Virus record (IMG/VR): IMGVR_UViG_3300047320_000285
Coordinates: 62,001 to 126,000 of that record
Reading direction: 5' to 3' (one strand)
DNA: 64,000 nucleotides
Below are positions 1 through 64,000 of this stretch, one piece after another. Made by a program: the position numbers and the translations under genes. How positions within the stretch are numbered: the first letter of the stretch is position 1; each line of letters starts with the position of its first letter. Below the pieces are notes generated by a model. The model saw only the letters and a list, made by a program, of their open reading frames with translations. It made no database searches and was not told where the DNA came from.

Positions 1-2
1 AG

Positions 3-224
3 TGGGCGCAAACGCTGGAGAATCCGTATCCGACCTGCCCGTGCGGCGGACGGGGTCAGACTGACGAGATGCGCAAGAACACTGCGACCTTCCGGTATGA
101 GTCCCAGTTTTACGCGGGGTGTTTCCCCATCATGCCAAAGCTCATCGGTGACGATGGTTGGACCGGCTTTGCATTTAACTACCAATTCGTCGGTGGCATT
201 AACAATCTGGCGTTTGGTCTCTAG
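3..224 (+). CDS. 3' end of a hypothetical protein (partial at window edge)
   Basis: Open frame 3 ends in TAG at 222-224, just before the RBS of the next gene. Confidence 0.6.
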   Translation, partial: WAQTLENPYPTCPCGGRGQTDEMRKNTATFRYESQFYAGCFPIMPKLIGDDGWTGFAFNYQFVGGINNLAFGL

Positions 225-236
225 GAAAATAACAAG

Positions 237-1004
237 ATGAATATCGGCGATGTCCCGACTCTCGATGAGTCGGATGTATTCAAGTGGGTGGCCAACCAAG
301 CGTACTGCCCGCGCAACCTGCTGGCGTTCGTGATCCGTAACGGCATCCCAGAAGCAGTCGCCGACGAGACGATCGTGGCGGATACGGTGCGCTGTTTGCT
401 GGAGTTGCACGCACAAGAAATCTCCGGCCTGAACACGGGCTTCTCTCATGCCTCGCCGCGCGAGAAGCAGGTGAAGTTCAAGTTCATCGAAAAGTACGGC
501 CGGCCCATTGATTCGTTCCTCACGTGGTGGTACGACAAATATCAAACCGCGTGGAATCGCGGCGATGTCGGTGACGACGGTACACTCGACGTGATGTTTC
601 TCGAACCCGATCCGACCCACACCAAGGTCACGCACGCGATTTACATGTACCGTATGCGACCGATCGAATACTCAGGGATCGAATCGAAGCGTGATCTGTA
701 CACCCCCCGGGCATTTCCGGTGCCGGAGAAACCGAAGCCGACGTTCTGGCAGCGGTTTGTGGCGTCTTTGAAAGGGGATCCGATCAAAGACGCCATCAAG
801 AAGCTGCAGGAAGCACCGTCAGTCAAGCCGACGGTGTTGAATGTGACGTTCACGGGCGAGACCTCGACGGGACCCATGGTTATCAAGTTCGCCCAAGAGC
901 TGCTCGATCAGGCCAACGTCGCGGCCACCAATCCGTACGTGAAGCCGGACCCCAAGGTGTTCGGGGTGTTGCGTCGTAAAGCGATCGACGTCTACCAGTT
1001 CTGA
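237..1004 (+). CDS. hypothetical phage protein
   Basis: 255-aa ORF with upstream AGGA, followed by a hairpin terminator. Confidence 0.8.
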   Translation: MNIGDVPTLDESDVFKWVANQAYCPRNLLAFVIRNGIPEAVADETIVADTVRCLLELHAQEISGLNTGFSHASPREKQVKFKFIEKYGRPIDSFLTWWYDKYQTAWNRGDVGDDGTLDVMFLEPDPTHTKVTHAIYMYRMRPIEYSGIESKRDLYTPRAFPVPEKPKPTFWQRFVASLKGDPIKDAIKKLQEAPSVKPTVLNVTFTGETSTGPMVIKFAQELLDQANVAATNPYVKPDPKVFGVLRRKAIDVYQF

Positions 1005-1006
1005 CG

Positions 1007-1036
1007 TGTGCCCCGGCTTCGGCTGGGGCATATGCC
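1007..1036 (+). terminator. hairpin + TATGCC terminator-like element
   Basis: TGTGCCCCGGC-TTCG-GCTGGGGCATA stem overlapping TATGCC. Confidence 0.75.
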
Positions 1037-1053
1037 CTAAACGATTTCAGCAA

Positions 1054-1061
1054 TATATTAC
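1054..1061 (+). promoter_or_regulatory. phiKZ-type early promoter motif TATATTAC
   Basis: Exact TATATTAC in an intergenic gap after a terminator; the motif recurs at 47959 and 54739. Confidence 0.7.
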
Positions 1062-1168
1062 CGAAAAGAGCCTGTTAGAATTAATGAAACAGGTAGATGC
1101 TTTGAGGGGTGATGCCCAGTCATCTCTCACTTACACTAATCAACACTAAGATACAAGGAGTATGTGTC

Positions 1169-2032
1169 ATGACGACGATTGCATGGGACGGTAAGGTACT
1201 GGCAGTAGACAGCCGTAGTTCTTCCCCAGAGACTCGGCAAGAAGCTACCAGTGATCCCAAACGCACTCGCATCTGCTTTCATTGCGAACGTCCAGCATGG
1301 ACGGGTAGTGATGATTCGCAGAAGCTCGTGATTCTGCCTAAGGTCACATGGCGTGGTGAACGGATTCTCGCGGCAGCGGGCACCGGTATGGCACGCGACT
1401 GTGATCGGATCCGGCACGTAATGCAACGCCCGCCCGAAGGCCAGACGGAGTTCGAAAAGATCTGGGAAAGCTACAGTTCGTTGGCACCGCGTAAAATTGC
1501 TGGGATGCAACCATTTGGTGCCATCTCTGCACACTTCGTGGTGGTGACGGAAACACGTCTATGGGTGCTAGAGTTTGAAGGCAACTCGCTCAGTAGTTAT
1601 CTGGAACCGCGCGATGTCATGTTTGCCAAAGGCTCGGGTCGGGATGCTGCGATGTTGGCAATGACGATCATGGGGGCAACTGCCGCCAATGCGGTATGGG
1701 CAGCTCGGGCGATCGACCCGGCGACTGGGGGTCCAGTCAAGTGGGTCGATACCACCGAACAATTGGTGGAGGGCAAAATGACTCGGTCGCTGGAGCATGA
1801 AGAAGCACCGCTGAGTCGCGAAGAAGCGGCGGCGTATGTGCGCAGTGGTTTTACCGTTCGTCCGGAGAAACCTGAGCTGGTCGGCATCCACGAATCGGCG
1901 CCTTCGAAAGAAGAACCGCTGACCGCAGAGGTTGCGAGTCAGATTGCCGAACAGGCACGTAGTAATGGCAAACCGGCTGTCAAGAAAGTTGCCGTCAAGA
2001 AAACCCCTAGCAGGACTACAACCAAGAAATAA
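1169..2032 (+). CDS. Ntn-hydrolase (proteasome beta/HslV-like) protein
   Basis: RBS AAGGAG, then MTTIAWDGKVLAVDSR (N-terminal Thr nucleophile) and GSG...A..IDPATGG motifs. Confidence 0.7.
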   Translation: MTTIAWDGKVLAVDSRSSSPETRQEATSDPKRTRICFHCERPAWTGSDDSQKLVILPKVTWRGERILAAAGTGMARDCDRIRHVMQRPPEGQTEFEKIWESYSSLAPRKIAGMQPFGAISAHFVVVTETRLWVLEFEGNSLSSYLEPRDVMFAKGSGRDAAMLAMTIMGATAANAVWAARAIDPATGGPVKWVDTTEQLVEGKMTRSLEHEEAPLSREEAAAYVRSGFTVRPEKPELVGIHESAPSKEEPLTAEVASQIAEQARSNGKPAVKKVAVKKTPSRTTTKK

Positions 2033-2042
2033 GGAGTAGGTC

Positions 2043-2687
2043 GTGAGCGAGTTCATGTATTGTCGTGAGTGTAACACCGAGCGTACCGGTCCGGAGATCT
2101 GCTGGAAGTGCAATTCGGCGCTGGAGGAAGTCAAGCACGATCACTGGCATCCGCTGAATATGCCACCGCTTGAGAGAGTACGTGAACTCGCCAAGGAATG
2201 CGGCTATGCATGTGCAATGCATGGTTCGCAGGAACGCGATCTGGATGTGGTGTTGGTGGCGTGGACCGACGAGGCACTGACCCGTACCTATGCCGAAGTC
2301 ATGCACTACATCGCCGCCGGATTGATCGCAGAGAACGGTCTGCCTGCTAGGGTGGTGGAGATTGAAGCCAAGCCACTCGGTCGACATGCCTGTACCATTC
2401 AGATGAACGGCTGGTACAAAGCCATCGATCTGTCGATGGCGGCGTTTATCGCACCCAAGCTGACCAATGAGCAGGCACTGGATGTGCTCGAAGGTGCCGA
2501 CTACATCGATGGCAAGCCGAACTCCCGTGAACCTGACTGGCACACGTTTGGTAGCGATACGGTAGCGATCAGTCTGGATGGTCGCTTTACCCGCGAAGAG
2601 TTGTTGGCCGTCCTGCATTTCCATCCCGACAACCTCCCGGTCGGAACCACCATCGGCTGGCCTGAACCGAAGGAAAAGACAGCATGA
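2043..2687 (+). CDS. hypothetical protein with Zn-ribbon and nucleotidyltransferase-like motif
   Basis: CxxC...CxxC N-terminus and HGSQERDLDVV motif; RBS AAGGAG. Confidence 0.6.
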   Translation: MSEFMYCRECNTERTGPEICWKCNSALEEVKHDHWHPLNMPPLERVRELAKECGYACAMHGSQERDLDVVLVAWTDEALTRTYAEVMHYIAAGLIAENGLPARVVEIEAKPLGRHACTIQMNGWYKAIDLSMAAFIAPKLTNEQALDVLEGADYIDGKPNSREPDWHTFGSDTVAISLDGRFTREELLAVLHFHPDNLPVGTTIGWPEPKEKTA

Positions 2688-3100
2688 AAGAACGATTTGA
2701 TAGTCCGTTCGAGTCGGCCGCAGAAGCACAGGAAGTCATCGACACCAGTCGTCAACTGCAATCTGGCCATTGGATTAATTGGCAACAGTTCGGTTCGGAC
2801 GAGAAACAGTATTTGACACTAGATGGCAACTACACGTTCGCTGAGCTGATGGCCTTGATTCACTTTCATCCGGAGCTGATCAAGCGACGCGCAGAAGCGC
2901 AGCCTGAAGCCAAGAGCGACGAAGTGCGCGTGCTCGAATTGGCGACTCAGAAGCTGACTGAGATGCTGAACGAACTGCTCGAGGACTGTACCGAAGGCCA
3001 GCTTGTCGACGCACCATCGCGCAAGCTTTACATGAAGGCTCGTGCTTGCCTGCCTGCCGGTTACTCGATGTCGTTGACTAAAAAAGAGGGTAAGCCGTAA
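2684..3100 (+). CDS. hypothetical protein sharing a module with the upstream gene
   Basis: ATGA overlap; FGSD...LDG.T..EL.A..HFHP module shared with 2043..2687. Confidence 0.7.
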   Translation: MKERFDSPFESAAEAQEVIDTSRQLQSGHWINWQQFGSDEKQYLTLDGNYTFAELMALIHFHPELIKRRAEAQPEAKSDEVRVLELATQKLTEMLNELLEDCTEGQLVDAPSRKLYMKARACLPAGYSMSLTKKEGKP

Positions 3101-3372
3101 TGGCCCGCACCTCTTTTGCTCGCGCCCACCCTACTGCAATAGGGACAACGAAGCCGTTCATACGCGCAACGTTTCGCGATGCGGACGGTAACGTCTACGA
3201 CCCCAACACGTATATCTACGGTAACGAACGACGCCGTCTGAAAGCACTGCGCAGTACAGCGAGCCGTCGTGTTAAAGTGACCCTGCGGCGTTTGGGTAAG
3301 CAAGGTTTGCATGAAGCAGACGTGTTGCGCGCCGCGCTGGAGCTTAAACAACGGTTGCGTAACAAAGCCTGA
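3100..3372 (+). CDS. small basic hypothetical protein
   Basis: TAATG coupling with the upstream gene, GAGG RBS. Confidence 0.65.
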   Translation: MARTSFARAHPTAIGTTKPFIRATFRDADGNVYDPNTYIYGNERRRLKALRSTASRRVKVTLRRLGKQGLHEADVLRAALELKQRLRNKA

Positions 3373-3392
3373 TACAAATAAGGAGAACAAAG

Positions 3393-3707
3393 ATGCCGTT
3401 TGACCAGATCAAAAGTGACAAGAACCGCGACGGGTTCTGCTTCGATACGCTTGTGGCGCTGATCGAACGCGGTCCGCTGGAAGCCGGTGACGTTCCGTCA
3501 AAAGGTGGCTTGGGCGAGTTTCTCAAGCGCGGCTATGCCGTGCAGATTATCCAGAACGGTGCGACGGGCTACAGCGCCGCCACGCCGCTGGGTGCCCAGC
3601 TCTACATCAACCATGTCGGCGCAGACAATCTGAAAGAAGCGATTGCCAAGCGCAAAGCCCATTGGGCCATCATGAGCGCACAGCAGGCGAGCCGACCCAA
3701 GCCGTAG
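3393..3707 (+). CDS. hypothetical protein
   Basis: RBS AAGGAG, 104 aa. Confidence 0.75.
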   Translation: MPFDQIKSDKNRDGFCFDTLVALIERGPLEAGDVPSKGGLGEFLKRGYAVQIIQNGATGYSAATPLGAQLYINHVGADNLKEAIAKRKAHWAIMSAQQASRPKP

Positions 3708-3790
3708 CTCTGCAAGGAAGCATCATGAGACTGAAGGCCCTGAGACAGCCCCGGTGGATGACGTGGTTTAACAAGAAGGAGGAAAGTGCG

Positions 3791-4114
3791 ATGGCTTGGT
3801 ACGATGGCAAGATTATGCGTGAGGCAGATTTCAACGCAAAGCCAGAACCCAGTGACACCCGCTTTCAGTACGGTGACTACGTCTGGGTGCAATTTGTGGA
3901 TGGTGAGCGCTCAGAGCTGAAGTACACCGAAGTACCGGGTCGTATTGCGGGGATTCATATCCGCAAGGGCAATCAGGTGTTGTACGACGTGGCAGTCCCC
4001 ATTGCTGGCACGCCGTACTACGCAGTGGTCGAGGACTTGCAAGGCCAGATCATCGGGCGAGCACGCCCTTCGTTGGACCAATCCGGTCCGGCGGCCTTGA
4101 CGTTGGTTAAGTAA
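3791..4114 (+). CDS. hypothetical protein
   Basis: Strong RBS AAGGAGG before ATG 3791 (alternative start 3725). Confidence 0.65.
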   Translation: MAWYDGKIMREADFNAKPEPSDTRFQYGDYVWVQFVDGERSELKYTEVPGRIAGIHIRKGNQVLYDVAVPIAGTPYYAVVEDLQGQIIGRARPSLDQSGPAALTLVK

Positions 4115-4120
4115 AGCGTA

Positions 4121-4156
4121 TCCCCTAGGGCATAAAACGCCCTAGGGGGTTATGCC
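4121..4156 (+). terminator. hairpin + TATGCC terminator-like element
   Basis: CCCCTAGGGC-ATAAAAC-GCCCTAGGGG stem followed by TTATGCC. Confidence 0.75.
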
Positions 4157-4215
4157 GTAAAAAGTCCATCGCCTGCAATCATGCTGTGGACCTCTTCCCT
4201 TATTATCAATAACAA

Positions 4216-4737
4216 ATGATCGCCCCGAAACGATACCAATATCCAAAAGACCGCAAGCGCGCCGTCTACAGTCGTTGGATGACCATCAACCGACGCTGTG
4301 AAGACCCGCGTTCGTACGACTATCCCTACTACGGCGCACAAGGTTACAGCGTGGCTTGGGAATGGTCACGCCAGAATCCGGACGGCTATACCAACTTCGC
4401 GACATGGCTGGAGGCTCAGTTGAAGTTGCAAACCAACCCGCAGTGTCGCAATGTGACGCTCAAGCCCGGGGAGAAAGTCTACAGCGCGAATAACTGCACG
4501 TTGGCGACCCGTCAAGAATTGGTACAGGACGGAGGGCGCACGACCCTGACGCAGGCCAACGTGATTGCCTTGCGTGCTTTGAAAAAGCAGGAACCCAAGA
4601 TCCGTTTAACGGACATCATCGAACGACTGGGCCTTGATGTCTCGGTGCCGGTTGTCTCCAATGCTTTACGTGGTATTACCTTTCAGAACCTAGACCATCT
4701 GGAAGCCCCTTATCTGCCCGAGGAAGTACAACAATGA
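4216..4737 (+). CDS. HNH-homing-endonuclease-like protein, probably degenerate
   Basis: VYSRW..INRRCEDP.S.DYPYYGAQG..V..EW and YSANNCTLATRQE motifs; the usual IDRID strand is missing. Confidence 0.6.
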   Translation: MIAPKRYQYPKDRKRAVYSRWMTINRRCEDPRSYDYPYYGAQGYSVAWEWSRQNPDGYTNFATWLEAQLKLQTNPQCRNVTLKPGEKVYSANNCTLATRQELVQDGGRTTLTQANVIALRALKKQEPKIRLTDIIERLGLDVSVPVVSNALRGITFQNLDHLEAPYLPEEVQQ

Positions 4738-5303
4738 TCTCCCGTTTCGCACGCAATATCGCTACCCTGCAGATGCTGGCTTTTGTCATCCTGCTGATCT
4801 GGCGTCCCGGCCATTCGTTGATGCCGGCTTTGGCTTTTCTGGCAGGTGTTTCAGCAACCATCATTGTCGACCGGTTACGACCGGACACGGTCCCGCAGTT
4901 GGAGATTCTGCGCGTGCCACCGGAGGACGATGACATCGAACGCGGGGTGATGGGGATGGTGGGAACAGAAGAGATCTGGATGCGCTCGATCACCGGTATG
5001 GCGCTCGGTGTATTGATCCCGGGACCGGAGACGATTCTGTACGCTGCGATCAAACACTCAGACGGTCGAATCTTTGCGGTGTCCCGCCCGGGTCGTCATG
5101 GTCATGTGCAGCAGTTGATGGAGATGCTCAACTCCGCCACACCCGAAGACTGCACGCCGGAGCGTCAAGGCTTCGTCACATCACTGGGTTCTTGGATGTC
5201 CCGTGAAGACGCACTGAAGGTTGCGCGCATCAACGACCAAGTCGTCTTCAAGCATCCGTCAGTGCGTGAGTTGTATAGCGAAGACATGTGGGATGCCGTT
5301 TAG
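4734..5303 (+). CDS. membrane-anchored hypothetical protein
   Basis: Two N-terminal hydrophobic segments; C-terminal RHGH..QGFVTSLG..SREDA..LYSEDMW phage domain. Confidence 0.7.
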   Translation: MISRFARNIATLQMLAFVILLIWRPGHSLMPALAFLAGVSATIIVDRLRPDTVPQLEILRVPPEDDDIERGVMGMVGTEEIWMRSITGMALGVLIPGPETILYAAIKHSDGRIFAVSRPGRHGHVQQLMEMLNSATPEDCTPERQGFVTSLGSWMSREDALKVARINDQVVFKHPSVRELYSEDMWDAV

Positions 5304-5356
5304 TTTTACAGCGCCGGTTCATTACCTGACACCACTAACATACGAAGGATAACACC

Positions 5357-5677
5357 ATGGGTACCCTGAAGCGCGGCGAGTACGCCCCCCGTAACGAACA
5401 AGACGAACTCGACATCGAAACCCAAGCTCGCGCATTGCAACACTACGCGCTGGAGCGGGGTTACGTGGTGGAGTTGCTGATCAAGTCCAATCCGGCCAAG
5501 CCGGTCACCGGTGCCCACACACTGGGCGTGGCCATGCGTCGTGTTCGCGCGGGCAGTCCGTTGACAGCGTTCGTGGGGCTGTCGAACAAGCCGCTCTCCG
5601 ATCTGTATGCTGGTGAACCGGCAGAAGACATTCCGGTCGCCGCATTCACCGATGTATTCAAGGAGGAGTCAGCATGA
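5357..5677 (+). CDS. hypothetical protein
   Basis: RBS AAGGA, 106 aa. Confidence 0.65.
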   Translation: MGTLKRGEYAPRNEQDELDIETQARALQHYALERGYVVELLIKSNPAKPVTGAHTLGVAMRRVRAGSPLTAFVGLSNKPLSDLYAGEPAEDIPVAAFTDVFKEESA

Positions 5678-6846
5678 CTTCGTTTGAAGAACTGCGTGCC
5701 GAGATCAAACAGGACGTCACCGACGAACTGGGGGACCGGGCACGGCAACACGCCTTGATGGCTCGCCTGCTGGTGTATCTGGGCGGGAAGTTCAAGGAGT
5801 CCGATCCTACCGGCGAACTCGCGACGCTTATGAGTGAGTTCCAGACCAGCCACGAAGAGCGTGAGCGTGAGCGCTTTTCGGTGGAGGAGTATTTCAACGG
5901 CTTGGGTCCGGTCGGCAAACGGGTCCTGGAAGCCGTGCGTCTGAACCAGACCATCGCGGGTCGTCACCAGATCGGCGCGCAGATGCATACGCTCTTTAAG
6001 GAAGCCCTCGCGCCGTTCAGGATTCCGATCTTTAAGGATCCGACCGCCACGCACGAGCTGTACCACCTGATTCAGGAAATCAGCATGCGGGTGTTCGGTC
6101 AATCGGCGACGCTACAGATACCGAGCATTCCGATGCACATGGGGCAGATCCTACCGGAGAATCGGGTCAGCAATTTTTACAACGTCTCGGCTGAAGATAC
6201 CATCACGCGTGAACCGTATTCGCTGGTGATGCTGTATGCGGAGATCGGCAAAGCGTGGGTCTGTGTGGACATTCGTTCCACCGGCCGGGCCCAGCTGATG
6301 TACTACCACAGCGCGGAAGATGTGTGGCTGTTTAACGTCGGCGAGTTCGTGCTGTTCGACATGGTCAAGCATCTGAAGGCAGAATGGGCGAAGCTCGAAA
6401 CCCAGATCGCTGACAAGCTGCCCAATGCTCACGTCAGTCTGCCGGAGACGATGGAAGCGCTGCAGGTGAAAGTCGATCGCGTCTTTGACAACGAACATCT
6501 GATCCCGGATGACGCACGCTATTACTTCCGCGATAAGCGCTTCCCGACCTCCAAGATCGTGCTGCGTATCAAGGACCTGCAAGTCAATTTGATCAACACC
6601 CGTGGCGATTACCCCAGTCGCAACATGTACCTGATTCGAGGGATCGAAGAGGTGATGTCGACGCGCGTCAAGCTTGAGGAACTGAGCCCGCTCGTGCAAA
6701 AACAGGTAATCGACGCAGTGGAAGATGTGCTGGATGGCTACATTGGCAACTACATCGATCCGAAGCCGAAGGAACCGGTGACGAGCACCCCGTTTAAGTT
6801 CCAGAACCCGGTGTTCAATCTGTACGTCGGCCGACCGAAGGAGTGA
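5674..6846 (+). CDS. hypothetical protein
   Basis: RBS AGGAGG, 390-aa ORF. Confidence 0.8.
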   Translation: MTSFEELRAEIKQDVTDELGDRARQHALMARLLVYLGGKFKESDPTGELATLMSEFQTSHEERERERFSVEEYFNGLGPVGKRVLEAVRLNQTIAGRHQIGAQMHTLFKEALAPFRIPIFKDPTATHELYHLIQEISMRVFGQSATLQIPSIPMHMGQILPENRVSNFYNVSAEDTITREPYSLVMLYAEIGKAWVCVDIRSTGRAQLMYYHSAEDVWLFNVGEFVLFDMVKHLKAEWAKLETQIADKLPNAHVSLPETMEALQVKVDRVFDNEHLIPDDARYYFRDKRFPTSKIVLRIKDLQVNLINTRGDYPSRNMYLIRGIEEVMSTRVKLEELSPLVQKQVIDAVEDVLDGYIGNYIDPKPKEPVTSTPFKFQNPVFNLYVGRPKE

Positions 6847-6933
6847 CCCCATGCTGCAACGTGATCCATTCTTTATTGCTTTGGTGGCTTCGCAGTTGCT
6901 TTAACGGGGCTGTGGCATAGAAAATCTCGGCGA

Positions 6934-6941
6934 TATATTCT
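6934..6941 (+). promoter_or_regulatory. degenerate early promoter motif (TATATTCT)
   Basis: Context AAATCTCGGCGA-TATATTCT resembles the 54739 site; lies upstream of the adhesin gene. Confidence 0.45.
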
Positions 6942-7052
6942 AATCGTGAGCTGCAACCTAAACAGCTCCTTTCTTTCGTGGGATTGACAGGATTACGGGG
7001 GTTCTGTCTCTTACTGACCATCCCCGATTATACTAGGAATAAGAATACAATC

Positions 7053-8930
7053 ATGAAGAAGAATATCATCGCAGTGGCAATTTTGGCTTCACTTGCTGTA
7101 TCGTCGGCATACGCAAATTGCGGTAATGGTGGTAGCAACGGGAATGGTTGCGGGGGCGAACAAGGACCGGCAGGCCCGCAAGGTCCCGCCGGTCCTCAGG
7201 GTCCGCAAGGTGTTGCGGGTCAGAACGGCAAGGACGGCGCGTCGGTTACTGGTGTCAGCATCAATGGCACTTCAGTCACGACAACGCTCTCCAATGGTTC
7301 GTCGGTGCAAGGTACGGTCACGGGGGTGGCTACGACTGCACAGCTGAACAGCACGAATAGCAACGTCGCGACGAACACGTCGAACATCACGACGCTGCAA
7401 GGTCAGGTTAGCCAGCAAGGCGGTGCAATCGCCGGTCTGCAGGTTAGTAGCGCCACGCACCAAGAAGTCGCTGACACGGCAGCCGGCACGCTGGCTGCCG
7501 CCAACGCCCACACGGATGCATCAGTGGGTGCAGAAGCGGCGCGCGCGAAGGGCGCCGAAGCAGGTCTGCAGTCGCAGATCAACGGCGTGAGCGGTACCGC
7601 CAACCAAGCGCTGGCGAATTCGAAGGACGCGCAGGCAACTGCGGGTCAAGCGAAGTCGATCGCGCAAGGCGCCGCGGCCACGGCTAACCAAGCCGAAGGC
7701 ATTGCAGTCGGTGCTGCTATCACAGCGACGGGTGCAGCGATCGTTGCCGGTCATGCAGAAGGCGTTGCTGAAAGTGCGGCCGCACAAGCCAAGTCGGCTA
7801 CGGCTACGGCGAACCATGCTGACTCAGTCGCCGGTCAAGCACTCGCAGCGGCGAAGGATGCCGACACGGATGCCGATGCGGCAGGCAAGGCAGCCGCACA
7901 CGCCCAAGGCACGGCAGACACAGCGCTGGCTTCGTCGGCACAAAACGCCAAGGACATCAAGTCCGAAGCGCAAGCCCGTGCAGCAGGCGATGCCGCCACG
8001 CTGAAGTCGGCCAATAGCTACACGGATTCGGCCGTGGCGAACGGGGTGTCGCAAGCAGAATCATACGCTGATGCTGGCGATGCCAAGACGCTGAATTCTG
8101 CGAACAAGCATGCGGACCAAGCCGCTGCGGCGGCCTACGTCGGTGCAGTCGCGACCTCGGCAGCTTACACGGATGCGACGGCGTCGAAGACGTTGAAGTC
8201 GGCGAATTCGTACACCGACAAAGCAGTTGGTGCCGAGTCTAGCCGCGCCCAATCGGCCGAAGGTCAACTGCAGTCCAACATCAATTCGGAATCGACTCGC
8301 GCGCAGACGGCTGAAGCTGGTCTGAACACGAAGATCGACAACGAAACGACGCGGGCGACGACAGCCGAAGCCGGGCTGCAAACCCAGATCAACGGGAACA
8401 GCCAGTCGATCACGCAAATCCAGTCGAACATGAACAAGGGCCAGATGGGTTCGGGCGCGCAAGTGCAATCGAACAACTCGGTGGCACTCGGTGCAGGTTC
8501 GGTGGCTGATCGTGACAACACGGTGTCGGTGGGTGCAGCAGGTGCCGAGCGTCAAGTGACGAACGTGGCAGCAGGTACGGCCGACACCGATGCGGTGAAC
8601 GTCGCGCAAGCTCGCTCGTACGCCCAGACGTCGTACCAGCAATCGACTGCTTACACGGATCAACGTGTGAACGCGCTGCAGAACTCGTTCGACAGCTTCA
8701 AGAAGGACACCTACGGTGGTCTGGCTTCGGTGCTGGCAATCGCGGGTCTGCCGCAACCGATCCAGAACGGCAAGTCGATGATCTCGGCGGCTGTCTCGAA
8801 CTACCACGGCGAGCAAGGTATTGCTGTCGGTATCTCAACCGTCCAAGGCAACTTCGTGATCAAGGCCGGTGTCTCCACGTCCACGCGCGGTGATGTCGGC
8901 GCAGTCGCTTCGGCAGGCTACCAGTTCTAA
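7053..8930 (+). CDS. YadA-family trimeric autotransporter adhesin with collagen-like segment
   Basis: Signal peptide [21 protein letters not shown]; (GXY)n; ANSYTD stalk repeats; [24 protein letters not shown] head-neck; beta-anchor ending GYQF. Confidence 0.9.
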
Positions 8931-8943
8931 GGGTAGCTTGAGC

Positions 8944-8977
8944 GGGAAAGGGGCCTTCGGGTCCCTTTTCTTTTTTT
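8944..8977 (+). terminator. canonical intrinsic terminator
   Basis: AAAGGGGCC-TTCG-GGTCCCTTT stem followed by a long T tract. Confidence 0.85.
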
Positions 8978-8997
8978 GTCCTTTCGAAGGAGTCAGG

Positions 8998-9378
8998 GTG
9001 AAACTGACGATGGATCAAGCGAACGCCTGCCTCGAAATGGGCGGTGCGTTCTTGCGTACTCTAGATTGTATCAAGCTGTTTCAGGACAAGCGCTTTAGCG
9101 GTGGGCATCTGGGTACGGCACTCTACTTCCTCGGGTGGGGTGTGTTCAACGTGTTCTTCTATCCGTCCCTGAATCAGGTGTGGAGTTTCTGGGCAGCGAT
9201 TGCGTTGATGGCGATGAACGGTTTGTGGTTTGTGATGGCAGTCCATTACAACTACTTCCACGACGGTCGACGGGTCTACACCCCGCAAGCAGTATTCGGT
9301 GGCCTGTTGCTAATCGGCATGCTGTACGGGATGTTCTTTCGGGATGGCTGGCAGATGCTTAGCTGGGTGTATCGATAA
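8998..9378 (+). CDS. small multi-TM membrane protein (PQ-loop/SemiSWEET-like)
   Basis: RBS AAGGAG before GTG; 3-4 hydrophobic helices; KLFQDK..SG...W..FN.FFY pattern. Confidence 0.55.
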   Translation: MKLTMDQANACLEMGGAFLRTLDCIKLFQDKRFSGGHLGTALYFLGWGVFNVFFYPSLNQVWSFWAAIALMAMNGLWFVMAVHYNYFHDGRRVYTPQAVFGGLLLIGMLYGMFFRDGWQMLSWVYR

Positions 9379-9388
9379 GGAGAGCAAG

Positions 9389-9682
9389 ATGAGTTTCAAT
9401 TGGCCGTTGGACGATCGTCGGCGCGAGATGATTGGTTCGGTATTGAAAGTGCGCGGCAAAGAGATGGCAGAACTCGGTCACAACATCCGCACGGATATGC
9501 CGATTCGTGACCTGACCGAGTCGGACAAAAAGCGCATGCTGGAAGACATCATGATCGGTGCCACCAATCTGGCCTCGGCGTTTGGCATGGTGATTGCAGT
9601 GGGACCGAAAGTCAATCCCGCTGCGAAAGATGGCTATCAATTACAGGCAGTCGAGATCACTACCCGGGCTAAACTCTTTTAG
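9389..9682 (+). CDS. hypothetical protein
   Basis: RBS AAGGAG before ATG 9389. Confidence 0.7.
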   Translation: MSFNWPLDDRRREMIGSVLKVRGKEMAELGHNIRTDMPIRDLTESDKKRMLEDIMIGATNLASAFGMVIAVGPKVNPAAKDGYQLQAVEITTRAKLF

Positions 9683-9690
9683 GAGTCGTT

Positions 9691-10248
9691 ATGCGGCGTA
9701 TCGGCACCGTAACCGCGTTCTACAGTTACAAAGACTTCCTGAGTAATCACTACCGCTGTCGCTTTACGGTTCATGGCGTGAGCTTTAACTGTCTCGAGCA
9801 ATTCATCATGTACTGCAAAGCCATGTGCTTTGGGGACACCGAGATTGCCCGGCAGGTACTGGAAGCGAATCACCCGCAAGACCAGAAGATTCTCGGCCGT
9901 AAGGTGAAGGGTTTCGTGCGGCACCTCTGGTACCAGAAGATCGAGCAATGGTACGTGCAGGGCGTGATTGCGCGCTACGAGCAGAATCCGCATGATCTGA
10001 AGCTGTTGCTCGCGACTGGTGATACGGTACTGGTGGAAGCCGCCAAGAACGACGGGATCTGGGGCGTCTGTATGGATGAAACCGATGACGACATCCAGCA
10101 CGAGTGGAAATGGCGTGGCACCAACCTATGTGGGAAGGGCCAGCAAGCGGCTCGTGAACACTTTAAACGACAAGGAATTACTCATGCGACACATGTTGAT
10201 AGTCGGTTCGGTGCGAGCTATCAAGCTCTTGGTAGTGCCGTTCATTGA
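9691..10248 (+). CDS. NADAR (YbiA-like) family hydrolase
   Basis: FLSNHY..F, EQFIMYCKAMCFGD, K.LGRKVKGF, LLATGD..LVEA...DGIWG, W.G.NL.G motifs. Confidence 0.9.
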   Translation: MRRIGTVTAFYSYKDFLSNHYRCRFTVHGVSFNCLEQFIMYCKAMCFGDTEIARQVLEANHPQDQKILGRKVKGFVRHLWYQKIEQWYVQGVIARYEQNPHDLKLLLATGDTVLVEAAKNDGIWGVCMDETDDDIQHEWKWRGTNLCGKGQQAAREHFKRQGITHATHVDSRFGASYQALGSAVH

Positions 10249-10278
10249 CCTGCGTCGCGTCATGAAACGGAGGTCCGA

Positions 10279-10719
10279 ATGCGGGCATTGCGCTTTGCGC
10301 TAGAAGGGGAGCCACCACCCGAGTTACCAGTGCTGTCAGTTGACTTCGACGGCACGGTGCACTCTTACGAGTGGGGTTGGCAAGACGGCACGATCTATGG
10401 CACGGTGATCCCGGGTTTCTTCGAATGGCTGATGAGCGTCTACGAGAAATTCACCGTGGTGATCTTCTCGACGCGTTCGGCTGAAGCCGACAAGCTTGAA
10501 GACATGGCACGCTGGCTCAACGAACAGTGGATCATGTGGCGTCATGGTGAGCACGGCGATAGCGACGCACCGGAAGAAATCCCGGTGTCGTTCAGTGCTG
10601 ACAAGCCCAAAGCGCATGTGTCGATCGATGACCGCACGATTCGCTTTGAAGGCAAATGGGATGCGGAGGAATTGCAGCCCGAAGCACTGGCGGCGTTCAA
10701 GCCGTGGACGGAGCGTTAG
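10279..10719 (+). CDS. HAD-superfamily phosphatase
   Basis: Motif I DFDGT, motif II FSTR, motif IV KP.A..SIDDR. Confidence 0.8.
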   Translation: MRALRFALEGEPPPELPVLSVDFDGTVHSYEWGWQDGTIYGTVIPGFFEWLMSVYEKFTVVIFSTRSAEADKLEDMARWLNEQWIMWRHGEHGDSDAPEEIPVSFSADKPKAHVSIDDRTIRFEGKWDAEELQPEALAAFKPWTER

Positions 10720-10721
10720 GA

Positions 10722-10752
10722 TAGTGCCGGCCTTCGGGTCGGCTGCTATGCC
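10722..10752 (+). terminator. hairpin + TATGCC terminator-like element
   Basis: GCCGGCC-TTCG-GGTCGGC followed by TGCTATGCC. Confidence 0.75.
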
Positions 10753-10813
10753 GTTAATCAATTTTTAACGATCTAAGTCCATGTAGTGTAGGCATTGCGT
10801 CTAAGGAGCTGAC

Positions 10814-11161
10814 ATGGAACCGATCACCTGTCCTCAGTGCGGTAATGACGTCCGCTTCCAAGATCTCGAATACGGTCAGGAAGAGGAACACTACAGCGGC
10901 TTTCGATGTCCCCATTGCGGGGGTGTAGGAATACGCATGAGTGTGTACAAGGAAGAGCCACTGCCGTGCTTTACCTATCCATACTTCATGCCGTTTGACC
11001 TTGCTGGAAGATTGCAGTTTGTCAGTGGCGAATGTCGGCGAGATGCGTTTACGTTTGTTTCCAAAAGCGGCGTCTCCCGACTGGATCGTGAACTGGTCAC
11101 ACAACTCAGGGCCTTACCCGAGCCTGAGGAAGAACCCGATTTCATCTGCTACTTTCACTGA
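10814..11161 (+). CDS. Zn-ribbon protein with C-terminal EPDFICYFH tag
   Basis: RBS AAGGAG; CPQC...CPHC. Confidence 0.75.
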   Translation: MEPITCPQCGNDVRFQDLEYGQEEEHYSGFRCPHCGGVGIRMSVYKEEPLPCFTYPYFMPFDLAGRLQFVSGECRRDAFTFVSKSGVSRLDRELVTQLRALPEPEEEPDFICYFH

Positions 11162-11235
11162 CTCCTGACCCTTCCCGGTATTGGGAGGGGTCTTATGTTG
11201 TACGCTGTACTTAAGATAACCAAGAAGGAAAGACC

Positions 11236-11559
11236 ATGGAACAACGTAGAAGGCGCCGCAGCAAACCACGCAGTGAGCGCAGTGAACCCGCCGCCAAGAA
11301 GGTGTCGTTTATCCAGCTCATGAGCTGGGAGGCGGAGTTCGCGGCGAGCGGCCGGGAAAAAGTGGAGCAGTATGGCGCAGCTTTCTGCAAGGATTTCGAG
11401 ATTGACGACGCACGACTGATGCAAGCGCCGCCGATTGTGGCGCGACAAATCATCTTCGGTCGTTACGTCACTACGGATACGAGGTATCATCAAAATGCAC
11501 ACCCCGCTGTCGAGGACCTCGCAGAGCTATATCCGGAAACAACGGTGAACGAGTCATGA
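11236..11559 (+). CDS. hypothetical protein
   Basis: RBS AAGGA; Arg-rich N-terminus. Confidence 0.7.
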   Translation: MEQRRRRRSKPRSERSEPAAKKVSFIQLMSWEAEFAASGREKVEQYGAAFCKDFEIDDARLMQAPPIVARQIIFGRYVTTDTRYHQNAHPAVEDLAELYPETTVNES

Positions 11560-12188
11560 GAGAAGACGATCAACTTGTGAAAGATTGGCGAGCCAAATAC
11601 GCCAGACATCTACGCAATGCAAAAGCGCGCGGCATTGTCAGTAATCTTTCGTTTGAACAGTACATGGCAAAAATCAAGGAAGGAGGAGTAATTCTTCCGG
11701 AGCAAGTTGGTCGTCGCTCCGATCAAATGCAGTTAAGTCGTGTCGGGGACGAAGGTGCGTATGACGTAGATAACTGTCGTTTTATTACCAGTCGTCAAAA
11801 TCATCAAGAAGCTTTTATTAACGGTCGCTGTGACAATGCTTTGTTAAGAACCGCAGAAGCTCGTCGTGGCGCTACTATGGAGACCCATCCTTATTTGGCC
11901 GAGATGGCGAACAAGCTGAGAGGACGGACCAAGGAAACTCACGAACACCTCGCTATTGTCTCAGCTAAAACCGCTGAGAATCAAAGCAAAGACTTTTCCA
12001 TCTGGACTCCAGATGGCATAAATCACGAAGGCAGGGATCTGAAAAGGTTTTGTATAGAACGTAATCTGAATCCTCGTGGTATGAGTCGGGTTTGTCGTGG
12101 AGAAAGAAAACAATACAGGGGGTGGACTGGTCAGTGGCTAGAACCAACTCCTGACTTTTCAGGATTCTTCCATGAACCCGAAATCTAA
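11556..12188 (+). CDS. free-standing HNH-like homing endonuclease with 18-aa repeats and NUMOD1-like HTH
   Basis: RVGDEGAYDVDNCRFITSRQN nuclease-like motif; GRTKETH repeats; AT-richer codons; paralog of 45687..46331. Confidence 0.7.
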   Translation: MREDDQLVKDWRAKYARHLRNAKARGIVSNLSFEQYMAKIKEGGVILPEQVGRRSDQMQLSRVGDEGAYDVDNCRFITSRQNHQEAFINGRCDNALLRTAEARRGATMETHPYLAEMANKLRGRTKETHEHLAIVSAKTAENQSKDFSIWTPDGINHEGRDLKRFCIERNLNPRGMSRVCRGERKQYRGWTGQWLEPTPDFSGFFHEPEI

Positions 12189-12567
12189 TACTGCTCAATC
12201 TTACATATTGTCGATCCGGACCCCGCTGGAGGAGTTCTTCCGACGGCAACGGCTTGATCCCCGGATTGACCAGATCGACTGGTACACCATCGACCGCATG
12301 ATCGAACACACGTGGTATGCGTTGATCTATCCGAACACCACCTTTAGCGGCCTGATGAATCTGGCGTGTCGCTTAAAAGATCGTGAGCATCCGTACGCCA
12401 TGAGCGTGCTGAACTTCGGTCATTGGGTGAAAAACGAACTCGAGCAGTTTGATCTGTTCGCTGATGACGTCTACGTGAGCACCTACCATTACGCAGGCAT
12501 GCATGGGCGGTGGGCGATTCGGATTAAACGCGGCTTTGAAGACCATCTCAGACTGACGGTTTATTAG
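12172..12567 (+). CDS. hypothetical protein
   Basis: 131-aa ORF with phage-like codon usage. Confidence 0.65.
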   Translation: MNPKSNTAQSYILSIRTPLEEFFRRQRLDPRIDQIDWYTIDRMIEHTWYALIYPNTTFSGLMNLACRLKDREHPYAMSVLNFGHWVKNELEQFDLFADDVYVSTYHYAGMHGRWAIRIKRGFEDHLRLTVY

Positions 12568-12576
12568 GGAGGTAAC

Positions 12577-12966
12577 GTGACGGATCTGTTGTTAGTGGAC
12601 TTTCATGAGACCATGCCGGTCTTCCGAGAAATCGTCGAACAGATGCACGAGTGTGAGTCAGACGAGGATGAAGTGATGGAGATGCTCATCACCTATCTGG
12701 ATAGTCTGGAGCTGGTGGACCAAGGACTGGACGCCTATGCGGAGCGGATCTGGGAAGACCACATGATCGCGGGCTGTCCGCAAGACGGGGCGAGGTTAAT
12801 CGAAGGCGCCATGATGCTCGGTAACCATCTGTTCGATGTGTTAAAGCGAGCTGATGTCTACGATGCCGAGGGTTGGCTCGGTGGGCTGCACTTCGAAGGC
12901 TGGCGGGGCCGCAACAAGACGGTCGCGGTATTCAAGCGTGATCCGGAGGAGGAACGTTGCTGCTAA
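12577..12966 (+). CDS. acidic hypothetical protein
   Basis: RBS GGAGG before GTG. Confidence 0.75.
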   Translation: MTDLLLVDFHETMPVFREIVEQMHECESDEDEVMEMLITYLDSLELVDQGLDAYAERIWEDHMIAGCPQDGARLIEGAMMLGNHLFDVLKRADVYDAEGWLGGLHFEGWRGRNKTVAVFKRDPEEERCC

Positions 12967-12967
12967 A

Positions 12968-13003
12968 GCATAGCCCTGCCCAGAAGGGCAGGGCAAATAT
13001 GCC
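12968..13003. terminator. GCATA-hairpin-TATGCC element (bidirectional form)
   Basis: GCATA GCCCTGCCC-AGAA-GGGCAGGGC AAATATGCC. Confidence 0.75.
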
Positions 13004-13053
13004 GCTTCTTTTTTTGGTGATCTTATGACAATTCTCTTACCAACGGGGTACCT

Positions 13054-13971
13054 ATGTCATTGCAAGATCAATTGGCTGCACTCAATACTTCGGTCGAAGG
13101 AGTGGGCACCGCCATTGCTGCCAAGGATACCGCCTTGGAAAATCAGGTCACCACACTCGGTAACACGGTGAGCAACATCGCGCTGGTGCGCGGATTGTTC
13201 AACGCGCTGCAAGTTGCTGCTACGGGTCTGGACGCGAACGTCAATGTCCAAGCCCAAGAGATGGTGCTCAAGGATGGCGCCGGTCACGTGGTCGTGATTG
13301 CTAACGTGAACGTGACGGCGGCGACCAAAGCCGCTGGTCAGGCAGGCACCGGTGCTAACAGTCTGGACACCGGCAACTTTGCCTCGAATACGTGGTATGC
13401 GTTGTTTGTGGCGTATAACTCGTCGGGTGCGACCGCCTGTGCGTTGTTGTCCCTGAGTGCGACTGCGCCCACGCTACCGGCAGGCTTTACGTTCTACACC
13501 CGGGTGGGCTGGATTCGTACCGACGCCACCGCCAACGCTCGCCCGCTTGCCTTCACGCAAAAGGGTGCGCAAGCTCGCTACAAAGTCACCCCCGGTTCGA
13601 ACGTTGCAGCGATGCCAATTATCGCTTCAGGGGCCGCAGGTGACTGCACGATCCCGACGTGGGCGCCGCTGGACTGGCGACCGTTTGCACCCCCGACGAC
13701 GATTGACTTGACGTTGCTGACGGGTTCGAACGGTAATGCCTGTACGGTGATGGTGGCCCCGAACAACAATTTCGGGGCGTGGAACTCGGTGTCGAACCTG
13801 CCACCAGTGATGCATTCGAACGTGGGCTCGTACCTGTTCACGGACGATAACATCGCAGTGGAGTCCACCAACATCTACTGGGCCTCAAACGCGGGGGCTC
13901 AACCCCCCACGCCGGGGACGTCGGGTAATTCCGGCATTCTCTGCGTGATGGGCTGGACGGATAACATCTAA
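13054..13971 (+). CDS. tail fibre-like virion protein
   Basis: Ala/Gly/Thr/Asn-rich; LSLSATAPTLPAGFT..RVGWIRTD fibre motif; TATG 27 nt upstream; N-terminus shared with 35324..35824. Confidence 0.65.
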   Translation: MSLQDQLAALNTSVEGVGTAIAAKDTALENQVTTLGNTVSNIALVRGLFNALQVAATGLDANVNVQAQEMVLKDGAGHVVVIANVNVTAATKAAGQAGTGANSLDTGNFASNTWYALFVAYNSSGATACALLSLSATAPTLPAGFTFYTRVGWIRTDATANARPLAFTQKGAQARYKVTPGSNVAAMPIIASGAAGDCTIPTWAPLDWRPFAPPTTIDLTLLTGSNGNACTVMVAPNNNFGAWNSVSNLPPVMHSNVGSYLFTDDNIAVESTNIYWASNAGAQPPTPGTSGNSGILCVMGWTDNI

Positions 13972-13980
13972 CATGCCCAC

Positions 13981-14016
13981 GGCATAGGACCCGGCCAGCA
14001 GGCCGGGCTTTATGCC
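13981..14016. terminator. GGCATA-hairpin-TATGCC element
   Basis: GGCATA..CCCGGCC-AGCA-GGCCGGG..TTTATGCC. Confidence 0.8.
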
Positions 14017-14063
14017 AATTACTTTTTAGTGAACCACATCATGGTCTGGTAATACCGGGTTGC

Positions 14064-14423
14064 ATGATTTTTCGAACCTATATCATCACTCGGAGCAGTT
14101 ATGGAAGGTTCATACTGGGGAGTAGCATCATGTCTGACGTCGTGCTCGTTCCGTTCCGTCTGCATGCACGGGTAAGTGTGGTGAGCCAAGTTCGTCAGGA
14201 CCGACTGACGCGACCGGAGATGTTTCCACTGGTCGCGCATGTGACTGAGTCCCTCACAGAAGGGCCGCCAGCAGCGCTTAAGCAGGAATTGGAAAACCAG
14301 CTGTTGAATGCTTTTACTCAAGTGTTTCTCAATCGACTTAGGGAGGACGCACGATTGAGGCAGAAAATCGGTGGGACCAAGTGGCAGATACAGATTCACG
14401 AGTATAGCTACAAACGGGTGTAA
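14064..14423 (+). CDS. hypothetical protein (start uncertain)
   Basis: ORF track; the internal ATG with GGGGAG RBS may be the true start. Confidence 0.55.
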   Translation: MIFRTYIITRSSYGRFILGSSIMSDVVLVPFRLHARVSVVSQVRQDRLTRPEMFPLVAHVTESLTEGPPAALKQELENQLLNAFTQVFLNRLREDARLRQKIGGTKWQIQIHEYSYKRV

Positions 14424-14463
14424 TACGCGTTTAATACGATAATCAAAAATTCAGGATTGAAAG

Positions 14464-14817
14464 ATGCCGTACGTAATCGAAGCCGCTAAGAATGGTCACG
14501 ACGATCGCTATATCGGTCAAAGTGATGTCACGCAGCACATGTACTGGACCCGCAGCTTGCGCATGGCGTGCAAGTTTGAGGATCTGGACCTGTTGCGGCG
14601 GATGTTGGACAACATCATGGACGACGAACACAACCGCGACATTTCCGTCTTGGTTGCAGCGTTCGGCCTGATGAACAAGCCGGGTCCGCATTCAATGATG
14701 TTAATGATTCGTGAAGTCCTCCCAGATGGGTCACTGGGAGACTTTTGCGATCAACATGGGATCCGTTATCAGATTAAGAAGGAGCCTCGGGTAGTACCGA
14801 TTCCTATTCCTGCGTAA
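14464..14817 (+). CDS. hypothetical protein
   Basis: RBS AGGA, 117 aa. Confidence 0.7.
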   Translation: MPYVIEAAKNGHDDRYIGQSDVTQHMYWTRSLRMACKFEDLDLLRRMLDNIMDDEHNRDISVLVAAFGLMNKPGPHSMMLMIREVLPDGSLGDFCDQHGIRYQIKKEPRVVPIPIPA

Positions 14818-14852
14818 CGATCGGACTACCCTCTAACAAGAGGGGATGAATA

Positions 14853-15326
14853 ATGTCGCAGTTCTGTGTCATTAGCTTTCGGTTCTGCACGGGTGCGCCG
14901 AAGTATCTGGTGGCGCGCAATGGTGTACTGGTTGACTGGACCTTCGATCTGTCGAAGGCCGCGCAGTATGAGGGCATGCTTGATGCTGATACCCATTACC
15001 TGTGGGTGGTCGAATGTCTCAAGGGCGGGAATACCACGGCCAAGGTCTATCCCGAAGTACTTGCCCCACTGCATAACAACCAGTTCAGCTTGATCGAACT
15101 GGCGATTGACCGCGTCGTACTGGGTCCCAAAAAGACCGAGCACATCGCCCTGCGGCGGGTTCATATTGACTTACTCTCTATCACAAGGAAAGCGTTCCAT
15201 GTCTTACCGGATAAGAATCACGCGACCCGAACACCCGCAAACGTTACTCCGCATCAACCGCGACGAGAAATACCTCGTGCAGAGTTACCAAGAAGTGTAC
15301 CGTGGAAGAGAAGCGTCGGAGTTTGA
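14853..15326 (+). CDS. hypothetical protein
   Basis: RBS GAGGGG; the 3' part overlaps the next gene. Confidence 0.6.
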   Translation: MSQFCVISFRFCTGAPKYLVARNGVLVDWTFDLSKAAQYEGMLDADTHYLWVVECLKGGNTTAKVYPEVLAPLHNNQFSLIELAIDRVVLGPKKTEHIALRRVHIDLLSITRKAFHVLPDKNHATRTPANVTPHQPRREIPRAELPRSVPWKRSVGV

Positions 15327-15711
15327 CTTCGTTGACTTCGCCAAAGCCATCGTGCAGCAATTGCGCGATGCACGCCACGACAGTGAGACGTCTGCGGCTA
15401 AAATAGCGTGGGCGTTCAAAGTCGCGATTCTGCGCTTCGAGCCGTGGAAGAAATACGAACCCACGGCCGAAGAAATCGAGCAGGGTTATCTGCCGATGCT
15501 CGATGAAGAAACCGCGCCGGAAGATTGGGAACGGCGGATGATTACCGGGGCGACCTTGGACATCCTCGGCGGCGGGCATGTGTTTGAAAGTTACCCGTTC
15601 GAGATCCCGGCGGATTTCGATGTGGCAACTTTGGCGCCGCTGGAGTACGTCCACAGCAAAGCCGATCCAGCGCAGTTGCAAGCGCTGGTGGCGAAGTTCC
15701 GTAAGCAGTAA
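15199..15711 (+). CDS. hypothetical protein
   Basis: RBS AAGGA before ATG 15199. Confidence 0.7.
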   Translation: MSYRIRITRPEHPQTLLRINRDEKYLVQSYQEVYRGREASEFDFVDFAKAIVQQLRDARHDSETSAAKIAWAFKVAILRFEPWKKYEPTAEEIEQGYLPMLDEETAPEDWERRMITGATLDILGGGHVFESYPFEIPADFDVATLAPLEYVHSKADPAQLQALVAKFRKQ

Positions 15712-15775
15712 CGCAGGACGGGTGGCGTAAAAACCCACCCGCGTGACATTTTCCTTATACTACTAAGAAGAGCTG

Positions 15776-17500
15776 ATGATGAGCAACCTGTCTGCAAAAA
15801 GCCTGTCCCAACTCAGTACCTTGATCAAGACTGCTGACCTCACCGCCTTGGAACTGACCTATACGGGTCCGGGTCTGGACGAACGTCTGGCGGCGACACC
15901 GTTGACCGAACCGCTGCACAAAGTCATCAATGCCGTGTTGCGTGATCAGAAAGGTCGTACTTCGCTGGAGATCCACGAAATCGTCAAGGAGCGCGGTTTC
16001 ACGGAACAGGATGTGCGCGTGTGCATGCAGAACATCTATAAGCGCAAACTGGTGATTACACTGCCCAGCGAGATCGGGCGGATCGCGTACCGCATGGCAG
16101 GTCGTGGGGAGTTCTGGCCCGATGACATTGTCTCGCCGACCCCGGCTGTGACGTCGGCGATGGCTAACAAGCTGTCGAAGAAGAGCATCGAGCTGCCCGC
16201 GTTCGATGCGAAGATCGATCCGAACAAGGACATCGTGCCGGGGGACCGGATTGAACTGGCCATCTGGAAGTTGTTTGGTGATGGTGAAGGTCGCCGGATG
16301 CCAGAGATCGTCGATGCGCTCAAGCCGTATCAGTACGACCCCAAGCGCGTCAAAGATGCCATGCGTCGTTTGTCTACGCTGCGCTGGTTCGAGTTCACCA
16401 CCGGTCACAGCAGCGTGACCTACAAGCTGAAAGAGGGAATCCCCATGCCGTATGGTACAACTTCATTGGAAGCCGCTCCGGTGGATATTCCGGCCCCGGT
16501 GTTGGATCTGCAAAAAGACGGCATTCGCCGCACGCTGTGGAAGATCATGTCGGACTTCAAGCCACGCACCAACGTGGAGATCGCCGAGATCCTCGCGCCG
16601 ATGTGTGATTCGACTGCGTATCTGAAGTACGAGATGATGCAGCTGGTGAAGCTTGGTTGGTTCCTGCGTAACGAAACCAACCACCCGGTGAACCAGTATC
16701 TGATCATCATCTATACGCTCAAGGACTCGATCAAGCGTCCGGACGCCGAGCCGCTCACCGCGAAGAGCAAGTTCTATCGGGCGCCGACCCTGACCTCTCT
16801 CGAAACGCTCGACGCGATTCATGCGGCGATCAACGACGGCCAGCCAGATCTTACCTCGATGATTGGCTCAGCACCGGCTCAGGCTTCGTTGTTGCCGCCT
16901 GCGGCCAGCGAGCCGGGGGACCTGAACGTCGCGCGCAATCTGGGTCTGCAAGCGACCAACGTGCATCAGTTCCGTCACCCGGATGCGAATCCAGCAGCAG
17001 CTGAAGCCGCAATCCGTACCTCGAAGCTCTCCGCAGGGGCGCGTGAGTTTCATGCGCTGCACAGCAATGGCATCGTCCCGCAGACCACCGGTTACAGCGT
17101 CAAGGAACCGGTGATTGCGGATGGGCTGATCATCACCGCACCGGCAGACGGTCCGCTGCGTAGTAATGAGGTGCAGCTGAAGGATCGCGCCATCCTTCAC
17201 AACCCGCCCGAGTGGGTAGGCATGGACGAGATGGTCAGTGCGGTGCAAGCGATCAAAGATGCGATGCCGCTGGTCGAGCACTGTGTCTATATCCGTGGCA
17301 AGCGTATCGATGCGGATCAGGCCGATGCGCTGGTGGAAGAACTCAGCGACCTTGGCATGGGTGATGAGCGCCAGATGATCCAGTCGCCGCTCGTGAAGGT
17401 CAAGCTGGAAATTGCCGGGATGGAATTCAGGCTCGATGAAGTCGACCAGATCGTGCTGTACCTGAAGAGCGAAGGCTTCGGCAAGAGCCGCAAACACTAA
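15776..17500 (+). CDS. protein with three tandem winged-helix-like repeats (putative DNA-binding)
   Basis: Three repeats of I/L..W.L..D..GR...EI...L......V...M..L....WF. Confidence 0.7.
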   Translation: MMSNLSAKSLSQLSTLIKTADLTALELTYTGPGLDERLAATPLTEPLHKVINAVLRDQKGRTSLEIHEIVKERGFTEQDVRVCMQNIYKRKLVITLPSEIGRIAYRMAGRGEFWPDDIVSPTPAVTSAMANKLSKKSIELPAFDAKIDPNKDIVPGDRIELAIWKLFGDGEGRRMPEIVDALKPYQYDPKRVKDAMRRLSTLRWFEFTTGHSSVTYKLKEGIPMPYGTTSLEAAPVDIPAPVLDLQKDGIRRTLWKIMSDFKPRTNVEIAEILAPMCDSTAYLKYEMMQLVKLGWFLRNETNHPVNQYLIIIYTLKDSIKRPDAEPLTAKSKFYRAPTLTSLETLDAIHAAINDGQPDLTSMIGSAPAQASLLPPAASEPGDLNVARNLGLQATNVHQFRHPDANPAAAEAAIRTSKLSAGAREFHALHSNGIVPQTTGYSVKEPVIADGLIITAPADGPLRSNEVQLKDRAILHNPPEWVGMDEMVSAVQAIKDAMPLVEHCVYIRGKRIDADQADALVEELSDLGMGDERQMIQSPLVKVKLEIAGMEFRLDEVDQIVLYLKSEGFGKSRKH

Positions 17501-17555
17501 CGCGCGCACCGGTCCCGCTCCCAGCGGGACCTTTGTGCCTGACAAGGAGAATACC

Positions 17556-18995
17556 GTGTCTGATGACAACAAAGGCTTACCGGAACTCAAGCGGCCGTTC
17601 CATGAGACGCTGAGTGTGAACGACCGACTGGATGTATTGGAGTTCCGCCGCCGGACGGACGTCGAGTATGTGGACGATCCGTTCAACATCCAACTGTATT
17701 GCGGACCGACGCGGCAGTCCAATCTGGAATCGATTCGCCAGATTAACCACCGCCATGACACCGAACGCCATGCGACGCTTGACGACAAACGCATTCCGCG
17801 GCTGATGAATGAGCTGACACAAGCGGAGATCGATGAGTTGAATCGCCCCGATCGCAAGCTGCGGATGTCAAGCCTGTCGGGCGCGAACTACAGTCCGATC
17901 CTCACGGACGACAACCTGACGCTTAAGGAACGTATCGACTTGGCCGTCTGTTGCTACGGACTGTACACGGCGGGTACATCAGAACCCAACGAGGTACTGG
18001 ACCCACGCGCACACGAGTTCTGGATTGGCGATGTGTCCGCTGCCATGGATAACTTGCGCGTGCCACGGTTGCGTAGCGAGATGACGGAGGAACAAAAGCT
18101 GAAGCTGGCGGAACTGCGCAAGCCACCGAAGTTTGTCGACTATCTGGATTTGTTCAAGTCGACAGCCTCGACACCAGATCCGAAGCTCTATGATCTTGCA
18201 CGGGAACTTGCTCGCAAGCATCCGATTAGGATTGCGCCGCGCCCTATTCGTCCGATCGGTGATATCGAGGCAGTGCCGTTTGACTGGCCGATCCGACATC
18301 GTGGGGAATTTGACCATCCTATCCAGTTGTCACATGTCTCGCTGGGCAATGGTCCGAGCACGTTTAAGACGATCAAAAGGCGTCCACGTGGCGCTGGGCA
18401 TCCGAATTTCGTCATCGATGACGGTCCGTTCTGGAATTTTCAGGAATTCAGTCAACAGGACCTCATGGCTCGTCTACCGGCTGAGTGGTCGTTTGAGACA
18501 AAATTGCGTTTCAAACATCACTACGGTCCCGAGATCGTGCCTTCCTTTGCGAGGACGGTACCGAAGATCAGACACGACGATTCGTTGGAGATGTTCCATG
18601 CGAAGATGTCCAACCGTCCTCGTAACGGTCTGCGTGTGGGTCGCTGGATTATTGAACAAGCGTATGCTCAACAAGGCTACGAGGTGGGTCCCGTTGTATG
18701 GATGAATCCTCGGCAAACGGGTAAGACTTATCTGAACTTGGCCTTTCAATGGGCGCGTCGTACACGTTGGGGTAGCCCGACTTGGCCACGTACGAGCTGT
18801 GGATTTTTCCTTCACGCGGCCTATGATCTGCGTAATTCGCGCGAATCGGATCATTTCTACTTCTACGATAACCCGTGGCGGAATTTGATCGAATTGGTTC
18901 GCGCGGATCTTTTTCATCACACTTCACGAATCGACTATGATAAACCCAACCGAAGAAGTCAAAGTACATCACGTCATCCGTATCGCCGCCCTTGA
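17556..18995 (+). CDS. hypothetical protein with internal duplication
   Basis: RBS AAGGAG before GTG 17556; duplicated R(I/V)PRL..E(L/M)T segment. Confidence 0.65.
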   Translation: MSDDNKGLPELKRPFHETLSVNDRLDVLEFRRRTDVEYVDDPFNIQLYCGPTRQSNLESIRQINHRHDTERHATLDDKRIPRLMNELTQAEIDELNRPDRKLRMSSLSGANYSPILTDDNLTLKERIDLAVCCYGLYTAGTSEPNEVLDPRAHEFWIGDVSAAMDNLRVPRLRSEMTEEQKLKLAELRKPPKFVDYLDLFKSTASTPDPKLYDLARELARKHPIRIAPRPIRPIGDIEAVPFDWPIRHRGEFDHPIQLSHVSLGNGPSTFKTIKRRPRGAGHPNFVIDDGPFWNFQEFSQQDLMARLPAEWSFETKLRFKHHYGPEIVPSFARTVPKIRHDDSLEMFHAKMSNRPRNGLRVGRWIIEQAYAQQGYEVGPVVWMNPRQTGKTYLNLAFQWARRTRWGSPTWPRTSCGFFLHAAYDLRNSRESDHFYFYDNPWRNLIELVRADLFHHTSRIDYDKPNRRSQSTSRHPYRRP

Positions 18996-19215
18996 TACGG
19001 CGGCCAATCCGATCCGGACACACAACGGTGTAGCTGACGAGGATTTGGCCGATTACATCGAAAGCCACAAACGTATCCGCCCGAGCGCGGCGTTGTTTGT
19101 GGACGGTCAGTGTGTCTTTACCGGCACCATGCAGCAAGAGCAGATCGATCGGCTCTGTGAAGAAGTCAGCAAGCTGGCGTGGAAAGTCGACATCGTCACC
19201 AGACCGTACCGTTAA
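18937..19215 (+). CDS. hypothetical protein
   Basis: 92-aa ORF followed directly by a terminator. Confidence 0.55.
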   Translation: MINPTEEVKVHHVIRIAALDTAANPIRTHNGVADEDLADYIESHKRIRPSAALFVDGQCVFTGTMQQEQIDRLCEEVSKLAWKVDIVTRPYR

Positions 19216-19226
19216 AGTCTCCTCCA

Positions 19227-19256
19227 CCCCGGGCTTGTACAGCCGGGGCTTTTTTA
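19227..19256 (+). terminator. intrinsic terminator
   Basis: CCCCGG..CCGGGG stem followed by a T tract. Confidence 0.7.
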
Positions 19257-19280
19257 TACTTCCCTAGAATAAGGTCAAAC

Positions 19281-20030
19281 ATGTTTCTGTTCTTCTCGTT
19301 CTCCGGATACGATGCTTCGGGTGGCGCACACGACCTGATTGGTAAAACCATCGGTACCACGTGGGCGGACCTGACGACACTGCTCGATGCCAACCTTGAA
19401 GCGGAAGAGAGCGACCCGCACTTCCCACGGCGCTCCAACTTGCTCGAGTACGTGCAGGTGCTGAATATCGAGACGCTCGAAAAGCGTACCGCGGGTATTG
19501 ATGCCAAGCGCAACGATGAGGGCGTGTGGGTCGTGGAGGACTTCTGGTTCTTTACCGACGACGCCGTGCCGTTCCTCGAGGGCATCCCGTACACCCCACC
19601 CCCTCCGAAACCGAAACCGGTCCCGCCGCCCAAACCCCAACCGGCTGACTATATCTACTACAAGCTGAGCGCGGTAGCACTGGTGCGTCAGTTTGAAGGC
19701 GGTAAGGTCGCCGAGCAAAAGCGTTTTGCGTTTATGTGCAAGCGCCCGAAGGACAAGCCGTTCATCGAATTGCTGGATCAGCCCTGCGAAGCTATCATCG
19801 ACATGGTCACCAAAGCATTCCTGCACCGCCATGGCGAGCGTCTGAATGAAGTGTACGGTCGGATGACGTGGCATGTGCAGATCGCGGGCTACAACTCCAA
19901 GCCGTGGGTAGACTACAGTCCGAACTTCGGTGAGTTCGAAGCCTTGCCGGAGACGCAGGTTGATGCCCTGCAGAAATCCAACCCGACCTACGAGGAATTC
20001 GATGTCCAACGACCGAACGACGGATCCTAA
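19281..20030 (+). CDS. two-domain hypothetical protein with proline-rich linker
   Basis: AAGG RBS; PPPPKPKPVPPPKPQP linker. Confidence 0.75.
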   Translation: MFLFFSFSGYDASGGAHDLIGKTIGTTWADLTTLLDANLEAEESDPHFPRRSNLLEYVQVLNIETLEKRTAGIDAKRNDEGVWVVEDFWFFTDDAVPFLEGIPYTPPPPKPKPVPPPKPQPADYIYYKLSAVALVRQFEGGKVAEQKRFAFMCKRPKDKPFIELLDQPCEAIIDMVTKAFLHRHGERLNEVYGRMTWHVQIAGYNSKPWVDYSPNFGEFEALPETQVDALQKSNPTYEEFDVQRPNDGS

Positions 20031-20208
20031 ACTGGATAGTCTGGCCCGTCACATCGGCGGGCAAGGTTTCACTCCGGAAGAGAAAGCCGACTTTCGGGAA
20101 GAGTACCGTAGTTGGCCAGTGCAAGAACTAGCAGCGGCTTACGTCCGCGAAACTTTCAAGGCACAGCTGTTGCTCGAGATTCTCAGCACACGCGTGATTA
20201 TTGAATAA
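20002..20208 (+). CDS. small hypothetical protein
   Basis: RBS GAGGA before ATG 20002. Confidence 0.6.
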
Positions 20209-20225
20209 CAATAAGGAAGACTATT

Positions 20226-21161
20226 GTGAGCATTCTCTCTGACCGTCAGATCAAAGCGCTGTGCACAAAACCCACCCATACGACGTTGGTGGATAATTGG
20301 GATACTCGCGAGGTTTTCAGCGAGAATGGTTACTGGGTCGATCCGGCTACTGGTTCGACCTTTCGCCGCGATGCCGACCTCCGAGCACAGCCATTGGTTG
20401 GCGAACCCAGCCGCCCTACCATGATCGAACCGTTTGTGCCGAATCAGGTGAAAACGCTGATTCGGCTCTGCGAGGATTTCCGAGTATCATTGATGCGTTA
20501 TGTCGATAATCCGCCCCGGCATCACGATCAGAGCACGGTGCCGGTGGCATCGGTCGAACGTGCTAAGCGGATCTTGGTCGACCCAACATGGCTGTGGCGA
20601 GATAAAGAAAAGTCGTTGATGGCGCACGATGATCTTCCTTTTCCGAGCCGCACACAAGACGGTGCCTACAAGGCCGGCTTTGTGGAGAATGAAGAACGCG
20701 TCATCTCGTATGGCCTGACGTCCTACGGCTACGATGTGCGACTGGGTCGCAAGTTCAAGATCTTCACTAACATCAATTCCACGGTGATCGATCCGATGAA
20801 GATGTCGGATGACTGCTACGTGGACTTTGAAGGTGACGTCTGTATCATCCCGCCCCACAGCTACGTGCTGGGTCACACGATCGAATACTTCCGGATGCCC
20901 AAAGACGTGGTCGCGGTGTGTCTGGGCAAGTCGACGTATGCGCGCGCGGGCGCGGCCATTAACGTTACGCCGATCGAACCCGGCTTTGAAGGTCAAGTCG
21001 TGATCGAGATCGCCAACCAGACGCCGCTACCCATGAAGGTCTACGCCAACATGGGGATTGCGCAGTTTATGTTCCATCGGGGTGAGCCCTGTATGGTGTC
21101 GTACGCGGATCGTGGCGGCAAGTATCAGGGTCAACAAGGCGTTACGACAGCGAGGGTGTGA
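20226..21161 (+). CDS. dcd: dCTP deaminase with two N-terminal insertions
   Basis: [56 protein letters not shown] motifs. Confidence 0.92.
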
Positions 21162-21163
21162 AC

Positions 21164-21325
21164 ATGGCGAAGAATAAACGTACTCCGTGGACGAAGGAGC
21201 AGGTCGAGGAATTCGTGGCATGGCACGATGCTCGACTGAAGGAACTGAACTATCCGCCAGAACTGGTTAAAGAACTGACGGATGCTCGTGAACGCTGGTT
21301 ACCCGTCCCAACCGTGGGTGTTTAA
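21164..21325 (+). CDS. small hypothetical protein (53 aa, below ORF-track cutoff)
   Basis: GAGGG RBS; MAKNKRTPWTKEQVEEF...; fills the gap between dcd and 21336. Confidence 0.55.
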   Translation: MAKNKRTPWTKEQVEEFVAWHDARLKELNYPPELVKELTDARERWLPVPTVGV

Positions 21326-21335
21326 GGAGGCTGTC

Positions 21336-21698
21336 ATGTTTCTGCATTACTGGCAAATCGCCAAAGCGATGGATGCGGCCAAGGCGACGAATCCTCGCAC
21401 CCTCGTCGGAGCCCGGGTCAATTACCAATTCGTCCACGACTCAGACGACACGGAGGCTGGTCGGAATAACGGCTTCTGTGGTTTGTTTGGTTGGGTGTAC
21501 GAACATACGAATCCGGAAGCCGATGATACCGAGCCGATGGACTTGGTCATTGCGTTCGATACCACCATCGACGAGTTCTTTGTGACCCAGTCGGTGAAAG
21601 CAGTCTTTGCTCGTGAGCAGTTGGCGGGCGACTCAACCAGTCTCAACCAAGCCGAACACGCCAAATTGATCGATAACGTGGTCTTCGGTCCCGAGTAA
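21336..21698 (+). CDS. hypothetical protein
   Basis: RBS AAGGAGG before ATG 21336. Confidence 0.75.
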   Translation: MFLHYWQIAKAMDAAKATNPRTLVGARVNYQFVHDSDDTEAGRNNGFCGLFGWVYEHTNPEADDTEPMDLVIAFDTTIDEFFVTQSVKAVFAREQLAGDSTSLNQAEHAKLIDNVVFGPE

Positions 21699-21765
21699 CT
21701 TTACACTGAATACGGTCCTGTAAATCCCAGTTGCAGGCCGTTTTGATTAAACAAGGAGAGTCACA

Positions 21766-22266
21766 ATGTCTGAAGCCGTGAAGCAAGTGAATATCGAATA
21801 CGCGATCAAGGGCTACTACCTGCGACTAGTGCGCCTCGACGCCACCGGCGCAGTACGGGAAAGCGAGCCGTATAGCTTCTTGCGCAAGAAGCTCGGTACC
21901 ATTGAATCCGGCCCCCTGAATGAGCCCGGTGAGTGGACCAGCGGTTGGGATTACTCGATCGAAGAGATGACGACGTCGGCTTATCTCTTCCCGGATCCGG
22001 ATCTGGCGGCGGCCGAAATCAAGCGCTTGGCGGAACTCCCGATGGCGCTCGATACCGATAACCCGGATCCGGAAGACAAGACTGGTTGGTTGGTGCCGCA
22101 TCCGGACATGCAGGCCGTGCTGGATAAAGACTACATGCACGAACCAGTCCATGTGCGTTTTGAAATCATGCCTGTGCTGGAGATTACACCGATGCCCGTG
22201 GCAAACTACAGCTGGACCTTGCAAAAGGCTGATCTCGAAGGCAATCCGATTCCGAAGGAGGCATGA
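21766..22266 (+). CDS. hypothetical protein
   Basis: RBS AAGGAG. Confidence 0.75.
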   Translation: MSEAVKQVNIEYAIKGYYLRLVRLDATGAVRESEPYSFLRKKLGTIESGPLNEPGEWTSGWDYSIEEMTTSAYLFPDPDLAAAEIKRLAELPMALDTDNPDPEDKTGWLVPHPDMQAVLDKDYMHEPVHVRFEIMPVLEITPMPVANYSWTLQKADLEGNPIPKEA

Positions 22267-22745
22267 TGAACATACGCAAAACGCCGACGGCGGAAGCCAT
22301 CGATCGGATGGACAAGGAACTCGAAGAACGGATCGATAAGTACGGCTTTACGTTCATGGGGGTGTTCTCCACCGAAGACCAGACAGGTACCAATTTCGTG
22401 TACACGATCGGGTTGACTGAAAAAGGTTTGCCCGAAGTGTTCGTCTCAGGTAACTTTGCTTTGCAGTCGCTGCAACATCTCGCGGGTACTGTGGCTGAAG
22501 AATTGGTCCAGCATGCGCTCAATGGCACGCAGCCTGTGTTGGGGATCCGGACCGAGTTGTTCAATCTGCCCGTCGAGCTGCGTTCGGTGCAGAACGTGAA
22601 TAAACTCAACGGTGCCACTCGCTTCTACGGCGACCGTGTGCGGGTGATCCAGTTGGTCTGGTCGGACGATCAAGGCAACATGCCGCATGAAGCTGGGTAC
22701 GATCACGAGAAATTCCCGCAAGAGATCTTGCCGGCCATACAGTGA
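22263..22745 (+). CDS. DUF4262-like protein
   Basis: I.KYGF...GV...FVYTIGL...GLPE..V.G and QLVWSD..G..P motifs. Confidence 0.7.
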   Translation: MMNIRKTPTAEAIDRMDKELEERIDKYGFTFMGVFSTEDQTGTNFVYTIGLTEKGLPEVFVSGNFALQSLQHLAGTVAEELVQHALNGTQPVLGIRTELFNLPVELRSVQNVNKLNGATRFYGDRVRVIQLVWSDDQGNMPHEAGYDHEKFPQEILPAIQ

Positions 22746-22754
22746 GGAGGCGTT

Positions 22755-23075
22755 ATGATTGAGTTGCAAGAAGCCATTAACACCGGCACACTTGTGAAGT
22801 GGTTTGAAGCACATGCCGCCACACCCGCAGTATTAATGCGTCAATACGCCAACTTGTTGGCCGCGGTTGCGAAAGAATTTCCGGGCATTGCTGAAGTCGC
22901 TATCGGCGCGGAACTTGGTCAGTATCACGGAGTGACCGGCTACATGTTCTTCTACACATTCGAGAACGGGAACTTCAACCTGTTCGCACAGCTGAATGCG
23001 GATAGCAAGATCGAATCCATCGAACGTGTTAGTGGCGAGCACCGTCAAACGCCCGGCATGGGGGCATCGCACTAG
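22755..23075 (+). CDS. hypothetical protein
   Basis: RBS GAGGAGG. Confidence 0.75.
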   Translation: MIELQEAINTGTLVKWFEAHAATPAVLMRQYANLLAAVAKEFPGIAEVAIGAELGQYHGVTGYMFFYTFENGNFNLFAQLNADSKIESIERVSGEHRQTPGMGASH

Positions 23076-23083
23076 GTTCTTTC

Positions 23084-23112
23084 TGCCCGCTCTTCGGAGT
23101 GGGCTGTATGCC
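23084..23112 (+). terminator. hairpin + TATGCC terminator-like element
   Basis: GCCCGCTC-TTCG-GAGTGGGC followed by TGTATGCC. Confidence 0.75.
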
Positions 23113-23194
23113 CGTTTTATTTCACAGCCTCGCACCATTACGTGGTGATGTCCCAGATCACCAGTCACACTTCCCTAGACTAAGGAGAAAGAAG

Positions 23195-23530
23195 ATGAAT
23201 GCCAAGAAGATCAAGTACACCAATCTGGATGTGCTACTGTCCAAACTGGAGACCAATCTCGAGCGGCTGCGCTTCGTGAAAGAAGCAGCCGAGCAAACGG
23301 AAGTCGAAGCCTTTATGGAAATCGACTTCGGGTTGCTGAATCTGGCCAACGAAACGCTCACGATGGTGACCGCCATGAGCATGTATCACCTGCACAATTC
23401 GGATGGTGCACAGACGTACGCGGCCACCGGTGAAGCACTAGGGGTTGGCTACGAGCGCATCCGCCAAATCGCGATGGAAGGCCGTGACAAGGTTACCATC
23501 CACAAAACCCGTCGTAACCGAGGAGAGTAA
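23195..23530 (+). CDS. protein with C-terminal sigma-70 region 4-like HTH
   Basis: RBS AAGGAG; QTYAATGEALGVGYERIRQI resembles the T.EE.G..LGV.RERIRQI consensus. Confidence 0.65.
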   Translation: MNAKKIKYTNLDVLLSKLETNLERLRFVKEAAEQTEVEAFMEIDFGLLNLANETLTMVTAMSMYHLHNSDGAQTYAATGEALGVGYERIRQIAMEGRDKVTIHKTRRNRGE

Positions 23531-23531
23531 C

Positions 23532-24344
23532 GTGCAAAACGAAGCAATCTTTGCGGCTGCCCAAGCAGCTGAGCTGACCCGTGTCAAGACGTGCTGCGAA
23601 GGCGTCGAGAACAAACTCTGTTCCACCGATGAATGGAAAGGCAATCTCGGGCCATTCGCGGCACAGATCGAGCGACGGACGATGGAACGTGCCATTGCGT
23701 TTGTCGAACGCGGCAGCTTCCTGCATGACGACGCCCCGGCCGCTCGCATGGCGCGTGAATGCGCTAAGGAAATGCGTAAGCAACTTCTGTCGTCCGATTA
23801 CGTGTTTGTCACCCCGACGACCTTGCAAAGTGCGGCTAAGGATCTGCTGAGTCCGATTGGTAGTTCGCTGAGTAGTCCGAGCAATCCGGCGCGCATGACC
23901 GAGGAGTATCGTCCCGACTTTGTGGCAACTCCGACACTCCCGCTCGAAGCACCGGTCGTCGCTAAACCAGAGGTGGCGATCGCGTGGTCAACGGCCATCA
24001 TGCTTTTCCGCACCCATCTCACGCAGAAGTTCCTCCGCGCCGGTATGCATGTGCTGGACATCGAAAAGATGCTCAAGGAAGCCGAAAAGACCTACTCGGC
24101 TGAGGCGGACGAGAAGCTGCAACAGCTGCTGGCAGAAGCGAACGTGTTGGCCGGGCGGTGGCCGCCGGATATTAAAGAACGACCCGACCATCCGATGGAT
24201 CCGATTCTCGGTGAGGAAAAACCTGCTGCGTTGCACGTGCACACCACAGATACGTCGGGTGACTTCACGTACGAGGCTAAAATCGCTGTTGTTGCCGAGA
24301 AGAAAAGCAAGATTGGTGAAGATGGTGTCCTGAAGAACGATTAA
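23532..24344 (+). CDS. hypothetical protein
   Basis: RBS AGGAGAG before GTG 23532. Confidence 0.7.
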   Translation: MQNEAIFAAAQAAELTRVKTCCEGVENKLCSTDEWKGNLGPFAAQIERRTMERAIAFVERGSFLHDDAPAARMARECAKEMRKQLLSSDYVFVTPTTLQSAAKDLLSPIGSSLSSPSNPARMTEEYRPDFVATPTLPLEAPVVAKPEVAIAWSTAIMLFRTHLTQKFLRAGMHVLDIEKMLKEAEKTYSAEADEKLQQLLAEANVLAGRWPPDIKERPDHPMDPILGEEKPAALHVHTTDTSGDFTYEAKIAVVAEKKSKIGEDGVLKND

Positions 24345-24353
24345 GCAGTCAGC

Positions 24354-24390
24354 GTCATAAGCCCCCGCCCGAAGGCGGGGGCGTTTATGC
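24354..24390. terminator. bidirectional terminator between convergent genes
   Basis: GTCATAA GCCCCCGCC-CGAA-GGCGGGGGC GTTTATGC. Confidence 0.8.
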
Positions 24391-24405
24391 TGGTTCTTTT
24401 TTCGA

Positions 24406-25980
24406 TTAAATGCCCGGCCCGTACAGGTTCACGGTGAAGCTCACCGCGTAGCTAAGCGGCGCTGACAGGGTGATGGTTACCACGCTGCCATTGGTGGTGA
24501 GGGTGGCTGTCACAGCACCCAGATTCTGCGCACAACGGAACACCGGTACCCAGTTACCCCGACTGCACGCTTCAAAATCCAAGGCGGTATAAGAGACACT
24601 GGTTTTGCCGGCAGCAATCGTCAGGGTCGGGGGATTATAAGTTTGCGGGATGATCCGCGCTTTCGTCGTCCCGGACAAGAAGGTCGTCCCGACGGGATTG
24701 AGGTTATGAATTCGGCACGCTGAGATACCGCGCGAGTTACTGTTCTGGACTTGGATAACTCCGGTTTTAAACGGTGCCAGCGTACCCGCCCCCGCGGCGT
24801 CGACAACGTCGTTCAGATCCAGTCCTTCGATATAGCCCGCTTTGATGGCAAAGTCTTGGGCTTCGCCTGCAATCACAGTGGCGTTACTCTGTAGCGCGTC
24901 CCAGCCGCTGGCGACCAGCTTAAGTTGATAGACGCTGGAGTCAGTCGGCACCAGGTTGATAAACGCATTGCCCAGTCGCTCACAGGCAACCCGATTCCAG
25001 ACCGAGCCTACCGTCAAGCCGGCAGTCGTGGTGCTGGCCAAGCGAGGGTCGAAGGTGTTAGACTGATACGCAAAATACGGGGTGTAGCCACAGAAATAGT
25101 CATCGAGATCGGCATGCACGCCCATTGAGCCGTTCTTGGGCAGGTAAAACGCTGCGCGCTGTTCAGCGTTGCTCGAACAGTTGGTCCACTTCCAGTCACC
25201 ACCGGTGCTGAGAATACACCACGTCGCATAGTTGCCACTGCTGCCCAGATTGTCCAGCGAGCTGTGACCGTTGTTACACCACGCGGTATAAGGAAAGCGC
25301 ACACCCGACACGAAGATGTCTTTGGCATCAAACTTGTGATTGCCCCCATTGCCAAAGATAATCCCGTCCATCTGGCAGCCGACGTTACCGGGCGCCGCAC
25401 CGGCTTGTCCGGGTCCGGTAATCTGGAAGCCCCGGTATTTGGCTGTGTTCAGTGGCGCGTGAGCGGAATAGACTGACAACGCAGCGGCGCCCGCACCCAG
25501 ATCGGACTTCCATTTAAGCGTCACACCATCGGCACCACCCCCAGCGCGAAAGGATTCACAGATCAGATGATGATCGACCAAGCTCAGCTCGGTGCCCGTA
25601 CAGTCATAGTTGCCCCGCACCAATTTGACGTTAGGGGTCAGAGGGGAGTCAAAGGCGGCCTGCATAGCGGCACCGGTCAGCGAGCTACCGGTGTAGTCGG
25701 CACCGTACCATACACCACAGTGGTAGTCATTGTAAATGGAGCCGGCGATGGCACCGCCTTGGGAAAGGTCAAAGATCTGCTGAAAGTCGCTGGCATCGAT
25801 GTAGGCATTGGCAAAGGTGATGGTCACGCCAGCCGCGGGCTGCAGCATGGCCCCGGGATCAAAACTGAGATAGCCACTCAGGGTAAGGTTAGTGGATACA
25901 GGGGTGAGGCCTGAGAGTTTGGTGAGGGTACTGGGAATACTCACGCTGGTAACTCCTTGTAAAGCGGATTCAACCATCAT
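24406..25980 (-). CDS. tailspike / beta-helix depolymerase-like protein
   Basis: WYGADYTG....AAMQAAFD motif that typically opens pectin-lyase-fold spikes; Gly/Asn/Ser-rich. Confidence 0.65.
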   Translation of the reverse strand: MMVESALQGVTSVSIPSTLTKLSGLTPVSTNLTLSGYLSFDPGAMLQPAAGVTITFANAYIDASDFQQIFDLSQGGAIAGSIYNDYHCGVWYGADYTGSSLTGAAMQAAFDSPLTPNVKLVRGNYDCTGTELSLVDHHLICESFRAGGGADGVTLKWKSDLGAGAAALSVYSAHAPLNTAKYRGFQITGPGQAGAAPGNVGCQMDGIIFGNGGNHKFDAKDIFVSGVRFPYTAWCNNGHSSLDNLGSSGNYATWCILSTGGDWKWTNCSSNAEQRAAFYLPKNGSMGVHADLDDYFCGYTPYFAYQSNTFDPRLASTTTAGLTVGSVWNRVACERLGNAFINLVPTDSSVYQLKLVASGWDALQSNATVIAGEAQDFAIKAGYIEGLDLNDVVDAAGAGTLAPFKTGVIQVQNSNSRGISACRIHNLNPVGTTFLSGTTKARIIPQTYNPPTLTIAAGKTSVSYTALDFEACSRGNWVPVFRCAQNLGAVTATLTTNGSVVTITLSAPLSYAVSFTVNLYGPGI

Positions 25981-26018
25981 AAACGGGGAGCCTCAGCTCC
26001 CCGGGCTTGCTTGTGCGA

Positions 26019-26774
26019 TTACTGGATCGCAGTTACCGTCCACGCATCGTCGACCAGACCGTTGTCGAAGACGAATTCGTACGGCAGATAGAAGTAACCA
26101 GCGTCACCCCAATCTGCACCCCACGAATTGCGCACGATCACGAGCTTACGGATACGATCGTAGCCGACAGCGAGAACCGCATGCCCTCCCATGCATTCCT
26201 CGGTGTCAACGTTCGGCATCGGTACCATCCCGTTAGCCGCCACTTCGTCCGACTCGAACGACGCGTAGACCGTGATCCCCATGACGATCGGAAAGCCTGC
26301 AGCCAGTGCATGCTCAAAGCTGGCCTGATCCACAGCCACGCGCTTGTAGGCGAGCGCGCGATGCTGCAGACCGTCGTTGAATGCTTCCATCGTCGGCACG
26401 TCTTTGAACTTCGCTTCATTGTACGGCCAAAGCGATTCTTGGCAGATCCCGTACTTCGCGATCAGCTTGATACCGTCACGGATCTGGGCTCCGCCGTCTT
26501 GGTCGACGTCACCTTCGTAGTTACGTTCGTTGAAATACACGAACAGCTCCGAGAGCTTGATGAAGGTTTCGCGCTGCTTGTTCTCATCGAACTCGACCGC
26601 GGCGACAATGGCAAAGCCCGTGCAACAGCCGAGCTGGTCTTGGTTCTGGATCGCGGAGCAACCCGGGCGCCAGTCCATCACGTCCGGCGTGTCTTGGGGT
26701 GCGGCGGCGTTGTAAAGGTGGTCACGGGCGTCGTGGCCATCACGCACGACGGCGTATTTGCGTTGTTGATTCAT
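26019..26774 (-). CDS. papain-like (C1A) cysteine peptidase
   Basis: DWR..., QDQLGCCTGFA (catalytic Cys), GGHAVLAVGYD (His), RNSWG..WGD.GYF (Asn). Confidence 0.92.
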   Translation of the reverse strand: MNQQRKYAVVRDGHDARDHLYNAAAPQDTPDVMDWRPGCSAIQNQDQLGCCTGFAIVAAVEFDENKQRETFIKLSELFVYFNERNYEGDVDQDGGAQIRDGIKLIAKYGICQESLWPYNEAKFKDVPTMEAFNDGLQHRALAYKRVAVDQASFEHALAAGFPIVMGITVYASFESDEVAANGMVPMPNVDTEECMGGHAVLAVGYDRIRKLVIVRNSWGADWGDAGYFYLPYEFVFDNGLVDDAWTVTAIQ

Positions 26775-26902
26775 ACTGAGACCCTGTGGAGGAACGAGCG
26801 ATAATGCTCATCTCATATAACTTATTTTTTGCCATAGTAAGGCACCTGTAAAAAACCACACAGACCTAGTGGTAACCTATGCAGTAGAAGTACCAACCAC
26901 CC

Positions 26903-27289
26903 GTGGAGGGGACTGTCATGATGTCGTGTATGTTCGGTGAGTGTGAGGCATTGCATCGCGAAAATCAAACGATTAGCTTTGCAGAACTCAAGCTCTTCCT
27001 CGAGGAGCGGTGTACTACTCAGGCCATCATGGTGCGCATCTTGGATCGCATGAACCAAGTGTGGGCCACCAATATCGACCTGACTGATCACGTGCTACTT
27101 ACGTATCAATCGTTCCGTGTTGTCCGAGACCCGACCAACGCCGAAGCGGTGAAGATTGAGTACTATGCAATGCCAAGCACCCGCACGCTGCCACGAGGCA
27201 CGCTGCCGTATGCCAGCACGTCGTTGCGCATTTCGTATAAAAAGATTATGGGCGTGTGGTCGGTTCAGCCGATGCTCGCCTACGCTTGA
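26903..27289 (+). CDS. hypothetical protein
   Basis: ORF track; GGAGGGG RBS before ATG at about 26918. Confidence 0.6.
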   Translation: MEGTVMMSCMFGECEALHRENQTISFAELKLFLEERCTTQAIMVRILDRMNQVWATNIDLTDHVLLTYQSFRVVRDPTNAEAVKIEYYAMPSTRTLPRGTLPYASTSLRISYKKIMGVWSVQPMLAYA

Positions 27290-27389
27290 GGATAACTCCA
27301 ACAAGCAAAACAAAAAGCCTGTGTGGCCGCCTCAGGGTTTTTTCCTGGGGTTGCCACCTTTTATGCCCTACGGAAACTAAGGAGATCTG

Positions 27390-27644
27390 ATGTTTGCTTG
27401 GCTTAAGAAAAACCTACTGCGCCGCAAGAATCGCGCACCCAAGTACGCGTCACCAGAATACTGGCGTGAGCGTTACGGGATTGAAGTACCGCCGTATCCG
27501 GATTGTCCGAGCTGCGACAAGAACAGTAACATCATCAGTGCGGGTGACAGTGGCTCGACGGGTGAAGCACGCTACTACTGTTGTAGCTGTCACGAGCATT
27601 TCTTCTCAGGCGGTTGGGGCAGCGGCATAGGGGCCCGACCGTAG
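27390..27644 (+). CDS. small Zn-ribbon protein
   Basis: RBS AAGGAG; CPSC...CCSC. Confidence 0.7.
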   Translation: MFAWLKKNLLRRKNRAPKYASPEYWRERYGIEVPPYPDCPSCDKNSNIISAGDSGSTGEARYYCCSCHEHFFSGGWGSGIGARP

Positions 27645-27658
27645 CCGGGCCGAGAGGC

Positions 27659-28015
27659 TTACGCTTTCATTGCCATGGGGATCGGGGCACCCGCGTTGTT
27701 CAGGGACACCGTGAACTTGAAACCCGCGGCTTTCGCTTCATCGAGCAGATGCTGCACGCGTTGCACGAGTTCGAGTTCGTCCCTGATGACGCGTTCAGCC
27801 TGACGTTGTTGCTTCTGCGCTTCTTCGGTAAAGCTGATACCGTCGAAGAGCTTATGGGCAAACTGAATCGCAGCCGAGCGGGGTGCAGCTTGAATGATCG
27901 GACCCAGTGCGGTACCGGTCGTATCGAGCAGACCGACCGCTTGGGCGATTTCGACTACACCCGGATCATTCAAGCGATTGCCCTGCGGGGTGACGTTCAG
28001 AATCGGTTCGGACAT
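27659..28015 (-). CDS. hypothetical protein (probable late gene)
   Basis: GGAG RBS and TATG 33 nt upstream; hairpin + TATGCC on the - strand downstream (27624-27651). Confidence 0.7.
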   Translation of the reverse strand: MSEPILNVTPQGNRLNDPGVVEIAQAVGLLDTTGTALGPIIQAAPRSAAIQFAHKLFDGISFTEEAQKQQRQAERVIRDELELVQRVQHLLDEAKAAGFKFTVSLNNAGAPIPMAMKA

Positions 28016-28057
28016 TATAAGACTCCAGTAAGTAGTTGGGGTTACCGCATAGCATTT

Positions 28058-28233
28058 GAGGGTATTGGGCTGGGTTGTGTTTAAGCGCGGCACTCGCGGG
28101 GAGTGGCCCACTGAGCCGGTTTACAGGTTTGGCCGGTCTTCCAAATCGGTGGAAAAGACCCGTTGGTAGGGATGGAGCCTTGTTCACTCCTGCCTGAATC
28201 CAACCCTTGGGCACAGTCCAGCGCAATACCCTT
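28058..28233 (+). ncRNA. putative structured RNA (multibranch, closed by a 28-bp stem), unknown class
   Basis: 28058-28085 pairs with 28206-28233 with one G-G mismatch and several G-U pairs; three or four internal hairpins. Confidence 0.6.
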
Positions 28234-28253
28234 TACTCCTTAAGAGAACAATA

Positions 28254-28559
28254 ATGAATCAAACTATCATGGTATCGAATCTGATTATTCTGTCTAACTC
28301 GTTCAGTAGTGCGGGTGGTGATGGCGCGCTGTTCCCGCATGCATGGGCGCTGCTCATTTGGTTCACGATCAGCGCAGTGGCTTTCGTGCTAGGTATGTTT
28401 CCGTGGATGGAGTGGAGCGATCAGCTCTATGCGCATCCGACTGCGAACTGGATGCACGAACACAACGCGCTGTATCGGCGCAAGCTGACTCTCTTGTTCG
28501 GCACAGTGTTGTTGATCTCCATTGTCAGTGCGGTTGTTCCACTTTACTTGGGGTTGTAA
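28254..28559 (+). CDS. small membrane protein
   Basis: Two hydrophobic segments. Confidence 0.65.
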   Translation: MNQTIMVSNLIILSNSFSSAGGDGALFPHAWALLIWFTISAVAFVLGMFPWMEWSDQLYAHPTANWMHEHNALYRRKLTLLFGTVLLISIVSAVVPLYLGL

Positions 28560-29282
28560 ATGAACGGCCGGGTTAAACGCATCGAACAAAACGTCCAAGG
28601 CCGTGACTTCGCCATTGGTGACATCCATGGGCATTTCAGCCGGGTTAAGCAAGTCTTGCAGTCCGTAGGATTCGATCCTGCGGTAGATCGATTGTTCTCA
28701 GTGGGCGATCTGGTGGATCGGGGGCCGGAGTCCGAGCAGTGCTTGGCGTGGCTCGACTACCCGTGGTTTCACGCCATCAAAGGCAACCATGAGGAACTGC
28801 TGGAAGCCTACACCTATGCCCAGATTAAGGGCGGCTACTACATGGAATGCGGGGGTGCGTGGCTGATCGGTAAGACCGAGGTCGAACGCATGGAATACGC
28901 GGTACGCTTCGCTGAGCTACCCTACCTGATGGAAGTCGAGACGACCCACGGTCCGGTCGGGCTAATTCACTCGAACGTGTTGCGCGATTCGTGGGAGTAC
29001 ACCAAGCAGCGCTTTCTCGGCTGTCAGGATCCCAAGGACTGGCAGACTATTCGCCAGATCTGTCTGTGGGAGCGGGAGCGCATCCTGCAGGAAGACCGTA
29101 CCGTGGTGGAAGATATCCGTGCCGTGGTGGTGGGTCACACCCCGTTGCCGCTCGCCACTGTACTGGGCAATGTGTATCACATCGACACCGGGGGCTGGCA
29201 CCGTGGCCATTTCACCTTACTCGATCTGACGACGTTGCAAACCGTACCACCGATGAAACCCAAGCTGGACTGGAGTAACTAG
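28560..29282 (+). CDS. Ser/Thr protein phosphatase (PphA/lambda NinI-like metallophosphoesterase)
   Basis: GDIHG, GDLVDRG, GNHE, H, VGHT and IDTG motifs all intact. Confidence 0.92.
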   Translation: MNGRVKRIEQNVQGRDFAIGDIHGHFSRVKQVLQSVGFDPAVDRLFSVGDLVDRGPESEQCLAWLDYPWFHAIKGNHEELLEAYTYAQIKGGYYMECGGAWLIGKTEVERMEYAVRFAELPYLMEVETTHGPVGLIHSNVLRDSWEYTKQRFLGCQDPKDWQTIRQICLWERERILQEDRTVVEDIRAVVVGHTPLPLATVLGNVYHIDTGGWHRGHFTLLDLTTLQTVPPMKPKLDWSN

Positions 29283-29291
29283 GAGAACAAG

Positions 29292-30035
29292 ATGAAACAA
29301 CGCTTTGCGCACTACGAGCGCAACAAGCATGGCCGTGATTTGGTGGTGGGCGACATTCAGGGTTACTTCGCTCGCCTGAAAGAAGAACTCAAGCGTATCC
29401 AGTTCAATCCGGAGAAGGATCGTCTGTTCTCCACTGGTGACATCGTCAACCGCGGCCCCGAATCGCACTGGTGTATCGAGTGGATGAACTACCCGTGGTT
29501 CCATCCGGTCACCGGTAACCACGAGCTGCGCGCGATCAACTACGGCTTTGGCTGGTGGAAAGACACGCAGGACTTTAACGAATGTGGCGGTCAGTGGATG
29601 ATCGACATGGCACCAGACGCGCGCAAGAAGTATGCGGAGCATCTGGATCAACTGCCGATCGCATTGGAAGTCGAGATGCCCAACGGCGACCTCAAAGGCG
29701 TGGTGCATTCGGAAGTGTACGCCAACGACTGGACCCGCATGCGCGAAGAGCTGGAAAGCCCCAAGCACGACAAGGAAATCTCCGCCGTGCGCAATCTGGC
29801 GATGTGGTCGAGGAAGAAGTTCGAGGGCGAGAACCCCGAGCACGTGGAGAACATCCACACGGTGTTCGTCGGCCACACCACGGTGCTGCGCCCGCGCATG
29901 CTGGGTAACGTGATGTATTGCGATACCGCAGGCTGGACCGAGAACGGCTACTTCGCGCTGATCGATATGGCGACGCTGGAATCCGATCCCCCGCCGACGA
30001 CGGCTTCGCACTGGGCGCGAGGTGCGCATGCTTAG
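29292..30035 (+). CDS. second PphA-like metallophosphoesterase with altered active-site motifs
   Basis: GDIQG, GDIVNRG, GNHE, VGHT, CDTAG. Confidence 0.85.
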   Translation: MKQRFAHYERNKHGRDLVVGDIQGYFARLKEELKRIQFNPEKDRLFSTGDIVNRGPESHWCIEWMNYPWFHPVTGNHELRAINYGFGWWKDTQDFNECGGQWMIDMAPDARKKYAEHLDQLPIALEVEMPNGDLKGVVHSEVYANDWTRMREELESPKHDKEISAVRNLAMWSRKKFEGENPEHVENIHTVFVGHTTVLRPRMLGNVMYCDTAGWTENGYFALIDMATLESDPPPTTASHWARGAHA

Positions 30036-30513
30036 CAGAAAAGTTAAAGCGCGGATTCGGTACAACAAGGTCAAACGGCTACATCGTCTCTATCCGGAGC
30101 GGTTGCCGAAGATCTTCATCTACTCGGAGCGTGGTCCAACGAGTCCAGTAACTTACACCAACGCCTATCACATCCAAGCCATGCGGGTGGAACGCAATGA
30201 AGAAATCTGGGCGATCATGCAGTTACCGAAGGCGATCGACTATCCGGGTCTGCGTGGTCGTCCGTCGTGGGAGAACCATCCGCTGAATTTCGGGCGGCCG
30301 GCTTGGAAGCCAGAACTCAAGATGCTGCTGTGGGAGAATGGTCGACCCTCATGGTCATCATCAGGTACGCGTGAGTTGAAGGTCGTGCCTCGCCATCATC
30401 ACCACCACTGGCCTGATTGGGCGTACGAAATCCCGTTCGATGGACTGACACCAATTCGGGTTTCCAGCGAAGGCGTGTACTTCCCGGCCCTTAATAAGGA
30501 ACGCAATACGTAA
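30022..30513 (+). CDS. hypothetical basic protein
   Basis: ORF track; GAGGTG RBS. Confidence 0.6.
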   Translation: MRMLSRKVKARIRYNKVKRLHRLYPERLPKIFIYSERGPTSPVTYTNAYHIQAMRVERNEEIWAIMQLPKAIDYPGLRGRPSWENHPLNFGRPAWKPELKMLLWENGRPSWSSSGTRELKVVPRHHHHHWPDWAYEIPFDGLTPIRVSSEGVYFPALNKERNT

Positions 30514-30845
30514 TGGCACAACGACGCTACGGGAGGAGCGGTGGCAAGCTCCTCAAACTCTGGATGCTGGAGCCAGAGGCACGCTTTAAAGAAACCATGG
30601 ATGAGGACTCCGACGAGAACAAATGGAATCCATGGAACTGGGCCGGTGGCTGTGCCGTGAAATTGCTGATACGGGCCTACACCGAAGAAGATGCGCGCGC
30701 ATTTGCCCAGCAGGCCGCGGGTGATGAACAAGATCATGCGCCAGAAGGAGTACAGGTCTGGCTCTCCCCCCAATACACCAGCTGCGTCGAGGTGATGAAG
30801 TACGGCACGCTCGGCGTTGTGCTGCGTCAAAGGCTACCTGACTAA
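30513..30845 (+). CDS. hypothetical protein
   Basis: TAATG coupling, AAGGA RBS. Confidence 0.7.
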   Translation: MAQRRYGRSGGKLLKLWMLEPEARFKETMDEDSDENKWNPWNWAGGCAVKLLIRAYTEEDARAFAQQAAGDEQDHAPEGVQVWLSPQYTSCVEVMKYGTLGVVLRQRLPD

Positions 30846-30846
30846 G

Positions 30847-31320
30847 ATGCGATTTCCTGAAACAAAAATAAGAGGTACGCCGGAGCTGATGATGAAGTAC
30901 CGGCGTCGATCCAAGCGTCATAAGCCCGACCGTTACGAACGCGAGCTGAGTAAGGTCGATAAAGAAGCCGGTATGCGTGGCTTGCATTGGTTCCGTTCTA
31001 AAGACGTGCCGGACAAGACCGGCCGCGGGCGGCGAGTTCGCATCAAGCAGTCGCGCTGCCTGCGTCCTAAAATGGCCAAGCGGGCGAAGTATCCGCACCA
31101 ACGCTTCTGGGCCAGTCGAACCTTCACCGTCTCGTGGGTGGAATCCTATCCGTCCAGTGTGATCAACATGTTCAAAGGCTGGATCGACGCCTTGGTGGCA
31201 CCACCAGCACCGGAACCCGGTCAGCTCTATCCGGTGGCTGTGGATGGTCTCACACCGGATACGAACAAAGCCACCGTCGAGTGGTCGATGAGTTACGGCA
31301 ACCCGAACACGTTGCACTGA
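30847..31320 (+). CDS. hypothetical basic protein
   Basis: ATG immediately after the upstream stop. Confidence 0.6.
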   Translation: MRFPETKIRGTPELMMKYRRRSKRHKPDRYERELSKVDKEAGMRGLHWFRSKDVPDKTGRGRRVRIKQSRCLRPKMAKRAKYPHQRFWASRTFTVSWVESYPSSVINMFKGWIDALVAPPAPEPGQLYPVAVDGLTPDTNKATVEWSMSYGNPNTLH

Positions 31321-31338
31321 TACAAAAAGATTGGGCGA

Positions 31339-31346
31339 CATATTAC
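31339..31346 (+). promoter_or_regulatory. early promoter-like motif CATATTAC
   Basis: One mismatch to TATATTAC, intergenic. Confidence 0.5.
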
Positions 31347-31390
31347 TCAAATGTAGTCCAATCCGAACACTTCCTTATACTGGAGTCACA

Positions 31391-31768
31391 ATGCCACATG
31401 AAAATCGTGTCTATCTGAGCTGGCGGGGTCTGCCGCTCCTTTATGTCGCTGAGCCGCTGGGCAAGTCCGTGCTCACGCTGGAGAACTACACCAAGTGGTA
31501 TCGGGTGCAGCTGGTGATGCCTGATGGTTCGGTGCAAGACGTGGAGTCTGGTAAGATACTGGAAGCCAACGATAAGATCTCCATCCACGGTTGGATGGAT
31601 CATCTGTACCATCCGAAGCTCCTGATTCAGCTGGCCAAGGATCTCGATGCGTGGACCGACGAACGGGCACTGGAAGCCGCAGGCGGCCGTTGGTTGCGTG
31701 AGCACGATGGCTTCCATGAACTTATCAAGCTCTATCCAGAGCTGGACTTCACCGGGGAGAATGACTGA
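31391..31768 (+). CDS. hypothetical protein
   Basis: CCTTATACTGGAG leader and RBS. Confidence 0.75.
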   Translation: MPHENRVYLSWRGLPLLYVAEPLGKSVLTLENYTKWYRVQLVMPDGSVQDVESGKILEANDKISIHGWMDHLYHPKLLIQLAKDLDAWTDERALEAAGGRWLREHDGFHELIKLYPELDFTGEND

Positions 31769-32100
31769 TGGCTCTTGAACTCCAGACCCTCGCGCGAGAC
31801 GAAGCCGCTAATCAGTGGGTCGAGAGTAACGTCTCGAGTTCTCTCGCCGAGAAGCTACGTAGCTGGGCACGTGGTATGCTCGACAAGTACGACGCTGATG
31901 ATCAGGCGCAAGTGGGTGTGTTGCTCACCGAACCGTGCCGACCGTTTGACTCGCAACAAGGTGTGCTCCCTTCGCGTGCGCATATCTACGCGTTGATTTT
32001 CACGTGGGACGACGGGCGTGAGCAAAAAGTACTGCGAGCAGCGCTGTACGTGAATGACGCCAACGAGATCATCGATTTCGTTCCTGTCGATAAGGAGTAA
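31768..32100 (+). CDS. hypothetical protein
   Basis: TGATG coupling, GGGGAG RBS. Confidence 0.75.
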   Translation: MALELQTLARDEAANQWVESNVSSSLAEKLRSWARGMLDKYDADDQAQVGVLLTEPCRPFDSQQGVLPSRAHIYALIFTWDDGREQKVLRAALYVNDANEIIDFVPVDKE

Positions 32101-32105
32101 GCGTC

Positions 32106-32471
32106 ATGGGTCGCAGACTTCGTCGGGCGTATGTGAATTACATCGCCGACCCTCATGCCGTGAAGGCCTTCGTGGAAAGTCACCAAGTGCGCGGCACGAA
32201 CCTGCAAAGCGAGATCAGTACGTTCGTGCAAAGCAACCTGAATGACTGGAGTAACCGTCCGCATCTGAAGGTCGCCTCTGGTTTGTCGGGTCCGCATCAG
32301 GTGGAGATCAGTGGTCAGCGTACCAAGGTCTATCGTTTTAGCATGGATCTGTTGGCGCCTGCCCGGGCCGACAAACTGGTGCCGGATACGCTGGAAAAGC
32401 GTGAGCTGTATTTCTCCACCAATGACCGCGGGCAACTCGTTGACGTGATCCGGGAGACTTTGGAAAGCTAA
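32106..32471 (+). CDS. hypothetical protein
   Basis: RBS AAGGAG. Confidence 0.75.
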   Translation: MGRRLRRAYVNYIADPHAVKAFVESHQVRGTNLQSEISTFVQSNLNDWSNRPHLKVASGLSGPHQVEISGQRTKVYRFSMDLLAPARADKLVPDTLEKRELYFSTNDRGQLVDVIRETLES

Positions 32472-33190
32472 TTGACGTGCGGGAAGGTCCCGTTGGTGAT
32501 GGCTGCCTGCAGTCGGGCAATGACCTCCGTGATCGCGTGATCGGCTTGGCTATTACCACCCGGCCACGCAGCAGGTTGGATCATTTCGACCTGCTGCTCT
32601 TGCAGGAACAGCGTGATTCCCATCGCGCCGTGGACGTAACCTTGACGCGGAGGCCAGTTGAAAAAGACGTCTCCCCCGCACACGGTCTGAACGGCATGCG
32701 CCAACTCTGCGCGATAGGCATCCCAGTATTCTTGGGTGCCACACAACGGCGGCTCGAACGCATACAGGTCACCGATGCGCTCAGATCCCAGATAGATTGG
32801 CGTGAGTAACGTACGTTCAGCACCCAGCGAGTGACCCTCGACGTTGATGATCACGCCGGCCGGAATGGTCTTCAGGACCCAGTTCCAGAAGTCCTGCATG
32901 CCTTGGTTCACACCAGCCGGGACCACGCCACCCTTTGGAGCTTTGGAGGGCGCCAGCCAGACGTCATCAAGGATGTCGATGTTACCGCCTTGGGAGAAGC
33001 GCGTGCCAGCAATGCTCAGATACCAGAGACCTTTGGCGTCTTTGGAGATCACAGCTTGATGGGTGAGATTCTGGTATTGGTCCACCAGTATCATGTCGAG
33101 CGCAGCAAAAGCCGCAGTCGCAGCGATGCGGTCCATCACATACGCAGCATTGGAACGTTGTGCTGCGTTTAAAGTCGCAAGGGGATTCAT
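32468..33190 (-). CDS. class 3 lipase-like alpha/beta hydrolase
   Basis: SIAGT, GHSLGA nucleophile elbow, AFEPP, D, C-terminal DH; AAGGA RBS before ATG 33190. Confidence 0.8.
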   Translation of the reverse strand: MNPLATLNAAQRSNAAYVMDRIAATAAFAALDMILVDQYQNLTHQAVISKDAKGLWYLSIAGTRFSQGGNIDILDDVWLAPSKAPKGGVVPAGVNQGMQDFWNWVLKTIPAGVIINVEGHSLGAERTLLTPIYLGSERIGDLYAFEPPLCGTQEYWDAYRAELAHAVQTVCGGDVFFNWPPRQGYVHGAMGITLFLQEQQVEMIQPAAWPGGNSQADHAITEVIARLQAAITNGTFPHVN

Positions 33191-33235
33191 GAGGATTCCT
33201 TTGTTAGTTAAAACATCATAGCAAGGATAACAATA

Positions 33236-33775
33236 ATGGCAACGAAAGCAGGCCGGGTCGAACTCAAGGACATCAAGGCTGGCAAGACATTCTGGAAAGC
33301 AGTGATCGATCCGGTGACCGGTAAGCGCTCGGCGTCGGCCATCCAGATCATCGATGGCATCCAGCTCGGACGTTTCAAACGCCCAGACCAAACACCCGTC
33401 GCCATGTGGTGGTATGGGCAACGCAGCCTTGACCCGCAAACCGGTCAGACCCTCAAAGCGCGCGTCGTGTGTGATCCGATGTGGAGTCCGCGCAACGAAC
33501 AGGACGAACCGATCTTCGACAAGCTGTTTGTCAATCGGGCGGCGGTGATGCGTTGGATCAAGCGCTACGAAAGCAACCGCATCACCACGCTGTGCGAAGA
33601 CCGTCGGGTGTTCGACTGTGGGGATCGTCCGTTGCGTACAGTCGCACGCACTCAGCCCGATCAACTGGATCTGGAGCAGCTGCCCGATCACCGTTTCCAA
33701 CACGCTGAGATCGCCTTCGCCAAGCACTACGGCGTCCCACGCTCGGCGAAGCTCAACGAAACCCCGCACGGTTAA
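33236..33775 (+). CDS. hypothetical protein (paralog pair member 1)
   Basis: AAGGA RBS; MATKAGRVELKDIKAGK. Confidence 0.75.
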   Translation: MATKAGRVELKDIKAGKTFWKAVIDPVTGKRSASAIQIIDGIQLGRFKRPDQTPVAMWWYGQRSLDPQTGQTLKARVVCDPMWSPRNEQDEPIFDKLFVNRAAVMRWIKRYESNRITTLCEDRRVFDCGDRPLRTVARTQPDQLDLEQLPDHRFQHAEIAFAKHYGVPRSAKLNETPHG

Positions 33776-33784
33776 GGAGTTACG

Positions 33785-34636
33785 ATGCCAACCAAAGCAG
33801 GCCGTCTTCGCATTGAAGACATTCGGGTCGGCCGAGTGATCTACGACGTCGGCATTGACTGGTCGACCTTCTCGGCGTTTGCTCGTCCGCTGAAGATCGT
33901 CGCATGGGCCCCGCACAGCTACAACGCGGGTCGGGACATCATGTTCACCACGCTCGAACCGGAAGGTAACTACCACGGTTTCCATTCGCGTCGCAACATT
34001 ACGCAGTGTGGATTCTACGGTACGTTCGATCAGGGTCGACCCGATTCGGAAATCATCGAACGCGAATCCACACCGATCAACTTCTTCGTCAACAAGCGGG
34101 CCGCAGAACGCTATATGGACCGTATGCTGGCTGACGGGACGTGGCCGTGGGAAAGACCTGCCGCGTTCGAAGCGTACGGTTACAAGCCCGTTAAACCGCG
34201 CCCGACGCCGGAGAATATCGGACCGGCCGCGCAGCGGGAAGTCGAAGCGATCTGGGGTCGGATCAATACCGAGCTGGCTGGCTCGCCGCTGACCGGGTTT
34301 TCGAATAAGGAACTCGTCTCGGTGATCGATCGCTACATCACCAAGCTGCTCAAGACCGATGCCAAGGGTCCGGTGATCACCATCGAGAGCTGGAAGCAGG
34401 AACCGGATGGTTCAGTCTCGTTCACGGTGACAGGTCCGCCTGAAGTGGTCGCAAGTATGCGAGCAGCTCAGCAACAGGCGGCCAGCATTGGCGTGGCCAA
34501 GGACCTCGAAGGTGACACGATACGTGAATCGTTCTCGGCACTCGACTCGCTCAGACGCCAGTTAATCGGCACACGTCACGAGTACGGCATAGAGCCCTCG
34601 CCCGAAGGCGAGGGCTCGGTCAAAGCTGGCGAGTAA
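33785..34636 (+). CDS. hypothetical protein (paralog pair member 2)
   Basis: AAGGAG RBS; MPTKAGRLRIEDIRVGR. Confidence 0.75.
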   Translation: MPTKAGRLRIEDIRVGRVIYDVGIDWSTFSAFARPLKIVAWAPHSYNAGRDIMFTTLEPEGNYHGFHSRRNITQCGFYGTFDQGRPDSEIIERESTPINFFVNKRAAERYMDRMLADGTWPWERPAAFEAYGYKPVKPRPTPENIGPAAQREVEAIWGRINTELAGSPLTGFSNKELVSVIDRYITKLLKTDAKGPVITIESWKQEPDGSVSFTVTGPPEVVASMRAAQQQAASIGVAKDLEGDTIRESFSALDSLRRQLIGTRHEYGIEPSPEGEGSVKAGE

Positions 34637-35321
34637 GGTTGGCGTAGGCGCCGTTCACGATATTGAAGCTGATCTGAATGGCGCCGTCCAGACAGCCTTG
34701 GTCCGTGCCGCCGGTACCGATACCCGTGGAGAGCGTCCCACGGTTGGCTTCGAAGGTCGCAGCCGAACCCTTCTGGCCCAGCAACATGTAGGCGCTTCGG
34801 TACGCGAAGTTGGCGTTCTGAAATACACCTGCGGTCGCACCAATGGACAGAATGGCGTTCACTGCAGCAGACAGGATCGGTGCCTTCATGATGCCAGCCT
34901 GCGGTTCATCGAAGGTGGTGAGCAGGAACAACTGACCCGTCGCCATCCCCGCGATGTCGGCGGCGAGTTGCGCGGAGCCGAACGCTGTGGAGGTGGGCGC
35001 ACCACCTGAAGATTCTCCAAACAAGTCATAGCCACGTGAGAAGGTCACGTTGCCGTACTTGTCAAAGAAGTTCAGGTTGTAGGAACGAAACGCAGTGAAG
35101 GTCTGCGTAGCGTTCTTCCACAAACCCTGCTTGGATCCGGTCACCTGATTCTGCAGCAGACCGAGCGAATACGCGACGAAGTCATTGTCGCCATGATACT
35201 GGGTCCACACACCCCCGACGTTACGCATCAGTCGGCGGACTTTGGTCCACGTGCCATTCACGTTCACCCAGACGTGCTTGACAATGGTCCATGTCCCGTT
35301 GACATTCTTGTAGGCCGGCAT
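34620..35321 (-). CDS. tail-fibre-associated protein with ILEI/PANDER-like domain
   Basis: Three N-terminal NV(N/G)G(T/V)WT repeats; RSYNL..., TFDEP and F.YRSAYMLLGQKG motifs. Confidence 0.65.
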   Translation of the reverse strand: MPAYKNVNGTWTIVKHVWVNVNGTWTKVRRLMRNVGGVWTQYHGDNDFVAYSLGLLQNQVTGSKQGLWKNATQTFTAFRSYNLNFFDKYGNVTFSRGYDLFGESSGGAPTSTAFGSAQLAADIAGMATGQLFLLTTFDEPQAGIMKAPILSAAVNAILSIGATAGVFQNANFAYRSAYMLLGQKGSAATFEANRGTLSTGIGTGGTDQGCLDGAIQISFNIVNGAYANLTRQL

Positions 35322-35323
35322 GG

Positions 35324-35824
35324 TTACACCTGATACCAGACGTCGCCGTTCTTACCACCCGACGGATTGGCTGAGGATACCGTCGTGGTGGGTCCGATCT
35401 GGCCAGTGCCAGCGATGGCGTTGTAAGAGGCGCCGTCGTGCTCCAGTACGAGGGTGGCGTTCGGTGGCAACACAACCGAAGTCGCGGCACCAGTAGCGTA
35501 GGCGGTGTTCAGACTCGCCGCCGTCAAGGTCCAGTTGTGCGTCGACGAGTTGAAAAACTTAAGCATCTTACCGATATTGGACGGCGACGCCGCCGGCAAC
35601 GCGCTCGAAATGTCAGCAGCCAATCCTCCGGCGGTCTGGTAGGTGTAACCAAACACGTCGGTGGTGCTGTTGGCGGGGTTCTTAAGCGCACCCGACGCAG
35701 ATACCACGACGAGTCCACGATCGTTGCCAGCCATAGCTTCGAGGCCGGCGTTCTTGCTGACGAGCGTGGTACCCACACCTTCGACTGCGACGTTAAGCGC
35801 ATCGAGTTGATTTTGAAGTGACAT
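35324..35824 (-). CDS. short tail-fibre-like protein
   Basis: MSLQNQLDALNVAVEGVGT N-terminus shared with 13054; ends VSSANPSGGKNGDVWYQV. Confidence 0.7.
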   Translation of the reverse strand: MSLQNQLDALNVAVEGVGTTLVSKNAGLEAMAGNDRGLVVVSASGALKNPANSTTDVFGYTYQTAGGLAADISSALPAASPSNIGKMLKFFNSSTHNWTLTAASLNTAYATGAATSVVLPPNATLVLEHDGASYNAIAGTGQIGPTTTVSSANPSGGKNGDVWYQV

Positions 35825-35892
35825 GAATAACCCCGAAACTTGGATGAACGAATCATACAATGCGGGCTTTATACAACAAGGAGAAAGTGGTA

Positions 35893-36717
35893 ATGCAGAA
35901 GCTTAACACACTGACCCAGACTGATCTGACGCTCGACGGTATTCTCAGCATCATTCGCGATACGGCCGCGATTGCTTTGCCCGAAGTGATCGACGCCATC
36001 ACGATGTTTATTCTGAAGGCGCATGACCCGGTACGCCCCGAAGTCGAGGATCTGCCGTCCACGCCGTGGATTGTACTGAAGGAACTCATCCATCCGAACA
36101 AGTACGTCGACATCGGGGACCAGCGTTTCTACCGTGGTTTCGCTATTCTCGCTGGCCGTGGCAAACATCTGTACGCCATGACCCGTGAAGAAGAAGATGA
36201 CTTCCTCGCCCGTGACGGGGTGGCGTGTTTCTTGCCGATCATTAACAACAAGATCTACGCGCTGGTACATGGGGTGCCGCTAGTCAAGTCGATACCGAAG
36301 GCTACCTTCGCGCGGCCCGATGCCCCGCATGACGCGATCCGCATTACGATTGAAGGGCCGGAGTATCACTGGTCCGACAAGAACCTCGCCAGCTTGCTGA
36401 TTTTCCAGTCGTTGGTCGGCGCAGGTTATCGCGATGTCACGCATCGGTCGTCGGACTTCCCCTCGGAAGCCTACCACGCTGGTTTCCGGGATCCGCTGGG
36501 GCTGGTCCAACAGCTGGAACAAAGCGACCGAGCGGCACGTCTCGCAGGTTCACTCCAGCATGCGCTGCGTAGCCGCAAGGTGATCATCGACCAGTTGCCC
36601 AACGTAGATGAGAATGGCGAAGCCAAGACCACACTCACCTACAAGGACGGCAAGCAAGTCGGCATCGGTGGTGGGGCGTTCTGGGATCGCCAACCGAAAG
36701 AAACCATGGCGGGCTGA
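35893..36717 (+). CDS. hypothetical protein
   Basis: AAGGAG RBS. Confidence 0.75.
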   Translation: MQKLNTLTQTDLTLDGILSIIRDTAAIALPEVIDAITMFILKAHDPVRPEVEDLPSTPWIVLKELIHPNKYVDIGDQRFYRGFAILAGRGKHLYAMTREEEDDFLARDGVACFLPIINNKIYALVHGVPLVKSIPKATFARPDAPHDAIRITIEGPEYHWSDKNLASLLIFQSLVGAGYRDVTHRSSDFPSEAYHAGFRDPLGLVQQLEQSDRAARLAGSLQHALRSRKVIIDQLPNVDENGEAKTTLTYKDGKQVGIGGGAFWDRQPKETMAG

Positions 36718-36721
36718 CAGC

Positions 36722-37123
36722 ATGACTGATGAAAATCGCCGATACGTCAACGGAGAACTGGTCGAGCTGATTATCAAACTCAGCTGCTGGTCGCCTAAGG
36801 CCAAGGTGTTCTATTCGATCAATCAGTGGTTGACCAAAGCCGTGGGGGTTATTTCCAACGTCTTGGGCAGCGAGGACTATCCGTCGTGGGCACAGGTGAC
36901 CTTGATTCGGCCTGAAGACGGCATGGCGGTCCAGATCAACGGGCAGCTATTCGCAGCCGGTATCAAGCTCTCAGCAGGACGCGGGCCATACACGGGGGAT
37001 CTACCGGCCGAGTACCATGACCAGCTGCCGACCACGGAGCAGTGTTGCTTTATTCCGTTTGTCGAAGACACCCTCGGGGTCCTCGTCGAGGGTACCCCAG
37101 CGATGGAGAAGCTGACGGTTTAA
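36722..37123 (+). CDS. hypothetical protein
   Basis: ATG just after the upstream stop. Confidence 0.65.
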   Translation: MTDENRRYVNGELVELIIKLSCWSPKAKVFYSINQWLTKAVGVISNVLGSEDYPSWAQVTLIRPEDGMAVQINGQLFAAGIKLSAGRGPYTGDLPAEYHDQLPTTEQCCFIPFVEDTLGVLVEGTPAMEKLTV

Positions 37124-37152
37124 TCTTGTGTGATTAACACAGGAGAGCAGCA

Positions 37153-37578
37153 ATGCCATCAGGCAACGGGATGTGGCAGTTTGTGGCAACGGATGGGACG
37201 CTCTATCCGACCACGCAGGATGACAAGTACGACATCCTGTTGCAGTATTCAGTAGACCCCACGTCCATGGAGGATTACTTCTGGAGTGGCTGGGATAAGT
37301 ATATGGACAGCGCGGTGGCCTTCTTTAAGGTGGCTGATCGGTCCCAGTTGCTGCTCTATTACTACAGCGATGTGGCGGGCACGATCCGTCTCATTGCAAC
37401 GCCGGTGGCACTGGACATCAACAACCAGTGGCAACCATGGCGGTATGAATGGGCGCTCTACTGTGAGCTGGACACGGGCCTCATTACCAGCGCGTCGCTG
37501 ATCATGAAGACCAAGCATCGGTTTCAAAGCGTTGCACCGATCTCACGGCTTCCGAGACAGCCGTGGGTGGATACCTAA
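37153..37578 (+). CDS. hypothetical protein
   Basis: AGGAG RBS. Confidence 0.75.
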   Translation: MPSGNGMWQFVATDGTLYPTTQDDKYDILLQYSVDPTSMEDYFWSGWDKYMDSAVAFFKVADRSQLLLYYYSDVAGTIRLIATPVALDINNQWQPWRYEWALYCELDTGLITSASLIMKTKHRFQSVAPISRLPRQPWVDT

Positions 37579-37582
37579 GCCC

Positions 37583-37614
37583 GTACGCCCCACCTTCGGG
37601 TGGGGTCGTATGCC
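37583..37614 (+). terminator. hairpin + TATGCC terminator-like element
   Basis: CCCCACC-TTCG-GGTGGGG followed by TCGTATGCC. Confidence 0.75.
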
Positions 37615-37898
37615 CTCTGTAAGAAAATGCAAGGAGCATAAGAAAAGCAATATTTACAGGGTCGATGTAAGGTATGGAGAGTCGTGAGACTGACCCAAAA
37701 GAAAAAGATGGGAACAAAGTTAGGGAAGGGTACCGGGAATCCAATTAGACCAAATTGATAACTATAGTACATATACAACCCACCGTGGGTTGCGGGGTCA
37801 TTGTAGGGCACGACGGAGGTGAGGAGGAACAAAACGCCAACGTTTTGCCGTTTCTCGAAACTGAAAAAGAAGAAAATTTATCAAATAAGGATTCTATC

Positions 37899-38321
37899 AT
37901 GAACGTAGTTAGCCATGAAGAACGATTGGCCACAGCCTTTTCGGCTGTTTATGAAGACCTGATCGTACGCAAAACGCTGCCCGGGACACTGGTGTTTCAA
38001 GTGTTTCCAATTGCTTGGAATATCACGACCCAAGGGTGCGGCTTCAGCGTCAACATTGGGGAAGGTCGCGACGACGGGGAACGAGTCCTGTTTCTACAGG
38101 CCCGTAAGCCTCAGTCGCCAGGTGTGGCTGCTGCGCAAAAGCACTACTTCCGTTATGGAGAGACGGTGAAACTCTCCTACCTGATCAGCTACTACCTTCT
38201 CGCAGCACGTGGGTTGATCAGTATCCCGGACTTGAATGCCAAGTATCCGGACATCACCGTTGACGATCGTATCAGCCTGAAGGAGGCGATGCTCTCATTG
38301 GACAACTATCTTTCTGCATAA
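37899..38321 (+). CDS. hypothetical protein
   Basis: TAAGGA RBS before ATG 37899. Confidence 0.7.
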   Translation: MNVVSHEERLATAFSAVYEDLIVRKTLPGTLVFQVFPIAWNITTQGCGFSVNIGEGRDDGERVLFLQARKPQSPGVAAAQKHYFRYGETVKLSYLISYYLLAARGLISIPDLNAKYPDITVDDRISLKEAMLSLDNYLSA

Positions 38322-38329
38322 CTACGCTC

Positions 38330-38674
38330 ATGGGGATTCTTGAGGTCTTTACGGGGCCTCAAGAGCCCCAGCGTGCCGTTGAGCTTGTCCGGCGTCAAGC
38401 CGGACATGTGTCCGTCTTCAAACACTTTATGGCGTTGCTGGGTCAAGGAATGCATGAACTTCGGTCGCAGGTCAGAGGAGAACTGCAGATCGAGGGGCTG
38501 TTTTATCTTACACCGCGACGCGATGTTGTAGAGCTGAGACTGCGGGTATTTCACTGTACCCCGAAAGGGCGCATCACGCATGCGTGCACCCTCACGTTTG
38601 AGCTTCGCTGTAATGAGTTGGGTCTGATTGAAGAGATCCTTTCATCCACCGCATTGCCCCCAGAGGAAGGGTAA
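38330..38674 (+). CDS. hypothetical protein
   Basis: Tightly packed ORF. Confidence 0.6.
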   Translation: MGILEVFTGPQEPQRAVELVRRQAGHVSVFKHFMALLGQGMHELRSQVRGELQIEGLFYLTPRRDVVELRLRVFHCTPKGRITHACTLTFELRCNELGLIEEILSSTALPPEEG

Positions 38675-38676
38675 TC

Positions 38677-39030
38677 ATGACGTTTCAAACTACGGATAAT
38701 AAGAAATTGAAAATCATTCGCATCGCAGTGATTCTTGGGGTCATTGTGGCTGCGTCATTACTGGTCGCGTCGCGATCGCATGCGAGGTTGTGTTCTCACG
38801 CACGCTTGGACCGATTTCTGGCGCACGTCCAAGAACGTGGGGGCTCTCTTGTGCGCTGTAAGGAAGGTGAGTGCGAGGACGTGCGGACCGGGGCTTACTT
38901 CGGTCGTAAGCCCGACGGCCTTTATCTTGTCTATCCAGACGGCACCATGGATGCTGAAGAGCTGCAAGAGCAGCGCGCATACCTTCAGCAGTTGATGCGA
39001 GATGAAGAGCGTGGGTGTGGGGTCAACTGA
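38677..39030 (+). CDS. secreted or membrane-anchored small protein
   Basis: N-terminal hydrophobic helix, Cys pairs. Confidence 0.7.
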   Translation: MTFQTTDNKKLKIIRIAVILGVIVAASLLVASRSHARLCSHARLDRFLAHVQERGGSLVRCKEGECEDVRTGAYFGRKPDGLYLVYPDGTMDAEELQEQRAYLQQLMRDEERGCGVN

Positions 39031-39097
39031 CGCTAAGCGCACGCGGGGGCCTTCGGGTCCCCGGTTATTTCTCACCCTTTCTTTTTTGGCCCTGATA

Positions 39098-39406
39098 ATG
39101 GAACGACGCCTGTCTGTAGCGGAAGGCCAGCACACGCTCGAGGTTCTGAAGCAGCTACTGATCAATGGCATGTTGGAGCATCGCATCACCAACCGGCTCA
39201 AAGTGCTCAGTATGTCGATTCAGTTGCGCACCCATAAACCGGTCGCCCTCGAACTCAAACTGCTGCGCAATGATCTGGAACCCCCCACCTACTATCTGGA
39301 AGTATTCAGTTATTTTCAGGATGGCAGTGGCCCGGCGCACATGGATCCCGACGTGATTGAGATGACCACGAATCCCGTAGGTTTTATTACCCATGTCAAT
39401 TGCTAA
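39098..39406 (+). CDS. hypothetical protein
   Basis: ORF between two hairpins. Confidence 0.6.
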   Translation: MERRLSVAEGQHTLEVLKQLLINGMLEHRITNRLKVLSMSIQLRTHKPVALELKLLRNDLEPPTYYLEVFSYFQDGSGPAHMDPDVIEMTTNPVGFITHVNC

Positions 39407-39410
39407 GCCC

Positions 39411-39436
39411 GCCACCCTCAGGGGTGGCTTTATGCC
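39411..39436 (+). terminator. hairpin + TATGCC terminator-like element
   Basis: GCCACCC-TCAG-GGGTGGC TTTATGCC. Confidence 0.75.
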
Positions 39437-39486
39437 CCATGATGTGGTGTAACTACACAGCGGCGTGAGAAGCGCTCGAGATCACT

Positions 39487-39807
39487 ATGATGAGTATCTT
39501 AAAATTTCTGACGCGACTCAATCCGTTGGGTCCGGGCTTCCAGAAAGTCATGAGCGACTGCTTTACGTCGTGGAATGGTGACTGGGATCCGAGCCGTCTG
39601 TTCGGCTATCTGTTTGCGATCGTTGTCTCTATCCAGTTCGTCGCGCAATCCGCCTACGACCTGATCAAGAACGGTCACTGGGATCCGATGAACTACTCGC
39701 TGGCAGCAGCGGGGATTGGCGGTATGTACGCGGCAGTCGCGGCGGGCGTACGTATCAAATCGCAAACCGAAAATCCGGCGGGTACACCGCCTTCAGACCG
39801 GGGTTGA
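39487..39807 (+). CDS. two-TM membrane protein (holin-like)
   Basis: Two hydrophobic helices, WDP.R and charged C-terminus. Confidence 0.55.
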   Translation: MMSILKFLTRLNPLGPGFQKVMSDCFTSWNGDWDPSRLFGYLFAIVVSIQFVAQSAYDLIKNGHWDPMNYSLAAAGIGGMYAAVAAGVRIKSQTENPAGTPPSDRG

Positions 39808-39940
39808 CCATGTATCTGTGCCTTCCGTTTAACTTTTTGTCGATGTTCTGGTGCGGTATTATGATGGCCGGCATGCGTCAGACGTTCTCGACCGAGCCAC
39901 CCAAGACCAAAAAGAAACAAGCCGACTAACCGGCTACGGG

Positions 39941-39969
39941 GCCTCGTCTGCGGACGGGGCTACTATGCC
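39941..39969 (+). terminator. hairpin + TATGCC terminator-like element
   Basis: GCCTCGTC-TGCG-GACGGGGC TACTATGCC. Confidence 0.7.
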
Positions 39970-40030
39970 CCTAGATTTTTTACAGTGCGAGACCATCTGA
40001 TGCAAACAGAACGCTAATAAGGAGAGCATC

Positions 40031-40786
40031 ATGACTACCGCTACTGTGGAGAAGCAAGTCCCTGTGGATCTGGATTCTAACGTTCCTTTGACTCACGTGG
40101 CCTTGGAAGTCTTTCTGCATGAGAAGCTGGACATGCCGTCAGCGGCCATCTACGAAACCCGTGCCTATATTTCGAATCTGTTACTCGGTCGTAACCAGAA
40201 ACCGACCATGACAGATTCGATGATGGCCGAGCGCATGTACCAGAACCACGAATTCGATCGCTTCTGGTACTACCCAGAATGGACCACGCACGACGATCGA
40301 AGCTACACGCTGCACGTGCGGGTGGTGGAGCGTGAAGGTCATGTGCCGAAAGCGGCCGCTTTTGGGGACCTGATCTTTACCGTGGAATGGGAAGGAGGGA
40401 TGCGCGGTAACTGTGTGCTGGTCAGTGGCTGGACCCGTGACATCGTTTCGAACTTCGATGGCTTTCGAGTATTCGACGATTGCCAAGGGTTTGAAAGCAA
40501 CCGGTGCTGGCCGTGGGTCGTACGTTTGCCGCGCGACATTCGGGCATGGGCAGGCAATGCCTCGGCCGATTACTACGAGAAGTTCTTGGCCTACGCGCAG
40601 GAACTGATGACGCGAAAGGTGGCCGAGGAAGTCATGGTCAAATTGGCACCCCATTCCACAGGTGGACCGGGTCGTCCCGAGAAAGTGCGATTGATTGTAC
40701 AAATGCATCGCGGCCCCGTGCAGTTGGCGGGTTTTACGACAGTCGCGGAATTCAACGAAGTCCTCACCAAGGAACAGCAACAATGA
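40031..40786 (+). CDS. hypothetical protein
   Basis: AAGGAG RBS, 251 aa. Confidence 0.75.
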
Positions 40787-41286
40787 CACGCGTAGCACTG
40801 AAAACGAATCACGGCACGATCACCCTCGAACTCGACGCCGACAAAGCCCCGAAGTCGGTGGCGAACTTTCTCGAGTACGTCAAGAAGGGCCACTACGACG
40901 GCACGATCTTCCACCGGGTGATCGATGGCTTCATGATTCAAGGCGGTGGCTTCACGGAAAAGCTCGCGCAGCAAAAGCCCACCGAAGCCCCGATCGCGAA
41001 CGAAGCCAACAACGGCCTGAAAAACGACGCCGGCACGATCGCGATGGCGCGAACCAACGACCCGCACTCGGCCACCGCGCAGTTCTTTATCAACGTCAAC
41101 AACAACGACTTCCTCAACCACTCATCGCCGACCCCGCAAGGCTGGGGCTACGCGGTGTTCGGCCGTGTCGTCGAAGGTCTGGAGATCATCGAGGCCATCA
41201 AGAAGGTCAAGACCGGCTCGAAGGGCTTCCATCAGGACGTACCGATGGACGACGTGGTGATCGAATCAGCCGTCGTCGTCGAATAA
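40783..41286 (+). CDS. ppiB: cyclophilin-type peptidyl-prolyl cis-trans isomerase
   Basis: [47 protein letters not shown]. Confidence 0.95.
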
Positions 41287-41333
41287 GCTTTCATCTCGTA
41301 GTCCCCTACTGATCAATAAGGAGAACAGGCAAC

Positions 41334-42464
41334 ATGAGCGACGCAATTATCAAATACGAACGCACCGAGCAAGGTGTGCGCATTGTTCCCGTGTATCGGG
41401 AAGAAACGAAGGACTACTTCGTCGATCTGTCGAAGATCGCGCCATGGCTCGTTGAAGTCGATGGCGTCGAAGTACAGACCGCAGCCCTGAAGATCGGCAC
41501 GCTTTTCGATCTGCTTGGCATCAGCCAGACGCAGTCGTTGCTCGACACCGGCGTGCTCGACATGACCGATTCGCTCGACCCGAACATCGCGCTCGAATCG
41601 ATCTTCGTCGAAGCGAAGTATCCGGACGGCACGTCGAAAGTCCAGCGCTACGAACTCGTGCACGATACGGGTGATCAGCAGGTCGGCACGCAGTTCACGT
41701 TCTTGGCACAGAACCATCGCCAGCTGGAAGTGAGCTACCACACCAACACGCTGCTCTCGCCGTCGGCTAACTCAGCGATGGATCTGCATGTCGCCGGTAT
41801 CATCAACCTCCAGCTGGGTCACTGCGAACTGGTGGCCTCGGGCGTGCAAGCGGGTACGGAACCCGACGTCGAACACGAAGTGATCGGCTATACGCTCAAA
41901 GCTTTCCGCACGAACTACAACCGTCGGCCGGTTGAGATTCCGGCAGTCTGGCCGGAAGGCGAAGCAGTGTTGAAGCAGCCGGAAGCCGAGCAGGAAGCAG
42001 CACCGGAAACACCGGAAGTGATCAGCGCGTTCTCGGGTAAGGAATACATGCCGGGTTACTTCAACCAAGGCAAGCACATCACGTCCCACGAAGTCGAAGG
42101 TGCGGCCAGCAACCTGACGATCACGGTCGGCGATGAACCGGCCGTTCCCGGCAACGCCAACCACCGCTACGACATCACGGGTTTCGATACCGACTCGAAC
42201 GCATCGGAATACGAAGGTTCGTTTGCGCGTGCGTTGTCGATTCTGTTCCAGAACGGTCCGATCCCGTCGCATGGCAATAACGGTGTGACGCTCGAAGCGT
42301 TGCTCGCCGTGGCAGCACATCGTCTGGAAGGTTTCCAAGCGGGTCCGTTCGCTTCGCAGGACAACGAAGACGCCCTCAGTCACATCAAGATGGCGCTCGA
42401 AGCTTTGCAGCGCCGGACTCGCAATCGCATCGCCCGTGAGGTCGAGGGCACCTATCAAGCCTAA
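41334..42464 (+). CDS. fusion of phiKZ-type major-capsid-like domain and Tad1-like anti-defence sponge
   Basis: C-terminus GNANHRY..I.FQNGP....NGVT.E.LL.V..HRL..FQAGPFAS.DN..AL.HI..AL.....RT.NRI.R.VEGT matches the Tad1 pattern; N-terminus RIVPVYR..., DLLGISQT..LL..GV.D.TD.LDP.I.L, IGY.L.A.RTN.NRR recalls phiKZ gp120-family capsid. Confidence 0.75.
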   Translation: MSDAIIKYERTEQGVRIVPVYREETKDYFVDLSKIAPWLVEVDGVEVQTAALKIGTLFDLLGISQTQSLLDTGVLDMTDSLDPNIALESIFVEAKYPDGTSKVQRYELVHDTGDQQVGTQFTFLAQNHRQLEVSYHTNTLLSPSANSAMDLHVAGIINLQLGHCELVASGVQAGTEPDVEHEVIGYTLKAFRTNYNRRPVEIPAVWPEGEAVLKQPEAEQEAAPETPEVISAFSGKEYMPGYFNQGKHITSHEVEGAASNLTITVGDEPAVPGNANHRYDITGFDTDSNASEYEGSFARALSILFQNGPIPSHGNNGVTLEALLAVAAHRLEGFQAGPFASQDNEDALSHIKMALEALQRRTRNRIAREVEGTYQA

Positions 42465-42473
42465 GGAGGCAGC

Positions 42474-42878
42474 ATGTCCGAGAGTGCATTGGAAAGAACC
42501 ATTCGCGAAGCGTTTGAAGATGGTACGTTAGCCGTCTTGCGTACCCCTGAAGAACTCGGCGAATTGCTGGTGAGTACCCCCGGTGCACCATCGGGTACCC
42601 GGACGTTTCTCGTTACCGCGGTGGATGATCTGAACGAGTTGTCACCGGTGGAGGTTTTGGCAGGACAGGTGTTTGAAGCTCGGCGTGCCATGGCTCGTCA
42701 AATAGCTGATGGGACGGTCCCCCAAGATCATCCGATGGCGCATCGGTATTCGGGTCCGGGTTACACCGATGGCGTACATGAGTCGCAGCAACGGATTCTG
42801 GGGCAGTCGGTGGAAGTCCGGGTGGCGCATGTGCTGAACGCTGCTAAATGGGCGGTCATCGAACAGGGGGATCACTGA
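42474..42878 (+). CDS. hypothetical protein
   Basis: AAGGAGG RBS. Confidence 0.75.
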   Translation: MSESALERTIREAFEDGTLAVLRTPEELGELLVSTPGAPSGTRTFLVTAVDDLNELSPVEVLAGQVFEARRAMARQIADGTVPQDHPMAHRYSGPGYTDGVHESQQRILGQSVEVRVAHVLNAAKWAVIEQGDH

Positions 42879-43165
42879 TGGCGTTGTGGGGTTTGGAATT
42901 CATGACACCGTCCGCATGGGGCAAGCGCTTTCCGGGTCGGCTTCCCAAGGCGTCGTCACTGGAAGCGATCACAGCACCAGATCGCCGCGCTCCGCCATCC
43001 ACACCCGAAGTCGCACCCGCGTTGCCTGCTTTGAAGGAATTGAATCAGGCCATCGAGCGTGCGGCCAAGGCGTGGAATCGCACGCAGTTGATTGACGCGA
43101 TGCGTTCGGTGAAGTACTGGACCCAGCAGGTAGAGCAGGCCGCCAAGATCGTAGACCTGACCTAA
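42878..43165 (+). CDS. hypothetical protein
   Basis: TGATG coupling. Confidence 0.7.
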   Translation: MALWGLEFMTPSAWGKRFPGRLPKASSLEAITAPDRRAPPSTPEVAPALPALKELNQAIERAAKAWNRTQLIDAMRSVKYWTQQVEQAAKIVDLT

Positions 43166-43175
43166 GGAGACCACC

Positions 43176-43469
43176 ATGCATGTGCTCAACACTTTCCCTA
43201 TTAACAACTGGGCCACCCCGACGTTATCGGAGCCGTCTATCCGGGTGCCGCAAGGCTCGGATCTGATTACGGCGTTTGATGACTTTGTGGGCGACATCCG
43301 GGTGGCGTATTGCGGCGACCCCACGCAGCCCGAGGTGATTGTGTACTTCCGGGTCTATACGGACGGGGCCATGATCGATCCGCGCGAGCTGAAAGAGTGG
43401 CGGCATCTGGCCAGCTTCTTTCATCGCGAGCAGAACAAGACCATGCATGTGTTCTACCGGCCGTTCTGA
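43176..43469 (+). CDS. hypothetical protein
   Basis: AAGGAG RBS. Confidence 0.75.
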   Translation: MHVLNTFPINNWATPTLSEPSIRVPQGSDLITAFDDFVGDIRVAYCGDPTQPEVIVYFRVYTDGAMIDPRELKEWRHLASFFHREQNKTMHVFYRPF

Positions 43470-43482
43470 AGCTTTATCTATA

Positions 43483-43976
43483 TAGAGGCGGCTGCCGCAG
43501 TCAGGTGTCCTTTAACAGTGCTTCGAGGCCTGCCGAAATCATCCGGCTGCGAAGGCTGCTTCTAACTGACATGAGCTGTTCAACGGCTCAGTGGCTCGAG
43601 GACTCACGATTTACTCGGGCTGATCCATTGTTCCGACTGGATCCCGTTACGGGGAGAACGACGGTAAATCGTACGGTAGGTGCGTAACACACCTGCAAGT
43701 TGTCCGTGTTAGTCCGAACGCGTTGCCTTAACGGCCTAGCGTGCTTGCCCCGCCGCGTATGCGGCACCTGTTGGGGCGCGTGTGATTGCCTGCGGTTCGT
43801 CCGCCGGGCGTTGCACTGGGCGGCTACATGCTGCCCGCGAAGCATGTGTGGCTGGCGAGCATGTCGGGCTGAATGTGCAGCCTCTAGGGTTCTTCCGTTA
43901 AACCGGAATATACGAGTGAGAGCCCCTGAGGAAGTGCATTCGAATCGTTCGAGACCATCCTCTAACCCCGTAGGGG
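43483..43976 (+). ncRNA. putative large structured ncRNA 1 (~490 nt), unknown class
   Basis: No RBS-supported ORF over ~590 nt; end pairing TAGAGG/CCTCTA; more than 10 helices including ACGATTTAC/GTAAATCGT; downstream terminator. Confidence 0.7.
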
Positions 43977-44003
43977 CTTTTTGATTCGTTCTATCGACGC
44001 TTC

Positions 44004-44040
44004 GTCATACGGGCCGAGCCTTCGGGCTCGGCTTTATGAT
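44004..44040. terminator. TCATA-hairpin-TATGA element
   Basis: GTCATAC GGGCCGAGCC-TTCG-GGCTCGGC TTTATGA. Confidence 0.8.
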
Positions 44041-44063
44041 GTCAATTTCTTTGTGAGACGACC

Positions 44064-44261
44064 ATGCCTGTCTTTGACATTACCAAAGGCCAGTTCCTGA
44101 CCCTGCAACAAGTCGCGGATAAACTGAAGCTGCGGCTGCCGCAATTGGGTAACATGATTGCCCAGCGGGCGTTCCCGAGTTCCGACAAGACGGTTAATGG
44201 TGTGCAGTACTGGAACCAACGTACTGTGCAAACGTGGCTGGGGAGCCAGCCAACTAAATAG
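44064..44261 (+). CDS. AlpA/excisionase-like small HTH protein
   Basis: FLTLQQVADKLKL...L..MI....FP......YW....VQ.WL. Confidence 0.75.
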   Translation: MPVFDITKGQFLTLQQVADKLKLRLPQLGNMIAQRAFPSSDKTVNGVQYWNQRTVQTWLGSQPTK

Positions 44262-44293
44262 ACCATTCGTATTCCCGTTTGAGGGGGTTCACC

Positions 44294-44515
44294 ATGTCGA
44301 CCATTCCGCTCAGCAGCACCCGGATGATCACGGCGCATCGCGTCATGGATAAGCTCAAAATCAGTCGTGCGATGTTACGCAAACTGATTGCCACCGGCCA
44401 GTTCCCTAAGTCCTCGAGTGAGGTGGGGCAGGCACGCTGGGAAGAGCAGACAGTCGACCAATGGTTGCGCTCCAACAAACAGAATCCCGTCACCCGTAGA
44501 AGAGGCGAACAATGA
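44294..44515 (+). CDS. AlpA-like small HTH protein
   Basis: V..KL.ISRA.L.KLIA.GQFPK.......RW....VDQWL; GAGGGG RBS. Confidence 0.8.
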   Translation: MSTIPLSSTRMITAHRVMDKLKISRAMLRKLIATGQFPKSSSEVGQARWEEQTVDQWLRSNKQNPVTRRRGEQ

Positions 44516-44814
44516 AAGGCACACGCGTATGGCCGGGTGATGACGGACGGCTGAACAGAACCGAGATCAACGCGCCGGGGGCGTATGGCAAACCGCATCC
44601 CCGCATGCTGGAGCGCTTACCGGCGCACTTACGTCAGGCTGACTCCCGCATGCTGTTCTGGGAAGTCACCGCCCCGGACGGCAGCAGCATTATCCTCAAC
44701 CCCGCGATTCACGAAGTCACGGAGTACGAGAATGGGACCATCACCGTATACCCATCGATTGTCACGCCGTCTTGGCACGGCTGGCTTGAATGCGGTACGT
44801 GGCGTTCAGTTTAG
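44512..44814 (+). CDS. DUF6527-like protein
   Basis: H.VTE..NGTITV.PSI....WHGWL..G.W. Confidence 0.55.
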   Translation: MKGTRVWPGDDGRLNRTEINAPGAYGKPHPRMLERLPAHLRQADSRMLFWEVTAPDGSSIILNPAIHEVTEYENGTITVYPSIVTPSWHGWLECGTWRSV

Positions 44815-44822
44815 GAGCAGCA

Positions 44823-45221
44823 ATGAATAATAAACCTGAGTTCATGAACTGGGCGCTGGAGTCGCTGGCGCACAAACCCCTCGCGATTGTGATCATGGGC
44901 AACCCGCGTTACATCGACGACCCCAAGCTTCGTGTGAAAGCCACCGCCCTGTATTGCAAGATCAAGATGTTCCTGCAAAATCGCTACGAGGTGCGTTTCG
45001 ATGCGGGCAAACCCTTCACGCTACCGGATACCCATGCCCAGCTGTGGGTCGCGCATTCGCGGGGGATCGATCGTCTGCAGTACGCCCCCAAGGGTATCAA
45101 GACGATTGCCTTGCAGACGCAGGACCACGATCAGCAGTACGAGACGGATGATCAGCGCGGGCGTGACCCGCTGCACTACGAATTGTCCGAGCAGGATGTC
45201 AAGGCCCTTATGTCTGCTTAA
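44823..45221 (+). CDS. hypothetical protein (AHSRG hydrolase-like elbow)
   Basis: AGGAG RBS. Confidence 0.7.
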   Translation: MNNKPEFMNWALESLAHKPLAIVIMGNPRYIDDPKLRVKATALYCKIKMFLQNRYEVRFDAGKPFTLPDTHAQLWVAHSRGIDRLQYAPKGIKTIALQTQDHDQQYETDDQRGRDPLHYELSEQDVKALMSA

Positions 45222-45234
45222 AGGAGTCAGGCGG

Positions 45235-45474
45235 ATGGATCTGGTAGTCAACAAGCGTTATTACGCTCAAGTCGAAGAGTTGCCCGAGTGGAAACTTACA
45301 CACTTGCACAATGAAGCAGTGCACGAAATCCGCCGGCTCGAAGCGCGGATGCTGCATCACGACAAGCTGCGGCTGAAATACCAGTCGCTCCCTATGTTGC
45401 GACGCCTGATTCTGGTGCGAGACACGTTAAAGGAACTCCTCGATGACCTCCTCTACTGGCAAGAAGCTGCCTAG
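45235..45474 (+). CDS. small coiled-coil hypothetical protein
   Basis: AAGGAG RBS; similar to the next gene. Confidence 0.7.
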   Translation: MDLVVNKRYYAQVEELPEWKLTHLHNEAVHEIRRLEARMLHHDKLRLKYQSLPMLRRLILVRDTLKELLDDLLYWQEAA

Positions 45475-45703
45475 CATTGACGTGCGGATTAACGGTAAGA
45501 ACTACCGCAACATCCGCACCTTCTCGCAGGCCCGCCTTGAACACATCCTGCAGTTGGCCAAGACGCAGGTGGACGACTACCGACGGTGCTACACGGACTT
45601 TGACGAACAAGCTGCCAAGAAAGCCTCTATTTTGGTCCATCTGAATGGACTGGAACAACGCGTGAAACTGATCGAAGAGGTGTTAAATGGGTTGGGAGGA
45701 TAA
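45443..45703 (+). CDS. small coiled-coil hypothetical protein (paralog of upstream gene)
   Basis: IDVRINGKNYRNI..F....LEH aligns with MDLVVNKRYYAQV..L....LTH. Confidence 0.6.
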   Translation: MTSSTGKKLPSIDVRINGKNYRNIRTFSQARLEHILQLAKTQVDDYRRCYTDFDEQAAKKASILVHLNGLEQRVKLIEEVLNGLGG

Positions 45704-46331
45704 GTACCGTAGACATACCTACGCGGCAGAACAACGCGGTATGGATACCAGCCTGACCTTCGATCAGTACATGACAAAGGTCAGGGAGGCTGGTATCGAA
45801 AACCCTGACCAGATCGGTAAGAGAGCGGGTCAGTTTCAGCTAGGGAGAGTCGGTGACGTCGGTCGTTATGAAGACGCTAACTGTCGCTTCATCACGGCTC
45901 GTCAGAATCGGCAAGAGTGTTTCCAGAACGGCCGTCATCTTGAAGGAATGAAGCGTCTATCGGAGCTTCGAACCGGTCAGACCAAAGATGTCTCGGAGTG
46001 GGCTAGAAAAATCTCGCAGACTCTTACTGGTAGGACGAAGGAAACCGATCCGGGTTTGGCAGCAATGGCTGAGAAATTGAGAGGCCGTACGGCAAGCACA
46101 GACCCTAGCTTGGCTTCGGCCGCTGATAAAAAATCACGCGATTTCGTCTTGGTCTCCCCTGATGGACAGATTCATGAAGGAAGAAACATAAGCGAATTTT
46201 GTCGAAGTCAAGGACTTTCTCAGGGAAAGATGTCGGATGTCTGTCGCGGAGACAGGCGTCAGCATAAAGGCTGGACCGGCCATTATCTCCCAGACGAGCC
46301 CGACTTCGTCTGTTATTTTCATGACGACTAA
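45687..46331 (+). CDS. free-standing HNH-like homing endonuclease (paralog of 11556..12188)
   Basis: RVGDVGRYEDANCRFITARQN; three 18-aa GRTKET-type repeats; NUMOD1-like HTH; ends EPDFVCYFHDD. Confidence 0.7.
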   Translation: MGWEDKYRRHTYAAEQRGMDTSLTFDQYMTKVREAGIENPDQIGKRAGQFQLGRVGDVGRYEDANCRFITARQNRQECFQNGRHLEGMKRLSELRTGQTKDVSEWARKISQTLTGRTKETDPGLAAMAEKLRGRTASTDPSLASAADKKSRDFVLVSPDGQIHEGRNISEFCRSQGLSQGKMSDVCRGDRRQHKGWTGHYLPDEPDFVCYFHDD

Positions 46332-46343
46332 CGGGAGTTTGCC

Positions 46344-46652
46344 ATGGGGTGGCGAAGAGGCCGCAAGATTTACGAGAGCCGTCCTGGGATGTTTATGTTT
46401 GACTGTCCCGGCTGTAAGTACGGGCATGCGTTCTACACCAAGGATGGTCCGGTAGTGAATGGCAAAGAACAGAACTGGACCTATAACGACGATGGGGATA
46501 AACCCACGATTTCGCCGAGTCTGGATGTGTGTCGCGATGACCCAGCCCATCACTGCCATTCGTTTATCCGTGATGGTATGATCCAGTTTTTAGGTGACTG
46601 CTTCCATTCTCTGAAGAATACGACGGTCGAGATCCCGGATTGGGATGACTGA
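46344..46652 (+). CDS. DUF6527-like Cys/His metal-binding protein
   Basis: F.CPGC..GH...W.YN.D.DKPT.SPSL....CHSFIRDG.IQFL.DC.H.L. Confidence 0.7.
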   Translation: MGWRRGRKIYESRPGMFMFDCPGCKYGHAFYTKDGPVVNGKEQNWTYNDDGDKPTISPSLDVCRDDPAHHCHSFIRDGMIQFLGDCFHSLKNTTVEIPDWDD

Positions 46653-46682
46653 CTGAACCACAACCTCTCTTCCTTTTCCGCT

Positions 46683-47438
46683 ATGACCTCTCTTTCGAAA
46701 CCGACCAATGTGTCGATTCCTCTGGACGGCAGTTGGCTCAACGTGGGCGAAGGCCCGTTGCGGCTGACGCTGGTGTCTTTCAACAACTCGATCCTCGTGG
46801 CGGCTAACGCCGTCGCCCCCGACAACACCTTCACGGGTGATGTCTTCGTGGCTAACCCGGGCAGTAACCATATCGACTTTGACGACGTCACGGTCTGGGT
46901 GAAGGCCAAGGGTACGCCCGATCAAACCAAGCCCATCAGCGTGCTCCTGCAGCCTCTGGTGGATGCACCGGTCAGCACCTCGCCCGAGACCCGTCAACCG
47001 ACGGCGACGCCGGCCGCGGTCGCCAAGACGTACTCGGCGGGTCAGTCGATCGGTGGCGCGTTTGCGATTCCGGGCGCGATTGGTAACGCGGCGGGCTTGC
47101 TGCGCTCGATCCTGATCAAATCGATGACCGTCCTCACGGGCGAACTCGATCTGTATCTGTTCTCGCAAAAGCCGAGCACGGGCTTTGCGGACGCCGCCGC
47201 ACTGGGTACGTTGGTGCCGGGCGATCTGGCGTTGCTGCTCGGGCTGTTCAAGCTGAGCGCAGTCGATTCGTCCTTGGGCGTGTCAGTGTATCAGCTCAAC
47301 GACATCAACCAGATGGTGGTGGCCGTGGGTGGCACGGTGTACGGGGTACTGGTGCCCAAGGGTGCCGTCGCGCTCGAGAACCCGACCGACATCACCGTGT
47401 CGCTGGGCATCCAGCAAGGCAGTGGTGGATACATGTAA
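46683..47438 (+). CDS. hypothetical beta-rich protein (possible virion component)
   Basis: 251 aa, Ala/Gly/Thr/Val-rich. Confidence 0.7.
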   Translation: MTSLSKPTNVSIPLDGSWLNVGEGPLRLTLVSFNNSILVAANAVAPDNTFTGDVFVANPGSNHIDFDDVTVWVKAKGTPDQTKPISVLLQPLVDAPVSTSPETRQPTATPAAVAKTYSAGQSIGGAFAIPGAIGNAAGLLRSILIKSMTVLTGELDLYLFSQKPSTGFADAAALGTLVPGDLALLLGLFKLSAVDSSLGVSVYQLNDINQMVVAVGGTVYGVLVPKGAVALENPTDITVSLGIQQGSGGYM

Positions 47439-47466
47439 AAATTTACGTCATCTCCGGATGATGTAG

Positions 47467-47903
47467 ACGCGCACCATGCCTCGTGCATAGGCGGTGACTT
47501 TCGCTCCCAAAGGCGAAGCACAGACCCAGTCATCGCTCATCGAGGTACCAGCATTGCTTCCGAAAGGGTGAAGGGTTTCGATAGCCCGAGCTGGTAGAAT
47601 GTGTTACCGGCCACGAGCCGCTACTCGTCGCTGGCTGCCTGACTAACCGCAAGGAGGTCGGACAGAACTCGTTCGTGTGGCCAATCCCACAACGAGTGAC
47701 TCGCAACACACACCTAAACCCCCGTCGCCAATCACGCGAGTCGGTCGGGCACGGTGAACAGAGTCAACCACTAACGTGTGTAAGGGGAGCCTCATCAACT
47801 CCGAGTAGGGCGTGGCGAAAGGCCTCGCCTGTTCAACCGAGCACATCAGGGCGAAAGTCGAGCGTTAGTGAATCGGTGGTACGCGCTTGCCCGCAAGGGG
47901 GTA
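47467..47903 (+). ncRNA. putative large structured ncRNA 2 (~440 nt), unknown class
   Basis: Nested helices (GCGGTGACT/AGTCATCGC, TACCAGC/GCTGGTA, ACTCGTT/AACGAGT, GACTCGC/GCGAGTC, CACTAACG/CGTTAGTG), GNRA tetraloops, end pairing, downstream terminator. Confidence 0.72.
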
Positions 47904-47906
47904 TTC

Positions 47907-47936
47907 GACCCGGCCCCCAAGGCTGGGTCTTATGCC
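47907..47936 (+). terminator. hairpin + TATGCC terminator-like element
   Basis: GACCCGGCC-CCCAA-GGCTGGGTC TTATGCC. Confidence 0.8.
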
Positions 47937-47958
47937 GTGTTCCAAAAGTTTTGAACAA

Positions 47959-47966
47959 TATATTAC
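47959..47966 (+). promoter_or_regulatory. early promoter motif TATATTAC
   Basis: Exact motif directly after a terminator. Confidence 0.7.
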
Positions 47967-47984
47967 CCCCGTGAGCAGACAACC

Positions 47985-48317
47985 ATGAACTGCTCTAACA
48001 CTACCATTATACCGGAGATTAGATCGATGAGTAATCAGCTTGCCGCGATTATGGCTAACTTCAAAGCGCTCCACGATCAAGTGGAGGCGGACGATAAAGC
48101 CAGCCGGCCAGTAGACGGGATGTACTGGATCGAGCGGGCAGGTAAGCGCACCAACTGCTGCTCGAACGACTATGTCCATGCGCACGGTCATGGCGGGCCG
48201 TGTAACTGCGGCTATCGCGATGCCGACTTCCGGGCGATTAGCGAAGTGATGGGACCCGAAGTGGCCTATCAAGCCTACCTCAATAACCTTGCCAAGAATG
48301 GAGTGAAGCATGCCTGA
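47985..48317 (+). CDS. Cys/His-rich hypothetical protein (start may be 48027)
   Basis: ORF after an early promoter; GGAG RBS before the second Met. Confidence 0.65.
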   Translation: MNCSNTTIIPEIRSMSNQLAAIMANFKALHDQVEADDKASRPVDGMYWIERAGKRTNCCSNDYVHAHGHGGPCNCGYRDADFRAISEVMGPEVAYQAYLNNLAKNGVKHA

Positions 48318-48624
48318 AATCGTCAGCGCATTTGACCTGTCCCAAGATGCGGACATGGCCAAGCAATACTGCAAGCGGCGTGAAGCCGATATGCATAAGC
48401 TCATGGAGACCATCTCCAGTTGGGAGGTGCGTCGTAGCGGCAAAGTGCTGCGCACGGTCTACCAAGGGCATTCGATCCTGCACGAGTTGGTCCCCGGCGC
48501 GTTGTTGGGCGGGGGTCGACCCTTGTGGGGAGAACTCTTGACGAACGGTGACTCGGAAGAGAGCCCGATTCGTTTCGAGACCTTCGAGAACTTTGCGGCG
48601 TATCTACTCGCCCGGTTCTGGTAG
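48310..48624 (+). CDS. hypothetical protein
   Basis: GGAG RBS. Confidence 0.7.
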   Translation: MPEIVSAFDLSQDADMAKQYCKRREADMHKLMETISSWEVRRSGKVLRTVYQGHSILHELVPGALLGGGRPLWGELLTNGDSEESPIRFETFENFAAYLLARFW

Positions 48625-48745
48625 TAGGAAAAATACGGTGCGGCTCCATCTGGTGCTGTACCGTATCAGTTGTCTTTAGTAGCAATAACACTATGCCTCG
48701 TACCAGCGCGGCTGTCACATTTACTTAAACAAGGAAGAAACAGCA

Positions 48746-49201
48746 ATGGCTTCGAAACGTGCACAAGCGTACATGAACGAGTTCCATGCCCGCAAACTCG
48801 GCAAAGGTCAGGCCAAGATCCTGAACTACTACGAGTACGAGAATCTCGAATACATCGAGACGAATTTTCGCGGTCAACTGAAGGTCCAGCTCTACCGTGA
48901 CGGCATGGAAGAGTTCAGCTACTGGCTTAACCAGAAGGAACGTCAGCCGCTGATTATCGGTATGCTCAAGGCTGGGCTTAAGCAAGCCATGATCGCCAAG
49001 ATCCTCAAGCTCTCGGGCAGCACGATCAACAAGGACGTGCGTTGGTTGCGTCTGAACACCGACAAGCTCGACAGCGTCACCACGCTGCGTGCGCTGCGCC
49101 CGGCCCGTTACGCGGATGCAGACGACGTGTTCCTCAAGCGTGTCGCGCGTGAACAGAATCGCGTCACCGGCATGCCGGCGGCCGTGATCGTGTTGCACTG
49201 A
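48746..49201 (+). CDS. HTH-containing protein
   Basis: AAGGA RBS; GLKQAMIAKILKLSGSTINKDV. Confidence 0.75.
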   Translation: MASKRAQAYMNEFHARKLGKGQAKILNYYEYENLEYIETNFRGQLKVQLYRDGMEEFSYWLNQKERQPLIIGMLKAGLKQAMIAKILKLSGSTINKDVRWLRLNTDKLDSVTTLRALRPARYADADDVFLKRVAREQNRVTGMPAAVIVLH

Positions 49202-49208
49202 GGTGGTG

Positions 49209-49361
49209 ATGGATAAGATCATCATCGAAGGCAACGGCAAGCGCATCGTGTGCGAAGTGATTGAATCGTTCGAAATTCCGGACGGTCCGACATGGCTGAG
49301 TGAACCGCGTGCGGAGATCATTATCGACCGCGAGGCCGCCGAGCGTCGTCTGGTGGATTAA
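49209..49361 (+). CDS. small hypothetical protein (50 aa, below ORF-track cutoff)
   Basis: GAGGTG RBS; MDKIIIEGNGKRIVCEV... Confidence 0.6.
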   Translation: MDKIIIEGNGKRIVCEVIESFEIPDGPTWLSEPRAEIIIDREAAERRLVD

Positions 49362-49375
49362 GACTGCGCCTTTTC

Positions 49376-49477
49376 CTGCTGCTCCTCACGGGGCAGCAGC
49401 TGAGGGTGTGTCGGGCGATACACCCATGACTGAGTTCCACTCACCCCTCCACCTAACGGAGCGCCGGGTGCAACTCA
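49376..49477 (+). promoter_or_regulatory. three tandem hairpins (terminator or structured leader)
   Basis: CTGCTGCTCC/GGGGCAGCAG, GGGTGTGTC/GATACACCC, TGAGTT..CACCC..CTCC/GGAG..GGGTG..AACTCA. Confidence 0.55.
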
Positions 49478-49494
49478 ACCCCCAGAGGGACATC

Positions 49495-50301
49495 ATGGTA
49501 ACACCGCAACAAGAGTTTGACAACGCCAAGAAATCTGCTCAGTCCGTTCATCCGGGCGCAGCGGATCATTTCGTAACGTTTGAGACGGCAGCAGGTATCT
49601 TCACGTTCTTCACCCAAGCGCATTATCAGTGGTTTGAAGAACTCCCCACGGGCTATCTCTCACCCGTCGATCAGAAGACGGGGCTGGCTAAACGGCTCCT
49701 CTTCCATACGGCGGGTGGTCGGCGTGGGACCGGGGTCGACCTGACGGTGGTGGTGCGTCAGGTGTTGAACTGGCTGGAGGAACAGTTTAAGGAACCGAGC
49801 TTCATTGAGGCCTTCGGTGAATTGAACTGGATGTCGGAGCCGACCGGAGGTCGTGAACCGCAGGAGAAACTCCTGACGGAATTCCTGACCTTTGGTGCTG
49901 CACGTCGTCGCGCACCCGGCGCACCGATCGGTAACATGATCGGCAGTCTGGCGGGTACCAGCGATGCTCAGGGTAAGGTGATCGGTGAAGCGATCAATCC
50001 GATCCACTTCCGCTGTGCTAATGGCGTGACGTTCGAAACGTCATCCGCCGAACTGAGGTTTGGATTTGGGCACTACACGGGCACGGTGGAGCTGCTGGGT
50101 CAGACGCAATTCTTTACGATCAAGTCCCCGATCGTCAAGTTGAGCGAAGTCATGCATCCGTTGGATGTGGTACGCGAAGTGACGTATCGACTGGGACGGG
50201 CGTACCCCTTCCTGAAGAAGGATCTGGTCTCCACCACGTGGAAGTTTGACAACGGTGCCATCGTGTTGGGCACTGAAGAGCACCTGAAACAACCGCAGTA
50301 A
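49495..50301 (+). CDS. hypothetical protein (paralog pair member 1)
   Basis: GAGGGA RBS before ATG 49495. Confidence 0.75.
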   Translation: MVTPQQEFDNAKKSAQSVHPGAADHFVTFETAAGIFTFFTQAHYQWFEELPTGYLSPVDQKTGLAKRLLFHTAGGRRGTGVDLTVVVRQVLNWLEEQFKEPSFIEAFGELNWMSEPTGGREPQEKLLTEFLTFGAARRRAPGAPIGNMIGSLAGTSDAQGKVIGEAINPIHFRCANGVTFETSSAELRFGFGHYTGTVELLGQTQFFTIKSPIVKLSEVMHPLDVVREVTYRLGRAYPFLKKDLVSTTWKFDNGAIVLGTEEHLKQPQ

Positions 50302-50365
50302 AGTAACACCCCTGCCCGAGGCGCCCAGCCTCGGGTTTTATACCGTGTACAACTGGAGAGAATAA

Positions 50366-51070
50366 ATGTTCAAGGATTCCGCTGTCATCAAGAGCGTCAA
50401 GGGCCGCCACAGCTTCGCCTGCTTCGATTTGCAATTCGTCGACCCGACCTCGGGCCAGTTCACCGACATCCCGGGCGGGGTGCTGCACATGGTCCAACGT
50501 GGTTCGGGCGTGCGCTCGGCGCTGTACTATCGGCTGGAAAACGTCACGTTCGATCACACGAAGCATGACGACAGCGTGGTGCGCGACATTCTGGTGAGCT
50601 TCCTCAAGGAGCTGTACAGCGCCGACGGCGTGCTGGGTGACTTCTTGCCGCTTTGCGGGCCGCACGATAAGGCGCTGATCAATCCCACGCCGGACGCTGA
50701 AGAGAAGGTGTTCTGGTCGCTCAGCCAGTATCTGTGGAACCACGTGACCTCGGAGCGCCACCGGACCTCGGTCTCGCTCACCGTCGACGAGTATAGCGGC
50801 ACGCGACTGACGTGCTCGTTCGGCAATGGCCTCGCATTCGTCATGTCTAAGAACAAGCGCGATCTGTATCGACGGCCTGATCGTCTGACGGGCAAGGTGC
50901 GCTTCTGTGGCGACACGTACCACTTCACGTTCTTCCACAGCGAACTCTCGGGTGAAAACCTCGAAAGCATGGTCAAGCCCGACCAGTGCGTGCAGCTGAT
51001 GATGGGTCACCTCGACCAGTATGCGCCGCTCTTGCGTGGACTGGAAATGGAACTGAAGTTCGCCGACTAA
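50366..51070 (+). CDS. hypothetical protein (paralog pair member 2)
   Basis: GGAG RBS; C-terminal half aligns with 49495..50301. Confidence 0.75.
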   Translation: MFKDSAVIKSVKGRHSFACFDLQFVDPTSGQFTDIPGGVLHMVQRGSGVRSALYYRLENVTFDHTKHDDSVVRDILVSFLKELYSADGVLGDFLPLCGPHDKALINPTPDAEEKVFWSLSQYLWNHVTSERHRTSVSLTVDEYSGTRLTCSFGNGLAFVMSKNKRDLYRRPDRLTGKVRFCGDTYHFTFFHSELSGENLESMVKPDQCVQLMMGHLDQYAPLLRGLEMELKFAD

Positions 51071-51080
51071 GGGGCGCGAC

Positions 51081-51425
51081 ATGACGATCGAATCGGTGCC
51101 GCTCTTTTGCGACGAAACTAACAACCCGGACATCGTGTTGGGTCTGCTCTTGCAACAGCTGATCAAGAGCAGTGACGTCGACGCTCAGACGTTGCGTACA
51201 CGGGTGTTGATGTCGATCAGTGCGCGGGTGGATTGCGAACACGAACTGCAGGAAATGCTCTGCAACCACCTCGATGATCCGGAGAAGTTCCCGGTGGTGC
51301 CGATGCGTGCGTTCGTACTGGCGCTGAAGTTGTTGGGGATGGATCAGGTGACGTTTGTGGTGGGTGCAGGTAAGAACGACCTTCCGGAATTGTCGCCGGC
51401 TCGTATCGATCTGGCGCTCGAGTAA
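51081..51425 (+). CDS. hypothetical protein
   Basis: AAGGGG RBS. Confidence 0.7.
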   Translation: MTIESVPLFCDETNNPDIVLGLLLQQLIKSSDVDAQTLRTRVLMSISARVDCEHELQEMLCNHLDDPEKFPVVPMRAFVLALKLLGMDQVTFVVGAGKNDLPELSPARIDLALE

Positions 51426-51506
51426 CAACGCCTGCTGCTGGGTCTTCACATCGAAGACCCAGTGGTAGACGCTGTTCTTTTTAGATTTCCCTATACTGAG
51501 GTAACT

Positions 51507-52097
51507 ATGACTATAAAAGATTCGAAGAACCACTTCGACAAGCTTAATCCGACACTGGTAAGTTTGTTGAGCAGTATCTGGTCAGTTGATAAGGCCCAAG
51601 AGGTCATTCTAAACGATCTGTTCAACGCGGCTCGTAAAGAAGCGGAGACCGATCGAGAGGTCTATCGGCAACTGACGTTGCTGCTGGAGTTCCGGCAGAT
51701 TAAGCTCAACGACATCACGGGACAAGTGGCGCGTGAATACCAGCGTAACTTCCAGCTGATCAAAAGCGTGACGTTTGGTAGCCGTACATCGCTGTCGACC
51801 CCGCGGCCGGTGGTGGCGACTTCCATGTCAGCGGAACTGGAAGAACAGCTTGACCGCCCGATCACTGAGACACTGGTGGTGAGTAAACGCCTGATGAACC
51901 GGATAAAGGAAGAGCAACTCGCTACGCTGCGTGAGTTGCTCTGGTGTAGCGAGCACGATCTGATGAAAGTGCCGAATCTGGGTCGGCTTTCGCTCAAAGA
52001 ACTCAAACAAGCTTTGTTGCGTAAGGGTCTGACCGTCGGCATGCTGGTCAGCCAGCGTCCGGCACGCAAATCGGTTAAGTGGGAAGGGGAGTCGTAG
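51507..52097 (+). CDS. protein with C-terminal RNA polymerase alpha-CTD-like domain
   Basis: LDRPI.E....S.R..N.IK.E.L.TL.EL...SE.DLMKVPNLGR.SL.ELK..L...GL..GM. Confidence 0.8.
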   Translation: MTIKDSKNHFDKLNPTLVSLLSSIWSVDKAQEVILNDLFNAARKEAETDREVYRQLTLLLEFRQIKLNDITGQVAREYQRNFQLIKSVTFGSRTSLSTPRPVVATSMSAELEEQLDRPITETLVVSKRLMNRIKEEQLATLRELLWCSEHDLMKVPNLGRLSLKELKQALLRKGLTVGMLVSQRPARKSVKWEGES

Positions 52098-52135
52098 CTC
52101 CATCTTGTGGGTTCTAACACAAGAGGAGAGTTCCC

Positions 52136-52492
52136 ATGCTAACGCATCTGTTGTTGATTGTCGTGCTGTGCTGCATCGTCTTGCAGTTCACCGACGCGCT
52201 CATGCAGTACGCTGTCTTCAAGAACAGCATCGAGACGGCCAGCGGGCTGATGCAGTGGGCCGTCGAGAAGTTCGGCTTGGCGCCGGCGATCATCACGACC
52301 AAGGTGGTGATCATTGCGGTGTTTATTGCACTGTACTGCTTTACCACCATTCCGTGGTACATCTACCTACTCGGCATCGGCTATTACTTATATCGATCCG
52401 GACGGGGTTTAGTATTATGGCGCTCGATTGTGGCCCAGTTGAAGAAACAAGATCAACCTGCTCAGCCGCCCCCACCGGCCCAATCGCCATGA
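52136..52492 (+). CDS. membrane protein (DUF5658-like)
   Basis: GAGGAG RBS; LQFTD.L..Y.......E...LMQW...KFG; three TM segments. Confidence 0.65.
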   Translation: MLTHLLLIVVLCCIVLQFTDALMQYAVFKNSIETASGLMQWAVEKFGLAPAIITTKVVIIAVFIALYCFTTIPWYIYLLGIGYYLYRSGRGLVLWRSIVAQLKKQDQPAQPPPPAQSP

Positions 52493-52590
52493 AGAAGGTC
52501 TTCGCGGCTATCGGGCATGCACTGGGGTACCTGCTGCGTACGCGCTTGATGCCGATGGATGATCCCTTCAAGCTCATGCGCTGATGTCTC

Positions 52591-52620
52591 GGCCAGCCTC
52601 ACGGGGCTGGCCTTTATGCC
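52591..52620 (+). terminator. hairpin + TATGCC terminator-like element
   Basis: GGCCAGCCTC-ACG-GGGCTGGCC TTTATGCC. Confidence 0.8.
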
Positions 52621-52687
52621 GTTGATTCAATAATTACCGCGCTGCCTTAGGGTATGCGGAGTACACTTTCTTCACACGAGGTAACAC

Positions 52688-54673
52688 ATGTCGAATAAAC
52701 GACAAGCTCGCGCCCGTCAAGCACGCTCGAACCTCTCCCTCGTTCGTCGTGATGGCGTGCCGCAGTCCAACGAAGAGTTCCGCCGTTCCACCACACAAGG
52801 AGAAATTAGGATGAACACGAAAACCGATGACACGCAGAAACCCGCCGCAGACGCAGCGCCGCTCGATACGCCGCCCAAGCCCTTCATTGCCGAAATCGGC
52901 AGCTATGCGGACAAACCCAAGTCCGATCCGGTTGGCAATGTTGACGCTTATCGCGCTCGTCGTCGCAGCGTGGATGTGGATGTCACCCAAGCAGGCGCAA
53001 CGATGCCGCCGTCACTGCCGAAGTTCGGTCAGATTCAGCAACGCCCGATGACCGTGTTCGAACTCGAACATGCATGGCCGTCGCTCTTTAACGAGCAGGC
53101 TAACGGTAACAAACTGATCGACGATCTGCGCGGAATGCAACATGCACCGGAAGCGCTCCAGCTGTATCTGTTCGCGGTGCAAAAACGCGTGATCGCTGCG
53201 GCCGGTGATGAACGGCCGCGTTACCTCGTGGTCGCACGACTGGCAGCTGAGCAAAGCACTGAAAGCTCGAAACCGGTGGTCCAGTACATGATCACTACTG
53301 AGCCGTTCGAGTCGCTGGTGATGACGGCTTCTCCTGTGCGTGCGATCGGTGTCTATCGTCTGCGCAGCGATGAAGACGTGGTGGTGAAGTACAAGCTCTT
53401 CGAGGAAACCGAACAGGCGGTGGAACAGCCGGCCGGTCCGACCGAAGAAGCTTCGGAAGGTACCGTCGCCGATACCGGCACGATGTTCGAGCGTTGGATT
53501 GCCTGGCCACGGTTCTTGGAACTGTTCGCCGCGTACTTCACGAACGACGATGTGTACCAAACGCTCTTCGAGAAGCTCAACGGCGCGATGCATTCCACCA
53601 AGGTTGAGACACCGGTAGCGATGCTGATGCGTAACCGCCTCAAACCCCAGCCTTCGTGCTTCCTCAAGCTGGCGGAAAGCGGCGACCGCAACCATCCGCT
53701 GGTGGTGATCGCGATGGATATGGTCGAATCGCCTATCGGCGCACAAATCACGTCGTCGATCGTCATCCCGTTGGAAGATGCCTCGACAGCGACGGTGAAG
53801 TCAGTGGTGTTGCCGCGACCGTGGTTGACGGTGGGTGAGCTGGCTAATCGCTGGCCGTCGATCTTCCACGAAGACGATCTCGGCAGCGCCGTGATTCAGC
53901 GACTGGGGGATCTGGAGAAGAACCAAGGTGAGGCGATCACCCTGCGCTTTGTGCCGACGGATAACGCACACGTGGCCACCCTGCAGGTCTTCAAGACTGC
54001 GGACCTGCCGAGCTTTTTCAACGTGCATGAACCATTTGTCACGAAGAACGGGCAGCCGGTGGAACCCGTCGATCTGATCCAGATCCACACCACGATCGTC
54101 GAAGGCGTGGAGCAAGCCGTCAAATTGGAAGTCTCGGACGCGTTCATGGCGAGCAAGCATGCGCCGAAGGGCACGGCGGAAGAAGTCGCCAGCCGTTTCA
54201 GTGCACGCGGTACGCTGCCCTCGCAGTTGACACCGTCGGATATGCGCAGTTTCGATCCGGTATCGTTCCAGTTGTTCGTCGATCAGGTCCGGCAGGCCGC
54301 GATTAGCCCGCAGGATCAGGAACGACTGGTGGCCTTCGTGGAATTCATTGCGAAGTGTCAGCAGATCGAAAAGACGCTGTTCTTCCATTGCACGGCATTG
54401 GGTCGGCAACTCGACATGATGCTGGGTGCAGGGCGCCGGCACTTCCCGGGCGCACAGCTGGGTGCGCCGCCGAGCGTGTTCGCACCGGGTGGACGTTGGG
54501 GTAACGGTGGCGGTTGGGCTCAGAAGGATCACCAGCAGCCTATCACCCCGGCTGCCGCGTCGTTTGTCCAGTCTAACCAACTGGCAAGTGATGTGGTGAT
54601 CAGTGTGTACAATGCAACCGGTACGTTGTTGGGTGTGTTCCAAGCGGCAGTGGCGCACAGCTATCCGGCATAA
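52688..54673 (+). CDS. large hypothetical protein with internal repeats
   Basis: GAGG RBS; repeats of (M/L)TV.EL...WPS(L/I)F.E. Confidence 0.8.
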   Translation: MSNKRQARARQARSNLSLVRRDGVPQSNEEFRRSTTQGEIRMNTKTDDTQKPAADAAPLDTPPKPFIAEIGSYADKPKSDPVGNVDAYRARRRSVDVDVTQAGATMPPSLPKFGQIQQRPMTVFELEHAWPSLFNEQANGNKLIDDLRGMQHAPEALQLYLFAVQKRVIAAAGDERPRYLVVARLAAEQSTESSKPVVQYMITTEPFESLVMTASPVRAIGVYRLRSDEDVVVKYKLFEETEQAVEQPAGPTEEASEGTVADTGTMFERWIAWPRFLELFAAYFTNDDVYQTLFEKLNGAMHSTKVETPVAMLMRNRLKPQPSCFLKLAESGDRNHPLVVIAMDMVESPIGAQITSSIVIPLEDASTATVKSVVLPRPWLTVGELANRWPSIFHEDDLGSAVIQRLGDLEKNQGEAITLRFVPTDNAHVATLQVFKTADLPSFFNVHEPFVTKNGQPVEPVDLIQIHTTIVEGVEQAVKLEVSDAFMASKHAPKGTAEEVASRFSARGTLPSQLTPSDMRSFDPVSFQLFVDQVRQAAISPQDQERLVAFVEFIAKCQQIEKTLFFHCTALGRQLDMMLGAGRRHFPGAQLGAPPSVFAPGGRWGNGGGWAQKDHQQPITPAAASFVQSNQLASDVVISVYNATGTLLGVFQAAVAHSYPA

Positions 54674-54716
54674 AAGCTTGAGTACGGGGACGCCTTCGGG
54701 TGTCCCCGTCTATGCC
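54667..54716. terminator. GGCATA-hairpin-TATGCC element
   Basis: ACGGGGACGCC-TTCG-GGTGTCCCCGT CTATGCC. Confidence 0.8.
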
Positions 54717-54738
54717 GTGTTCTAAAGAATCTCAGTCC

Positions 54739-54746
54739 TATATTAC
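54739..54746 (+). promoter_or_regulatory. early promoter motif TATATTAC
   Basis: Exact motif directly after a terminator. Confidence 0.7.
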
Positions 54747-54805
54747 TCTCTTGAACTTAGACAGAAGTCTGGGTTCTAACACTTCCTTTATACTTGGAGT
54801 TTATC

Positions 54806-55072
54806 ATGATTGCTCATATCCTCTCGATCGCTGCTATCGTTATCATCGTTGGCGGCATCTTCGGTCTGATCCTCTGGGCCCACTTCGCAGATCAACGTGC
54901 GTTCGATCGCAGTGGTCTGGATGTCTGCCACAAGACCTGCAAGAGCGTCGACCTGCTCGAAGAAGCCCGTCGCGCTGAACAACACAAGGCAACCCCGGGC
55001 GCAGCGGCAGCGCTGGGAAAGTTTCTGGGCGAGCTGCTCCTGAGCGCCGCCATTAAGCGTCAAGCCGCTTAA
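54806..55072 (+). CDS. small membrane-anchored protein
   Basis: GGAG RBS, N-terminal TM helix. Confidence 0.7.
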   Translation: MIAHILSIAAIVIIVGGIFGLILWAHFADQRAFDRSGLDVCHKTCKSVDLLEEARRAEQHKATPGAAAALGKFLGELLLSAAIKRQAA

Positions 55073-55113
55073 ATCACATAACCTCTTCGCAAACCAACCT
55101 ACGGAAAACTATC

Positions 55114-55461
55114 ATGAAAATCGCTATCGAACTGTACGCTGCGCTGACGATCGCCTTCAACCTGACGTTCATGGTGCTCGGCTTGTTCCCGACGCTGGCT
55201 CGCCACCCGGTGTACCTCGTGCGCCGCCTCACGCAGGTCTCGCTGATTAACGTCTACCAGATGCGCAATATGCGCCACACCAAGACGGTGTGGTTCAACC
55301 TCATGCAAGTCGCCTTCGTGATCCTCTGGGCAATTTGTTGTGGACTGGCCTTCGCGCATGGCTGGACGTTTGTGGGGGTGTCGCTGGTGATCGCGTTGGT
55401 CTATGTGCTCTACAGCGAAGCGTTGATCGCCTTCAAGCCGATCGACCAATACTGCTACTAA
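55114..55461 (+). CDS. small multi-TM membrane protein
   Basis: Three hydrophobic segments. Confidence 0.7.
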   Translation: MKIAIELYAALTIAFNLTFMVLGLFPTLARHPVYLVRRLTQVSLINVYQMRNMRHTKTVWFNLMQVAFVILWAICCGLAFAHGWTFVGVSLVIALVYVLYSEALIAFKPIDQYCY

Positions 55462-55569
55462 GCAGCAGCACGCCGGGACCAGTGAGGGTCCCGGCTGCCT
55501 TCGAATCATTTTCTTTTTGCTCAGTTGCCAATGCTGTGGAGTTCCCTCCACTAGCAGAACCAATAATGA

Positions 55570-56172
55570 ATGAGGTTGACCATGCAAACGCCAAGTCTTG
55601 TGGGTACTACCGTCTCGGGGATGTTCAATCTGCGTCTGATGTTACAGGACGCAACAACCGAAGAGCACGCTGACATCATCTTCAAACGCACGGAAGCCGC
55701 GTACGACAAGTATCGTGCGCGGACCAAGATCGGGCCGTTCACCCCGACCATCCGTGTGGTTCAGGATGCTGCGCAGCAAATGCGGCTCGAAATCGTGGCA
55801 CCTTATAACAGCCGTCCGGTTGCCAAGGTGCGGTTATCCACTCAACATGTAGGAGCTGAGACTATCTTGACCATTGCCGAACACAAACCGGTCCGCAAGG
55901 CCAAACCAGTGGGCCAAGCAAAACATATCAACGCCGGCTATTGTCTGAACGAGATCCGTCGTCAGTTGCGCCAAGACCCGGACATCGCGCCGCAAGTCAA
56001 GCGCCTGTCCAGTGATGCGAAAGCGCAGATCGAAAGCTTCCTCGATACCTGCCAGATGCGCAGCCAAGCCGTGGGGTTGTACACCCTCGACATGGATCTG
56101 AACGACGAGGGTTTGACGTTGGTCGCGTACGTGGATCACAAGCGTATGTGCGCGGTGTCGGTGTTCTTCTGA
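55570..56172 (+). CDS. hypothetical protein
   Basis: 200-aa ORF; GAGG RBS before the nearby second Met. Confidence 0.7.
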   Translation: MRLTMQTPSLVGTTVSGMFNLRLMLQDATTEEHADIIFKRTEAAYDKYRARTKIGPFTPTIRVVQDAAQQMRLEIVAPYNSRPVAKVRLSTQHVGAETILTIAEHKPVRKAKPVGQAKHINAGYCLNEIRRQLRQDPDIAPQVKRLSSDAKAQIESFLDTCQMRSQAVGLYTLDMDLNDEGLTLVAYVDHKRMCAVSVFF

Positions 56173-56209
56173 AGGTGTGGTTCACAATCCCTTTATACTG
56201 GAGTCAAAC

Positions 56210-56575
56210 ATGACGCGTGAAACGATTCGCTACGAGATGAGTTCGGACCAAGCGACCGAGCGCGATCTCGCAGTGCTGGACGCAGTGATTGCCTGCGGAC
56301 TGAATCTCTCCACGGGCGAGCTTAAGACGTGGTTGCTGATTGCCGACAAGGTGATCGATCAGGTGGCGCAGCGTGAACTGCAGCTGCATTTGCGTGAATT
56401 CATTGAACGCAGCGCACTCTACGCGAGCGATGAAAGTCTAGTGCATGATCGCCGTGCGCCGACACTGGGCATTGTGTACGTCCCGCAAACGCGCATTGCG
56501 TTGAGCTATGCGACCAGTCACGGTAAGTTCGAGATCGCCTTTGATCTCGACGCCATCGCCCAAGCGCGCTTCTAA
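56210..56575 (+). CDS. hypothetical protein
   Basis: CCTTTATACTGGAG leader and RBS. Confidence 0.75.
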   Translation: MTRETIRYEMSSDQATERDLAVLDAVIACGLNLSTGELKTWLLIADKVIDQVAQRELQLHLREFIERSALYASDESLVHDRRAPTLGIVYVPQTRIALSYATSHGKFEIAFDLDAIAQARF

Positions 56576-56598
56576 CCTCTTCTTACTGCTGAGCTGCA

Positions 56599-56994
56599 AT
56601 GTCTAAGAATCATCGTTTTCGCCGTCTCGACTTCGACAATCCGCCTACCAAAAAGCAACATCTGGATTACGAGAAGATCACGTATATCCAGTTCGCCCGC
56701 GTCATGCGCATGCTTATCCATGACAACGCAGCCTACGCCCGTGCCACTCGCAAGGTAGAGAGCTTCATGCCCGATGGCTTTCGCGAGTACTGCTTTTCGA
56801 TCCGCCCCTACGGTCGTGAAGCGCGGGTGACGGTGCTGAGGAAGCTCGACGAAGAGGGCAAGCAGTTGAATATCACGGCCAAGCTGCAAATGGAGTTCGT
56901 GCCGCACACTGACCCGGTAGAGTTCTCCGGCAAGGTGTTGCAAGAAGTCCGGGGCGGCCTGCAGGAAGTGGTGATCGACGATTATCTGGAGTAA
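56599..56994 (+). CDS. hypothetical protein
   Basis: 131-aa ORF before a bidirectional terminator. Confidence 0.7.
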   Translation: MSKNHRFRRLDFDNPPTKKQHLDYEKITYIQFARVMRMLIHDNAAYARATRKVESFMPDGFREYCFSIRPYGREARVTVLRKLDEEGKQLNITAKLQMEFVPHTDPVEFSGKVLQEVRGGLQEVVIDDYLE

Positions 56995-56997
56995 TCC

Positions 56998-57050
56998 GGC
57001 ATAAGCCCCCAGCCTTCGGGCTGGGGGACCTATGACCTCTCTTTTTTTTT
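56998..57050. terminator. bidirectional terminator between convergent blocks
   Basis: GGCATAA GCCCCCAGCC-TTCG-GGCTGGGGG ACCTATGAC...T tract. Confidence 0.85.
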
Positions 57051-57051
57051 G

Positions 57052-58311
57052 TTACGAATGACGCTTGGCGAGGATGTCCTTGGTCATCTGGAAGAGCTTG
57101 TACGTCTCTTCCGACGGCTCTTCGTGCTGGTAAGCCGCCGCAGCCTTGTTCAGGAAGCTCAGGATCTTGTAGTACAGATTGAACGAGTCTGTGAACATAT
57201 ACGACTGGATCATCATCACCGCACTTTGCATCTGCGTGATGCGGCTACCGAACGTGCCCAGCGCATTCAGGTACTGCGACGAAAGCGTCTGACGATGTTT
57301 GCTGTTGATACCTTCAGCTTCCATCTTGTCGCCTTCAGTCGCCAGATCCGTGGCGTCCTTGATGCCCGCATCCAGCTGCGCTTGCACCGAGGTCAGTACG
57401 CCACTCCAACGATCGAGCAACGGACCGGTGTCGTTCATCGAAATGCGCGTGATGACCCGCTCCAGCTCATCAGACATGCGCACCAGATCGTAGATCTTCT
57501 CGCTCGAGTTGGTGGCATCCGGCAAGCTTTCCTTGGCGTCGCGTGCGGCCCACAACGCCTTGAGCATCACGTCGGTGCTGTCGCGATTGCTGTCGACCAA
57601 CGACTTGGACTTCTCGTCGTAGAACATACCGGTGTGCTGCTCGGTGAAAGGCTCACCGTTCACGTCCTTCAGCTTGACCTCGGTGATCACCTTCTTGAAC
57701 CACTCGTCCAGCGCGCTCAGTTGGGTGCTGATCTCGGTCAGGGCATTGCCATGCTCGAGTTCTTTCACCAGCTCCAGCAAGCTCTTCATGTACGGGCCAT
57801 CGACGAAAATGTCATTCTCGGTCGGGGTCAGGCCATGGAAGAACTCGGTGTCAAGCTTGTGGGAGGTGACGACCTCCTTGAAGGTCTTGGCTTCCCGCAA
57901 GTCCTTGGCGTCCTGCGCAGCAGAGACCACCAAGCGCGCACTGCCTTCTGCCGCGTGGATCTGCTCCTTGGTTTCTTTGGCGTTCTTCTTGCCGCCGAAC
58001 AAGGACTTCACCCAATCCACGCACTTGCGGATGATCCGCTTGAGCAGCTCGTACGCCTGACGATACAGCTCATTCAGACGCTTGGCGAACGACTCGGTGG
58101 CGATGGTGTAGCGTTTCTGCTTGCTACCCACGCTGTAGTAGGTGTCGAGCAGGCCGTTGTGACCCAGTACCGGAATCGACTCGAGTGCCAGTTCCGGGGT
58201 GAGCGTTTTGTTCTCTGCCAGTTGCTCGGAGATCTGCACGAAGTCCTGCACGTTTTCGTGCAGGCTCTCGACTTCTCCTTGCTCGGCAGACGTGTCGAAC
58301 ACGTCGTCCAT
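57052..58311 (-). CDS. phiKZ-like internal head protein paralog
   Basis: Acidic propeptide with ALE and IATES sites, then a K...W.K..F amphipathic helix. Confidence 0.7.
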   Translation of the reverse strand: MDDVFDTSAEQGEVESLHENVQDFVQISEQLAENKTLTPELALESIPVLGHNGLLDTYYSVGSKQKRYTIATESFAKRLNELYRQAYELLKRIIRKCVDWVKSLFGGKKNAKETKEQIHAAEGSARLVVSAAQDAKDLREAKTFKEVVTSHKLDTEFFHGLTPTENDIFVDGPYMKSLLELVKELEHGNALTEISTQLSALDEWFKKVITEVKLKDVNGEPFTEQHTGMFYDEKSKSLVDSNRDSTDVMLKALWAARDAKESLPDATNSSEKIYDLVRMSDELERVITRISMNDTGPLLDRWSGVLTSVQAQLDAGIKDATDLATEGDKMEAEGINSKHRQTLSSQYLNALGTFGSRITQMQSAVMMIQSYMFTDSFNLYYKILSFLNKAAAAYQHEEPSEETYKLFQMTKDILAKRHS

Positions 58312-58320
58312 TACAGCTCC

Positions 58321-59706
58321 TTATTTCTTGGCGTTCTTGGCGCGCGTTTTGACGTCGTTCATACGCTTGAGCAGGTCTTCCTTGCGCCGTCGGATCCGCT
58401 CCACTTCGTCTTGGAACTTCGGATCGATGTCGGCCATCGTGTCAGCGCCGAACGTCTCGAAGATCTCAAGGACGTAGTCCATCACGATTTCCACCAACGT
58501 CACCGCGGCGTCGAAGTGATCCTCGATCATCGCGTAGCCGGCAGCCACGTCCTGAATCGACTTACCGAAAGCCCGCACCGCTTCGAGGGTCGCGCGATCC
58601 AGATACGTCTGCGCGGGCAGGTTACCGTTCTCGACGGTCTTCTCGTCGATCAGGGCACCCGGGTTGGTGAAGCGCTTCTCGGCTTCACCGAGCGACTTCT
58701 GCACGTCCTCGAACATCTTCAGGTATTCGTCACGATAGCGCAGTGCGAGTTCATACGGCATCGAATGACCGAGGTTGCTGGCGATCTGAATCGCCTTGTC
58801 GACGTCGTCCGGCAGCTTGGCGCTTGCGGAGGCATCCTTGGCTTCGATCGCTTTCTGACGCGCATGCGTCAAGTCACCCAACACTTTCTCCACCCGCGCG
58901 TTGGTCAAACCCATGGCTGAGTCGACCTGCTGGCTGAACTTCTCCAGCGACTCCCGGGTGTACGGGACAATCTGGTCGTGCGTACCCGGACCGGCCGGTG
59001 CCTCGGCGTGACTGGCGTCGACCTTGTGGGCTTCTTGTTGCAGCTCGCGGTATTCTTGGCCGACGCCTTCAGCGATTTGACGCAGGTAGTTGCTGGTGTC
59101 TTTCTCGCATACCACGCCGATCAGGGTCTTGATGGCTTCCATGTAGGGGCCATCGACCAGCATGTCACGCTGCGCGTTATTCAGCTTGGCACCGAACTTC
59201 TCATCGAGTTTGTCGACATCGATGATGTTCTTCATCATCTTCTTGCCAGCGCGCTCCATCGCGACTTTGTCGCGCTTGAGGATGCCGAAGATTTCTTCCA
59301 GCAGCGTCGACATGTCGAGGTAAGCCTTGTAGACTTCCTTGTGCAATGGCCGACGCCGCTTGGTGCCACCCTTGCGCAGCCAGACGATGAAACCCTGCAT
59401 CAGCGCTTGGGAAGCGGCGATGACTCTGGCAATCAGGGCCCAGATCTTCTTGAGCACCGTTTTGACCGTGTCCTTCACCGACTCGGTGGCGACTGCGTCT
59501 TCCGTCGGAGTTTGACCCGTCAGGAACAGTTGCACGTCACCCGCTCGGCAGGCTTCGTCGATCCCACCCAGCGCCTCGTCCAGTTCTTCGAGGGCGGCCA
59601 GCGTTTCCTGCTGCTCAGCGGCCGCGCCCAACGGGACAGCCACAAACATGCCGTCCACTACTTGGACGGTTTCGCCTTCGAGGGCGAGCTTTAACAGACG
59701 ACCCAT
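58321..59706 (-). CDS. phiKZ-like internal head protein paralog
   Basis: AAGGAGG RBS; MGRLLKLALEGE.V.VV.GMF.AVP...VATES. Confidence 0.75.
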   Translation of the reverse strand: MGRLLKLALEGETVQVVDGMFVAVPLGAAAEQQETLAALEELDEALGGIDEACRAGDVQLFLTGQTPTEDAVATESVKDTVKTVLKKIWALIARVIAASQALMQGFIVWLRKGGTKRRRPLHKEVYKAYLDMSTLLEEIFGILKRDKVAMERAGKKMMKNIIDVDKLDEKFGAKLNNAQRDMLVDGPYMEAIKTLIGVVCEKDTSNYLRQIAEGVGQEYRELQQEAHKVDASHAEAPAGPGTHDQIVPYTRESLEKFSQQVDSAMGLTNARVEKVLGDLTHARQKAIEAKDASASAKLPDDVDKAIQIASNLGHSMPYELALRYRDEYLKMFEDVQKSLGEAEKRFTNPGALIDEKTVENGNLPAQTYLDRATLEAVRAFGKSIQDVAAGYAMIEDHFDAAVTLVEIVMDYVLEIFETFGADTMADIDPKFQDEVERIRRRKEDLLKRMNDVKTRAKNAKK

Positions 59707-59716
59707 CTCGCCCTCC

Positions 59717-60844
59717 TTAAGCGGTTTCGAAATCGAACTTGAAGTCGAAATCCTTGAACCTGAATTCCTTGAACAAGTTCTGCATGTCGTGATCAAAGAA
59801 GCCGTCGAGTTCGGCGTTGATCTCTTCCACCACGTCTTTCTCGCCCTTGTGGGCGGACTTGGTGCGACTGAGCGCTTCCTTGCGGAACGCGATGATCTCG
59901 CCCACCAGCCCCCATGTATCGGCTTCGAAGCGGGTCATGTAATTCACCGCCGACATGTAGAGCTTGATCATTTCCCAGTAACGGCGCAGCACTTCAGTCA
60001 ACTGCCCATCAGCACCTTCCACGCCCTTATTCGCCAGCGCACTGGCTCGCTTGGAAATCTCGCCGACGATATGATCACACTTCTCGAGCGTGAGCTTCCA
60101 GTTGCCGGAGATCGTGAAGATGTTCAGCGTTTTGAGCCAGCCGGTCACGCCGTTGATGGTACCGATTTGCTCATGGATGTTCTCCGGGAAGGACGGCTTG
60201 TCGCTGTCGACCTTATCCATCGCCTCTTTGGCCACGCTCATGGCCGCATTCATCGGCTCGACGCACTCGGCGAAGACCTTACGCATCTTCTCGGCTTCGG
60301 CCAGTTGAGCCTCTTGGTTGCCCGGGGTGTTGATCACGTTGACAAACGAGTTGACCACATCGACAATCGCTTGTCGGTGGCCGTTATTCGACAACAGCGC
60401 TGTGATCTTGACGATGGCATCCTTGTAGCCGGGATTGGTCAAGACGGTCTTTTTCTCCACCGAGAGCTTGTCCCAGAACTTCTCACCCAGTCCGTCAGCC
60501 TTGATCACCGAGTTGACCTTGTCTTCCACCGTCAGCGGCCGGCGCTCGGTGAACTTCTTGGCGAGCAGCTCATACTGGCGCCGCACCTCCTCGGTCATGG
60601 TGCGGTCTTTGCTGGTGCGACCGGTGATATGGTTGATAAAGCCTTTGATAGCCGCCGCAATCGCAGCCGCAATCTTGGCAATCACTTCCCAGACTTTCTG
60701 ACCGGCTTTCTTGAGGGTCTCGCCAAACGCTTCGGTCGAGATCGCTTGGACGTCTTCGCCCATACCGATCGGCACGCCAATGAACATACCCTCGACGATC
60801 TCGACCTGTTCGCCTTCTAGAGCGACTTTCAACATACGGTTCAT
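59717..60844 (-). CDS. phiKZ-like internal head protein paralog
   Basis: MNRMLKVALEGEQVEIVEGMFIGVP...ISTEAFGE. Confidence 0.75.
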   Translation of the reverse strand: MNRMLKVALEGEQVEIVEGMFIGVPIGMGEDVQAISTEAFGETLKKAGQKVWEVIAKIAAAIAAAIKGFINHITGRTSKDRTMTEEVRRQYELLAKKFTERRPLTVEDKVNSVIKADGLGEKFWDKLSVEKKTVLTNPGYKDAIVKITALLSNNGHRQAIVDVVNSFVNVINTPGNQEAQLAEAEKMRKVFAECVEPMNAAMSVAKEAMDKVDSDKPSFPENIHEQIGTINGVTGWLKTLNIFTISGNWKLTLEKCDHIVGEISKRASALANKGVEGADGQLTEVLRRYWEMIKLYMSAVNYMTRFEADTWGLVGEIIAFRKEALSRTKSAHKGEKDVVEEINAELDGFFDHDMQNLFKEFRFKDFDFKFDFETA

Positions 60845-60847
60845 GGC

Positions 60848-61906
60848 TTAGCCTTTCAGTTTGATTTTCTTCAGTTCCTCGAGCTGAGCGCCCAGCTCGT
60901 CCTTCAGACCGGGGTACGTTTGGACCGTCATCTCGAGTGCGCGAATCCGTGTGCTGATAATCTTGTTCAGCGCGTTGATCGCCGTCCATTCGAGATCGAA
61001 CAGCTTGTTCAGCCCACTGATAATCTGTTTGACTGCGCGCCAATAAACGTTAAACGCCTGCGCCGACTGCTTCGCGGCTTCCGTGGCCGCCTCGGTGCGC
61101 TGACCAAAAAGTTCAGTCTGGAACTGCTCGAGACTCTTTTCCAGCTCGGGCAAGATGTCGTCTTCGTACTTGTTGAGTACGCCCGTGCGTAAGTTGCTAT
61201 GCAGCAGCTCATTCGAGGTCCGCAAGCTGGCGACGATCTCGTCGATCTTGATGGGGACTTCCAGTTCCTTCGCATCGATCTTCGCCGCGTGCTGCGTACC
61301 TGCGGTGCGAAGCGTCGCGATCTTGTCCAGCAGCTTTTGCACTTCACTATCGGGCTTGTGCGTAGGCTTCTGACCTTCGTTAAGCGCGTATTTGAAGTCG
61401 TCCTTCAACATACGCACCCCGTCGCGCAACAGCGTACGGGCGGTGGCGGACTCCGCGACCTTCTCGAGTTCCAGCAAGGCCTTGAAGTTATCCGAACCGC
61501 TCACCAGATCGTATTCGTCTTGATCGAACTGGGTACGGGTCGTGCCGTGGTTGTCGGCGTTCCAGACCGATTCGATCTTTTCTTCCGAGGTGGTGCGGCG
61601 CAGCTCGGTGACCGCTTTGAGCGCCAGGCCATACTCGCGTCGCACTTCATCGCTCAGCGTGCGGTTGCGACCGCCGCCGTGGCGGAACCACTTGATGAAG
61701 CCCTTGACCGCCGCGATGGCACCGGCAATCAGTTTCGCCAGCATCTCCCATGCTGCCTTACCGGCCGATTTGACGGCGTCACCGAATGATTCCGTCGACA
61801 GGGCCCGCACGTCCTCAGCTGCGCCAACCGGCACGGCCACAAACATACCCTCGATGACTTCAATGGTTTCGCCCTCGAGGGCGAGGCGCAGTGCGCGATT
61901 GTTCAT
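60848..61906 (-). CDS. phiKZ-like internal head protein paralog
   Basis: MNNRALRLALEGETIEVIEGMFVAVP...LSTESFGD. Confidence 0.75.
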   Translation of the reverse strand: MNNRALRLALEGETIEVIEGMFVAVPVGAAEDVRALSTESFGDAVKSAGKAAWEMLAKLIAGAIAAVKGFIKWFRHGGGRNRTLSDEVRREYGLALKAVTELRRTTSEEKIESVWNADNHGTTRTQFDQDEYDLVSGSDNFKALLELEKVAESATARTLLRDGVRMLKDDFKYALNEGQKPTHKPDSEVQKLLDKIATLRTAGTQHAAKIDAKELEVPIKIDEIVASLRTSNELLHSNLRTGVLNKYEDDILPELEKSLEQFQTELFGQRTEAATEAAKQSAQAFNVYWRAVKQIISGLNKLFDLEWTAINALNKIISTRIRALEMTVQTYPGLKDELGAQLEELKKIKLKG

Positions 61907-61920
61907 GATTGATCCTTGTA

Positions 61921-63057
61921 TCAGTCGCGCGGGCCACCGGCCCCACGCATGTGTTTCAGTTTTGCTGCATCCATTTTAAAGCGTCGATCGAGTTCGACGA
62001 TGCGATCCAGCACCGTTTCCCGATCCTTGTATTCGTCCATGGTGCGCTTGACCACCGCCTTCCAGAAGTCAATCACTGTGTCGGTCAGCTGGAAGACACC
62101 GCTGCGCAGCTGGTCAAGCATCGCCAAAGCCTTCAGGATAGGCTGCAATTCCTTCCAGAACGCCGCATAGCCGTCCAGCATGGTCTTGGCCTTAGTACGG
62201 AGTGCCTCATCGGTGCTCGCCCGTTCTGTAGCCTGTGTATGGCGCTGCGCCAGCTCCAGATCTTTCTCGATCAGTTCGATTTCTTTCTCCCACCGCATGA
62301 ATGTTTCCACGGTAGCCGAGCCGGAGAGCGTCTGAGCCATCGCCGCCAATACTGCGGCCAGCTTGTCTGGGTTCGCAGGCAGCCGATCAGTGCCTTTGTT
62401 CTTGTAGGCCACCGCAATCAGGTCGTGGATGGTCTGTAGTTTCTCAGGCAGACTTTCGAATTGAGCATGCACGGAGTCGATCTGCTTTTGCACGTTCTGG
62501 GTATCATCGTCTTGCAACGGGTGGCTGGGTCCGAGCTTGGCGAGTGCCACCAACATCGCACTGGCCTTGACCACTTCGCTCTGGTTGCCGGTGTCGAGCA
62601 TCTTCTCGACTGCTGCCACCGTCCCCAAGTAGGCCTTGGGGTCATCCAGCAAGGCGTGAGCGGTCGCAGACAGCTTGGCCGAATACTGCTTATCCAGACC
62701 ATCGGCTTTTGCCACTGACTCCATGCGCGAGTCCGGATCAGCATCTTTGAAGCCGCGGATGGTTTCTTCCATCACCTCGTACTGATGGACGATCTCTTTG
62801 TTGATCTTGCGACCCCGATCGCCCTTGACCTTGTTGAACAGCCACTTGGCGACACCTTTGATGGTAGCCAGCACCGCAGCGATCAGTTTAGCGATCTTGG
62901 CCCAGATGGCGCGAGCCACGCCTTCCACCTTCTCGCCCAACGATTCCGTTGACAGCGCGAGCATGTCTTCCTGCGCACTCAGTGGCACCGCAATAAACAT
63001 CCCTTCAACAATCTCGACCTGCTCGCCTTCCAACGCGAGCTTGAGCAAACGTCCCAT
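61921..63057 (-). CDS. phiKZ-like internal head protein paralog
   Basis: MGRLLKLALEGEQVEIVEGMFIAVP...LSTESLGE. Confidence 0.75.
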   Translation of the reverse strand: MGRLLKLALEGEQVEIVEGMFIAVPLSAQEDMLALSTESLGEKVEGVARAIWAKIAKLIAAVLATIKGVAKWLFNKVKGDRGRKINKEIVHQYEVMEETIRGFKDADPDSRMESVAKADGLDKQYSAKLSATAHALLDDPKAYLGTVAAVEKMLDTGNQSEVVKASAMLVALAKLGPSHPLQDDDTQNVQKQIDSVHAQFESLPEKLQTIHDLIAVAYKNKGTDRLPANPDKLAAVLAAMAQTLSGSATVETFMRWEKEIELIEKDLELAQRHTQATERASTDEALRTKAKTMLDGYAAFWKELQPILKALAMLDQLRSGVFQLTDTVIDFWKAVVKRTMDEYKDRETVLDRIVELDRRFKMDAAKLKHMRGAGGPRD

Positions 63058-63070
63058 TATGCGTTATCCT

Positions 63071-63802
63071 TTACCAACGTTGATGTGGGGGGAGCGAGAG
63101 CAGATCGGCGTGGGCCATCTTGGCACTCAGGTAATCTTCCCGGGTGATCGGTTTCACCGTGAATTCTTTGTCATCCTGCCACGAGGAGACGTGCTGCTGG
63201 TAGGGGCCTTCCACTTTCCAGAAGCCGCGGTCCAGATGGTGGTTCTTGCTGAACTTCACCCCGCCTTCTTTGGTGATCTCGGCAAAGAGTTCCACTTCGG
63301 TGTAAGGCTTACGACCCGAGCGGGCAATCATGCGAATCGAGCGAAAGAACATCTTACCCGCATTGATCGCGGCGTACTCGACGGTTTCCGGGCTGTAGGT
63401 GGTGAGCCACGTCTCGTCCGATTGCTTGGCGTCGTACACCAGCTTGTTATTGGGCTTAAGTGCCGCGTCGAACGGAAACGCGTAGAGTTTCCAGCCGCCC
63501 TTGTAGGCTTCTTCTTCCTTGGTGCCATCACTGGCCAGCACCCGGAAGTCACCATCGGCCTGAGCGTAACCAATAAAGCAGCCCAAAATCGTCGGGGCCA
63601 CGGTAATGCGCGGCACCGTACGGTCTTCACTCGGTGCCTGACGACGACCAATCAGCGGGATCCATTTACGGATCGACGTGTTGGTGGACATATGCAGCAG
63701 GAAATCTTGCTCCAGCTCAACCGGAGTAACGATCTCCACATTGCGCTGGACCTTCTCCGACGCATGTTCCAGCCATTTTTCCAGTTGATCAACGGAGTCC
63801 AT
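63071..63802 (-). CDS. conserved phiKZ-like phage protein (probable virion-associated)
   Basis: LLH.S......W.P.IG.RQ..SEDRTVPRI.VAPT.LGC..GY motif; AGGTG RBS; TATG 37 nt upstream. Confidence 0.7.
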   Translation of the reverse strand: MDSVDQLEKWLEHASEKVQRNVEIVTPVELEQDFLLHMSTNTSIRKWIPLIGRRQAPSEDRTVPRITVAPTILGCFIGYAQADGDFRVLASDGTKEEEAYKGGWKLYAFPFDAALKPNNKLVYDAKQSDETWLTTYSPETVEYAAINAGKMFFRSIRMIARSGRKPYTEVELFAEITKEGGVKFSKNHHLDRGFWKVEGPYQQHVSSWQDDKEFTVKPITREDYLSAKMAHADLLSLPPHQRW

Positions 63803-63855
63803 AATCACCTGCAAGTGAGGAAAATGTGAGAGGATTTACATAAAATCAGGCAACG

Positions 63856-63886
63856 GCATAAAGCCCGGGGATTTCGCCCCGAGCCT
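63856..63886 (-). terminator. hairpin + TATGCC element on the - strand
   Basis: GGCATAAAGC CCGGGG-ATTTCG-CCCCG on the + strand, downstream of a - strand gene. Confidence 0.6.
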
Positions 63887-63901
63887 TACGCGAGCCACGC
63901 T

Positions 63902-64000
63902 TCAGCGGGCTTGGAAGATCATCCGCAGCGACATGTAGTCGCAGTACTTCGCGCCCTTGATCGAACGAGCCATTTCCTTGGTCGCCGGGGACTTGAAACA
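63902..64000 (-). CDS. 3' end of a hypothetical protein (partial at window edge)
   Basis: Open frame CFKSPATKEMARSIKGAKYCDYMSLRMIFQAR-stop. Confidence 0.5.
   Translation of the reverse strand, partial: CFKSPATKEMARSIKGAKYCDYMSLRMIFQAR

What the first reader, a model, noticed from the sequence alone, without database searches (positions are those of the whole stretch)
1007..63886. Window-wide non-canonical terminator grammar: GC hairpin followed by TATGCC instead of a U-tract
Seen: GC-rich stem-loops after stop codons are repeatedly followed within 0-5 nt by TATGCC (1031, 4151, 10747, 12998, 14011, 23107, 27362, 37609, 39431, 39964, 47931, 52615, 54711). Variants are TATGA/TATGC at about 24386, 44035 and 57031, and TATACC at about 50339. 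Where a - strand gene ends, the motif is mirrored as GGCATA before the stem (27624, 34586, 63856). Convergent junctions carry it on both sides (24354, 56998). Most of these stems have no poly-T. Inference: this is a termination or 3'-processing signal read by the phage's own multisubunit RNA polymerases (or a phage factor), not by host RNAP.
Basis: partly seen in the sequence, partly recalled or inferred. Interest (0 to 1): 0.68.

Follow-up and report, generated by a model that had tools for sequence, protein, structure and literature searches.

The report
PhiKZ-family hairpin-TATGCC transcription terminators
The GC hairpins followed by TATGCC are real and far beyond chance, but they are this uncultured jumbo phage's version of the conserved terminator motif already mapped by RNA 3'-end sequencing in its relatives phiKZ and 201phi2-1, so the finding is a solid new example of a known signal.

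Summary
Observation confirmed. All listed sites exist. Genome-wide (253.7-kb phiKZ-like rhizosphere phage contig, 57% GC), 51 of 104 TATGCC copies sit 0-4 nt after a strong GC hairpin, against 26 of 505 copies of the other TATGNN hexamers (TATGAC and TATGCT set aside; Fisher p=3e-26).

Consensus: stem-YTT-TATGCC-GT. The motif follows the hairpin in the direction of the gene that ends there. It is two-sided at about 13 of 16 convergent junctions, mostly one-sided at tandem junctions, and absent from 23 divergent junctions.

This matches the published phiKZ terminator motif (stem-loop + TTATKYYGT, 61 mapped terminators) and 201phi2-1 motif A. A covariance model trained only on window sites hits phiKZ (41), 201phi2-1 (63), Burkholderia phage FLC9 (48) and RP12 (21), but not AR9 or T4. 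The eight published 201phi2-1 termination coordinates fall on the fifth or sixth base of the hexamer.

The termination reading is therefore supported. "Not host RNAP" is not: those eight elements also terminate in uninfected Pseudomonas. The late-promoter reading (TATG, G=+1) fails as the main explanation, though a second role is not excluded. No RNA data exist for this phage. Verdict: new member of a known kind.

The parts
1009..1036 (+). Terminator: hairpin (UUCG loop) + TATGCC, after the gene ending at 1004. An early-promoter-like ATATTAC follows at 1055.
4120..4156 (+). Terminator: 10-bp stem, 7-nt loop, GT spacer, TATGCC, after the gene ending at 4114.
10721..10752 (+). Terminator: hairpin (UUCG loop) + TATGCC, after the gene ending at 10719.
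   Evidence: E 2.8e-5
11167..11199 (+). Variant terminator: hairpin + TATGTT.
12967..13003 (.). Two-sided element at a tandem junction: AGCATA-stem-TATGCC. It reads TATGCT on the - strand.
13981..14016 (.). Two-sided element: GGCATA-stem-TATGCC, after the gene ending at 13971.
23085..23112 (+). Terminator: hairpin (UUCG loop) + TATGCC, after the gene ending at 23075.
24354..24391 (.). Bidirectional terminator at the convergent junction between the + gene ending at 24344 and the - gene ending at 24406. Reads TATGCT on + and TATGAC on -.
   Evidence: best model score, 40.2 bits
25976..26007 (-). - strand terminator: hairpin + TATGAT, between the - genes 26019-26774 and 24406-25980.
27323..27367 (+). 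Atypical long, imperfect hairpin + TATGCC, after the gene ending at 27289.
27624..27655 (-). - strand terminator: hairpin + TATGCC (GGCATA on +), after the - gene 27659-28111.
34586..34617 (-). - strand terminator (UUCG loop) + TATGCC, after the - gene 34620-35321. It overlaps the end of the + ORF 33785-34636.
37587..37614 (+). Terminator: hairpin (UUCG loop) + TATGCC, after the gene ending at 37578.
39411..39436 (+). Terminator: hairpin + TATGCC, after the gene ending at 39406.
39938..39969 (+). Terminator: hairpin + TATGCC, 10 nt after a TAA stop at 39927-39929.
44004..44040 (.). Two-sided element: GTCATA-stem-TATGAT.
47905..47936 (+). Terminator: hairpin + TATGCC, directly followed by the early-promoter-like GTGTTC-N17-ATATTAC (47960).
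50314..50344 (+). Variant terminator: hairpin + TATACC. The same variant sits at the mapped 201phi2-1 termination site 230,027.
52591..52620 (+). Terminator: hairpin + TATGCC, upstream of the 661-aa gene.
54684..54716 (+). Terminator: hairpin (UUCG loop) + TATGCC after the gene ending at 54673, followed by GTGTTC-N17-ATATTAC (54740).
56998..57036 (.). Bidirectional terminator at the convergent junction between the + gene ending at 56994 and the - gene ending at 57052 (a phiKZ_IP-like internal head protein). Reads TATGAC on + and TATGCC on -.
63855..63886 (-). - strand terminator: hairpin + TATGCC, between the - genes 63902-65293 and 63071-63814.

Best explanation
These are the intrinsic-type transcription terminators of a phiKZ-like (chimallin-encoding, multisubunit-RNAP) jumbo phage. 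They are the same conserved element mapped in phiKZ and 201phi2-1 as stem-loop + TTATKYYGT.

Proposed working:
1. The transcript folds a GC-rich 7-10 bp hairpin, often closed by a C(UUCG)G tetraloop.
2. The next 8-9 nt, YUU-UAUGCC, form the last RNA:DNA hybrid.
3. The RNA is released at the final C of the hexamer.

The short U-rich half (UUUAU) next to the stem supplies the weak hybrid. The conserved Y|G step (CC followed by G) at the release point looks like the G-10/Y-1/G+1 elemental pause signature of multisubunit RNAPs. It probably replaces the pausing role of a long U-tract. This last point is inference.

Where genes converge, the element is built as a palindrome (GGCATA-stem-TATGCC) and stops transcription from both sides.

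Shown here: the sequence anatomy, the statistics, the orientation rule, model-level identity with the relatives' elements, and the coincidence with published 3' ends in 201phi2-1. Inferred: that 3' ends form here in this phage, and the pause mechanism.
For: 1. Coupling of TATGCC to hairpins: p=3e-26 and p=7e-39.
2. Position matrix from 80 sites: G-G-G-C/G-T-T | T-A-T-G-C-C-G-T-T. The stem-to-TATG gap is 0-4 nt in 78 of 80 sites.
3. Position: 59 of 80 sites lie within 90 nt after a co-oriented stop. About 13 of 16 convergent junctions are two-sided and 0 of 23 divergent junctions carry the element. The same rule holds with the depositors' own gene annotation in FLC9 and phiKZ.
4. RNA-level selection: at one-sided sites the loop is UUCG 7 times and its complement CGAA 0 times, always with a C..G closing pair.
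5. Published phiKZ consensus, stem-loop + TTATKYYGT, from 61 ONT-cappable-seq terminators. 201phi2-1 motif A resembles it.
6. Model R1, trained only on 22 window sites, finds 41 (phiKZ), 48 (FLC9), 63 (201phi2-1) and 21 (RP12) matches, and 0 in AR9 and T4.
7. All eight 201phi2-1 termination coordinates printed in the paper fall on base 5 or 6 of TATGNN, or of TATACC, right after a GC hairpin.
8. Lineage: beta-like RNAP subunit 51% identical to FLC9, a gp123 homologue at E 7e-76, and a chimallin homologue at E 9e-20.
Against: - No RNA data exist for this phage. Only one DNA metagenome run holds it, so 3' ends are inferred by homology.
- ONT-cappable-seq cannot tell termination from 3' processing and has roughly 2-nt resolution.
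- My gene calls are a crude codon-usage caller.
- The reason for conservation of A-U-G-C-C beyond U-richness is unproven.
- TATG is also the nvRNAP start motif in phiKZ, so a second role is not excluded.
- A few sites (for example G000 220024, 226298 and 51781) point against the local gene direction.
Confidence: 0.8

Rival explanations
1. TATGCC is simply the nvRNAP late or middle promoter (TATG with G=+1, as in phiKZ) of the downstream gene. It happens to sit behind the upstream gene's hairpin terminator.
For: - TATG is necessary for phiKZ nvRNAP initiation and is bound by a pocket in gp123.
- The gp123 homologue here keeps 8 of 14 pocket residues identical and 2 more conservatively changed.
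- At tandem junctions the next start codon is typically 24-107 nt downstream.
Against: - 32 of 59 sites face an opposing gene's 3' end.
- About 13 of 16 convergent junctions carry the motif on both sides, and 0 of 23 divergent junctions carry it.
- The tight 0-4 nt coupling to the stem, and the conserved CC-G-T after TATG, are absent from phiKZ late promoters. Yakunina et al. found no conservation downstream of TATG.
- The validated promoter P119L has an AT-rich upstream region with no hairpin, and TATG is followed by TAGA.
- Seven junctions have a separate GTGTTS-N17-ATATTAC promoter-like element just downstream.
- Mapped 3' ends, not 5' ends, coincide with the hexamer in 201phi2-1.
Confidence: 0.04
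2. Dual signal: the hexamer ends the upstream RNA and also lets nvRNAP restart at its G, either without leaving the DNA or by fresh binding. This would give stop-start transcription of gene arrays.
For: - The terminator core contains the exact nvRNAP start motif.
- Release at the CC leaves the bubble over TATG. The 2026 structure proposes that nvRNAP finds TATG by limited movement of an open bubble.
- The TATG pocket is largely conserved here.
- Many tandem sites have no other recognisable promoter before the next gene.
Against: - At convergent junctions a restart would only make antisense RNA.
- Early units, presumably read by the virion RNAP, end with the same motif.
- The elements work in uninfected host cells.
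- No start-site data bear on it here, because the supplementary tables are not held.
Confidence: 0.1
3. The hairpin + UAUGCC is an RNA processing or 3'-end stabilising site. It would be trimmed back to by exonucleases or cut by an endonuclease, and RNAP would not release there.
For: - ONT 3'-end mapping and terminator-trap fluorescence cannot separate termination from processing.
- UUCG-capped GC hairpins are classic barriers to 3' exonucleases.
Against: - A pure exonuclease barrier predicts 3' ends at the stem base, not 8-9 nt beyond it.
- It does not explain a conserved hexamer.
- Read-through drops of more than 99% were reported at these sites.
Confidence: 0.05
4. DNA-level palindrome bound by a dimeric phage protein (packaging, replication or nucleoid function), unrelated to transcription.
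For: Many copies are palindromic GGCATA...TATGCC.
Against: - The inner stems differ in sequence and keep only their pairing.
- 23 sites are one-sided and 20 of them follow the direction of transcription.
- UUCG over CGAA is 7:0 in the transcribed sense.
- The sites lie strictly at gene 3' ends.
Confidence: 0.01

Closest known systems
phiKZ conserved intrinsic terminator motif (Putzeys et al. 2024, PMC10914365): stem-loop followed by TTAT, consensus ...GGBYTTATKYYGT
   Same: GC-rich stem, short Y/T spacer, T-A-T-G/T-Y-Y-G-T tail, position after gene ends, and bidirectional copies between convergent genes. Model R1, built from the window, hits 41 phiKZ sites, including those after PHIKZ004, 030.1, 033.1 and 035 and at the convergent pairs 031.1/032, 041.3/042 and 051/052.
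   Different: Here the tail is sharpened to TATGCC (C,C instead of Y,Y; G instead of K) in a 57% GC genome. Flanking T-richness is largely gone. Elements at tandem junctions are mostly one-sided, whereas most phiKZ copies in the 50 kb examined are palindromic. No RNA mapping exists for this phage.
201phi2-1 terminator motif A (with motif B extending the stem) (PMC11512511)
   Same: Same hairpin + TATGYY grammar, with 63 model hits. The eight printed termination coordinates end on the hexamer, including a TATACC variant like window 50339.
   Different: The 201phi2-1 elements were tested in vivo and stop transcription in uninfected P. chlororaphis. Nothing has been tested for this phage.
Canonical bacterial Rho-independent terminator
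   Same: GC hairpin, release about 8-9 nt after the stem, and a U-rich segment next to the stem.
   Different: Only 3-4 U instead of a 7-9 nt U-tract, and the distal half is a conserved G-C-C. A hairpin + T-tract scan is not enriched over shuffles (20 against 19.4).
phiKZ nvRNAP late promoter (TATG, G=+1; P119L)
   Same: Shares the tetranucleotide TATG. The polymerase pocket that reads it is largely conserved in this phage.
   Different: No hairpin and no CCGT tail in P119L. The distribution in this genome is that of a terminator, not a promoter.

Membership tests
phiKZ-family conserved terminator motif (stem-loop + TTATKYYGT) | GC-rich stem-loop followed within a few nt by T-T-A-T-K-Y-Y-G-T | tested here: met
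   Position matrix of 80 sites..GGG(C/G)TT TATG C(60/80) C(62/80) G(47/80) T(38/80). A covariance model from window sites cross-hits phiKZ, 201phi2-1, FLC9 and RP12 and gives 0 hits in AR9 and T4.
phiKZ-family conserved terminator motif (stem-loop + TTATKYYGT) | Lies downstream of gene 3' ends, with bidirectional copies between convergent genes | tested here: met
   59 of 80 sites lie within 90 nt after a co-oriented stop. About 13 of 16 convergent junctions are two-sided and 0 of 23 divergent junctions carry the element.
phiKZ-family conserved terminator motif (stem-loop + TTATKYYGT) | RNA 3' ends map to the element | not testable with these tools
   No RNA run holds this genome. In 201phi2-1 the eight published termination coordinates fall on base 5 or 6 of the hexamer.
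phiKZ-family conserved terminator motif (stem-loop + TTATKYYGT) | Host genome is a phiKZ-like phage with its own multisubunit RNAP and a phage nucleus | tested here: met
   RNAP beta-like ORF (PF00562, 40.5 bits; 51% identity to FLC9). gp123 homologue at E 7e-76. Chimallin homologue at E 9e-20. phiKZ-type major capsid at E 5e-77.
Canonical Rho-independent terminator | U-tract of about 7-9 nt directly after the stem | tested here: not met
   Only YUUUAU precedes GCC. The T-tract terminator scan gives 20 against 19.4 in shuffles. TTTTTT follows 7 strong hairpins against 28 for TATGCC.
Canonical Rho-independent terminator | Stable GC-rich RNA hairpin at gene ends | tested here: met
   Stems of 7-12 bp at -14 to -28 kcal/mol. 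4-nt loops in 50 of 80 sites. UUCG favoured in the transcribed sense, 7:0.
phiKZ nvRNAP late promoter | TATG at the start site upstream of (late) genes, including at divergent junctions, with no conserved sequence downstream of TATG | tested here: not met
   Hairpin-linked TATGCC is absent from 23 divergent junctions. 32 sites face opposing gene ends. CC-G-T after TATG is conserved. P119L has no hairpin.
phiKZ nvRNAP late promoter | 5' ends of primary transcripts at the G | not testable with these tools
   No RNA data for this phage. The start-site tables of the relatives are not held.

The most novel reading that the evidence does not exclude
The terminator hexamer is not just a weak hybrid. 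It is read by the phage polymerase itself. The beta-lobe pocket that binds non-template TATG at late promoters would re-engage the same four bases during elongation. That would pause the enzyme 5-8 nt past the hairpin to trigger release, and at tandem junctions could let it restart at the G. One 6-nt word would then serve as both gene-end and gene-start signal in nucleus-forming jumbo phages.

This would explain why T-A-T-G-C/Y-C/Y has stayed constant from 37% to 57% GC genomes while the surrounding U-richness was lost.
Probability: 0.12. Interest if true: 0.72.

Novelty: new member of a known kind. Interest (0 to 1): 0.3.

Why it matters
- It gives a reliable annotation rule for transcription-unit ends in an uncultured, highly divergent jumbo phage and in the FLC9 and RP12 clade. 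About 75-80 such elements are predicted in this genome.
- Because the GC-rich genomes have lost general T-richness, they isolate the selected core of the family's terminator: YTT-TATGCC-G.
- The comparison shows that the core overlaps the nvRNAP start tetranucleotide, and that published 3' ends fall on the hexamer's last base. That makes the question of whether TATG is read during termination directly testable with existing purified phiKZ nvRNAP.
- The compact elements could also serve as terminator parts for GC-rich hosts.

Tried and rejected
- Megablast of 8 kb of the window against the phage records: no match.
- The search for related loci in viral contigs with the 661-aa protein: no relative. 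Orthologous-site covariation could therefore not be done. Paralogous sites were used instead.
- The look-up of sequencing runs: only one DNA rhizosphere metagenome, probably the source, and no RNA.
- Rfam at gathering thresholds: no family in the window. No tRNAs.
- Sliding 44-nt RNAfold windows at -13 kcal/mol: far too unspecific in a 57% GC genome (16,812 windows). Replaced by explicit hairpin finders.
- Supplementary start-site and termination-site tables of both ONT-cappable-seq papers are not held. Ceyssens 2014 was not found under the id I tried, which was recalled from memory. The overlap of starts with motif-bearing terminators in phiKZ and 201phi2-1 could therefore not be checked.
- PHROGs and Pfam left most large window proteins unnamed.
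- Considered and rejected: REP/MITE-like mobile repeat (stems differ in sequence), a start codon within TATG (no ORF follows), and a DNA-binding palindrome (one-sided, transcription-oriented copies).
- The big protein searches, structure prediction and complex prediction were not needed.

Full report
**Observation.** Each has a GC-rich stem-loop a few nucleotides after a stop codon, then 0-4 nt, then TATGCC. The variants are TATGCT 24386, TATGAT 44035, TATGAC 57031 and TATACC 50339. The mirror image GGCATA precedes the stem where a - strand gene ends (27624, 34586, 63855). Both convergent junctions (24354/24386 and 56998/57031) carry the motif on both sides. I found five more sites in the window: 11194, 12967(-), 13981(-), 25976(-) and 44004(-).

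**Statistics.** TATGCC by itself is only mildly over-represented in the window: 31 copies against 18.9 +/- 4.1 in shuffles. Its coupling to hairpins is what stands out. In the whole genome 51 of 104 TATGCC copies have a hairpin of -13 kcal/mol or stronger ending 0-6 nt upstream. The rate at random positions is 4.8% (p=7e-39). The rate for the TATGNN hexamers other than TATGCC, TATGAC and TATGCT is 26 of 505 (Fisher OR 17.7, p=3e-26). TATGCG has 77 copies and only one follows a hairpin of -14 kcal/mol or stronger. In an unbiased count of hexamers after strong hairpins, TATGCC ranks first with 28 and TTTTTT has 7.

**What the genome is.** The window is bases 62001-126000 of a 253,740-bp virus contig with short terminal repeats and 57% GC. 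Only one rhizosphere metagenome run holds it. It has no nucleotide-level relative among the phage records. It encodes the following:
- a beta-like RNAP subunit, 51% identical to that of Burkholderia phage FLC9 and 35-39% to Ralstonia RP12, PhiPA3 and other relatives;
- a homologue of phiKZ nvRNAP subunit gp123 (E 7e-76);
- a chimallin (phage-nucleus shell) homologue (E 9e-20);
- a phiKZ-type major capsid protein (E 5e-77);
- phiKZ_IP-like internal head proteins inside the window.

It is therefore a distant, GC-rich member of the phiKZ-like nucleus-forming jumbo phages.

**Anatomy.** I anchored 80 hairpin-linked sites on TATG (a few of these are chance hits inside genes). The consensus is G-G-G-(C/G)-T-T | T-A-T-G-C-C-G-T-T. 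After the invariant TATG come C (60/80), C (62/80), G (47/80) and T (38/80). The distance from the last paired base to TATG is 0-4 nt in 78 of 80 sites. Stems are 7-12 bp and loops are 4 nt in 50 of 80 sites. The spacer is usually YTT, so the RNA has a short U-rich stretch (UUUAU) and not a total absence of U. Thirteen sites also have a run of at least 5 T starting 1-12 nt after the hexamer. At one-sided sites the loop read in the sense of the motif is UUCG seven times, always closed C..G, and never its complement CGAA. This indicates that the hairpin is selected as RNA in that orientation. Paralogous sites differ in stem sequence but keep pairing.

**Orientation rule.** Using my own crude gene calls:
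- 59 of 80 sites lie within 90 nt downstream of a co-oriented stop codon.
- 27 of those are followed by a co-oriented gene and 32 face the 3' end of an opposing gene.
- About 13 of 16 real convergent junctions carry the motif on both sides as GGCATA-stem-TATGCC.
- Tandem junctions are mostly one-sided, with the motif downstream in the direction of transcription.
- None of the 23 divergent junctions has the element.

The depositors' annotations of FLC9 and phiKZ show the same rule independently. Examples are FLC9 gp13/gp14, gp25/gp26 and gp30/gp31, and phiKZ 031.1/032, 041.3/042 and 051/052. This is the distribution of a terminator, not of a promoter.

**It is a known family signal.** Putzeys et al. 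2024 (PMC10914365) mapped 133 phiKZ termination sites by ONT-cappable-seq. [quoted passage not shown] That is the motif found here, with K=G and YY=CC. The 201phi2-1 study (PMC11512511) found a resembling motif A in 59 terminators and a second motif that lengthens the stem.

I tested membership directly. A covariance model built only from 22 window sites (A2, R1) recovers held-out sites in the rest of this genome. At E<=0.1 per genome it finds:

| Genome | Matches |
|---|---|
| this genome | 46 |
| phiKZ | 41 |
| FLC9 | 48 |
| 201phi2-1 | 63 |
| RP12 | 21 |
| Bacillus phage AR9 (different promoter system) | 0 |
| T4 | 0 |

The 201phi2-1 paper prints eight termination coordinates: 183,876; 132,419; 84,756; 229,201; 179,552; 230,027; 189,851; 289,834. 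When I fetched those places, each coordinate was the sixth base (once the fifth) of TATGNN directly after a GC hairpin. So in a relative the RNA 3' ends lie 8-9 nt past the stem, on the last base of the hexamer, within the roughly 2-nt resolution of that method.

**Promoter rival.** In phiKZ, TATG with G=+1 is the nvRNAP late-promoter core (PMC4666361). It is bound as non-template single strand in a pocket of gp123 (PMC12809450). The gp123 homologue here keeps 8 of 14 named pocket residues and changes 2 conservatively, so TATG probably is this phage's late start signal too.

The hairpin-linked copies nevertheless do not behave as promoters:
- They face opposing genes or are two-sided at convergent junctions.
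- They are missing at divergent junctions.
- They have a conserved CC-G-T tail that phiKZ late promoters lack.
- The validated promoter P119L has an AT-rich, hairpin-free upstream region, with TATG followed by TAGA.

Hairpin-free TATG in AT-rich context does occur upstream of this phage's capsid gene and in divergent regions. Those copies are better late-promoter candidates. Seven junctions also carry a separate GTGTTS-N17-ATATTAC element, similar to what I recall of the phiKZ early-promoter consensus, just after the hexamer. A secondary start function of the terminator's TATG cannot be excluded without 5'-end data.

**Mechanism.** The hairpin, the U-rich proximal segment and release 8-9 nt after the stem fit intrinsic termination. 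The last C followed by G, with G about ten bases upstream at the stem's edge, matches the G-10/Y-1/G+1 elemental pause consensus of multisubunit RNAPs. That consensus is from my own knowledge of Larson et al. and Vvedenskaya et al. 2014 and was not tested here. I therefore think the conserved tail supplies the pause that a long U-tract normally gives.

Units that start at early-type promoters (for example 1055 to terminator 4120-4156) and units of structural genes (terminator 56998-57030, - strand) end with the same element. Both phage polymerases presumably stop there. This is inference.

**Host RNAP.** The eight 201phi2-1 elements terminate as well as or better than lambda T0 in uninfected P. 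chlororaphis. The element therefore needs no phage factor and is not blind to host RNAP. In the window's first 20 kb, neither sigma-70-like promoters (9 against 9.5) nor classical T-tract terminators (20 against 19.4) exceed shuffles. That is consistent with a host-independent programme.

**Verdict.** The termination reading is supported through relatives. The exclusivity to phage RNAP is not supported. The grammar is already published for phiKZ and 201phi2-1. This is a new, GC-rich member that sharpens the core to YTT-TATGCC-G and shows a clean orientation rule.

**Caveats.**
- No RNA data exist for this phage.
- My gene caller is crude.
- The 3'-end coincidence rests on eight coordinates quoted in a paper's text.
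No alternative genetic code, toxin repair or read laying was involved.

Noticed in passing
window 1032-1061, 47937-47966, 54717-54746; also G000 8208, 47956, 51779, 134432, 198016, 219135: Nine non-coding copies of ATATTAC, all on the + strand. Most have GTGTTC or GTGTTG exactly 17 nt upstream. Seven sit 24-35 nt after a hairpin-TATGCC. This resembles, from my memory, the AT-rich phiKZ early (virion RNAP) promoter consensus TATATTAC, so these are likely early promoters placed directly behind terminators.
   Followed up: partly
window 13003-13020, 24391-24405, 57036-57050; G000 8727-8745, 13989-14005, 179641-179655, 253236-253250: A run of 5-10 T starts 1-12 nt after the hexamer at 13 of 80 sites. 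In all examples I inspected it lies on the + strand side, often in the spacer before an opposing gene's stop. It may be a back-up U-tract or a signal for one of the two polymerases. Unexplained.
   Followed up: partly
window 6978-8930 (+): A 650-aa protein whose C-terminal 59 residues match the YadA-like membrane anchor of trimeric autotransporter adhesins (PF03895, E 1.6e-14, above cut-off). This is unusual for a phage protein. It could be a fibre or adhesin of host origin.
   Followed up: no
window 40504-41286 (+): A cyclophilin-type peptidyl-prolyl isomerase domain (PF00160, E 9e-50) is encoded in a frame that overlaps the ORF my caller preferred (40031-40786).
   Followed up: no
window 41334-42464 (+); G000 131737-134097: A 376-aa protein whose first 110 residues match part of the phiKZ major capsid protein (PF25620, E 4e-25). 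It is a capsid-related paralogue. The full-length capsid gene lies outside the window.
   Followed up: partly
window 57052-63057 (-): An array of large - strand genes with weak similarity to phiKZ internal head (inner body) proteins (PF12699, phrog_6807, phrog_5750), ending at the bidirectional terminator at 56998-57036.
   Followed up: no
G000 215074-215769 (outside the window): A 694-nt non-coding divergent region, the longest in the genome. It is AT-rich in parts and holds two hairpins that lack TATG (215400 and 215504). It could be a control or origin region.
   Followed up: no
window 8944-8977 (+): One of the few classical terminators: a 12-bp UUCG-looped hairpin followed directly by a T-run, with no TATG. 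Similar ones lie at G000 234894 and 245817.
   Followed up: no

Follow-up and report, generated by a model that had tools for sequence, protein, structure and literature searches.

A predicted trimeric autotransporter adhesin with a collagen-like run encoded by a phiKZ-like jumbo phage

Background

YadA-family proteins are adhesins and are often auto-agglutinating. Envelope remodelling by small exclusion proteins is known from lytic phages, and adhesins are known among the conversion genes of temperate ones. The locus described here raises a different question, namely why a gene for what appears to be a whole outer-membrane fibre of the YadA type stands in a phage of the lytic type, whether the gene is the phage's own, and where its product would act. 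The window, that is, the whole stretch of DNA analysed, comprises 64,000 nucleotides (positions 62,001 to 126,000 of the IMG/VR record IMGVR_UViG_3300047320_000285), and all coordinates below refer to it. An earlier note on this DNA, made from the letters alone, had read the gene as that of a complete trimeric autotransporter adhesin with a collagen-like tip, and had proposed that the protein is displayed on infected cells, where it might aggregate them with neighbours or exclude superinfecting phages. The features of the locus are given in Table 1.

Table 1. Features at and around the adhesin gene (positions in the window)
Feature	Position	Strand	Basis
Early-promoter-like motif AAATCTCGGCGATATATTCTAATCGTGAGCTG, core TATATTCT at 6934-6941	6922..6953	+	Matrix score, motif family
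Predicted hairpin just downstream of the promoter core	6947..6970	+	Consensus structure of 8 phages
Adhesin gene P0001, 625 aa, trimeric-autotransporter type	7053..8930 (including stop codon)	+	ORF, Pfam, NCBIfam, PDB matches
Sec-type signal peptide, residues 1-21	7053..7115	+	Sequence inspection
Cys loop C-x9-C, residues 23-33	7119..7151	+	Sole two Cys of the protein
Collagen-like run, 10 Gly-X-Y triplets, residues 35-64	7155..7244	+	Sequence
Predicted three-strand beta connector from collagen-like run to stalk, residues 65-88	7245..7316	+	Monomer model, alignment
Ala-rich alpha-helical stalk with repeats, residues 95-461	7335..8435	+	Model, composition, repeats
Segment putatively exchanged with the FLC9 lineage, residues 297-540	7941..8672	+	Identity, dS
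Short YadA-like head repeat and neck, residues 462-522	8436..8618	+	PDB sequence matches, NCBIfam
YadA-like membrane anchor, residues 567-625, end GYQF	8751..8927	+	PF03895, model, fold matches
Intrinsic terminator, 12-pair stem, TTCG loop, T run	8944..8981 (stem 8944-8971)	+	Sequence

Genome of the phage

The phage genome, which measures 253,740 bp and bears a terminal repeat of 127 bp, comes from a rhizosphere metagenome. It encodes the beta subunit of a phage multisubunit RNA polymerase (phrog_3148, 1697 bits), a phiKZ-type major head protein (phrog_3231, 617 bits) and a tubulin-like ORF (E 2e-7); genes for an integrase and a resolvase were looked for in the 253,740-bp genome, and neither was found. 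With its size above 200 kb, its RNA polymerase subunits and its phiKZ-type head protein, the genome is, judged by gene content, that of a phiKZ-like jumbo phage of the lytic type with a multisubunit RNA polymerase, and in this respect the earlier description as a lytic jumbo phage holds. The neighbours of the adhesin gene are small genes of the early region; the baseplate, head and terminase genes are located away from it. The third-position GC of the gene (0.653) is phage-like, the value across the genes of the genome being 0.697 +/- 0.083. When public sequencing runs were searched for the window sequence, no RNA run was found, and the sole match was a DNA run, the probable source. A second assembly of this run covers the adhesin locus with zero differences, and is not independent because the single DNA run is the probable source.

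The adhesin gene and its product

The start codon at 7053 is backed by the homologs, all of which begin with MKK or MKT, and a Shine-Dalgarno-like AGGAA lies at the long distance of 13 nt from the ATG. In comparisons with four phage homologs, dN/dS was 0.1-0.3 in every segment; the gene is under purifying selection. By inspection, the signal peptide contains two Lys and a hydrophobic core of 15 residues with a mean Kyte-Doolittle value of 2.4, its cleavage motif is AYA followed by N, and its n-, h- and c-regions and the cleavage site are kept in all homologs. The extended ESPR leader, which many bacterial relatives have, was looked for with Pfam ESPR (PF13018), and the adhesin gave no match.

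The two-Cys loop stands at the start of the mature protein in 11 of the 12 closer phage homologs (the exception is the homolog L004), and in nine of those 11 it adjoins a Gly-X-Y run. In the window, the run comprises 10 uninterrupted triplets, or 11 when G32-C-G is counted, with Pro in the X position of five. Because the run is short, the Pfam Collagen model (PF01391) scored 15.7 bits, under its cut-off of 27.2; at the same position the model passes in the homologs L021 (88 bits) and L004 (52 bits) and in a Caballeronia prophage protein (90 bits). The number of triplets at this position is 10 in L003, 26 in L004 and 55 in L021, and phage FLC9 has no run of five or more. Ten triplets are short for an autonomous collagen helix.

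In the monomer model, the connector is predicted to form strands at residues 65-71, 74-79 and 84-88 (pLDDT 65-81); many of its columns are invariant across nine phages, and it is absent from the Pfam models. The stalk is modelled as a helix at residues 95-178 (pLDDT 81-91). Ala accounts for 22.6% of the whole protein and for 40-42% of residues 201-300, the repeats of the stalk consist of three copies of 18 residues and three of TLxSANxYTD, and insertions and deletions are seen in the stalk among the homologs. Residues 462-522 match the PDB sequences of SadA (2yo0 and 2yo3), 4usx (deposited as 'trimeric autotransporter adhesin'), BpaC (7o23) and YadA (1p9h) with E values of 6e-15 to 6e-9, and the near-identical segment of L004 matches Pfam YadA_stalk (E 1.2e-18). 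The Pfam head and stalk models gave no match to the adhesin itself at E<=0.1, and neither a large globular head nor a recognisable binding head was seen in it. The passenger is made up of the long helical stalk and, according to the PDB matches, a neck and a head-like repeat.

The anchor was recognised by PF03895 both in the protein (54.2 bits against a cut-off of 22.7, E 1.5e-14) and in a six-frame search of the genome (60 bits, E 6.3e-17), and its sequence matches the Hia and YadA anchors in the PDB. In the model it consists of one helix (H57-104 in the model numbering) and four strands, with pLDDT 62-77 in the anchor within a C-terminal monomer model that is weak overall (mean pLDDT 50.5). 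The best five PDB fold matches were the anchors of Hia, AtaA and YadA (TM 0.62-0.75 by target), followed by a sharp gap in E value.

The complete trimeric-autotransporter layout put forward in the earlier note is thereby confirmed at the sequence level. The Sec signal peptide is upheld by its three regions and cleavage site, the Cys loop is present, the Ala-rich stalk repeats are borne out by composition and repeat counts, and the beta-barrel anchor ending in Phe is supported by PF03895, by the helix and four strands and by the GYQF terminus. Two details had to be amended: the collagen-like run is present, but the "about nine" triplets number 10-11, and of the YadA head and neck, the neck and one short head-like repeat stand, whereas a large globular head is absent.

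Transcription signals

With a matrix derived from 13 further sites of this genome, the motif upstream of the gene was given 18.1 bits, a score reached in 0.7% of random 263-nt windows. The motif family has about 18-20 sites in the genome (18 on the + strand, mostly intergenic), as compared with 0-3 in simulated genomes. In 10 of 14 phage loci the homologous gene is preceded by the motif at a distance of 68-138 nt, and in FLC9 a TATATAAC core is found upstream of this gene, gp240. A consensus has been published for the promoters of phiKZ, OBP, 201phi2-1 and N1M2 (PMC7058600), and the genome consensus tTTTCARnnnyATATTAC agrees with TTTCARRYAKATATTAT (N1M2/OBP) and TATATTAC (phiKZ) from that work. 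Early promoters of the virion RNA polymerase are described as AT-rich elements of about 10 nt, centred near -10 and repeated upstream of presumed early operons (PMC7598289). By motif comparison, the site at 6922-6953 is an early-promoter-like motif of the phiKZ type, and its match to the published promoters points to the phage's early, virion-RNA-polymerase promoter class.

The hairpin downstream of the core has eight pairs in eight phages, three of them with compensatory changes (for example, C-G to U-A in three sequences), and is probably the 5' end of the mRNA. A host-type promoter is not supported, since the sole sigma-70 match (6912-6939, 9/12) is weak and at chance level and the perfect TTGACA at 6984-6989 is without a -10 partner at 15-19 nt. 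Behind the gene, a stem and T run form the terminator, and hairpins of the CCTTCGGG type, like this one, recur in the intergenic regions of the genome. Thus, both signals named in the earlier note, the early-promoter-like motif (by its matrix score, its family of about 18 sites and its recurrence among the loci) and the downstream terminator, survived closer inspection.

Homologs and phylogeny

Homologs were found in the phages FLC9 and BCSR5, in eight IMG/VR contigs (159-315 kb), in a 245-kb contig mis-binned as a "MAG", in a 523-kb contig and in a Caballeronia prophage; the large phage genomes or contigs that have the gene number 12 or more. FLC9, an isolated phage, and L003 carry it in a syntenic position. 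Relatives of the clade were found by alignment of RNA polymerase beta, and all six of the fairly complete clade genomes checked have the adhesin gene; a scan of IMG/VR with exact peptides of the major head protein yielded no relative. A host/prophage chimera, named in the earlier note as what would overturn its reading, is excluded because the locus is syntenic in FLC9, an isolated phage, and because the second assembly, which is identical, spans the region; other jumbo-phage contigs are syntenic as well.

The phylogeny against Burkholderia trimeric autotransporter adhesins, suggested in the same note, placed all phage copies in one group inside the Caballeronia/Paraburkholderia (Burkholderiaceae) adhesins (SH-aLRT 87; inner clade 94), which indicates a phage-borne lineage and not a recent host capture. 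Recent capture was also ruled out by the bacterial proteins, none of which exceeds about 56% identity over long stretches; a "bacterial" relative with 70% identity is itself prophage-borne, and two 'bacterial' members of the phage group proved to be phage-borne.

Residues 297-540 have 84% nucleotide and 88.5% amino-acid identity to FLC9 with a dS of 0.53, as compared with dS values of 1.8-2.2 in the N-terminal segments, and are, judged by these values, a segment recently exchanged with the FLC9 lineage. When the 6-kb region 5000-11000 was compared with 50,697 phage records, megablast gave one match, which contains 7941-8672. Among the 82 proteins common to this phage and FLC9, the C-terminal half of the adhesin ranks at the top (85%, the median being 42%). 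The anchor is conserved and the passenger is a mosaic whose length varies, as would be expected for an exposed surface protein.

Discussion

Because the biology of type Vc proteins is established, the adhesin is probably displayed on the infected cell. All relatives examined whose genomes are fairly complete have the gene at this position, which makes it probable that such phages coat the cell they infect with a fibre that they encode themselves. As the motifs suggest, the virion RNA polymerase would transcribe the gene from the early promoter soon after DNA entry, and the transcript would be a single-gene unit ending at its own terminator. The protein would be exported by the host Sec machinery, and, as is established for the family and expected here, three C-terminal segments would form a 12-strand barrel with the host BAM complex, the passenger being threaded out. 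The infected cell would then bear fibres, the far end of each being a disulfide-stapled collagen-like triple helix on the beta connector and the Ala-rich coiled coil. The least certain step is the role: adhesion or auto-aggregation, by which infected cells would become attached to neighbours or surfaces, with the result that the large, slowly diffusing virions would be released beside new hosts. Taken as a whole, the chain from a working type Vc surface fibre of the phage's own, through early display, to adhesion or auto-aggregation is put forward tentatively, at not quite an even chance.

The fibre layer might otherwise serve as a shield, for superinfection exclusion against kin or competitors or for keeping progeny off debris, a role that we consider possible though unlikely. 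The early class of the promoter would suit it, as would the wide variation in fibre length (0-55 triplets, with stalk insertions and deletions) and the mosaic, recombining passenger, which is of the kind seen in arms-race genes. It would also suit the minimal relative in the Caballeronia prophage (signal peptide, collagen run and anchor), exclusion genes being common in prophages, and known outer-membrane proteins of other lytic phages act in such shielding. However, the documented activities of the family are adhesion, aggregation and serum resistance, and we know of no exclusion protein that is a trimeric autotransporter and of no receptor for these jumbo phages. T5 Llp and other exclusion proteins that lytic phages place in the outer membrane or periplasm are small lipoproteins, each binding a single receptor; they resemble the adhesin in being made early and in altering the surface of the infected cell, but are unrelated to it in sequence and fold, and are not long fibres.

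Tail fibres often carry YadA-like and collagen-like segments, and the adhesin could accordingly be imagined as a virion fibre in which the 'anchor' is only a trimerisation module. There are weak PHROG matches to tail-fibre families (E 0.0015-0.03), residues 382-447 match Vibrio phage tail fibres (tblastn), lytic phages have YadA-domain structural proteins (PMC9146016), and the Atlas feature neighbours include collagen-bearing tail fibres (scores below 0.9, leads only). Nevertheless, this is very improbable: the cleavable Sec signal peptide and the full four-strand anchor with its aromatic end are a misfit for a virion assembled in the cytoplasm, structural genes are late (PMC7598289) but the promoter here belongs to the early class, and the neighbours of the gene are small early-region genes, those for baseplate, head and terminase being elsewhere. 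That the adhesin is a mere passenger (chance host DNA, an assembly chimera or a gene functionless in the lytic cycle), as its nearest bacterial relatives among the Burkholderiaceae adhesins and the metagenomic origin of the window might suggest, is barely credible and already contradicted by the present evidence, namely the synteny in an isolated phage, the occurrence in 12 or more large genomes or contigs of phages, the conserved phage promoter, the purifying selection, the absence of closer bacterial proteins over long stretches and the second assembly across the locus.

Read as a surface fibre of the infected cell, the phage protein is comparable to the bacterial type Vc adhesins (YadA, Hia, SadA, BpaC and AtaA), with which it shares the signal peptide, the fibrous passenger with neck and coiled-coil stalk, and the PF03895 anchor, in which each chain has one helix, four strands and an aromatic end. 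It differs from them in that its gene belongs to a jumbo phage of the lytic type and follows an early promoter of phage kind, in that it has neither the ESPR leader nor a sizeable head, and in its far end, which consists of the Cys loop, the collagen-like run and the small beta connector. The syntenic gp240 of FLC9 (BDD79759.1) has 60% identity overall, rising to 85% over the last 331 residues; its Cys loop is identical, but it is without the collagen-like run. QRE00188.1 of BCSR5, an adhesin of 1261 aa, is matched by the Pfam models for head, stalk and anchor; in contrast, its identity outside the anchor is about 24%, and no matching promoter motif was found. Both proteins were deposited as 'hypothetical protein'.

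The Eib genes of E. coli are lysogenic-conversion genes on temperate lambdoid prophages. Their products, immunoglobulin-binding proteins, are trimeric autotransporters (PMC4352079), but are without a collagen-like tip, whereas the phage of the window is phiKZ-like with RNA polymerases of its own, and an integrase was not found in its genome. Phage-encoded trimeric fibres with Gly-X-Y runs are known, for example from E. coli O157 prophages (PMC3368898). Unlike the window protein, such collagen-like phage fibres and prophage proteins are virion or secreted proteins, and do not combine a signal peptide with an outer-membrane anchor. The Caballeronia prophage protein (L022:5431-6249, 272 aa) has 51 Gly-X-Y triplets in addition to a signal peptide, shows 69% identity in its YadA anchor to the last 83 residues of the window adhesin, and falls in the same phage-borne group of the tree; it differs in having no stalk, neck or Cys loop, and in its temperate vehicle. 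Ralstonia RcpA/RcpB and the 'collagen middle region' lipoproteins of the Bcc were set aside on their authors' descriptions (no contiguous Gly-X-Y run or no YadA anchor).

We propose, as a speculation that we ourselves regard as rather doubtful, a phage-resident trimeric-autotransporter lineage with members in a temperate prophage, in contigs of 41 kb (viral) and about 0.5 Mb and in phiKZ-like jumbo phages, in which the jumbo-phage copy would be an early 'infected-cell adhesin' for contact-based spread, its collagen-tipped, freely recombining passenger setting the partners. Such an adhesin would fasten the doomed cell to neighbouring uninfected cells, or to the surfaces of roots and soil, offsetting the poor diffusion of giant virions. 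If true, an outer-membrane fibre that is complete, conserved and driven by an early promoter would add a new kind of infected-cell phenotype for obligately lytic, putative nucleus-type jumbo phages, and the phage would set what its host cell sticks to, or what reaches the surface, in the latent period. With FLC9 and BCSR5 in culture, and their copies still annotated as hypothetical, the idea lends itself to direct testing, and it would bear on crop biocontrol by such phages, whose spread would be affected if infected cells clumped or became attached. The adhesin is also predicted to contain a natural joint between a collagen-like triple helix and a coiled-coil stalk.

Adhesin gene and its product

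The start of the adhesin gene (625 codons) was set at 7053 because the equivalent Met, followed by KK or KT (MKK or MKT), is the N-terminus of every homolog. A longer version with the GTG start at 6978 was rejected, since the leader would be buried and the homologs all begin at the equivalent Met. The list of parts in the earlier note (leader, Cys loop, Ala-rich stalk and YadA anchor) was right by sequence inspection, Pfam and PDB matches (Table). On every tested feature, the protein belongs with the trimeric autotransporters, and it would form a trimer. The head and neck also described there were found in part: a neck with one head-like repeat is present, but a real globular head is absent. 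The collagen-like tip was called from its ten triplets and from homologs with runs at the same position; the Pfam Collagen score (15.7 bits) was under the cut-off of 27.2 because the run is short. The Pfam head, stalk and ESPR models gave no match to the adhesin.

The Ala content of the stalk is up to 42% per 50 residues, and its repeats comprise three of 18 residues (S/T-x-RA-xx-AE-xx-L-xxx-I) and three of TLxSANxYTD. The C-terminal end is GYQF. For the C-terminal 165 residues, the monomer model was weak overall (mean pLDDT, 50.5), with one long helix and four strands (pLDDT, 62-77), the topology of the type Vc family. With this model, the best five matches in the PDB fold search were Hia, AtaA and YadA anchors (TM, 0.62-0.75 by target; rmsd, 2.8-3.4 A in four of the five), after which the E-value dropped sharply.

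Table. Positions of the adhesin gene, its parts and nearby features (window positions for DNA; residue numbers for protein)
Feature	Position	Remarks
Early-promoter-like motif	6922-6953	AAATCTCGGCGATATATTCTAATCGTGAGCTG
Other copies of tTTTCARnnnyATATTACy..TG.A in the window	1054, 14079, 31339, 47959, 54739	
Adhesin ORF	7053-8930 (+)	
Sec-type leader	21 residues, ending AYA/N	two Lys and 15-residue hydrophobic core
Cys loop	C23 to C33	sole two cysteines of the adhesin
Collagen-like run	residues 35-64	ten uninterrupted Gly-X-Y triplets, five of them Gly-Pro-X
Beta connector	residues 65-88	conserved; three short strands in monomer model, pLDDT 65-81
Stalk	from residue 95	long helix in monomer model, pLDDT 81-91
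Short head-like repeat and neck	residues 462-522	align with parts of the SadA, BpaC and YadA structures (E, 6e-15 to 6e-9)
YadA-type anchor	residues 567-625	preceded by final coiled coil; Pfam PF03895, 54 bits (cut-off, 22.7)
Small protein	8998-9378 (+)	several hydrophobic segments
NADAR-domain protein	9691-10248 (+)	PF08719, E 2.9e-35

Transcription signals

A sigma-70 promoter scan upstream of the adhesin gene gave nothing above chance. In the whole genome record (G000; 57% GC), the AT-rich word TATATTAC is very rare, as are its variants, and these sites have common flanks (tTTTCAR-n3-4-yATATTACy..TG.A). A matrix search of the record found about 20 sites, 18 of them on the + strand and mostly intergenic (0-3 in simulated genomes). 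The early-promoter-like motif noticed earlier upstream of the adhesin gene held up: it scored 18.1 bits with a matrix made without that site, a value reached in 0.7% of random 263-nt windows. In 10 of the 14 phage loci examined, the homologous gene is likewise preceded by the motif, at a distance of 68-138 nt, which gives independent support for reading the motif as a putative promoter. The same consensus has been tabulated for phiKZ (TATATTAC), 201phi2-1, OBP and N1M2 (TTTCARRYAKATATTATYWAAGTG) (PMC7058600), and according to a review, AT-rich motifs found bioinformatically and centred near -10 were early virion-RNA-polymerase promoters wherever transcripts were profiled (PMC7598289).

A hairpin, the stem of which has compensatory changes among the homologs, comes next after the motif. 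The terminator proposed downstream was likewise found: fourteen bases past the stop codon stands a hairpin of 12 pairs with a TTCG loop and a T run. Hairpins of this type recur elsewhere in the record. From the upstream early motif and the downstream terminator, the adhesin gene appears to be an early transcription unit of its own, with presumed timing and start site.

About 18 further copies of the motif were seen genome-wide, nearly all on the + strand and several followed by a hairpin; the copies serve as a ready map of presumed early transcription units. Intergenic regions (at least 12 places) are also enriched in a recurrent inverted repeat, GGCTTTATGCCG / CGGCATAAA, possibly a second element with a regulatory or terminator-like function.

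Genome of the carrier

The viral record, of which the window covers bases 62,001-126,000, is 253,740 bp long with a terminal repeat of 127 bp. It encodes the phiKZ-type multisubunit RNA polymerase beta subunit (phrog_3148, 1697 bits) and major head protein (phrog_3231), together with large terminase, DNA polymerase and baseplate proteins. Searches for tyrosine integrase and serine recombinase found none in the record, and the same searches were positive in control genomes. The earlier description as a lytic jumbo phage is supported because these hallmark genes are present and the integrase and recombinase searches were empty; we infer the lytic life style from gene content and knowledge of the phage type. 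The sole public run containing the sequence is a rhizosphere metagenome, probably the source of the record, and in a second assembly of that run one 56.5-kb contig covers 4500-10400 with zero differences.

Outside the window, a tubulin-like ORF (G000:C1:220607-221077; PF00091, E 2e-7, under the cut-off) is accompanied by an early-type promoter motif at 219134 and fits a PhuZ-type spindle of nucleus-forming phages.

Phage and bacterial relatives

When the 6-kb region 5000-11000 was compared with 50,697 phage records, the sole nucleotide-level match was that of the adhesin 3' half to FLC9, a Burkholderia phage of 321.8 kb that infects B. glumae. Its homolog gp240 (721 aa, deposited as hypothetical) has the same leader type and an identical Cys loop, and lacks the collagen-like run. 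The flanking genes are syntenic in FLC9, yet only 22-52% identical. The two genomes have 82 proteins in common over 167 kb of FLC9 (median identity, 42%; 90th percentile, 60%; RNAP beta, 56%; DNA polymerase, 59%; head, 51%), among which the last 331 residues of the adhesin rank first (85%).

Another cultured phage, BCSR5 (227 kb), has a 1261-aa homolog with Pfam head, stalk and anchor, deposited as hypothetical, and homologs are also present in IMG/VR contigs, eight of them 159-315 kb long and one 41 kb. Near-complete IMG/VR genomes reached by RNAP beta alignment carried the adhesin in three of three cases. An 846-aa adhesin with 55 Gly-X-Y triplets is encoded by L021 (JARLJL010000015.1; 245,075 bp), a contig that was filed under a Sulfuriferula sp. 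MAG and has jumbo-phage genes up to 73% identical to ours. Because the gene neighbouring the adhesin is among them at 73%, L021 is most likely a jumbo phage genome mis-binned into a bacterial MAG. JGI contig Ga0466959_0000001 (523,572 bp) has a 611-aa YadA-anchor protein (34% identity over the full length of our protein) surrounded by dozens of small unannotated same-strand genes, and looks like a huge phage. In Caballeronia sp. SEWSISQ10-4 (L022:5431-6249), a 272-aa protein in which a signal peptide and a YadA anchor are joined only by 51 Gly-X-Y triplets is a predicted minimal "collagen on a barrel" surface fibre; its gene is taken as prophage-borne because it has replication genes on one side and a small terminase gene on the other.

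Other bacterial relatives were adhesins of Paraburkholderia, Caballeronia and Burkholderia (mostly 40-56% identity; short segments higher), matching mainly the C-terminal quarter of our protein. The phylogeny against Burkholderia adhesins proposed in the earlier note was reconstructed by maximum likelihood from the last 150 residues (short alignment, quick search only, arbitrary root). Every phage-borne copy fell in one group (SH-aLRT, 87), and the ten closest jumbo-phage copies formed a single clade (94) that sits within Caballeronia and Paraburkholderia sequences. A phage-borne lineage with Burkholderiaceae ancestry is thus supported by the tree, which gives neither a direction nor a date.

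Evolution of the adhesin gene

The passenger is a mosaic of segments with different nearest relatives: contig L003 for residues 61-120 (83%), FLC9 for residues 301-540 (86-100% per 30-residue block; one block, 63%) and L021 for residues 541-600 (73-93% per block, with a common two-residue anchor deletion). Compared with FLC9, synonymous divergence amounts to 0.53 for residues 297-540 and to 1.8-2.2 for the N-terminal segments, and dN/dS is 0.1-0.3 throughout. Between homologs, the collagen-like run varies from no run of at least 5 triplets up to 55, and stalk blocks were gained and lost. The third-position GC of 0.653 is inside the phage range (0.697 +/- 0.083) and far under the value of the Caballeronia gene (0.788). 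Taken together, these data show a functional, long-resident phage gene, the exposed part of which was reshuffled among related phages.

Known systems and proposed role

Eib genes are located on prophages. Eib proteins are trimeric autotransporters (PMC4352079), and collagen-like runs were already reported in prophage and tail-fibre proteins (PMC3368898). YadA-like domains were already reported in lytic phages, where they sit in virion proteins (PMC9146016). The searchable literature, which leaves many subscription journals outside so that absence is not proof, contained no report of an adhesin that is complete from signal peptide to anchor in any lytic jumbo phage, phiKZ-like or not, and none of the collagen-tipped architecture. 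Nothing about the protein family is unusual; what stands out here are the carrier and its regulation of the gene, the tip and the existence of a phage-borne lineage.

At the level of sequence, the gene is intact, conserved and under constraint, with the full type Vc part set and phage-class signals. Proteins of this family are exported by Sec, trimerise and insert a 12-strand barrel with the assistance of BAM; the passenger is extruded with the N-terminus farthest from the cell, and adhesion and auto-agglutination are frequent. The virion polymerase would transcribe the adhesin gene early, with host export and assembly machines still active, and the infected cell would be coated with fibres. 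At the tip, the trimeric stalk would nucleate a short triple helix of the collagen-like run by way of the beta connector, and the Cys loop would staple it. Infected cells would then adhere or aggregate, and the burst would be placed beside new hosts. This adhesion or aggregation is the role that we favour because of the usual family activity, the poor diffusion of giant virions and the structured habitat (rhizosphere, compost). Nearly as likely, the fibres shield the cell surface from further phages, in agreement with the variation in fibre length and with the prophage relative in Caballeronia. That the adhesin is a virion component is unlikely, since leader, anchor, promoter class and gene position all count against it. 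A chance passenger or an assembly chimera, including the host/prophage chimera considered in the earlier note, is excluded.

Neighbouring genes

The gene for the small protein with hydrophobic segments starts directly after the adhesin terminator; its product matched no Pfam family, and the comparison with FLC9 showed no counterpart. In both FLC9 (52% identity) and L003 (47%), the NADAR gene is conserved at a distance of two or three genes downstream of the adhesin. Its product is possibly an enzyme reversing ADP-ribosylation, which would make it a candidate counter-defence gene.

What the first reader, a model, noticed from the sequence alone, without database searches (positions are those of the whole stretch)
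11132..46331. Shared C-terminal peptide tag (E)PDFxCYFH on unrelated proteins, conserved at protein level
Seen: the Zn-ribbon protein 10814..11161 ends EPDFICYFH* (11132-11158). The otherwise unrelated endonuclease-like protein 45687..46331 ends EPDFVCYFHDD* (46296-46322), and its paralog 11556..12188 ends PDFSGFFHEPEI* (12150-12173). Between the first two, 8 of 9 residues are identical while five codons differ synonymously (gaa/gag, gat/gac, tgc/tgt, tac/tat, cac/cat), so the peptide rather than the DNA is conserved. Inference: a portable docking motif. It could be analogous to the C-terminal clamp-binding motif shared by T4 gp33/gp55/gp43, an import signal for the phage nucleus, or a packaging tag or degron.
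Basis: partly seen in the sequence, partly recalled or inferred. Interest (0 to 1): 0.75.

Follow-up and report, generated by a model that had tools for sequence, protein, structure and literature searches.

The report
Shared C-terminal peptide tag in a jumbo phage
A nucleus-forming jumbo phage carries the same short, floppy C-terminal peptide on a small zinc-ribbon protein and on three of its five mobile homing endonucleases; the peptide itself is under selection, so it is probably a portable recognition tag, but what reads it is still unknown.

Summary
The window belongs to a 253.7-kb chimallivirus (nucleus-forming jumbo phage).

- **Where the tail occurs.** A position-matrix scan of all six frames finds the tail, consensus [DE]-P-[DI]-F-x-[CGA]-[YF]-F-H, exactly four times. 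Every hit lies 0-4 residues from a stop codon. The carriers are the Zn-ribbon protein and three of five I-HmuI-like HNH homing endonuclease (HEG) paralogs.
- **The two families are otherwise unrelated.**
- **Zn-ribbon family.** It has five members, all from related phages. The tail is ancestral, predicted disordered, and always ends in His.
- **HEG family.** The protein normally stops at ...HKGWTGxY. The tail is an add-on seen only in this genome and, in degenerate form, in one relative. The HEGs are free-standing insertions absent from relatives.
- **Selection.** Zn and endoB tail DNA differ by five synonymous changes plus one I/V change. This argues for selection on the peptide.

Best reading: a portable recognition peptide that the mobile endonucleases share with, and probably copied from, a resident protein. 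The reader of the tag is unidentified. The two leading candidates are a phage-nucleus or replication-hub receptor and the host Lon protease. The Zn tail fits the published terminal-His degron, but the HEG tails are capped by acidic residues. A complex prediction with PicA and Rhc gave no answer.

The parts
10814..11161 (+). Zn-ribbon protein gene (115 aa). It belongs to a clade-specific family of five known members. GC3 is 0.54 against a genome norm of 0.73.
   Evidence: AF2 model: pLDDT 69, a Zn-ribbon plus beta-hairpins plus two short helices. No fold match was found.
11132..11158 (+). Tail motif EPDFICYFH. It is the extreme C-terminus of the Zn-ribbon protein and follows an acidic linker (PEPEEE).
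   Evidence: Residues 104-115 have pLDDT below 50. The terminal His is invariant in all five family members.
11535..12208 (+). Free-standing homing-endonuclease cassette (endoA), 674 bp. It is absent from the related contig L001. It is inserted in the overlap of the two flanking genes.
   Evidence: junctions defined against L001 1472|1473. GC3 is 0.39.
11556..12188 (+). endoA ORF (210 aa), an I-HmuI-like HNH homing endonuclease paralog.
12150..12173 (+). Tail motif PDFSGFFH of endoA, followed by EPEI and the stop codon.
45687..46331 (+). endoB ORF (214 aa), an I-HmuI-like HNH homing endonuclease paralog. It has NUMOD3-type repeats and an I-HmuI NUMOD-like C-terminal domain.
   Evidence: (PF22083). 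AF2 pLDDT is 92. The best PDB match is I-HmuI 1u3e, E 1.6e-5.
46296..46322 (+). Tail motif EPDFVCYFH of endoB, followed by DD and the stop codon. It is appended after the family's usual end, ...HKGWTGHY.
   Evidence: Residues 201-214 have no secondary structure, and pLDDT falls from 78 to 66.

Best explanation
The tail is a short linear recognition peptide: an acidic linker followed by P-[DI]-F-x-[CGA]-[YF]-F-H, on a disordered C-terminus.

It is an old, conserved feature of a small Zn-ribbon protein that this chimallivirus clade inherits vertically. A lineage of free-standing I-HmuI-like HNH homing endonucleases in the same phage has the same peptide bolted on beyond its normal C-terminus. 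The most likely route is a single capture from the resident gene, or adaptation towards its tail. The peptide has since been kept by selection.

Both kinds of protein would then be read by one receptor. In the endonucleases the Asp/Glu that always follows the His could stand in for the free carboxylate that follows it in the Zn protein.

I favour a receptor that gives access to the phage DNA: the nuclear import route or a replication or repair hub inside the phage nucleus. That is what a selfish endonuclease needs in a phage that walls off its DNA.

Shown: the motif, its position, its conservation, its add-on status and the mobility of the endonucleases. Inferred: the capture, the common receptor and its identity.
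For: - **Exclusive C-terminal position.** Four of four hits lie 0-4 residues from a stop, and none occurs elsewhere in six frames.
- **Disordered context in both folds**.
- **Zn family.** The tail is kept in all five members at 33-83% identity. It changes gradually (PDFICYFH, PDFVCYFH, PIMVGYFH, PDLVAEFH, PIPGEVH) and His is always last.
- **HEG family.** About 20 homologs end at HKGWTGxY plus 0-5 residues. Only the three paralogs of this genome and P0004 carry the extension.
- **Conservation among HEG paralogs.** They are only 43-50% identical overall but keep P..P[DI]F..[YF]FH[DE].
- **Selection on the peptide.** Five of six nucleotide differences between the Zn and endoB tails are synonymous.
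- **The families are not homologous**.
- **The HEGs are mobile.** They have low GC3. endoA is absent from L001. endoC and endoD are absent from the syntenic sites of a relative with 70-90% aa identity.
- **A single acquisition is not rejected** (AU p = 0.18).
- **The phage is a chimallivirus.** It has chimallin, PicA/Imp1 and Rhc homologs. Its DNA is therefore expected to be enclosed, and nucleases would need import (PMC12908238).
- **Published precedent.** Lineage-specific small import helpers that are themselves imported exist in phiKZ, for example Imp2 (10.1101/2024.03.27.586873).
Against: - No receptor was identified. The PicA + Rhc-CTD + Zn complex prediction scored 0.25, below the mark of 0.32, and by the tool's own terms is no evidence either way.
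- Published work finds that phage-nucleus cargo is recognised by folded surface patches, not terminal signals (PMC12908238).
- Only four proteins carry the tag, whereas dozens must enter the nucleus. Two of the five HEG paralogs lack it.
- The invariant terminal His of the Zn family is explained better by the Lon degron class.
- There are only two independent families, and the HEG tree is unresolved.
- No close relative's whole proteome could be scanned.
- Pattern scans of public collections found no further carriers.
Confidence: 0.4

Rival explanations
1. Host-protease degron. The tail is a terminal-His Lon degron (class x-hydrophobic-hydrophobic-His-COOH, as in SulA, Smg, Y2853 and LarA). 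It would keep the Zn-ribbon protein short-lived, or let it engage or modulate Lon. The endonuclease tails would then be captured copies. They either still act as weaker internal aromatic degrons that limit nuclease toxicity, or have been neutralised by an acidic cap.
For: - In the Zn family His is the last residue in five of five members despite indels upstream. The penultimate residue is F or V, and the antepenultimate is Y in three of five.
- The tail is unstructured and follows a helix, as described for LarA (PMC10665427).
- An acidic run before the tail resembles the Y2853 degron ...DEEEAPLTATSYPIIH (PMC11986505).
- The class is autonomous and transferable, and depends on the terminal His; His-to-Asp abolishes recognition (PMC11986505, PMC10665427).
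- C-terminal His is over-represented among this phage's called genes: 16 of 270, against 2.2% composition and 2.8% in shadow ORFs (p = 4e-4 and 5e-3).
Against: - In all three endonucleases the His is internal and followed by acidic residues (HDD, HELE, HEPEI). The cited papers report that acidic C-termini are disfavoured by Lon, so the shared part of the motif is not explained.
- Conservation reaches eight or more residues upstream (P-D-F-x-C), more than the three residues that define the class.
- Two Zn homologs have Glu at the antepenultimate position.
- F at the penultimate position is not in the published consensus.
- The host and its Lon are unknown.
- The terminal His of other phage proteins is not conserved in their orthologs.
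- A selfish endonuclease gains nothing obvious from a degron.
Confidence: 0.3
2. Historical remnant. An ancestral endonuclease cassette picked up the 3' end of the Zn-ribbon gene by illegitimate recombination or by insertion into that gene's 3' end. The tail then travelled with the cassette as it spread to new sites and has no present function in the endonucleases.
For: - endoA sits one gene (about 400 bp) downstream of the Zn gene.
- HEG cassettes here insert into gene ends and remodel the neighbours' termini.
- The tail occurs only in the HEG lineage that cohabits with the Zn gene.
- A single origin is not rejected.
Against: - Three paralogs that have diverged to 43-50% identity still keep the motif in register, without indels. 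An unconstrained disordered tail should have decayed.
- The changes against the Zn tail are mostly synonymous.
- endoB, the paralog with the tail closest to the Zn tail, lies 34 kb away from the Zn gene. endoA, the one next to the Zn gene, has the most divergent tail.
Confidence: 0.15
3. Docking to a replication clamp-like or SSB-like hub in the manner of the T4 or T7 C-terminal tails. This is a specific form of the docking idea: the acidic-aromatic tail binds the Rhc clamp-derived domain, the DNA polymerase, or a host clamp or SSB partner site.
For: - The acidic linker plus aromatic tip resembles the C-terminal tails of T4 gp43/gp33/gp55, T7 gp2.5/gp4 and bacterial SSB (my own knowledge, not tested here).
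- Rhc is reported as a hub predicted to bind DNAP-C, a RuvC-like nuclease and PicA (10.64898/2026.10.01.755736).
- An Rhc homolog is present.
Against: - The complex prediction that included the Rhc C-terminal domain gave no support, which is not evidence against.
- There is no sequence match to the beta-clamp motif QL[SD]LF.
- No canonical sliding clamp was looked for or found.
Confidence: 0.1
4. Chance convergence, or a DNA-level element (a homing site, terminator or regulatory sequence) that merely happens to be translated.
For: Short aromatic-rich peptides can recur, and only two independent families are involved.
Against: - 8 of 9 identity is beyond all 20 shuffled sets.
- The four hits are far above background and all are terminal.
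- The DNA differs at five synonymous sites while the peptide is kept.
- The motif is conserved in orthologs with different codons.
Confidence: 0.03

Closest known systems
Terminal-His Lon degrons (Sul20C of SulA, Smg, Y2853, ApaG, LarA)
   Same: A short, autonomous, transferable C-terminal peptide on unrelated proteins. The tail is unstructured, hydrophobic or aromatic residues precede an invariant last-residue His, and an acidic run lies upstream in some members. The Zn-ribbon family matches this description (PMC11986505, PMC10665427).
   Different: The endonuclease copies have the His internal, followed by acidic residues. Conservation extends to P-[DI]-F-x-[CGA], further upstream than the defining three residues. 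Y-F and E-[FV] replace the published [LI]-[LIV]. The carrier is a phage whose host is unknown. No degradation data exist.
C-terminal hub-binding tails of phage replication and transcription proteins (T4 gp43/gp33/gp55 on the gp45 clamp; T7 gp2.5 and gp4 on the polymerase; bacterial SSB-Ct)
   Same: Unrelated proteins of one phage share an acidic/aromatic C-terminal peptide that docks onto one hub. The tails are disordered and portable (from my own knowledge).
   Different: No clamp or hub partner was identified here. The sequence is different. The carriers are mobile endonucleases and a Zn-ribbon protein of unknown role, not core replisome parts.
[quoted passage not shown]
   Same: Same virus family. 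PicA, chimallin and Rhc homologs are present. Endonucleases must cross the shell to act. Small lineage-restricted helper proteins are known (10.1101/2024.03.27.586873).
   Different: Published cargo recognition is by folded surface patches, and no linear or terminal signal is known (PMC12908238). A terminal tag would be a new mode. It is untested here.
I-HmuI-type HNH homing endonucleases with NUMOD DNA-binding modules
   Same: endoA and endoB (shown) have the I-HmuI-like fold and NUMOD3-type repeats. endoA, endoC and endoD behave as free-standing insertions with presence/absence polymorphism. endoC is assigned to the family by paralogy.
   Different: The added C-terminal tail is not part of the family. 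The first His of the HNH motif is not conserved in these paralogs (read), so activity is unproven.

Membership tests
Terminal-His Lon degron class (x-[LI]-[LIV]-H-COOH; PMC11986505) | His is the ultimate residue of the protein. | tested here: inconclusive
   Met by the Zn-ribbon family, five of five members. Not met by the three endonucleases: the His is followed by DD, ELE or EPEI.
Terminal-His Lon degron class (x-[LI]-[LIV]-H-COOH; PMC11986505) | Two hydrophobic residues precede the His. | tested here: inconclusive
   Y-F in three Zn members, and E-F and E-V in the other two. Aromatic residues are not in the published consensus, although SulA and Smg have L-Y.
Terminal-His Lon degron class (x-[LI]-[LIV]-H-COOH; PMC11986505) | The tail is exposed and unstructured, so it can act autonomously. 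| tested here: met
   AF2: Zn residues 104-115 have pLDDT below 50. The endoB tail has no secondary structure. These are predictions only.
Terminal-His Lon degron class (x-[LI]-[LIV]-H-COOH; PMC11986505) | Lon-dependent degradation that is lost on a terminal His-to-Asp change. | not testable with these tools
   Needs in vivo half-life or in vitro Lon assays. The host is unknown.
Short linear docking motif (SLiM) shared by unrelated proteins | Short, in a disordered region, conserved as a peptide while the flanks vary. | tested here: met
Short linear docking motif (SLiM) shared by unrelated proteins | Occurs on non-homologous carriers. | tested here: met
   hhalign probability 0.9% between the families. 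The folds differ.
Short linear docking motif (SLiM) shared by unrelated proteins | A defined receptor binds it. | tested here: inconclusive
   PicA + Rhc-CTD + Zn complex: score 0.25, below the mark of 0.32, 'no answer'. Other candidates were not tested.
Phage-nucleus import cargo (Chimalliviridae, PicA-dependent) | The phage encodes chimallin and PicA/Imp1. | tested here: met
   Chimallin: phrog_4795, E 3.7e-77. PicA homolog: 26% identity to phiKZ gp69, E 1.6e-36, in conserved synteny gp65-gp75.
Phage-nucleus import cargo (Chimalliviridae, PicA-dependent) | The protein localises inside the nucleus in a PicA-dependent way. | not testable with these tools
   Needs microscopy of tagged proteins in infected cells.
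I-HmuI-like HNH homing endonuclease (the carriers) | HNH (beta-beta-alpha-metal) nuclease fold plus NUMOD DNA-binding modules. | tested here: met
   Foldseek best hit 1u3e (I-HmuI), E 1.6e-5, probability 1.00. PF22083 at E 7.9e-5, below the Pfam cut-off. PHROG HNH endonuclease families.
I-HmuI-like HNH homing endonuclease (the carriers) | Catalytic His/Asn residues of the HNH motif. | tested here: inconclusive
   N74 and N81 are invariant, but the position of the first His varies among the paralogs. Pfam HNH and HNH_3 models do not ring in the genome.
I-HmuI-like HNH homing endonuclease (the carriers) | Mobile: presence/absence polymorphism at otherwise syntenic sites. | tested here: met
   endoA is absent from L001. 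endoC and endoD are absent from the Logan relative.

The most novel reading that the evidence does not exclude
The tail is a portable, linear targeting signal for the phage nucleus or for a hub inside it. It is used by a resident Zn-ribbon protein and was pirated by homing endonucleases so that they can reach the enclosed phage DNA. This would be the first terminal import or docking signal described for a chimallivirus, and the first case of a selfish endonuclease mimicking its host phage's targeting peptide.
Probability: 0.15. Interest if true: 0.9.

Novelty: new variant of a known kind. Interest (0 to 1): 0.6.

Why it matters
Two groups state that no signal licensing proteins for entry into the phage nucleus is known, and that recognition relies on folded surfaces (PMC12908238; 10.1101/2024.03.27.586873).

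A 9-residue peptide shared by mobile nucleases and a resident protein of a chimallivirus gives a cheap, direct test. Fuse it to a reporter, then check whether it moves the reporter into the nucleus, destabilises it, or pulls down a partner.

- If it is an import or hub tag, it would be a tool for delivering cargo into phage nuclei. It would also show how selfish endonucleases cope with compartmentalised DNA.
- If it is a Lon degron, it shows a phage using the host's terminal-His degron code, and endonucleases carrying a capped copy of it.

Either way it is a clean natural example of a peptide module moving between unrelated genes.

Tried and rejected
1. **Degenerate DNA pattern for PDFxCYFH.** In viral contigs there were 4 hits. 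All are chance matches, internal or in non-genes, and none is related to this phage.

2. **Zn-ribbon homologs.** There are none in cultured phages and none in five IMG/VR chimalliviruses with 36-50% Rhc identity. The exhaustive HMMER search found only four credible relatives.

3. **Fold and atlas searches of the Zn protein.** Nothing significant was found, so its function stays unknown.

4. **Hidden homology between the Zn protein's C-terminal half and the endonuclease NUMOD domain.** The BLAST hit is driven by the tail, and hhalign is negative. Rejected.

5. **Similarity to chimallin's own terminal segments.** None by eye.

6. **Searching the whole 243.8-kb relative (L141) for tailed endonucleases.** The record is not held. 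The 20 kb that is held has no HEG, and the neighbouring 347-aa gene is a DHH-type phosphoesterase.

7. **Other HEG families in the genome** (HNH, HNH_3, GIY-YIG). None found.

8. **Complex prediction.**
   - The accepted job gave 'no answer'.
   - Zn-endonuclease direct binding and other hubs were never run.

9. **Readthrough origin of the endonuclease extension.** Comparison with the DNA downstream of the Zn stop codon gave only a weak 3-4 nt resemblance. Not pursued.

10. **Tree of the endonucleases.** It is unresolved. Only the AU test is informative.

Full report
**What the window is**

The window is bases 62,001-126,000 of a single 253,740-bp virus record with 57% G+C. IMG/VR classes its ends as direct terminal repeats.

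It is a nucleus-forming jumbo phage (chimallivirus).
- It encodes a chimallin (genome 232,875-234,851; phrog_4795 'nuclear shell protein', E 3.7e-77), split multisubunit RNA polymerase subunits, a phiKZ-type DNA polymerase and a tail sheath.
- It keeps the phiKZ gp65-gp75 gene order. That block includes a PicA/Imp1 homolog (genome 242,880-244,460; 26% identity to phiKZ gp69, E 1.6e-36).
- It has an Rhc (RNase H-clamp) homolog (genome 167,841-169,433).
- The nearest cultured phage is Burkholderia phage FLC9, and it is distant.

**The observation**

Over the nine codons of EPDF[I/V]CYFH, the Zn-ribbon gene and endoB share 21 of 27 bases. They differ by five synonymous third-base changes and one conservative I/V change. 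If about a quarter of random changes were synonymous (my own assumed rate), five or more synonymous out of six has a probability of about 0.005 (hand calculation).

The motif is not a common word.
- PDF..[YF]FH occurs three times in the six-frame translation of the genome, each at these ends.
- A position matrix built from six tails finds four hits scoring 35-49. The best background score is 25. All four lie 0-4 residues from a stop codon in ORFs longer than 100 codons.
- The fourth hit is a third endonuclease paralog outside the window (endoC, genome 6,565-7,257, minus strand, ending EEPIFSAYFHELE).
- In an all-against-all comparison of C-termini, 8 of 9 identities occur in only two of 36,585 pairs. 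Twenty shuffled sets never exceed 7.

**The carriers: endonucleases**

The endonuclease family has five paralogs in this genome. Three carry the tail and two do not: endoD, directly upstream of chimallin, and endoE.

The endoB model is confident (pLDDT 92). Its best match among solved structures is the HNH homing endonuclease I-HmuI (1u3e, E 1.6e-5), followed by the I-TevI DNA-binding domain and PacI. Pfam sees the I-HmuI NUMOD-like domain, and PHROGs sees HNH endonuclease families.

The genes behave as free-standing homing endonuclease cassettes.
- Their GC3 is 0.39-0.51, against 0.73 +/- 0.05 for typical genes.
- A forest-soil contig with 78% nucleotide identity (L001) lacks endoA. The insertion is window 11,535-12,208. 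It has its own stop codon and sits in the overlap of the two flanking genes.
- A 112-kb contig from a relative with 70-90% protein identity lacks endoC and endoD at the syntenic sites.

No other homing endonuclease family was detected in the genome.

**The carriers: Zn-ribbon protein**

The Zn-ribbon protein is a different kind of gene. An exhaustive HMMER search of 1.8 billion representatives, plus the word-based search, finds only four credible relatives at 83, 65, 41 and 35% identity. At least three lie in syntenic contexts of related phages, one of them a 243.8-kb contig.

The model is moderate (pLDDT 69). It shows a Zn-ribbon, beta-hairpins, two short helices, and then residues 104-115 with pLDDT below 50. 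No fold or feature search gave a lead to its function.

The profiles of the two families are unrelated (hhalign probability 0.9%).

**Anatomy and history of the tail**

In the Zn family the tail is ancestral and drifts gradually...EEEPDFICYFH...EGPDFVCYFH...EPIMVGYFH...EPDLVAEFH...DPIPGEVH. Indels occur upstream, but His is always the last residue and F or V the one before it.

In the endonuclease family the alignment shows the opposite. About twenty homologs from other phages, including FLC9 and an IMG/VR relative, end at ...HKGWTGxY plus 0-5 residues. Only the three paralogs of this genome carry the extension, plus one homolog (P0004, EPDLTGCFPDE) with a degenerate form.
- P0004 sits at the endoE-equivalent site of a phage with about 55% protein identity.
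- The three tailed paralogs are only 43-50% identical overall. They still keep P-x-x-P-[DI]-F-x-x-[YF]-F-H-[DE] in register. A disordered tail would not do that without constraint.
- Holding the four tailed sequences together as one clade is not rejected (AU p = 0.18), although the tree itself is unresolved.

The simplest history is one acquisition by a mobile endonuclease of a peptide that the resident Zn-ribbon protein already had, followed by spread of the cassette to new sites. The endonuclease tail closest to the resident one (8 of 9) belongs to the same genome. That fits either recent capture or adaptation to the same lineage-specific reader.

**What reads the tail**

This could not be settled. 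I tested one complex: the PicA homolog (22-row alignment), the Rhc clamp-derived domain (55-row alignment) and the Zn protein (5 rows). The score was 0.25, below the mark of 0.32. The tool states this is no evidence for or against binding.

The literature sets two frames.

[quoted passage not shown] Reviews state that cargo is recognised by surface residues of the folded protein rather than by a terminal signal. Small lineage-restricted helpers such as Imp2 exist, and an intron endonuclease is differentially imported between phiKZ and PhiPA3 (PMC12908238). Rhc is described as a hub with predicted partners that include a RuvC-like nuclease and PicA (10.64898/2026.10.01.755736). A homing endonuclease in such a phage can only act if it gets inside, so a borrowed access peptide makes biological sense. 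Against this, only four proteins carry it, two paralogs lack it, and it would contradict the current surface-patch picture.

- **Lon degron frame.** A published class of autonomous, transferable Lon degrons is defined by an invariant C-terminal His preceded by two hydrophobic residues. Examples are SulA ...LYH, Smg ...GLYH and Y2853 ...DEEEAPLTATSYPIIH. A His-to-Asp change abolishes recognition, and acidic termini are disfavoured (PMC11986505). The five-residue terminal-His tail of the small protein LarA is likewise transferable and binds Lon (PMC10665427). The Zn family fits this well: His last in five of five, F or V before it, an unstructured tail after a helix, and an acidic run upstream. 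The endonuclease tails do not fit, because their His is internal and always followed by Asp or Glu (HDD, HELE, HEPEI).

The acidic follow-on residue can be read in two ways. The side chain may mimic the free carboxylate for a reader that is common to both families. Alternatively, the endonucleases may carry a capped, Lon-resistant copy that is kept for another reason.

C-terminal His is enriched among this phage's genes: 16 of 270, against 2.2% composition and 2.8% in shadow ORFs. That His is not conserved in the orthologs I could check, so I give this little weight.

**Verdict**

The inference of a portable peptide module under selection is supported.

My estimates for what reads it:
- a common receptor tied to access to phage DNA (import route or nuclear hub): about 0.4
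- Lon-type terminal-His degron: about 0.3
- a clamp- or SSB-type hub, as a specific form of the docking idea: about 0.1
- a functionless remnant of capture in the endonucleases: about 0.15
- chance or a DNA-level element: about 0.03

The thing is a new variant of a known kind (C-terminal short linear motifs and degrons). The new part is a mobile endonuclease lineage carrying the tail of a resident phage protein inside a nucleus-forming phage. It is worth a bench test because the experiments are simple and bear on an open question.

**Limits**
- There are only two independent carrier families.
- No complete genome of a close relative could be scanned.
- The host is unknown.
- Gene calls outside the named ORFs come from my own codon-usage heuristic. 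It missed the low-GC3 genes, which were added by hand.

Noticed in passing
outside the window: genome 30,017-30,556, 30,626-31,153 and 147,692-150,052 (loci L004:10017-10556, L004:10626-11153, L008:7692-10052): A second shared C-terminal module. Two adjacent small paralogs (179 and 175 aa) and a 786-aa protein all end in ...LS[ST].....L[NS]GLVY[VT](E)QP. The similarity covers roughly the last 50 residues (35% identity, E 6.6e-4). It may be a structural attachment module.
   Followed up: partly
window 11535-12208, with flanking genes 11236-11559 and 12172-12567: The endoA cassette is inserted inside the 62-nt overlap of two conserved genes (L001 1180-1494 and 1433-1846). The upstream gene therefore gets a new C-terminus and stop from cassette DNA. 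The downstream gene's first in-frame ATG (12172) lies inside the endonuclease's tail-coding region.
   Followed up: partly
outside the window: genome 232,194-232,838 (L012:12194-12838), directly upstream of chimallin at 232,875: A tail-less paralog (endoD) sits immediately upstream of the chimallin gene. FLC9 gp383 has the same arrangement, upstream of a 641-aa gene that I did not identify. The closer Logan relative (L145) has no endonuclease there.
   Followed up: partly
L147-L155 (IMG/VR FLC9-like contigs), upstream of the Rhc match at position 501: In these roughly 310-kb relatives the Rhc reading frame stays open upstream into a sequence with a GIY-YIG-like motif (GVYAIHFP...DEVFFGQTK). 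This is either a nuclease fused in frame to Rhc or an adjacent gene with no intervening stop.
   Followed up: no
whole genome: C-terminal residues are skewed. Ala ends 19.6% of called genes (9.2% in composition) and His ends 5.9% (2.2%). The His excess is significant against shadow ORFs, but it is not conserved in the orthologs checked.
   Followed up: partly
outside the window: genome 8,747-10,591, minus strand (L003:8747-10591): The phiKZ gp82 (DNAP-N) match falls into two pieces (query residues 5-352 and 419-630) that meet at genome position about 9,420. The ORF caller gives one 614-aa gene. This may be a lineage-specific deletion or an insertion relative to phiKZ.
   Followed up: no
L002 (Logan SRR27594704 contig) and L140 (JGI 3300073837 contig): The degenerate endonuclease tail EPDLTGCFPDE (P0004) and the Zn-homolog tail EPDLVAEFH (P0032) both have PDL where this genome has PDF. 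Both come from phages at similar distance (flank identity about 55-58%). This may be co-variation, but the two contigs cannot be tied to one phage.
   Followed up: partly
window 11162-11200: A G+C-rich inverted repeat followed by a T run (GACCCTTCCCGGTATTGGGAGGGGTCTTAT) lies directly after the Zn-ribbon stop codon. It is conserved in L001 and looks like an intrinsic terminator.
   Followed up: no
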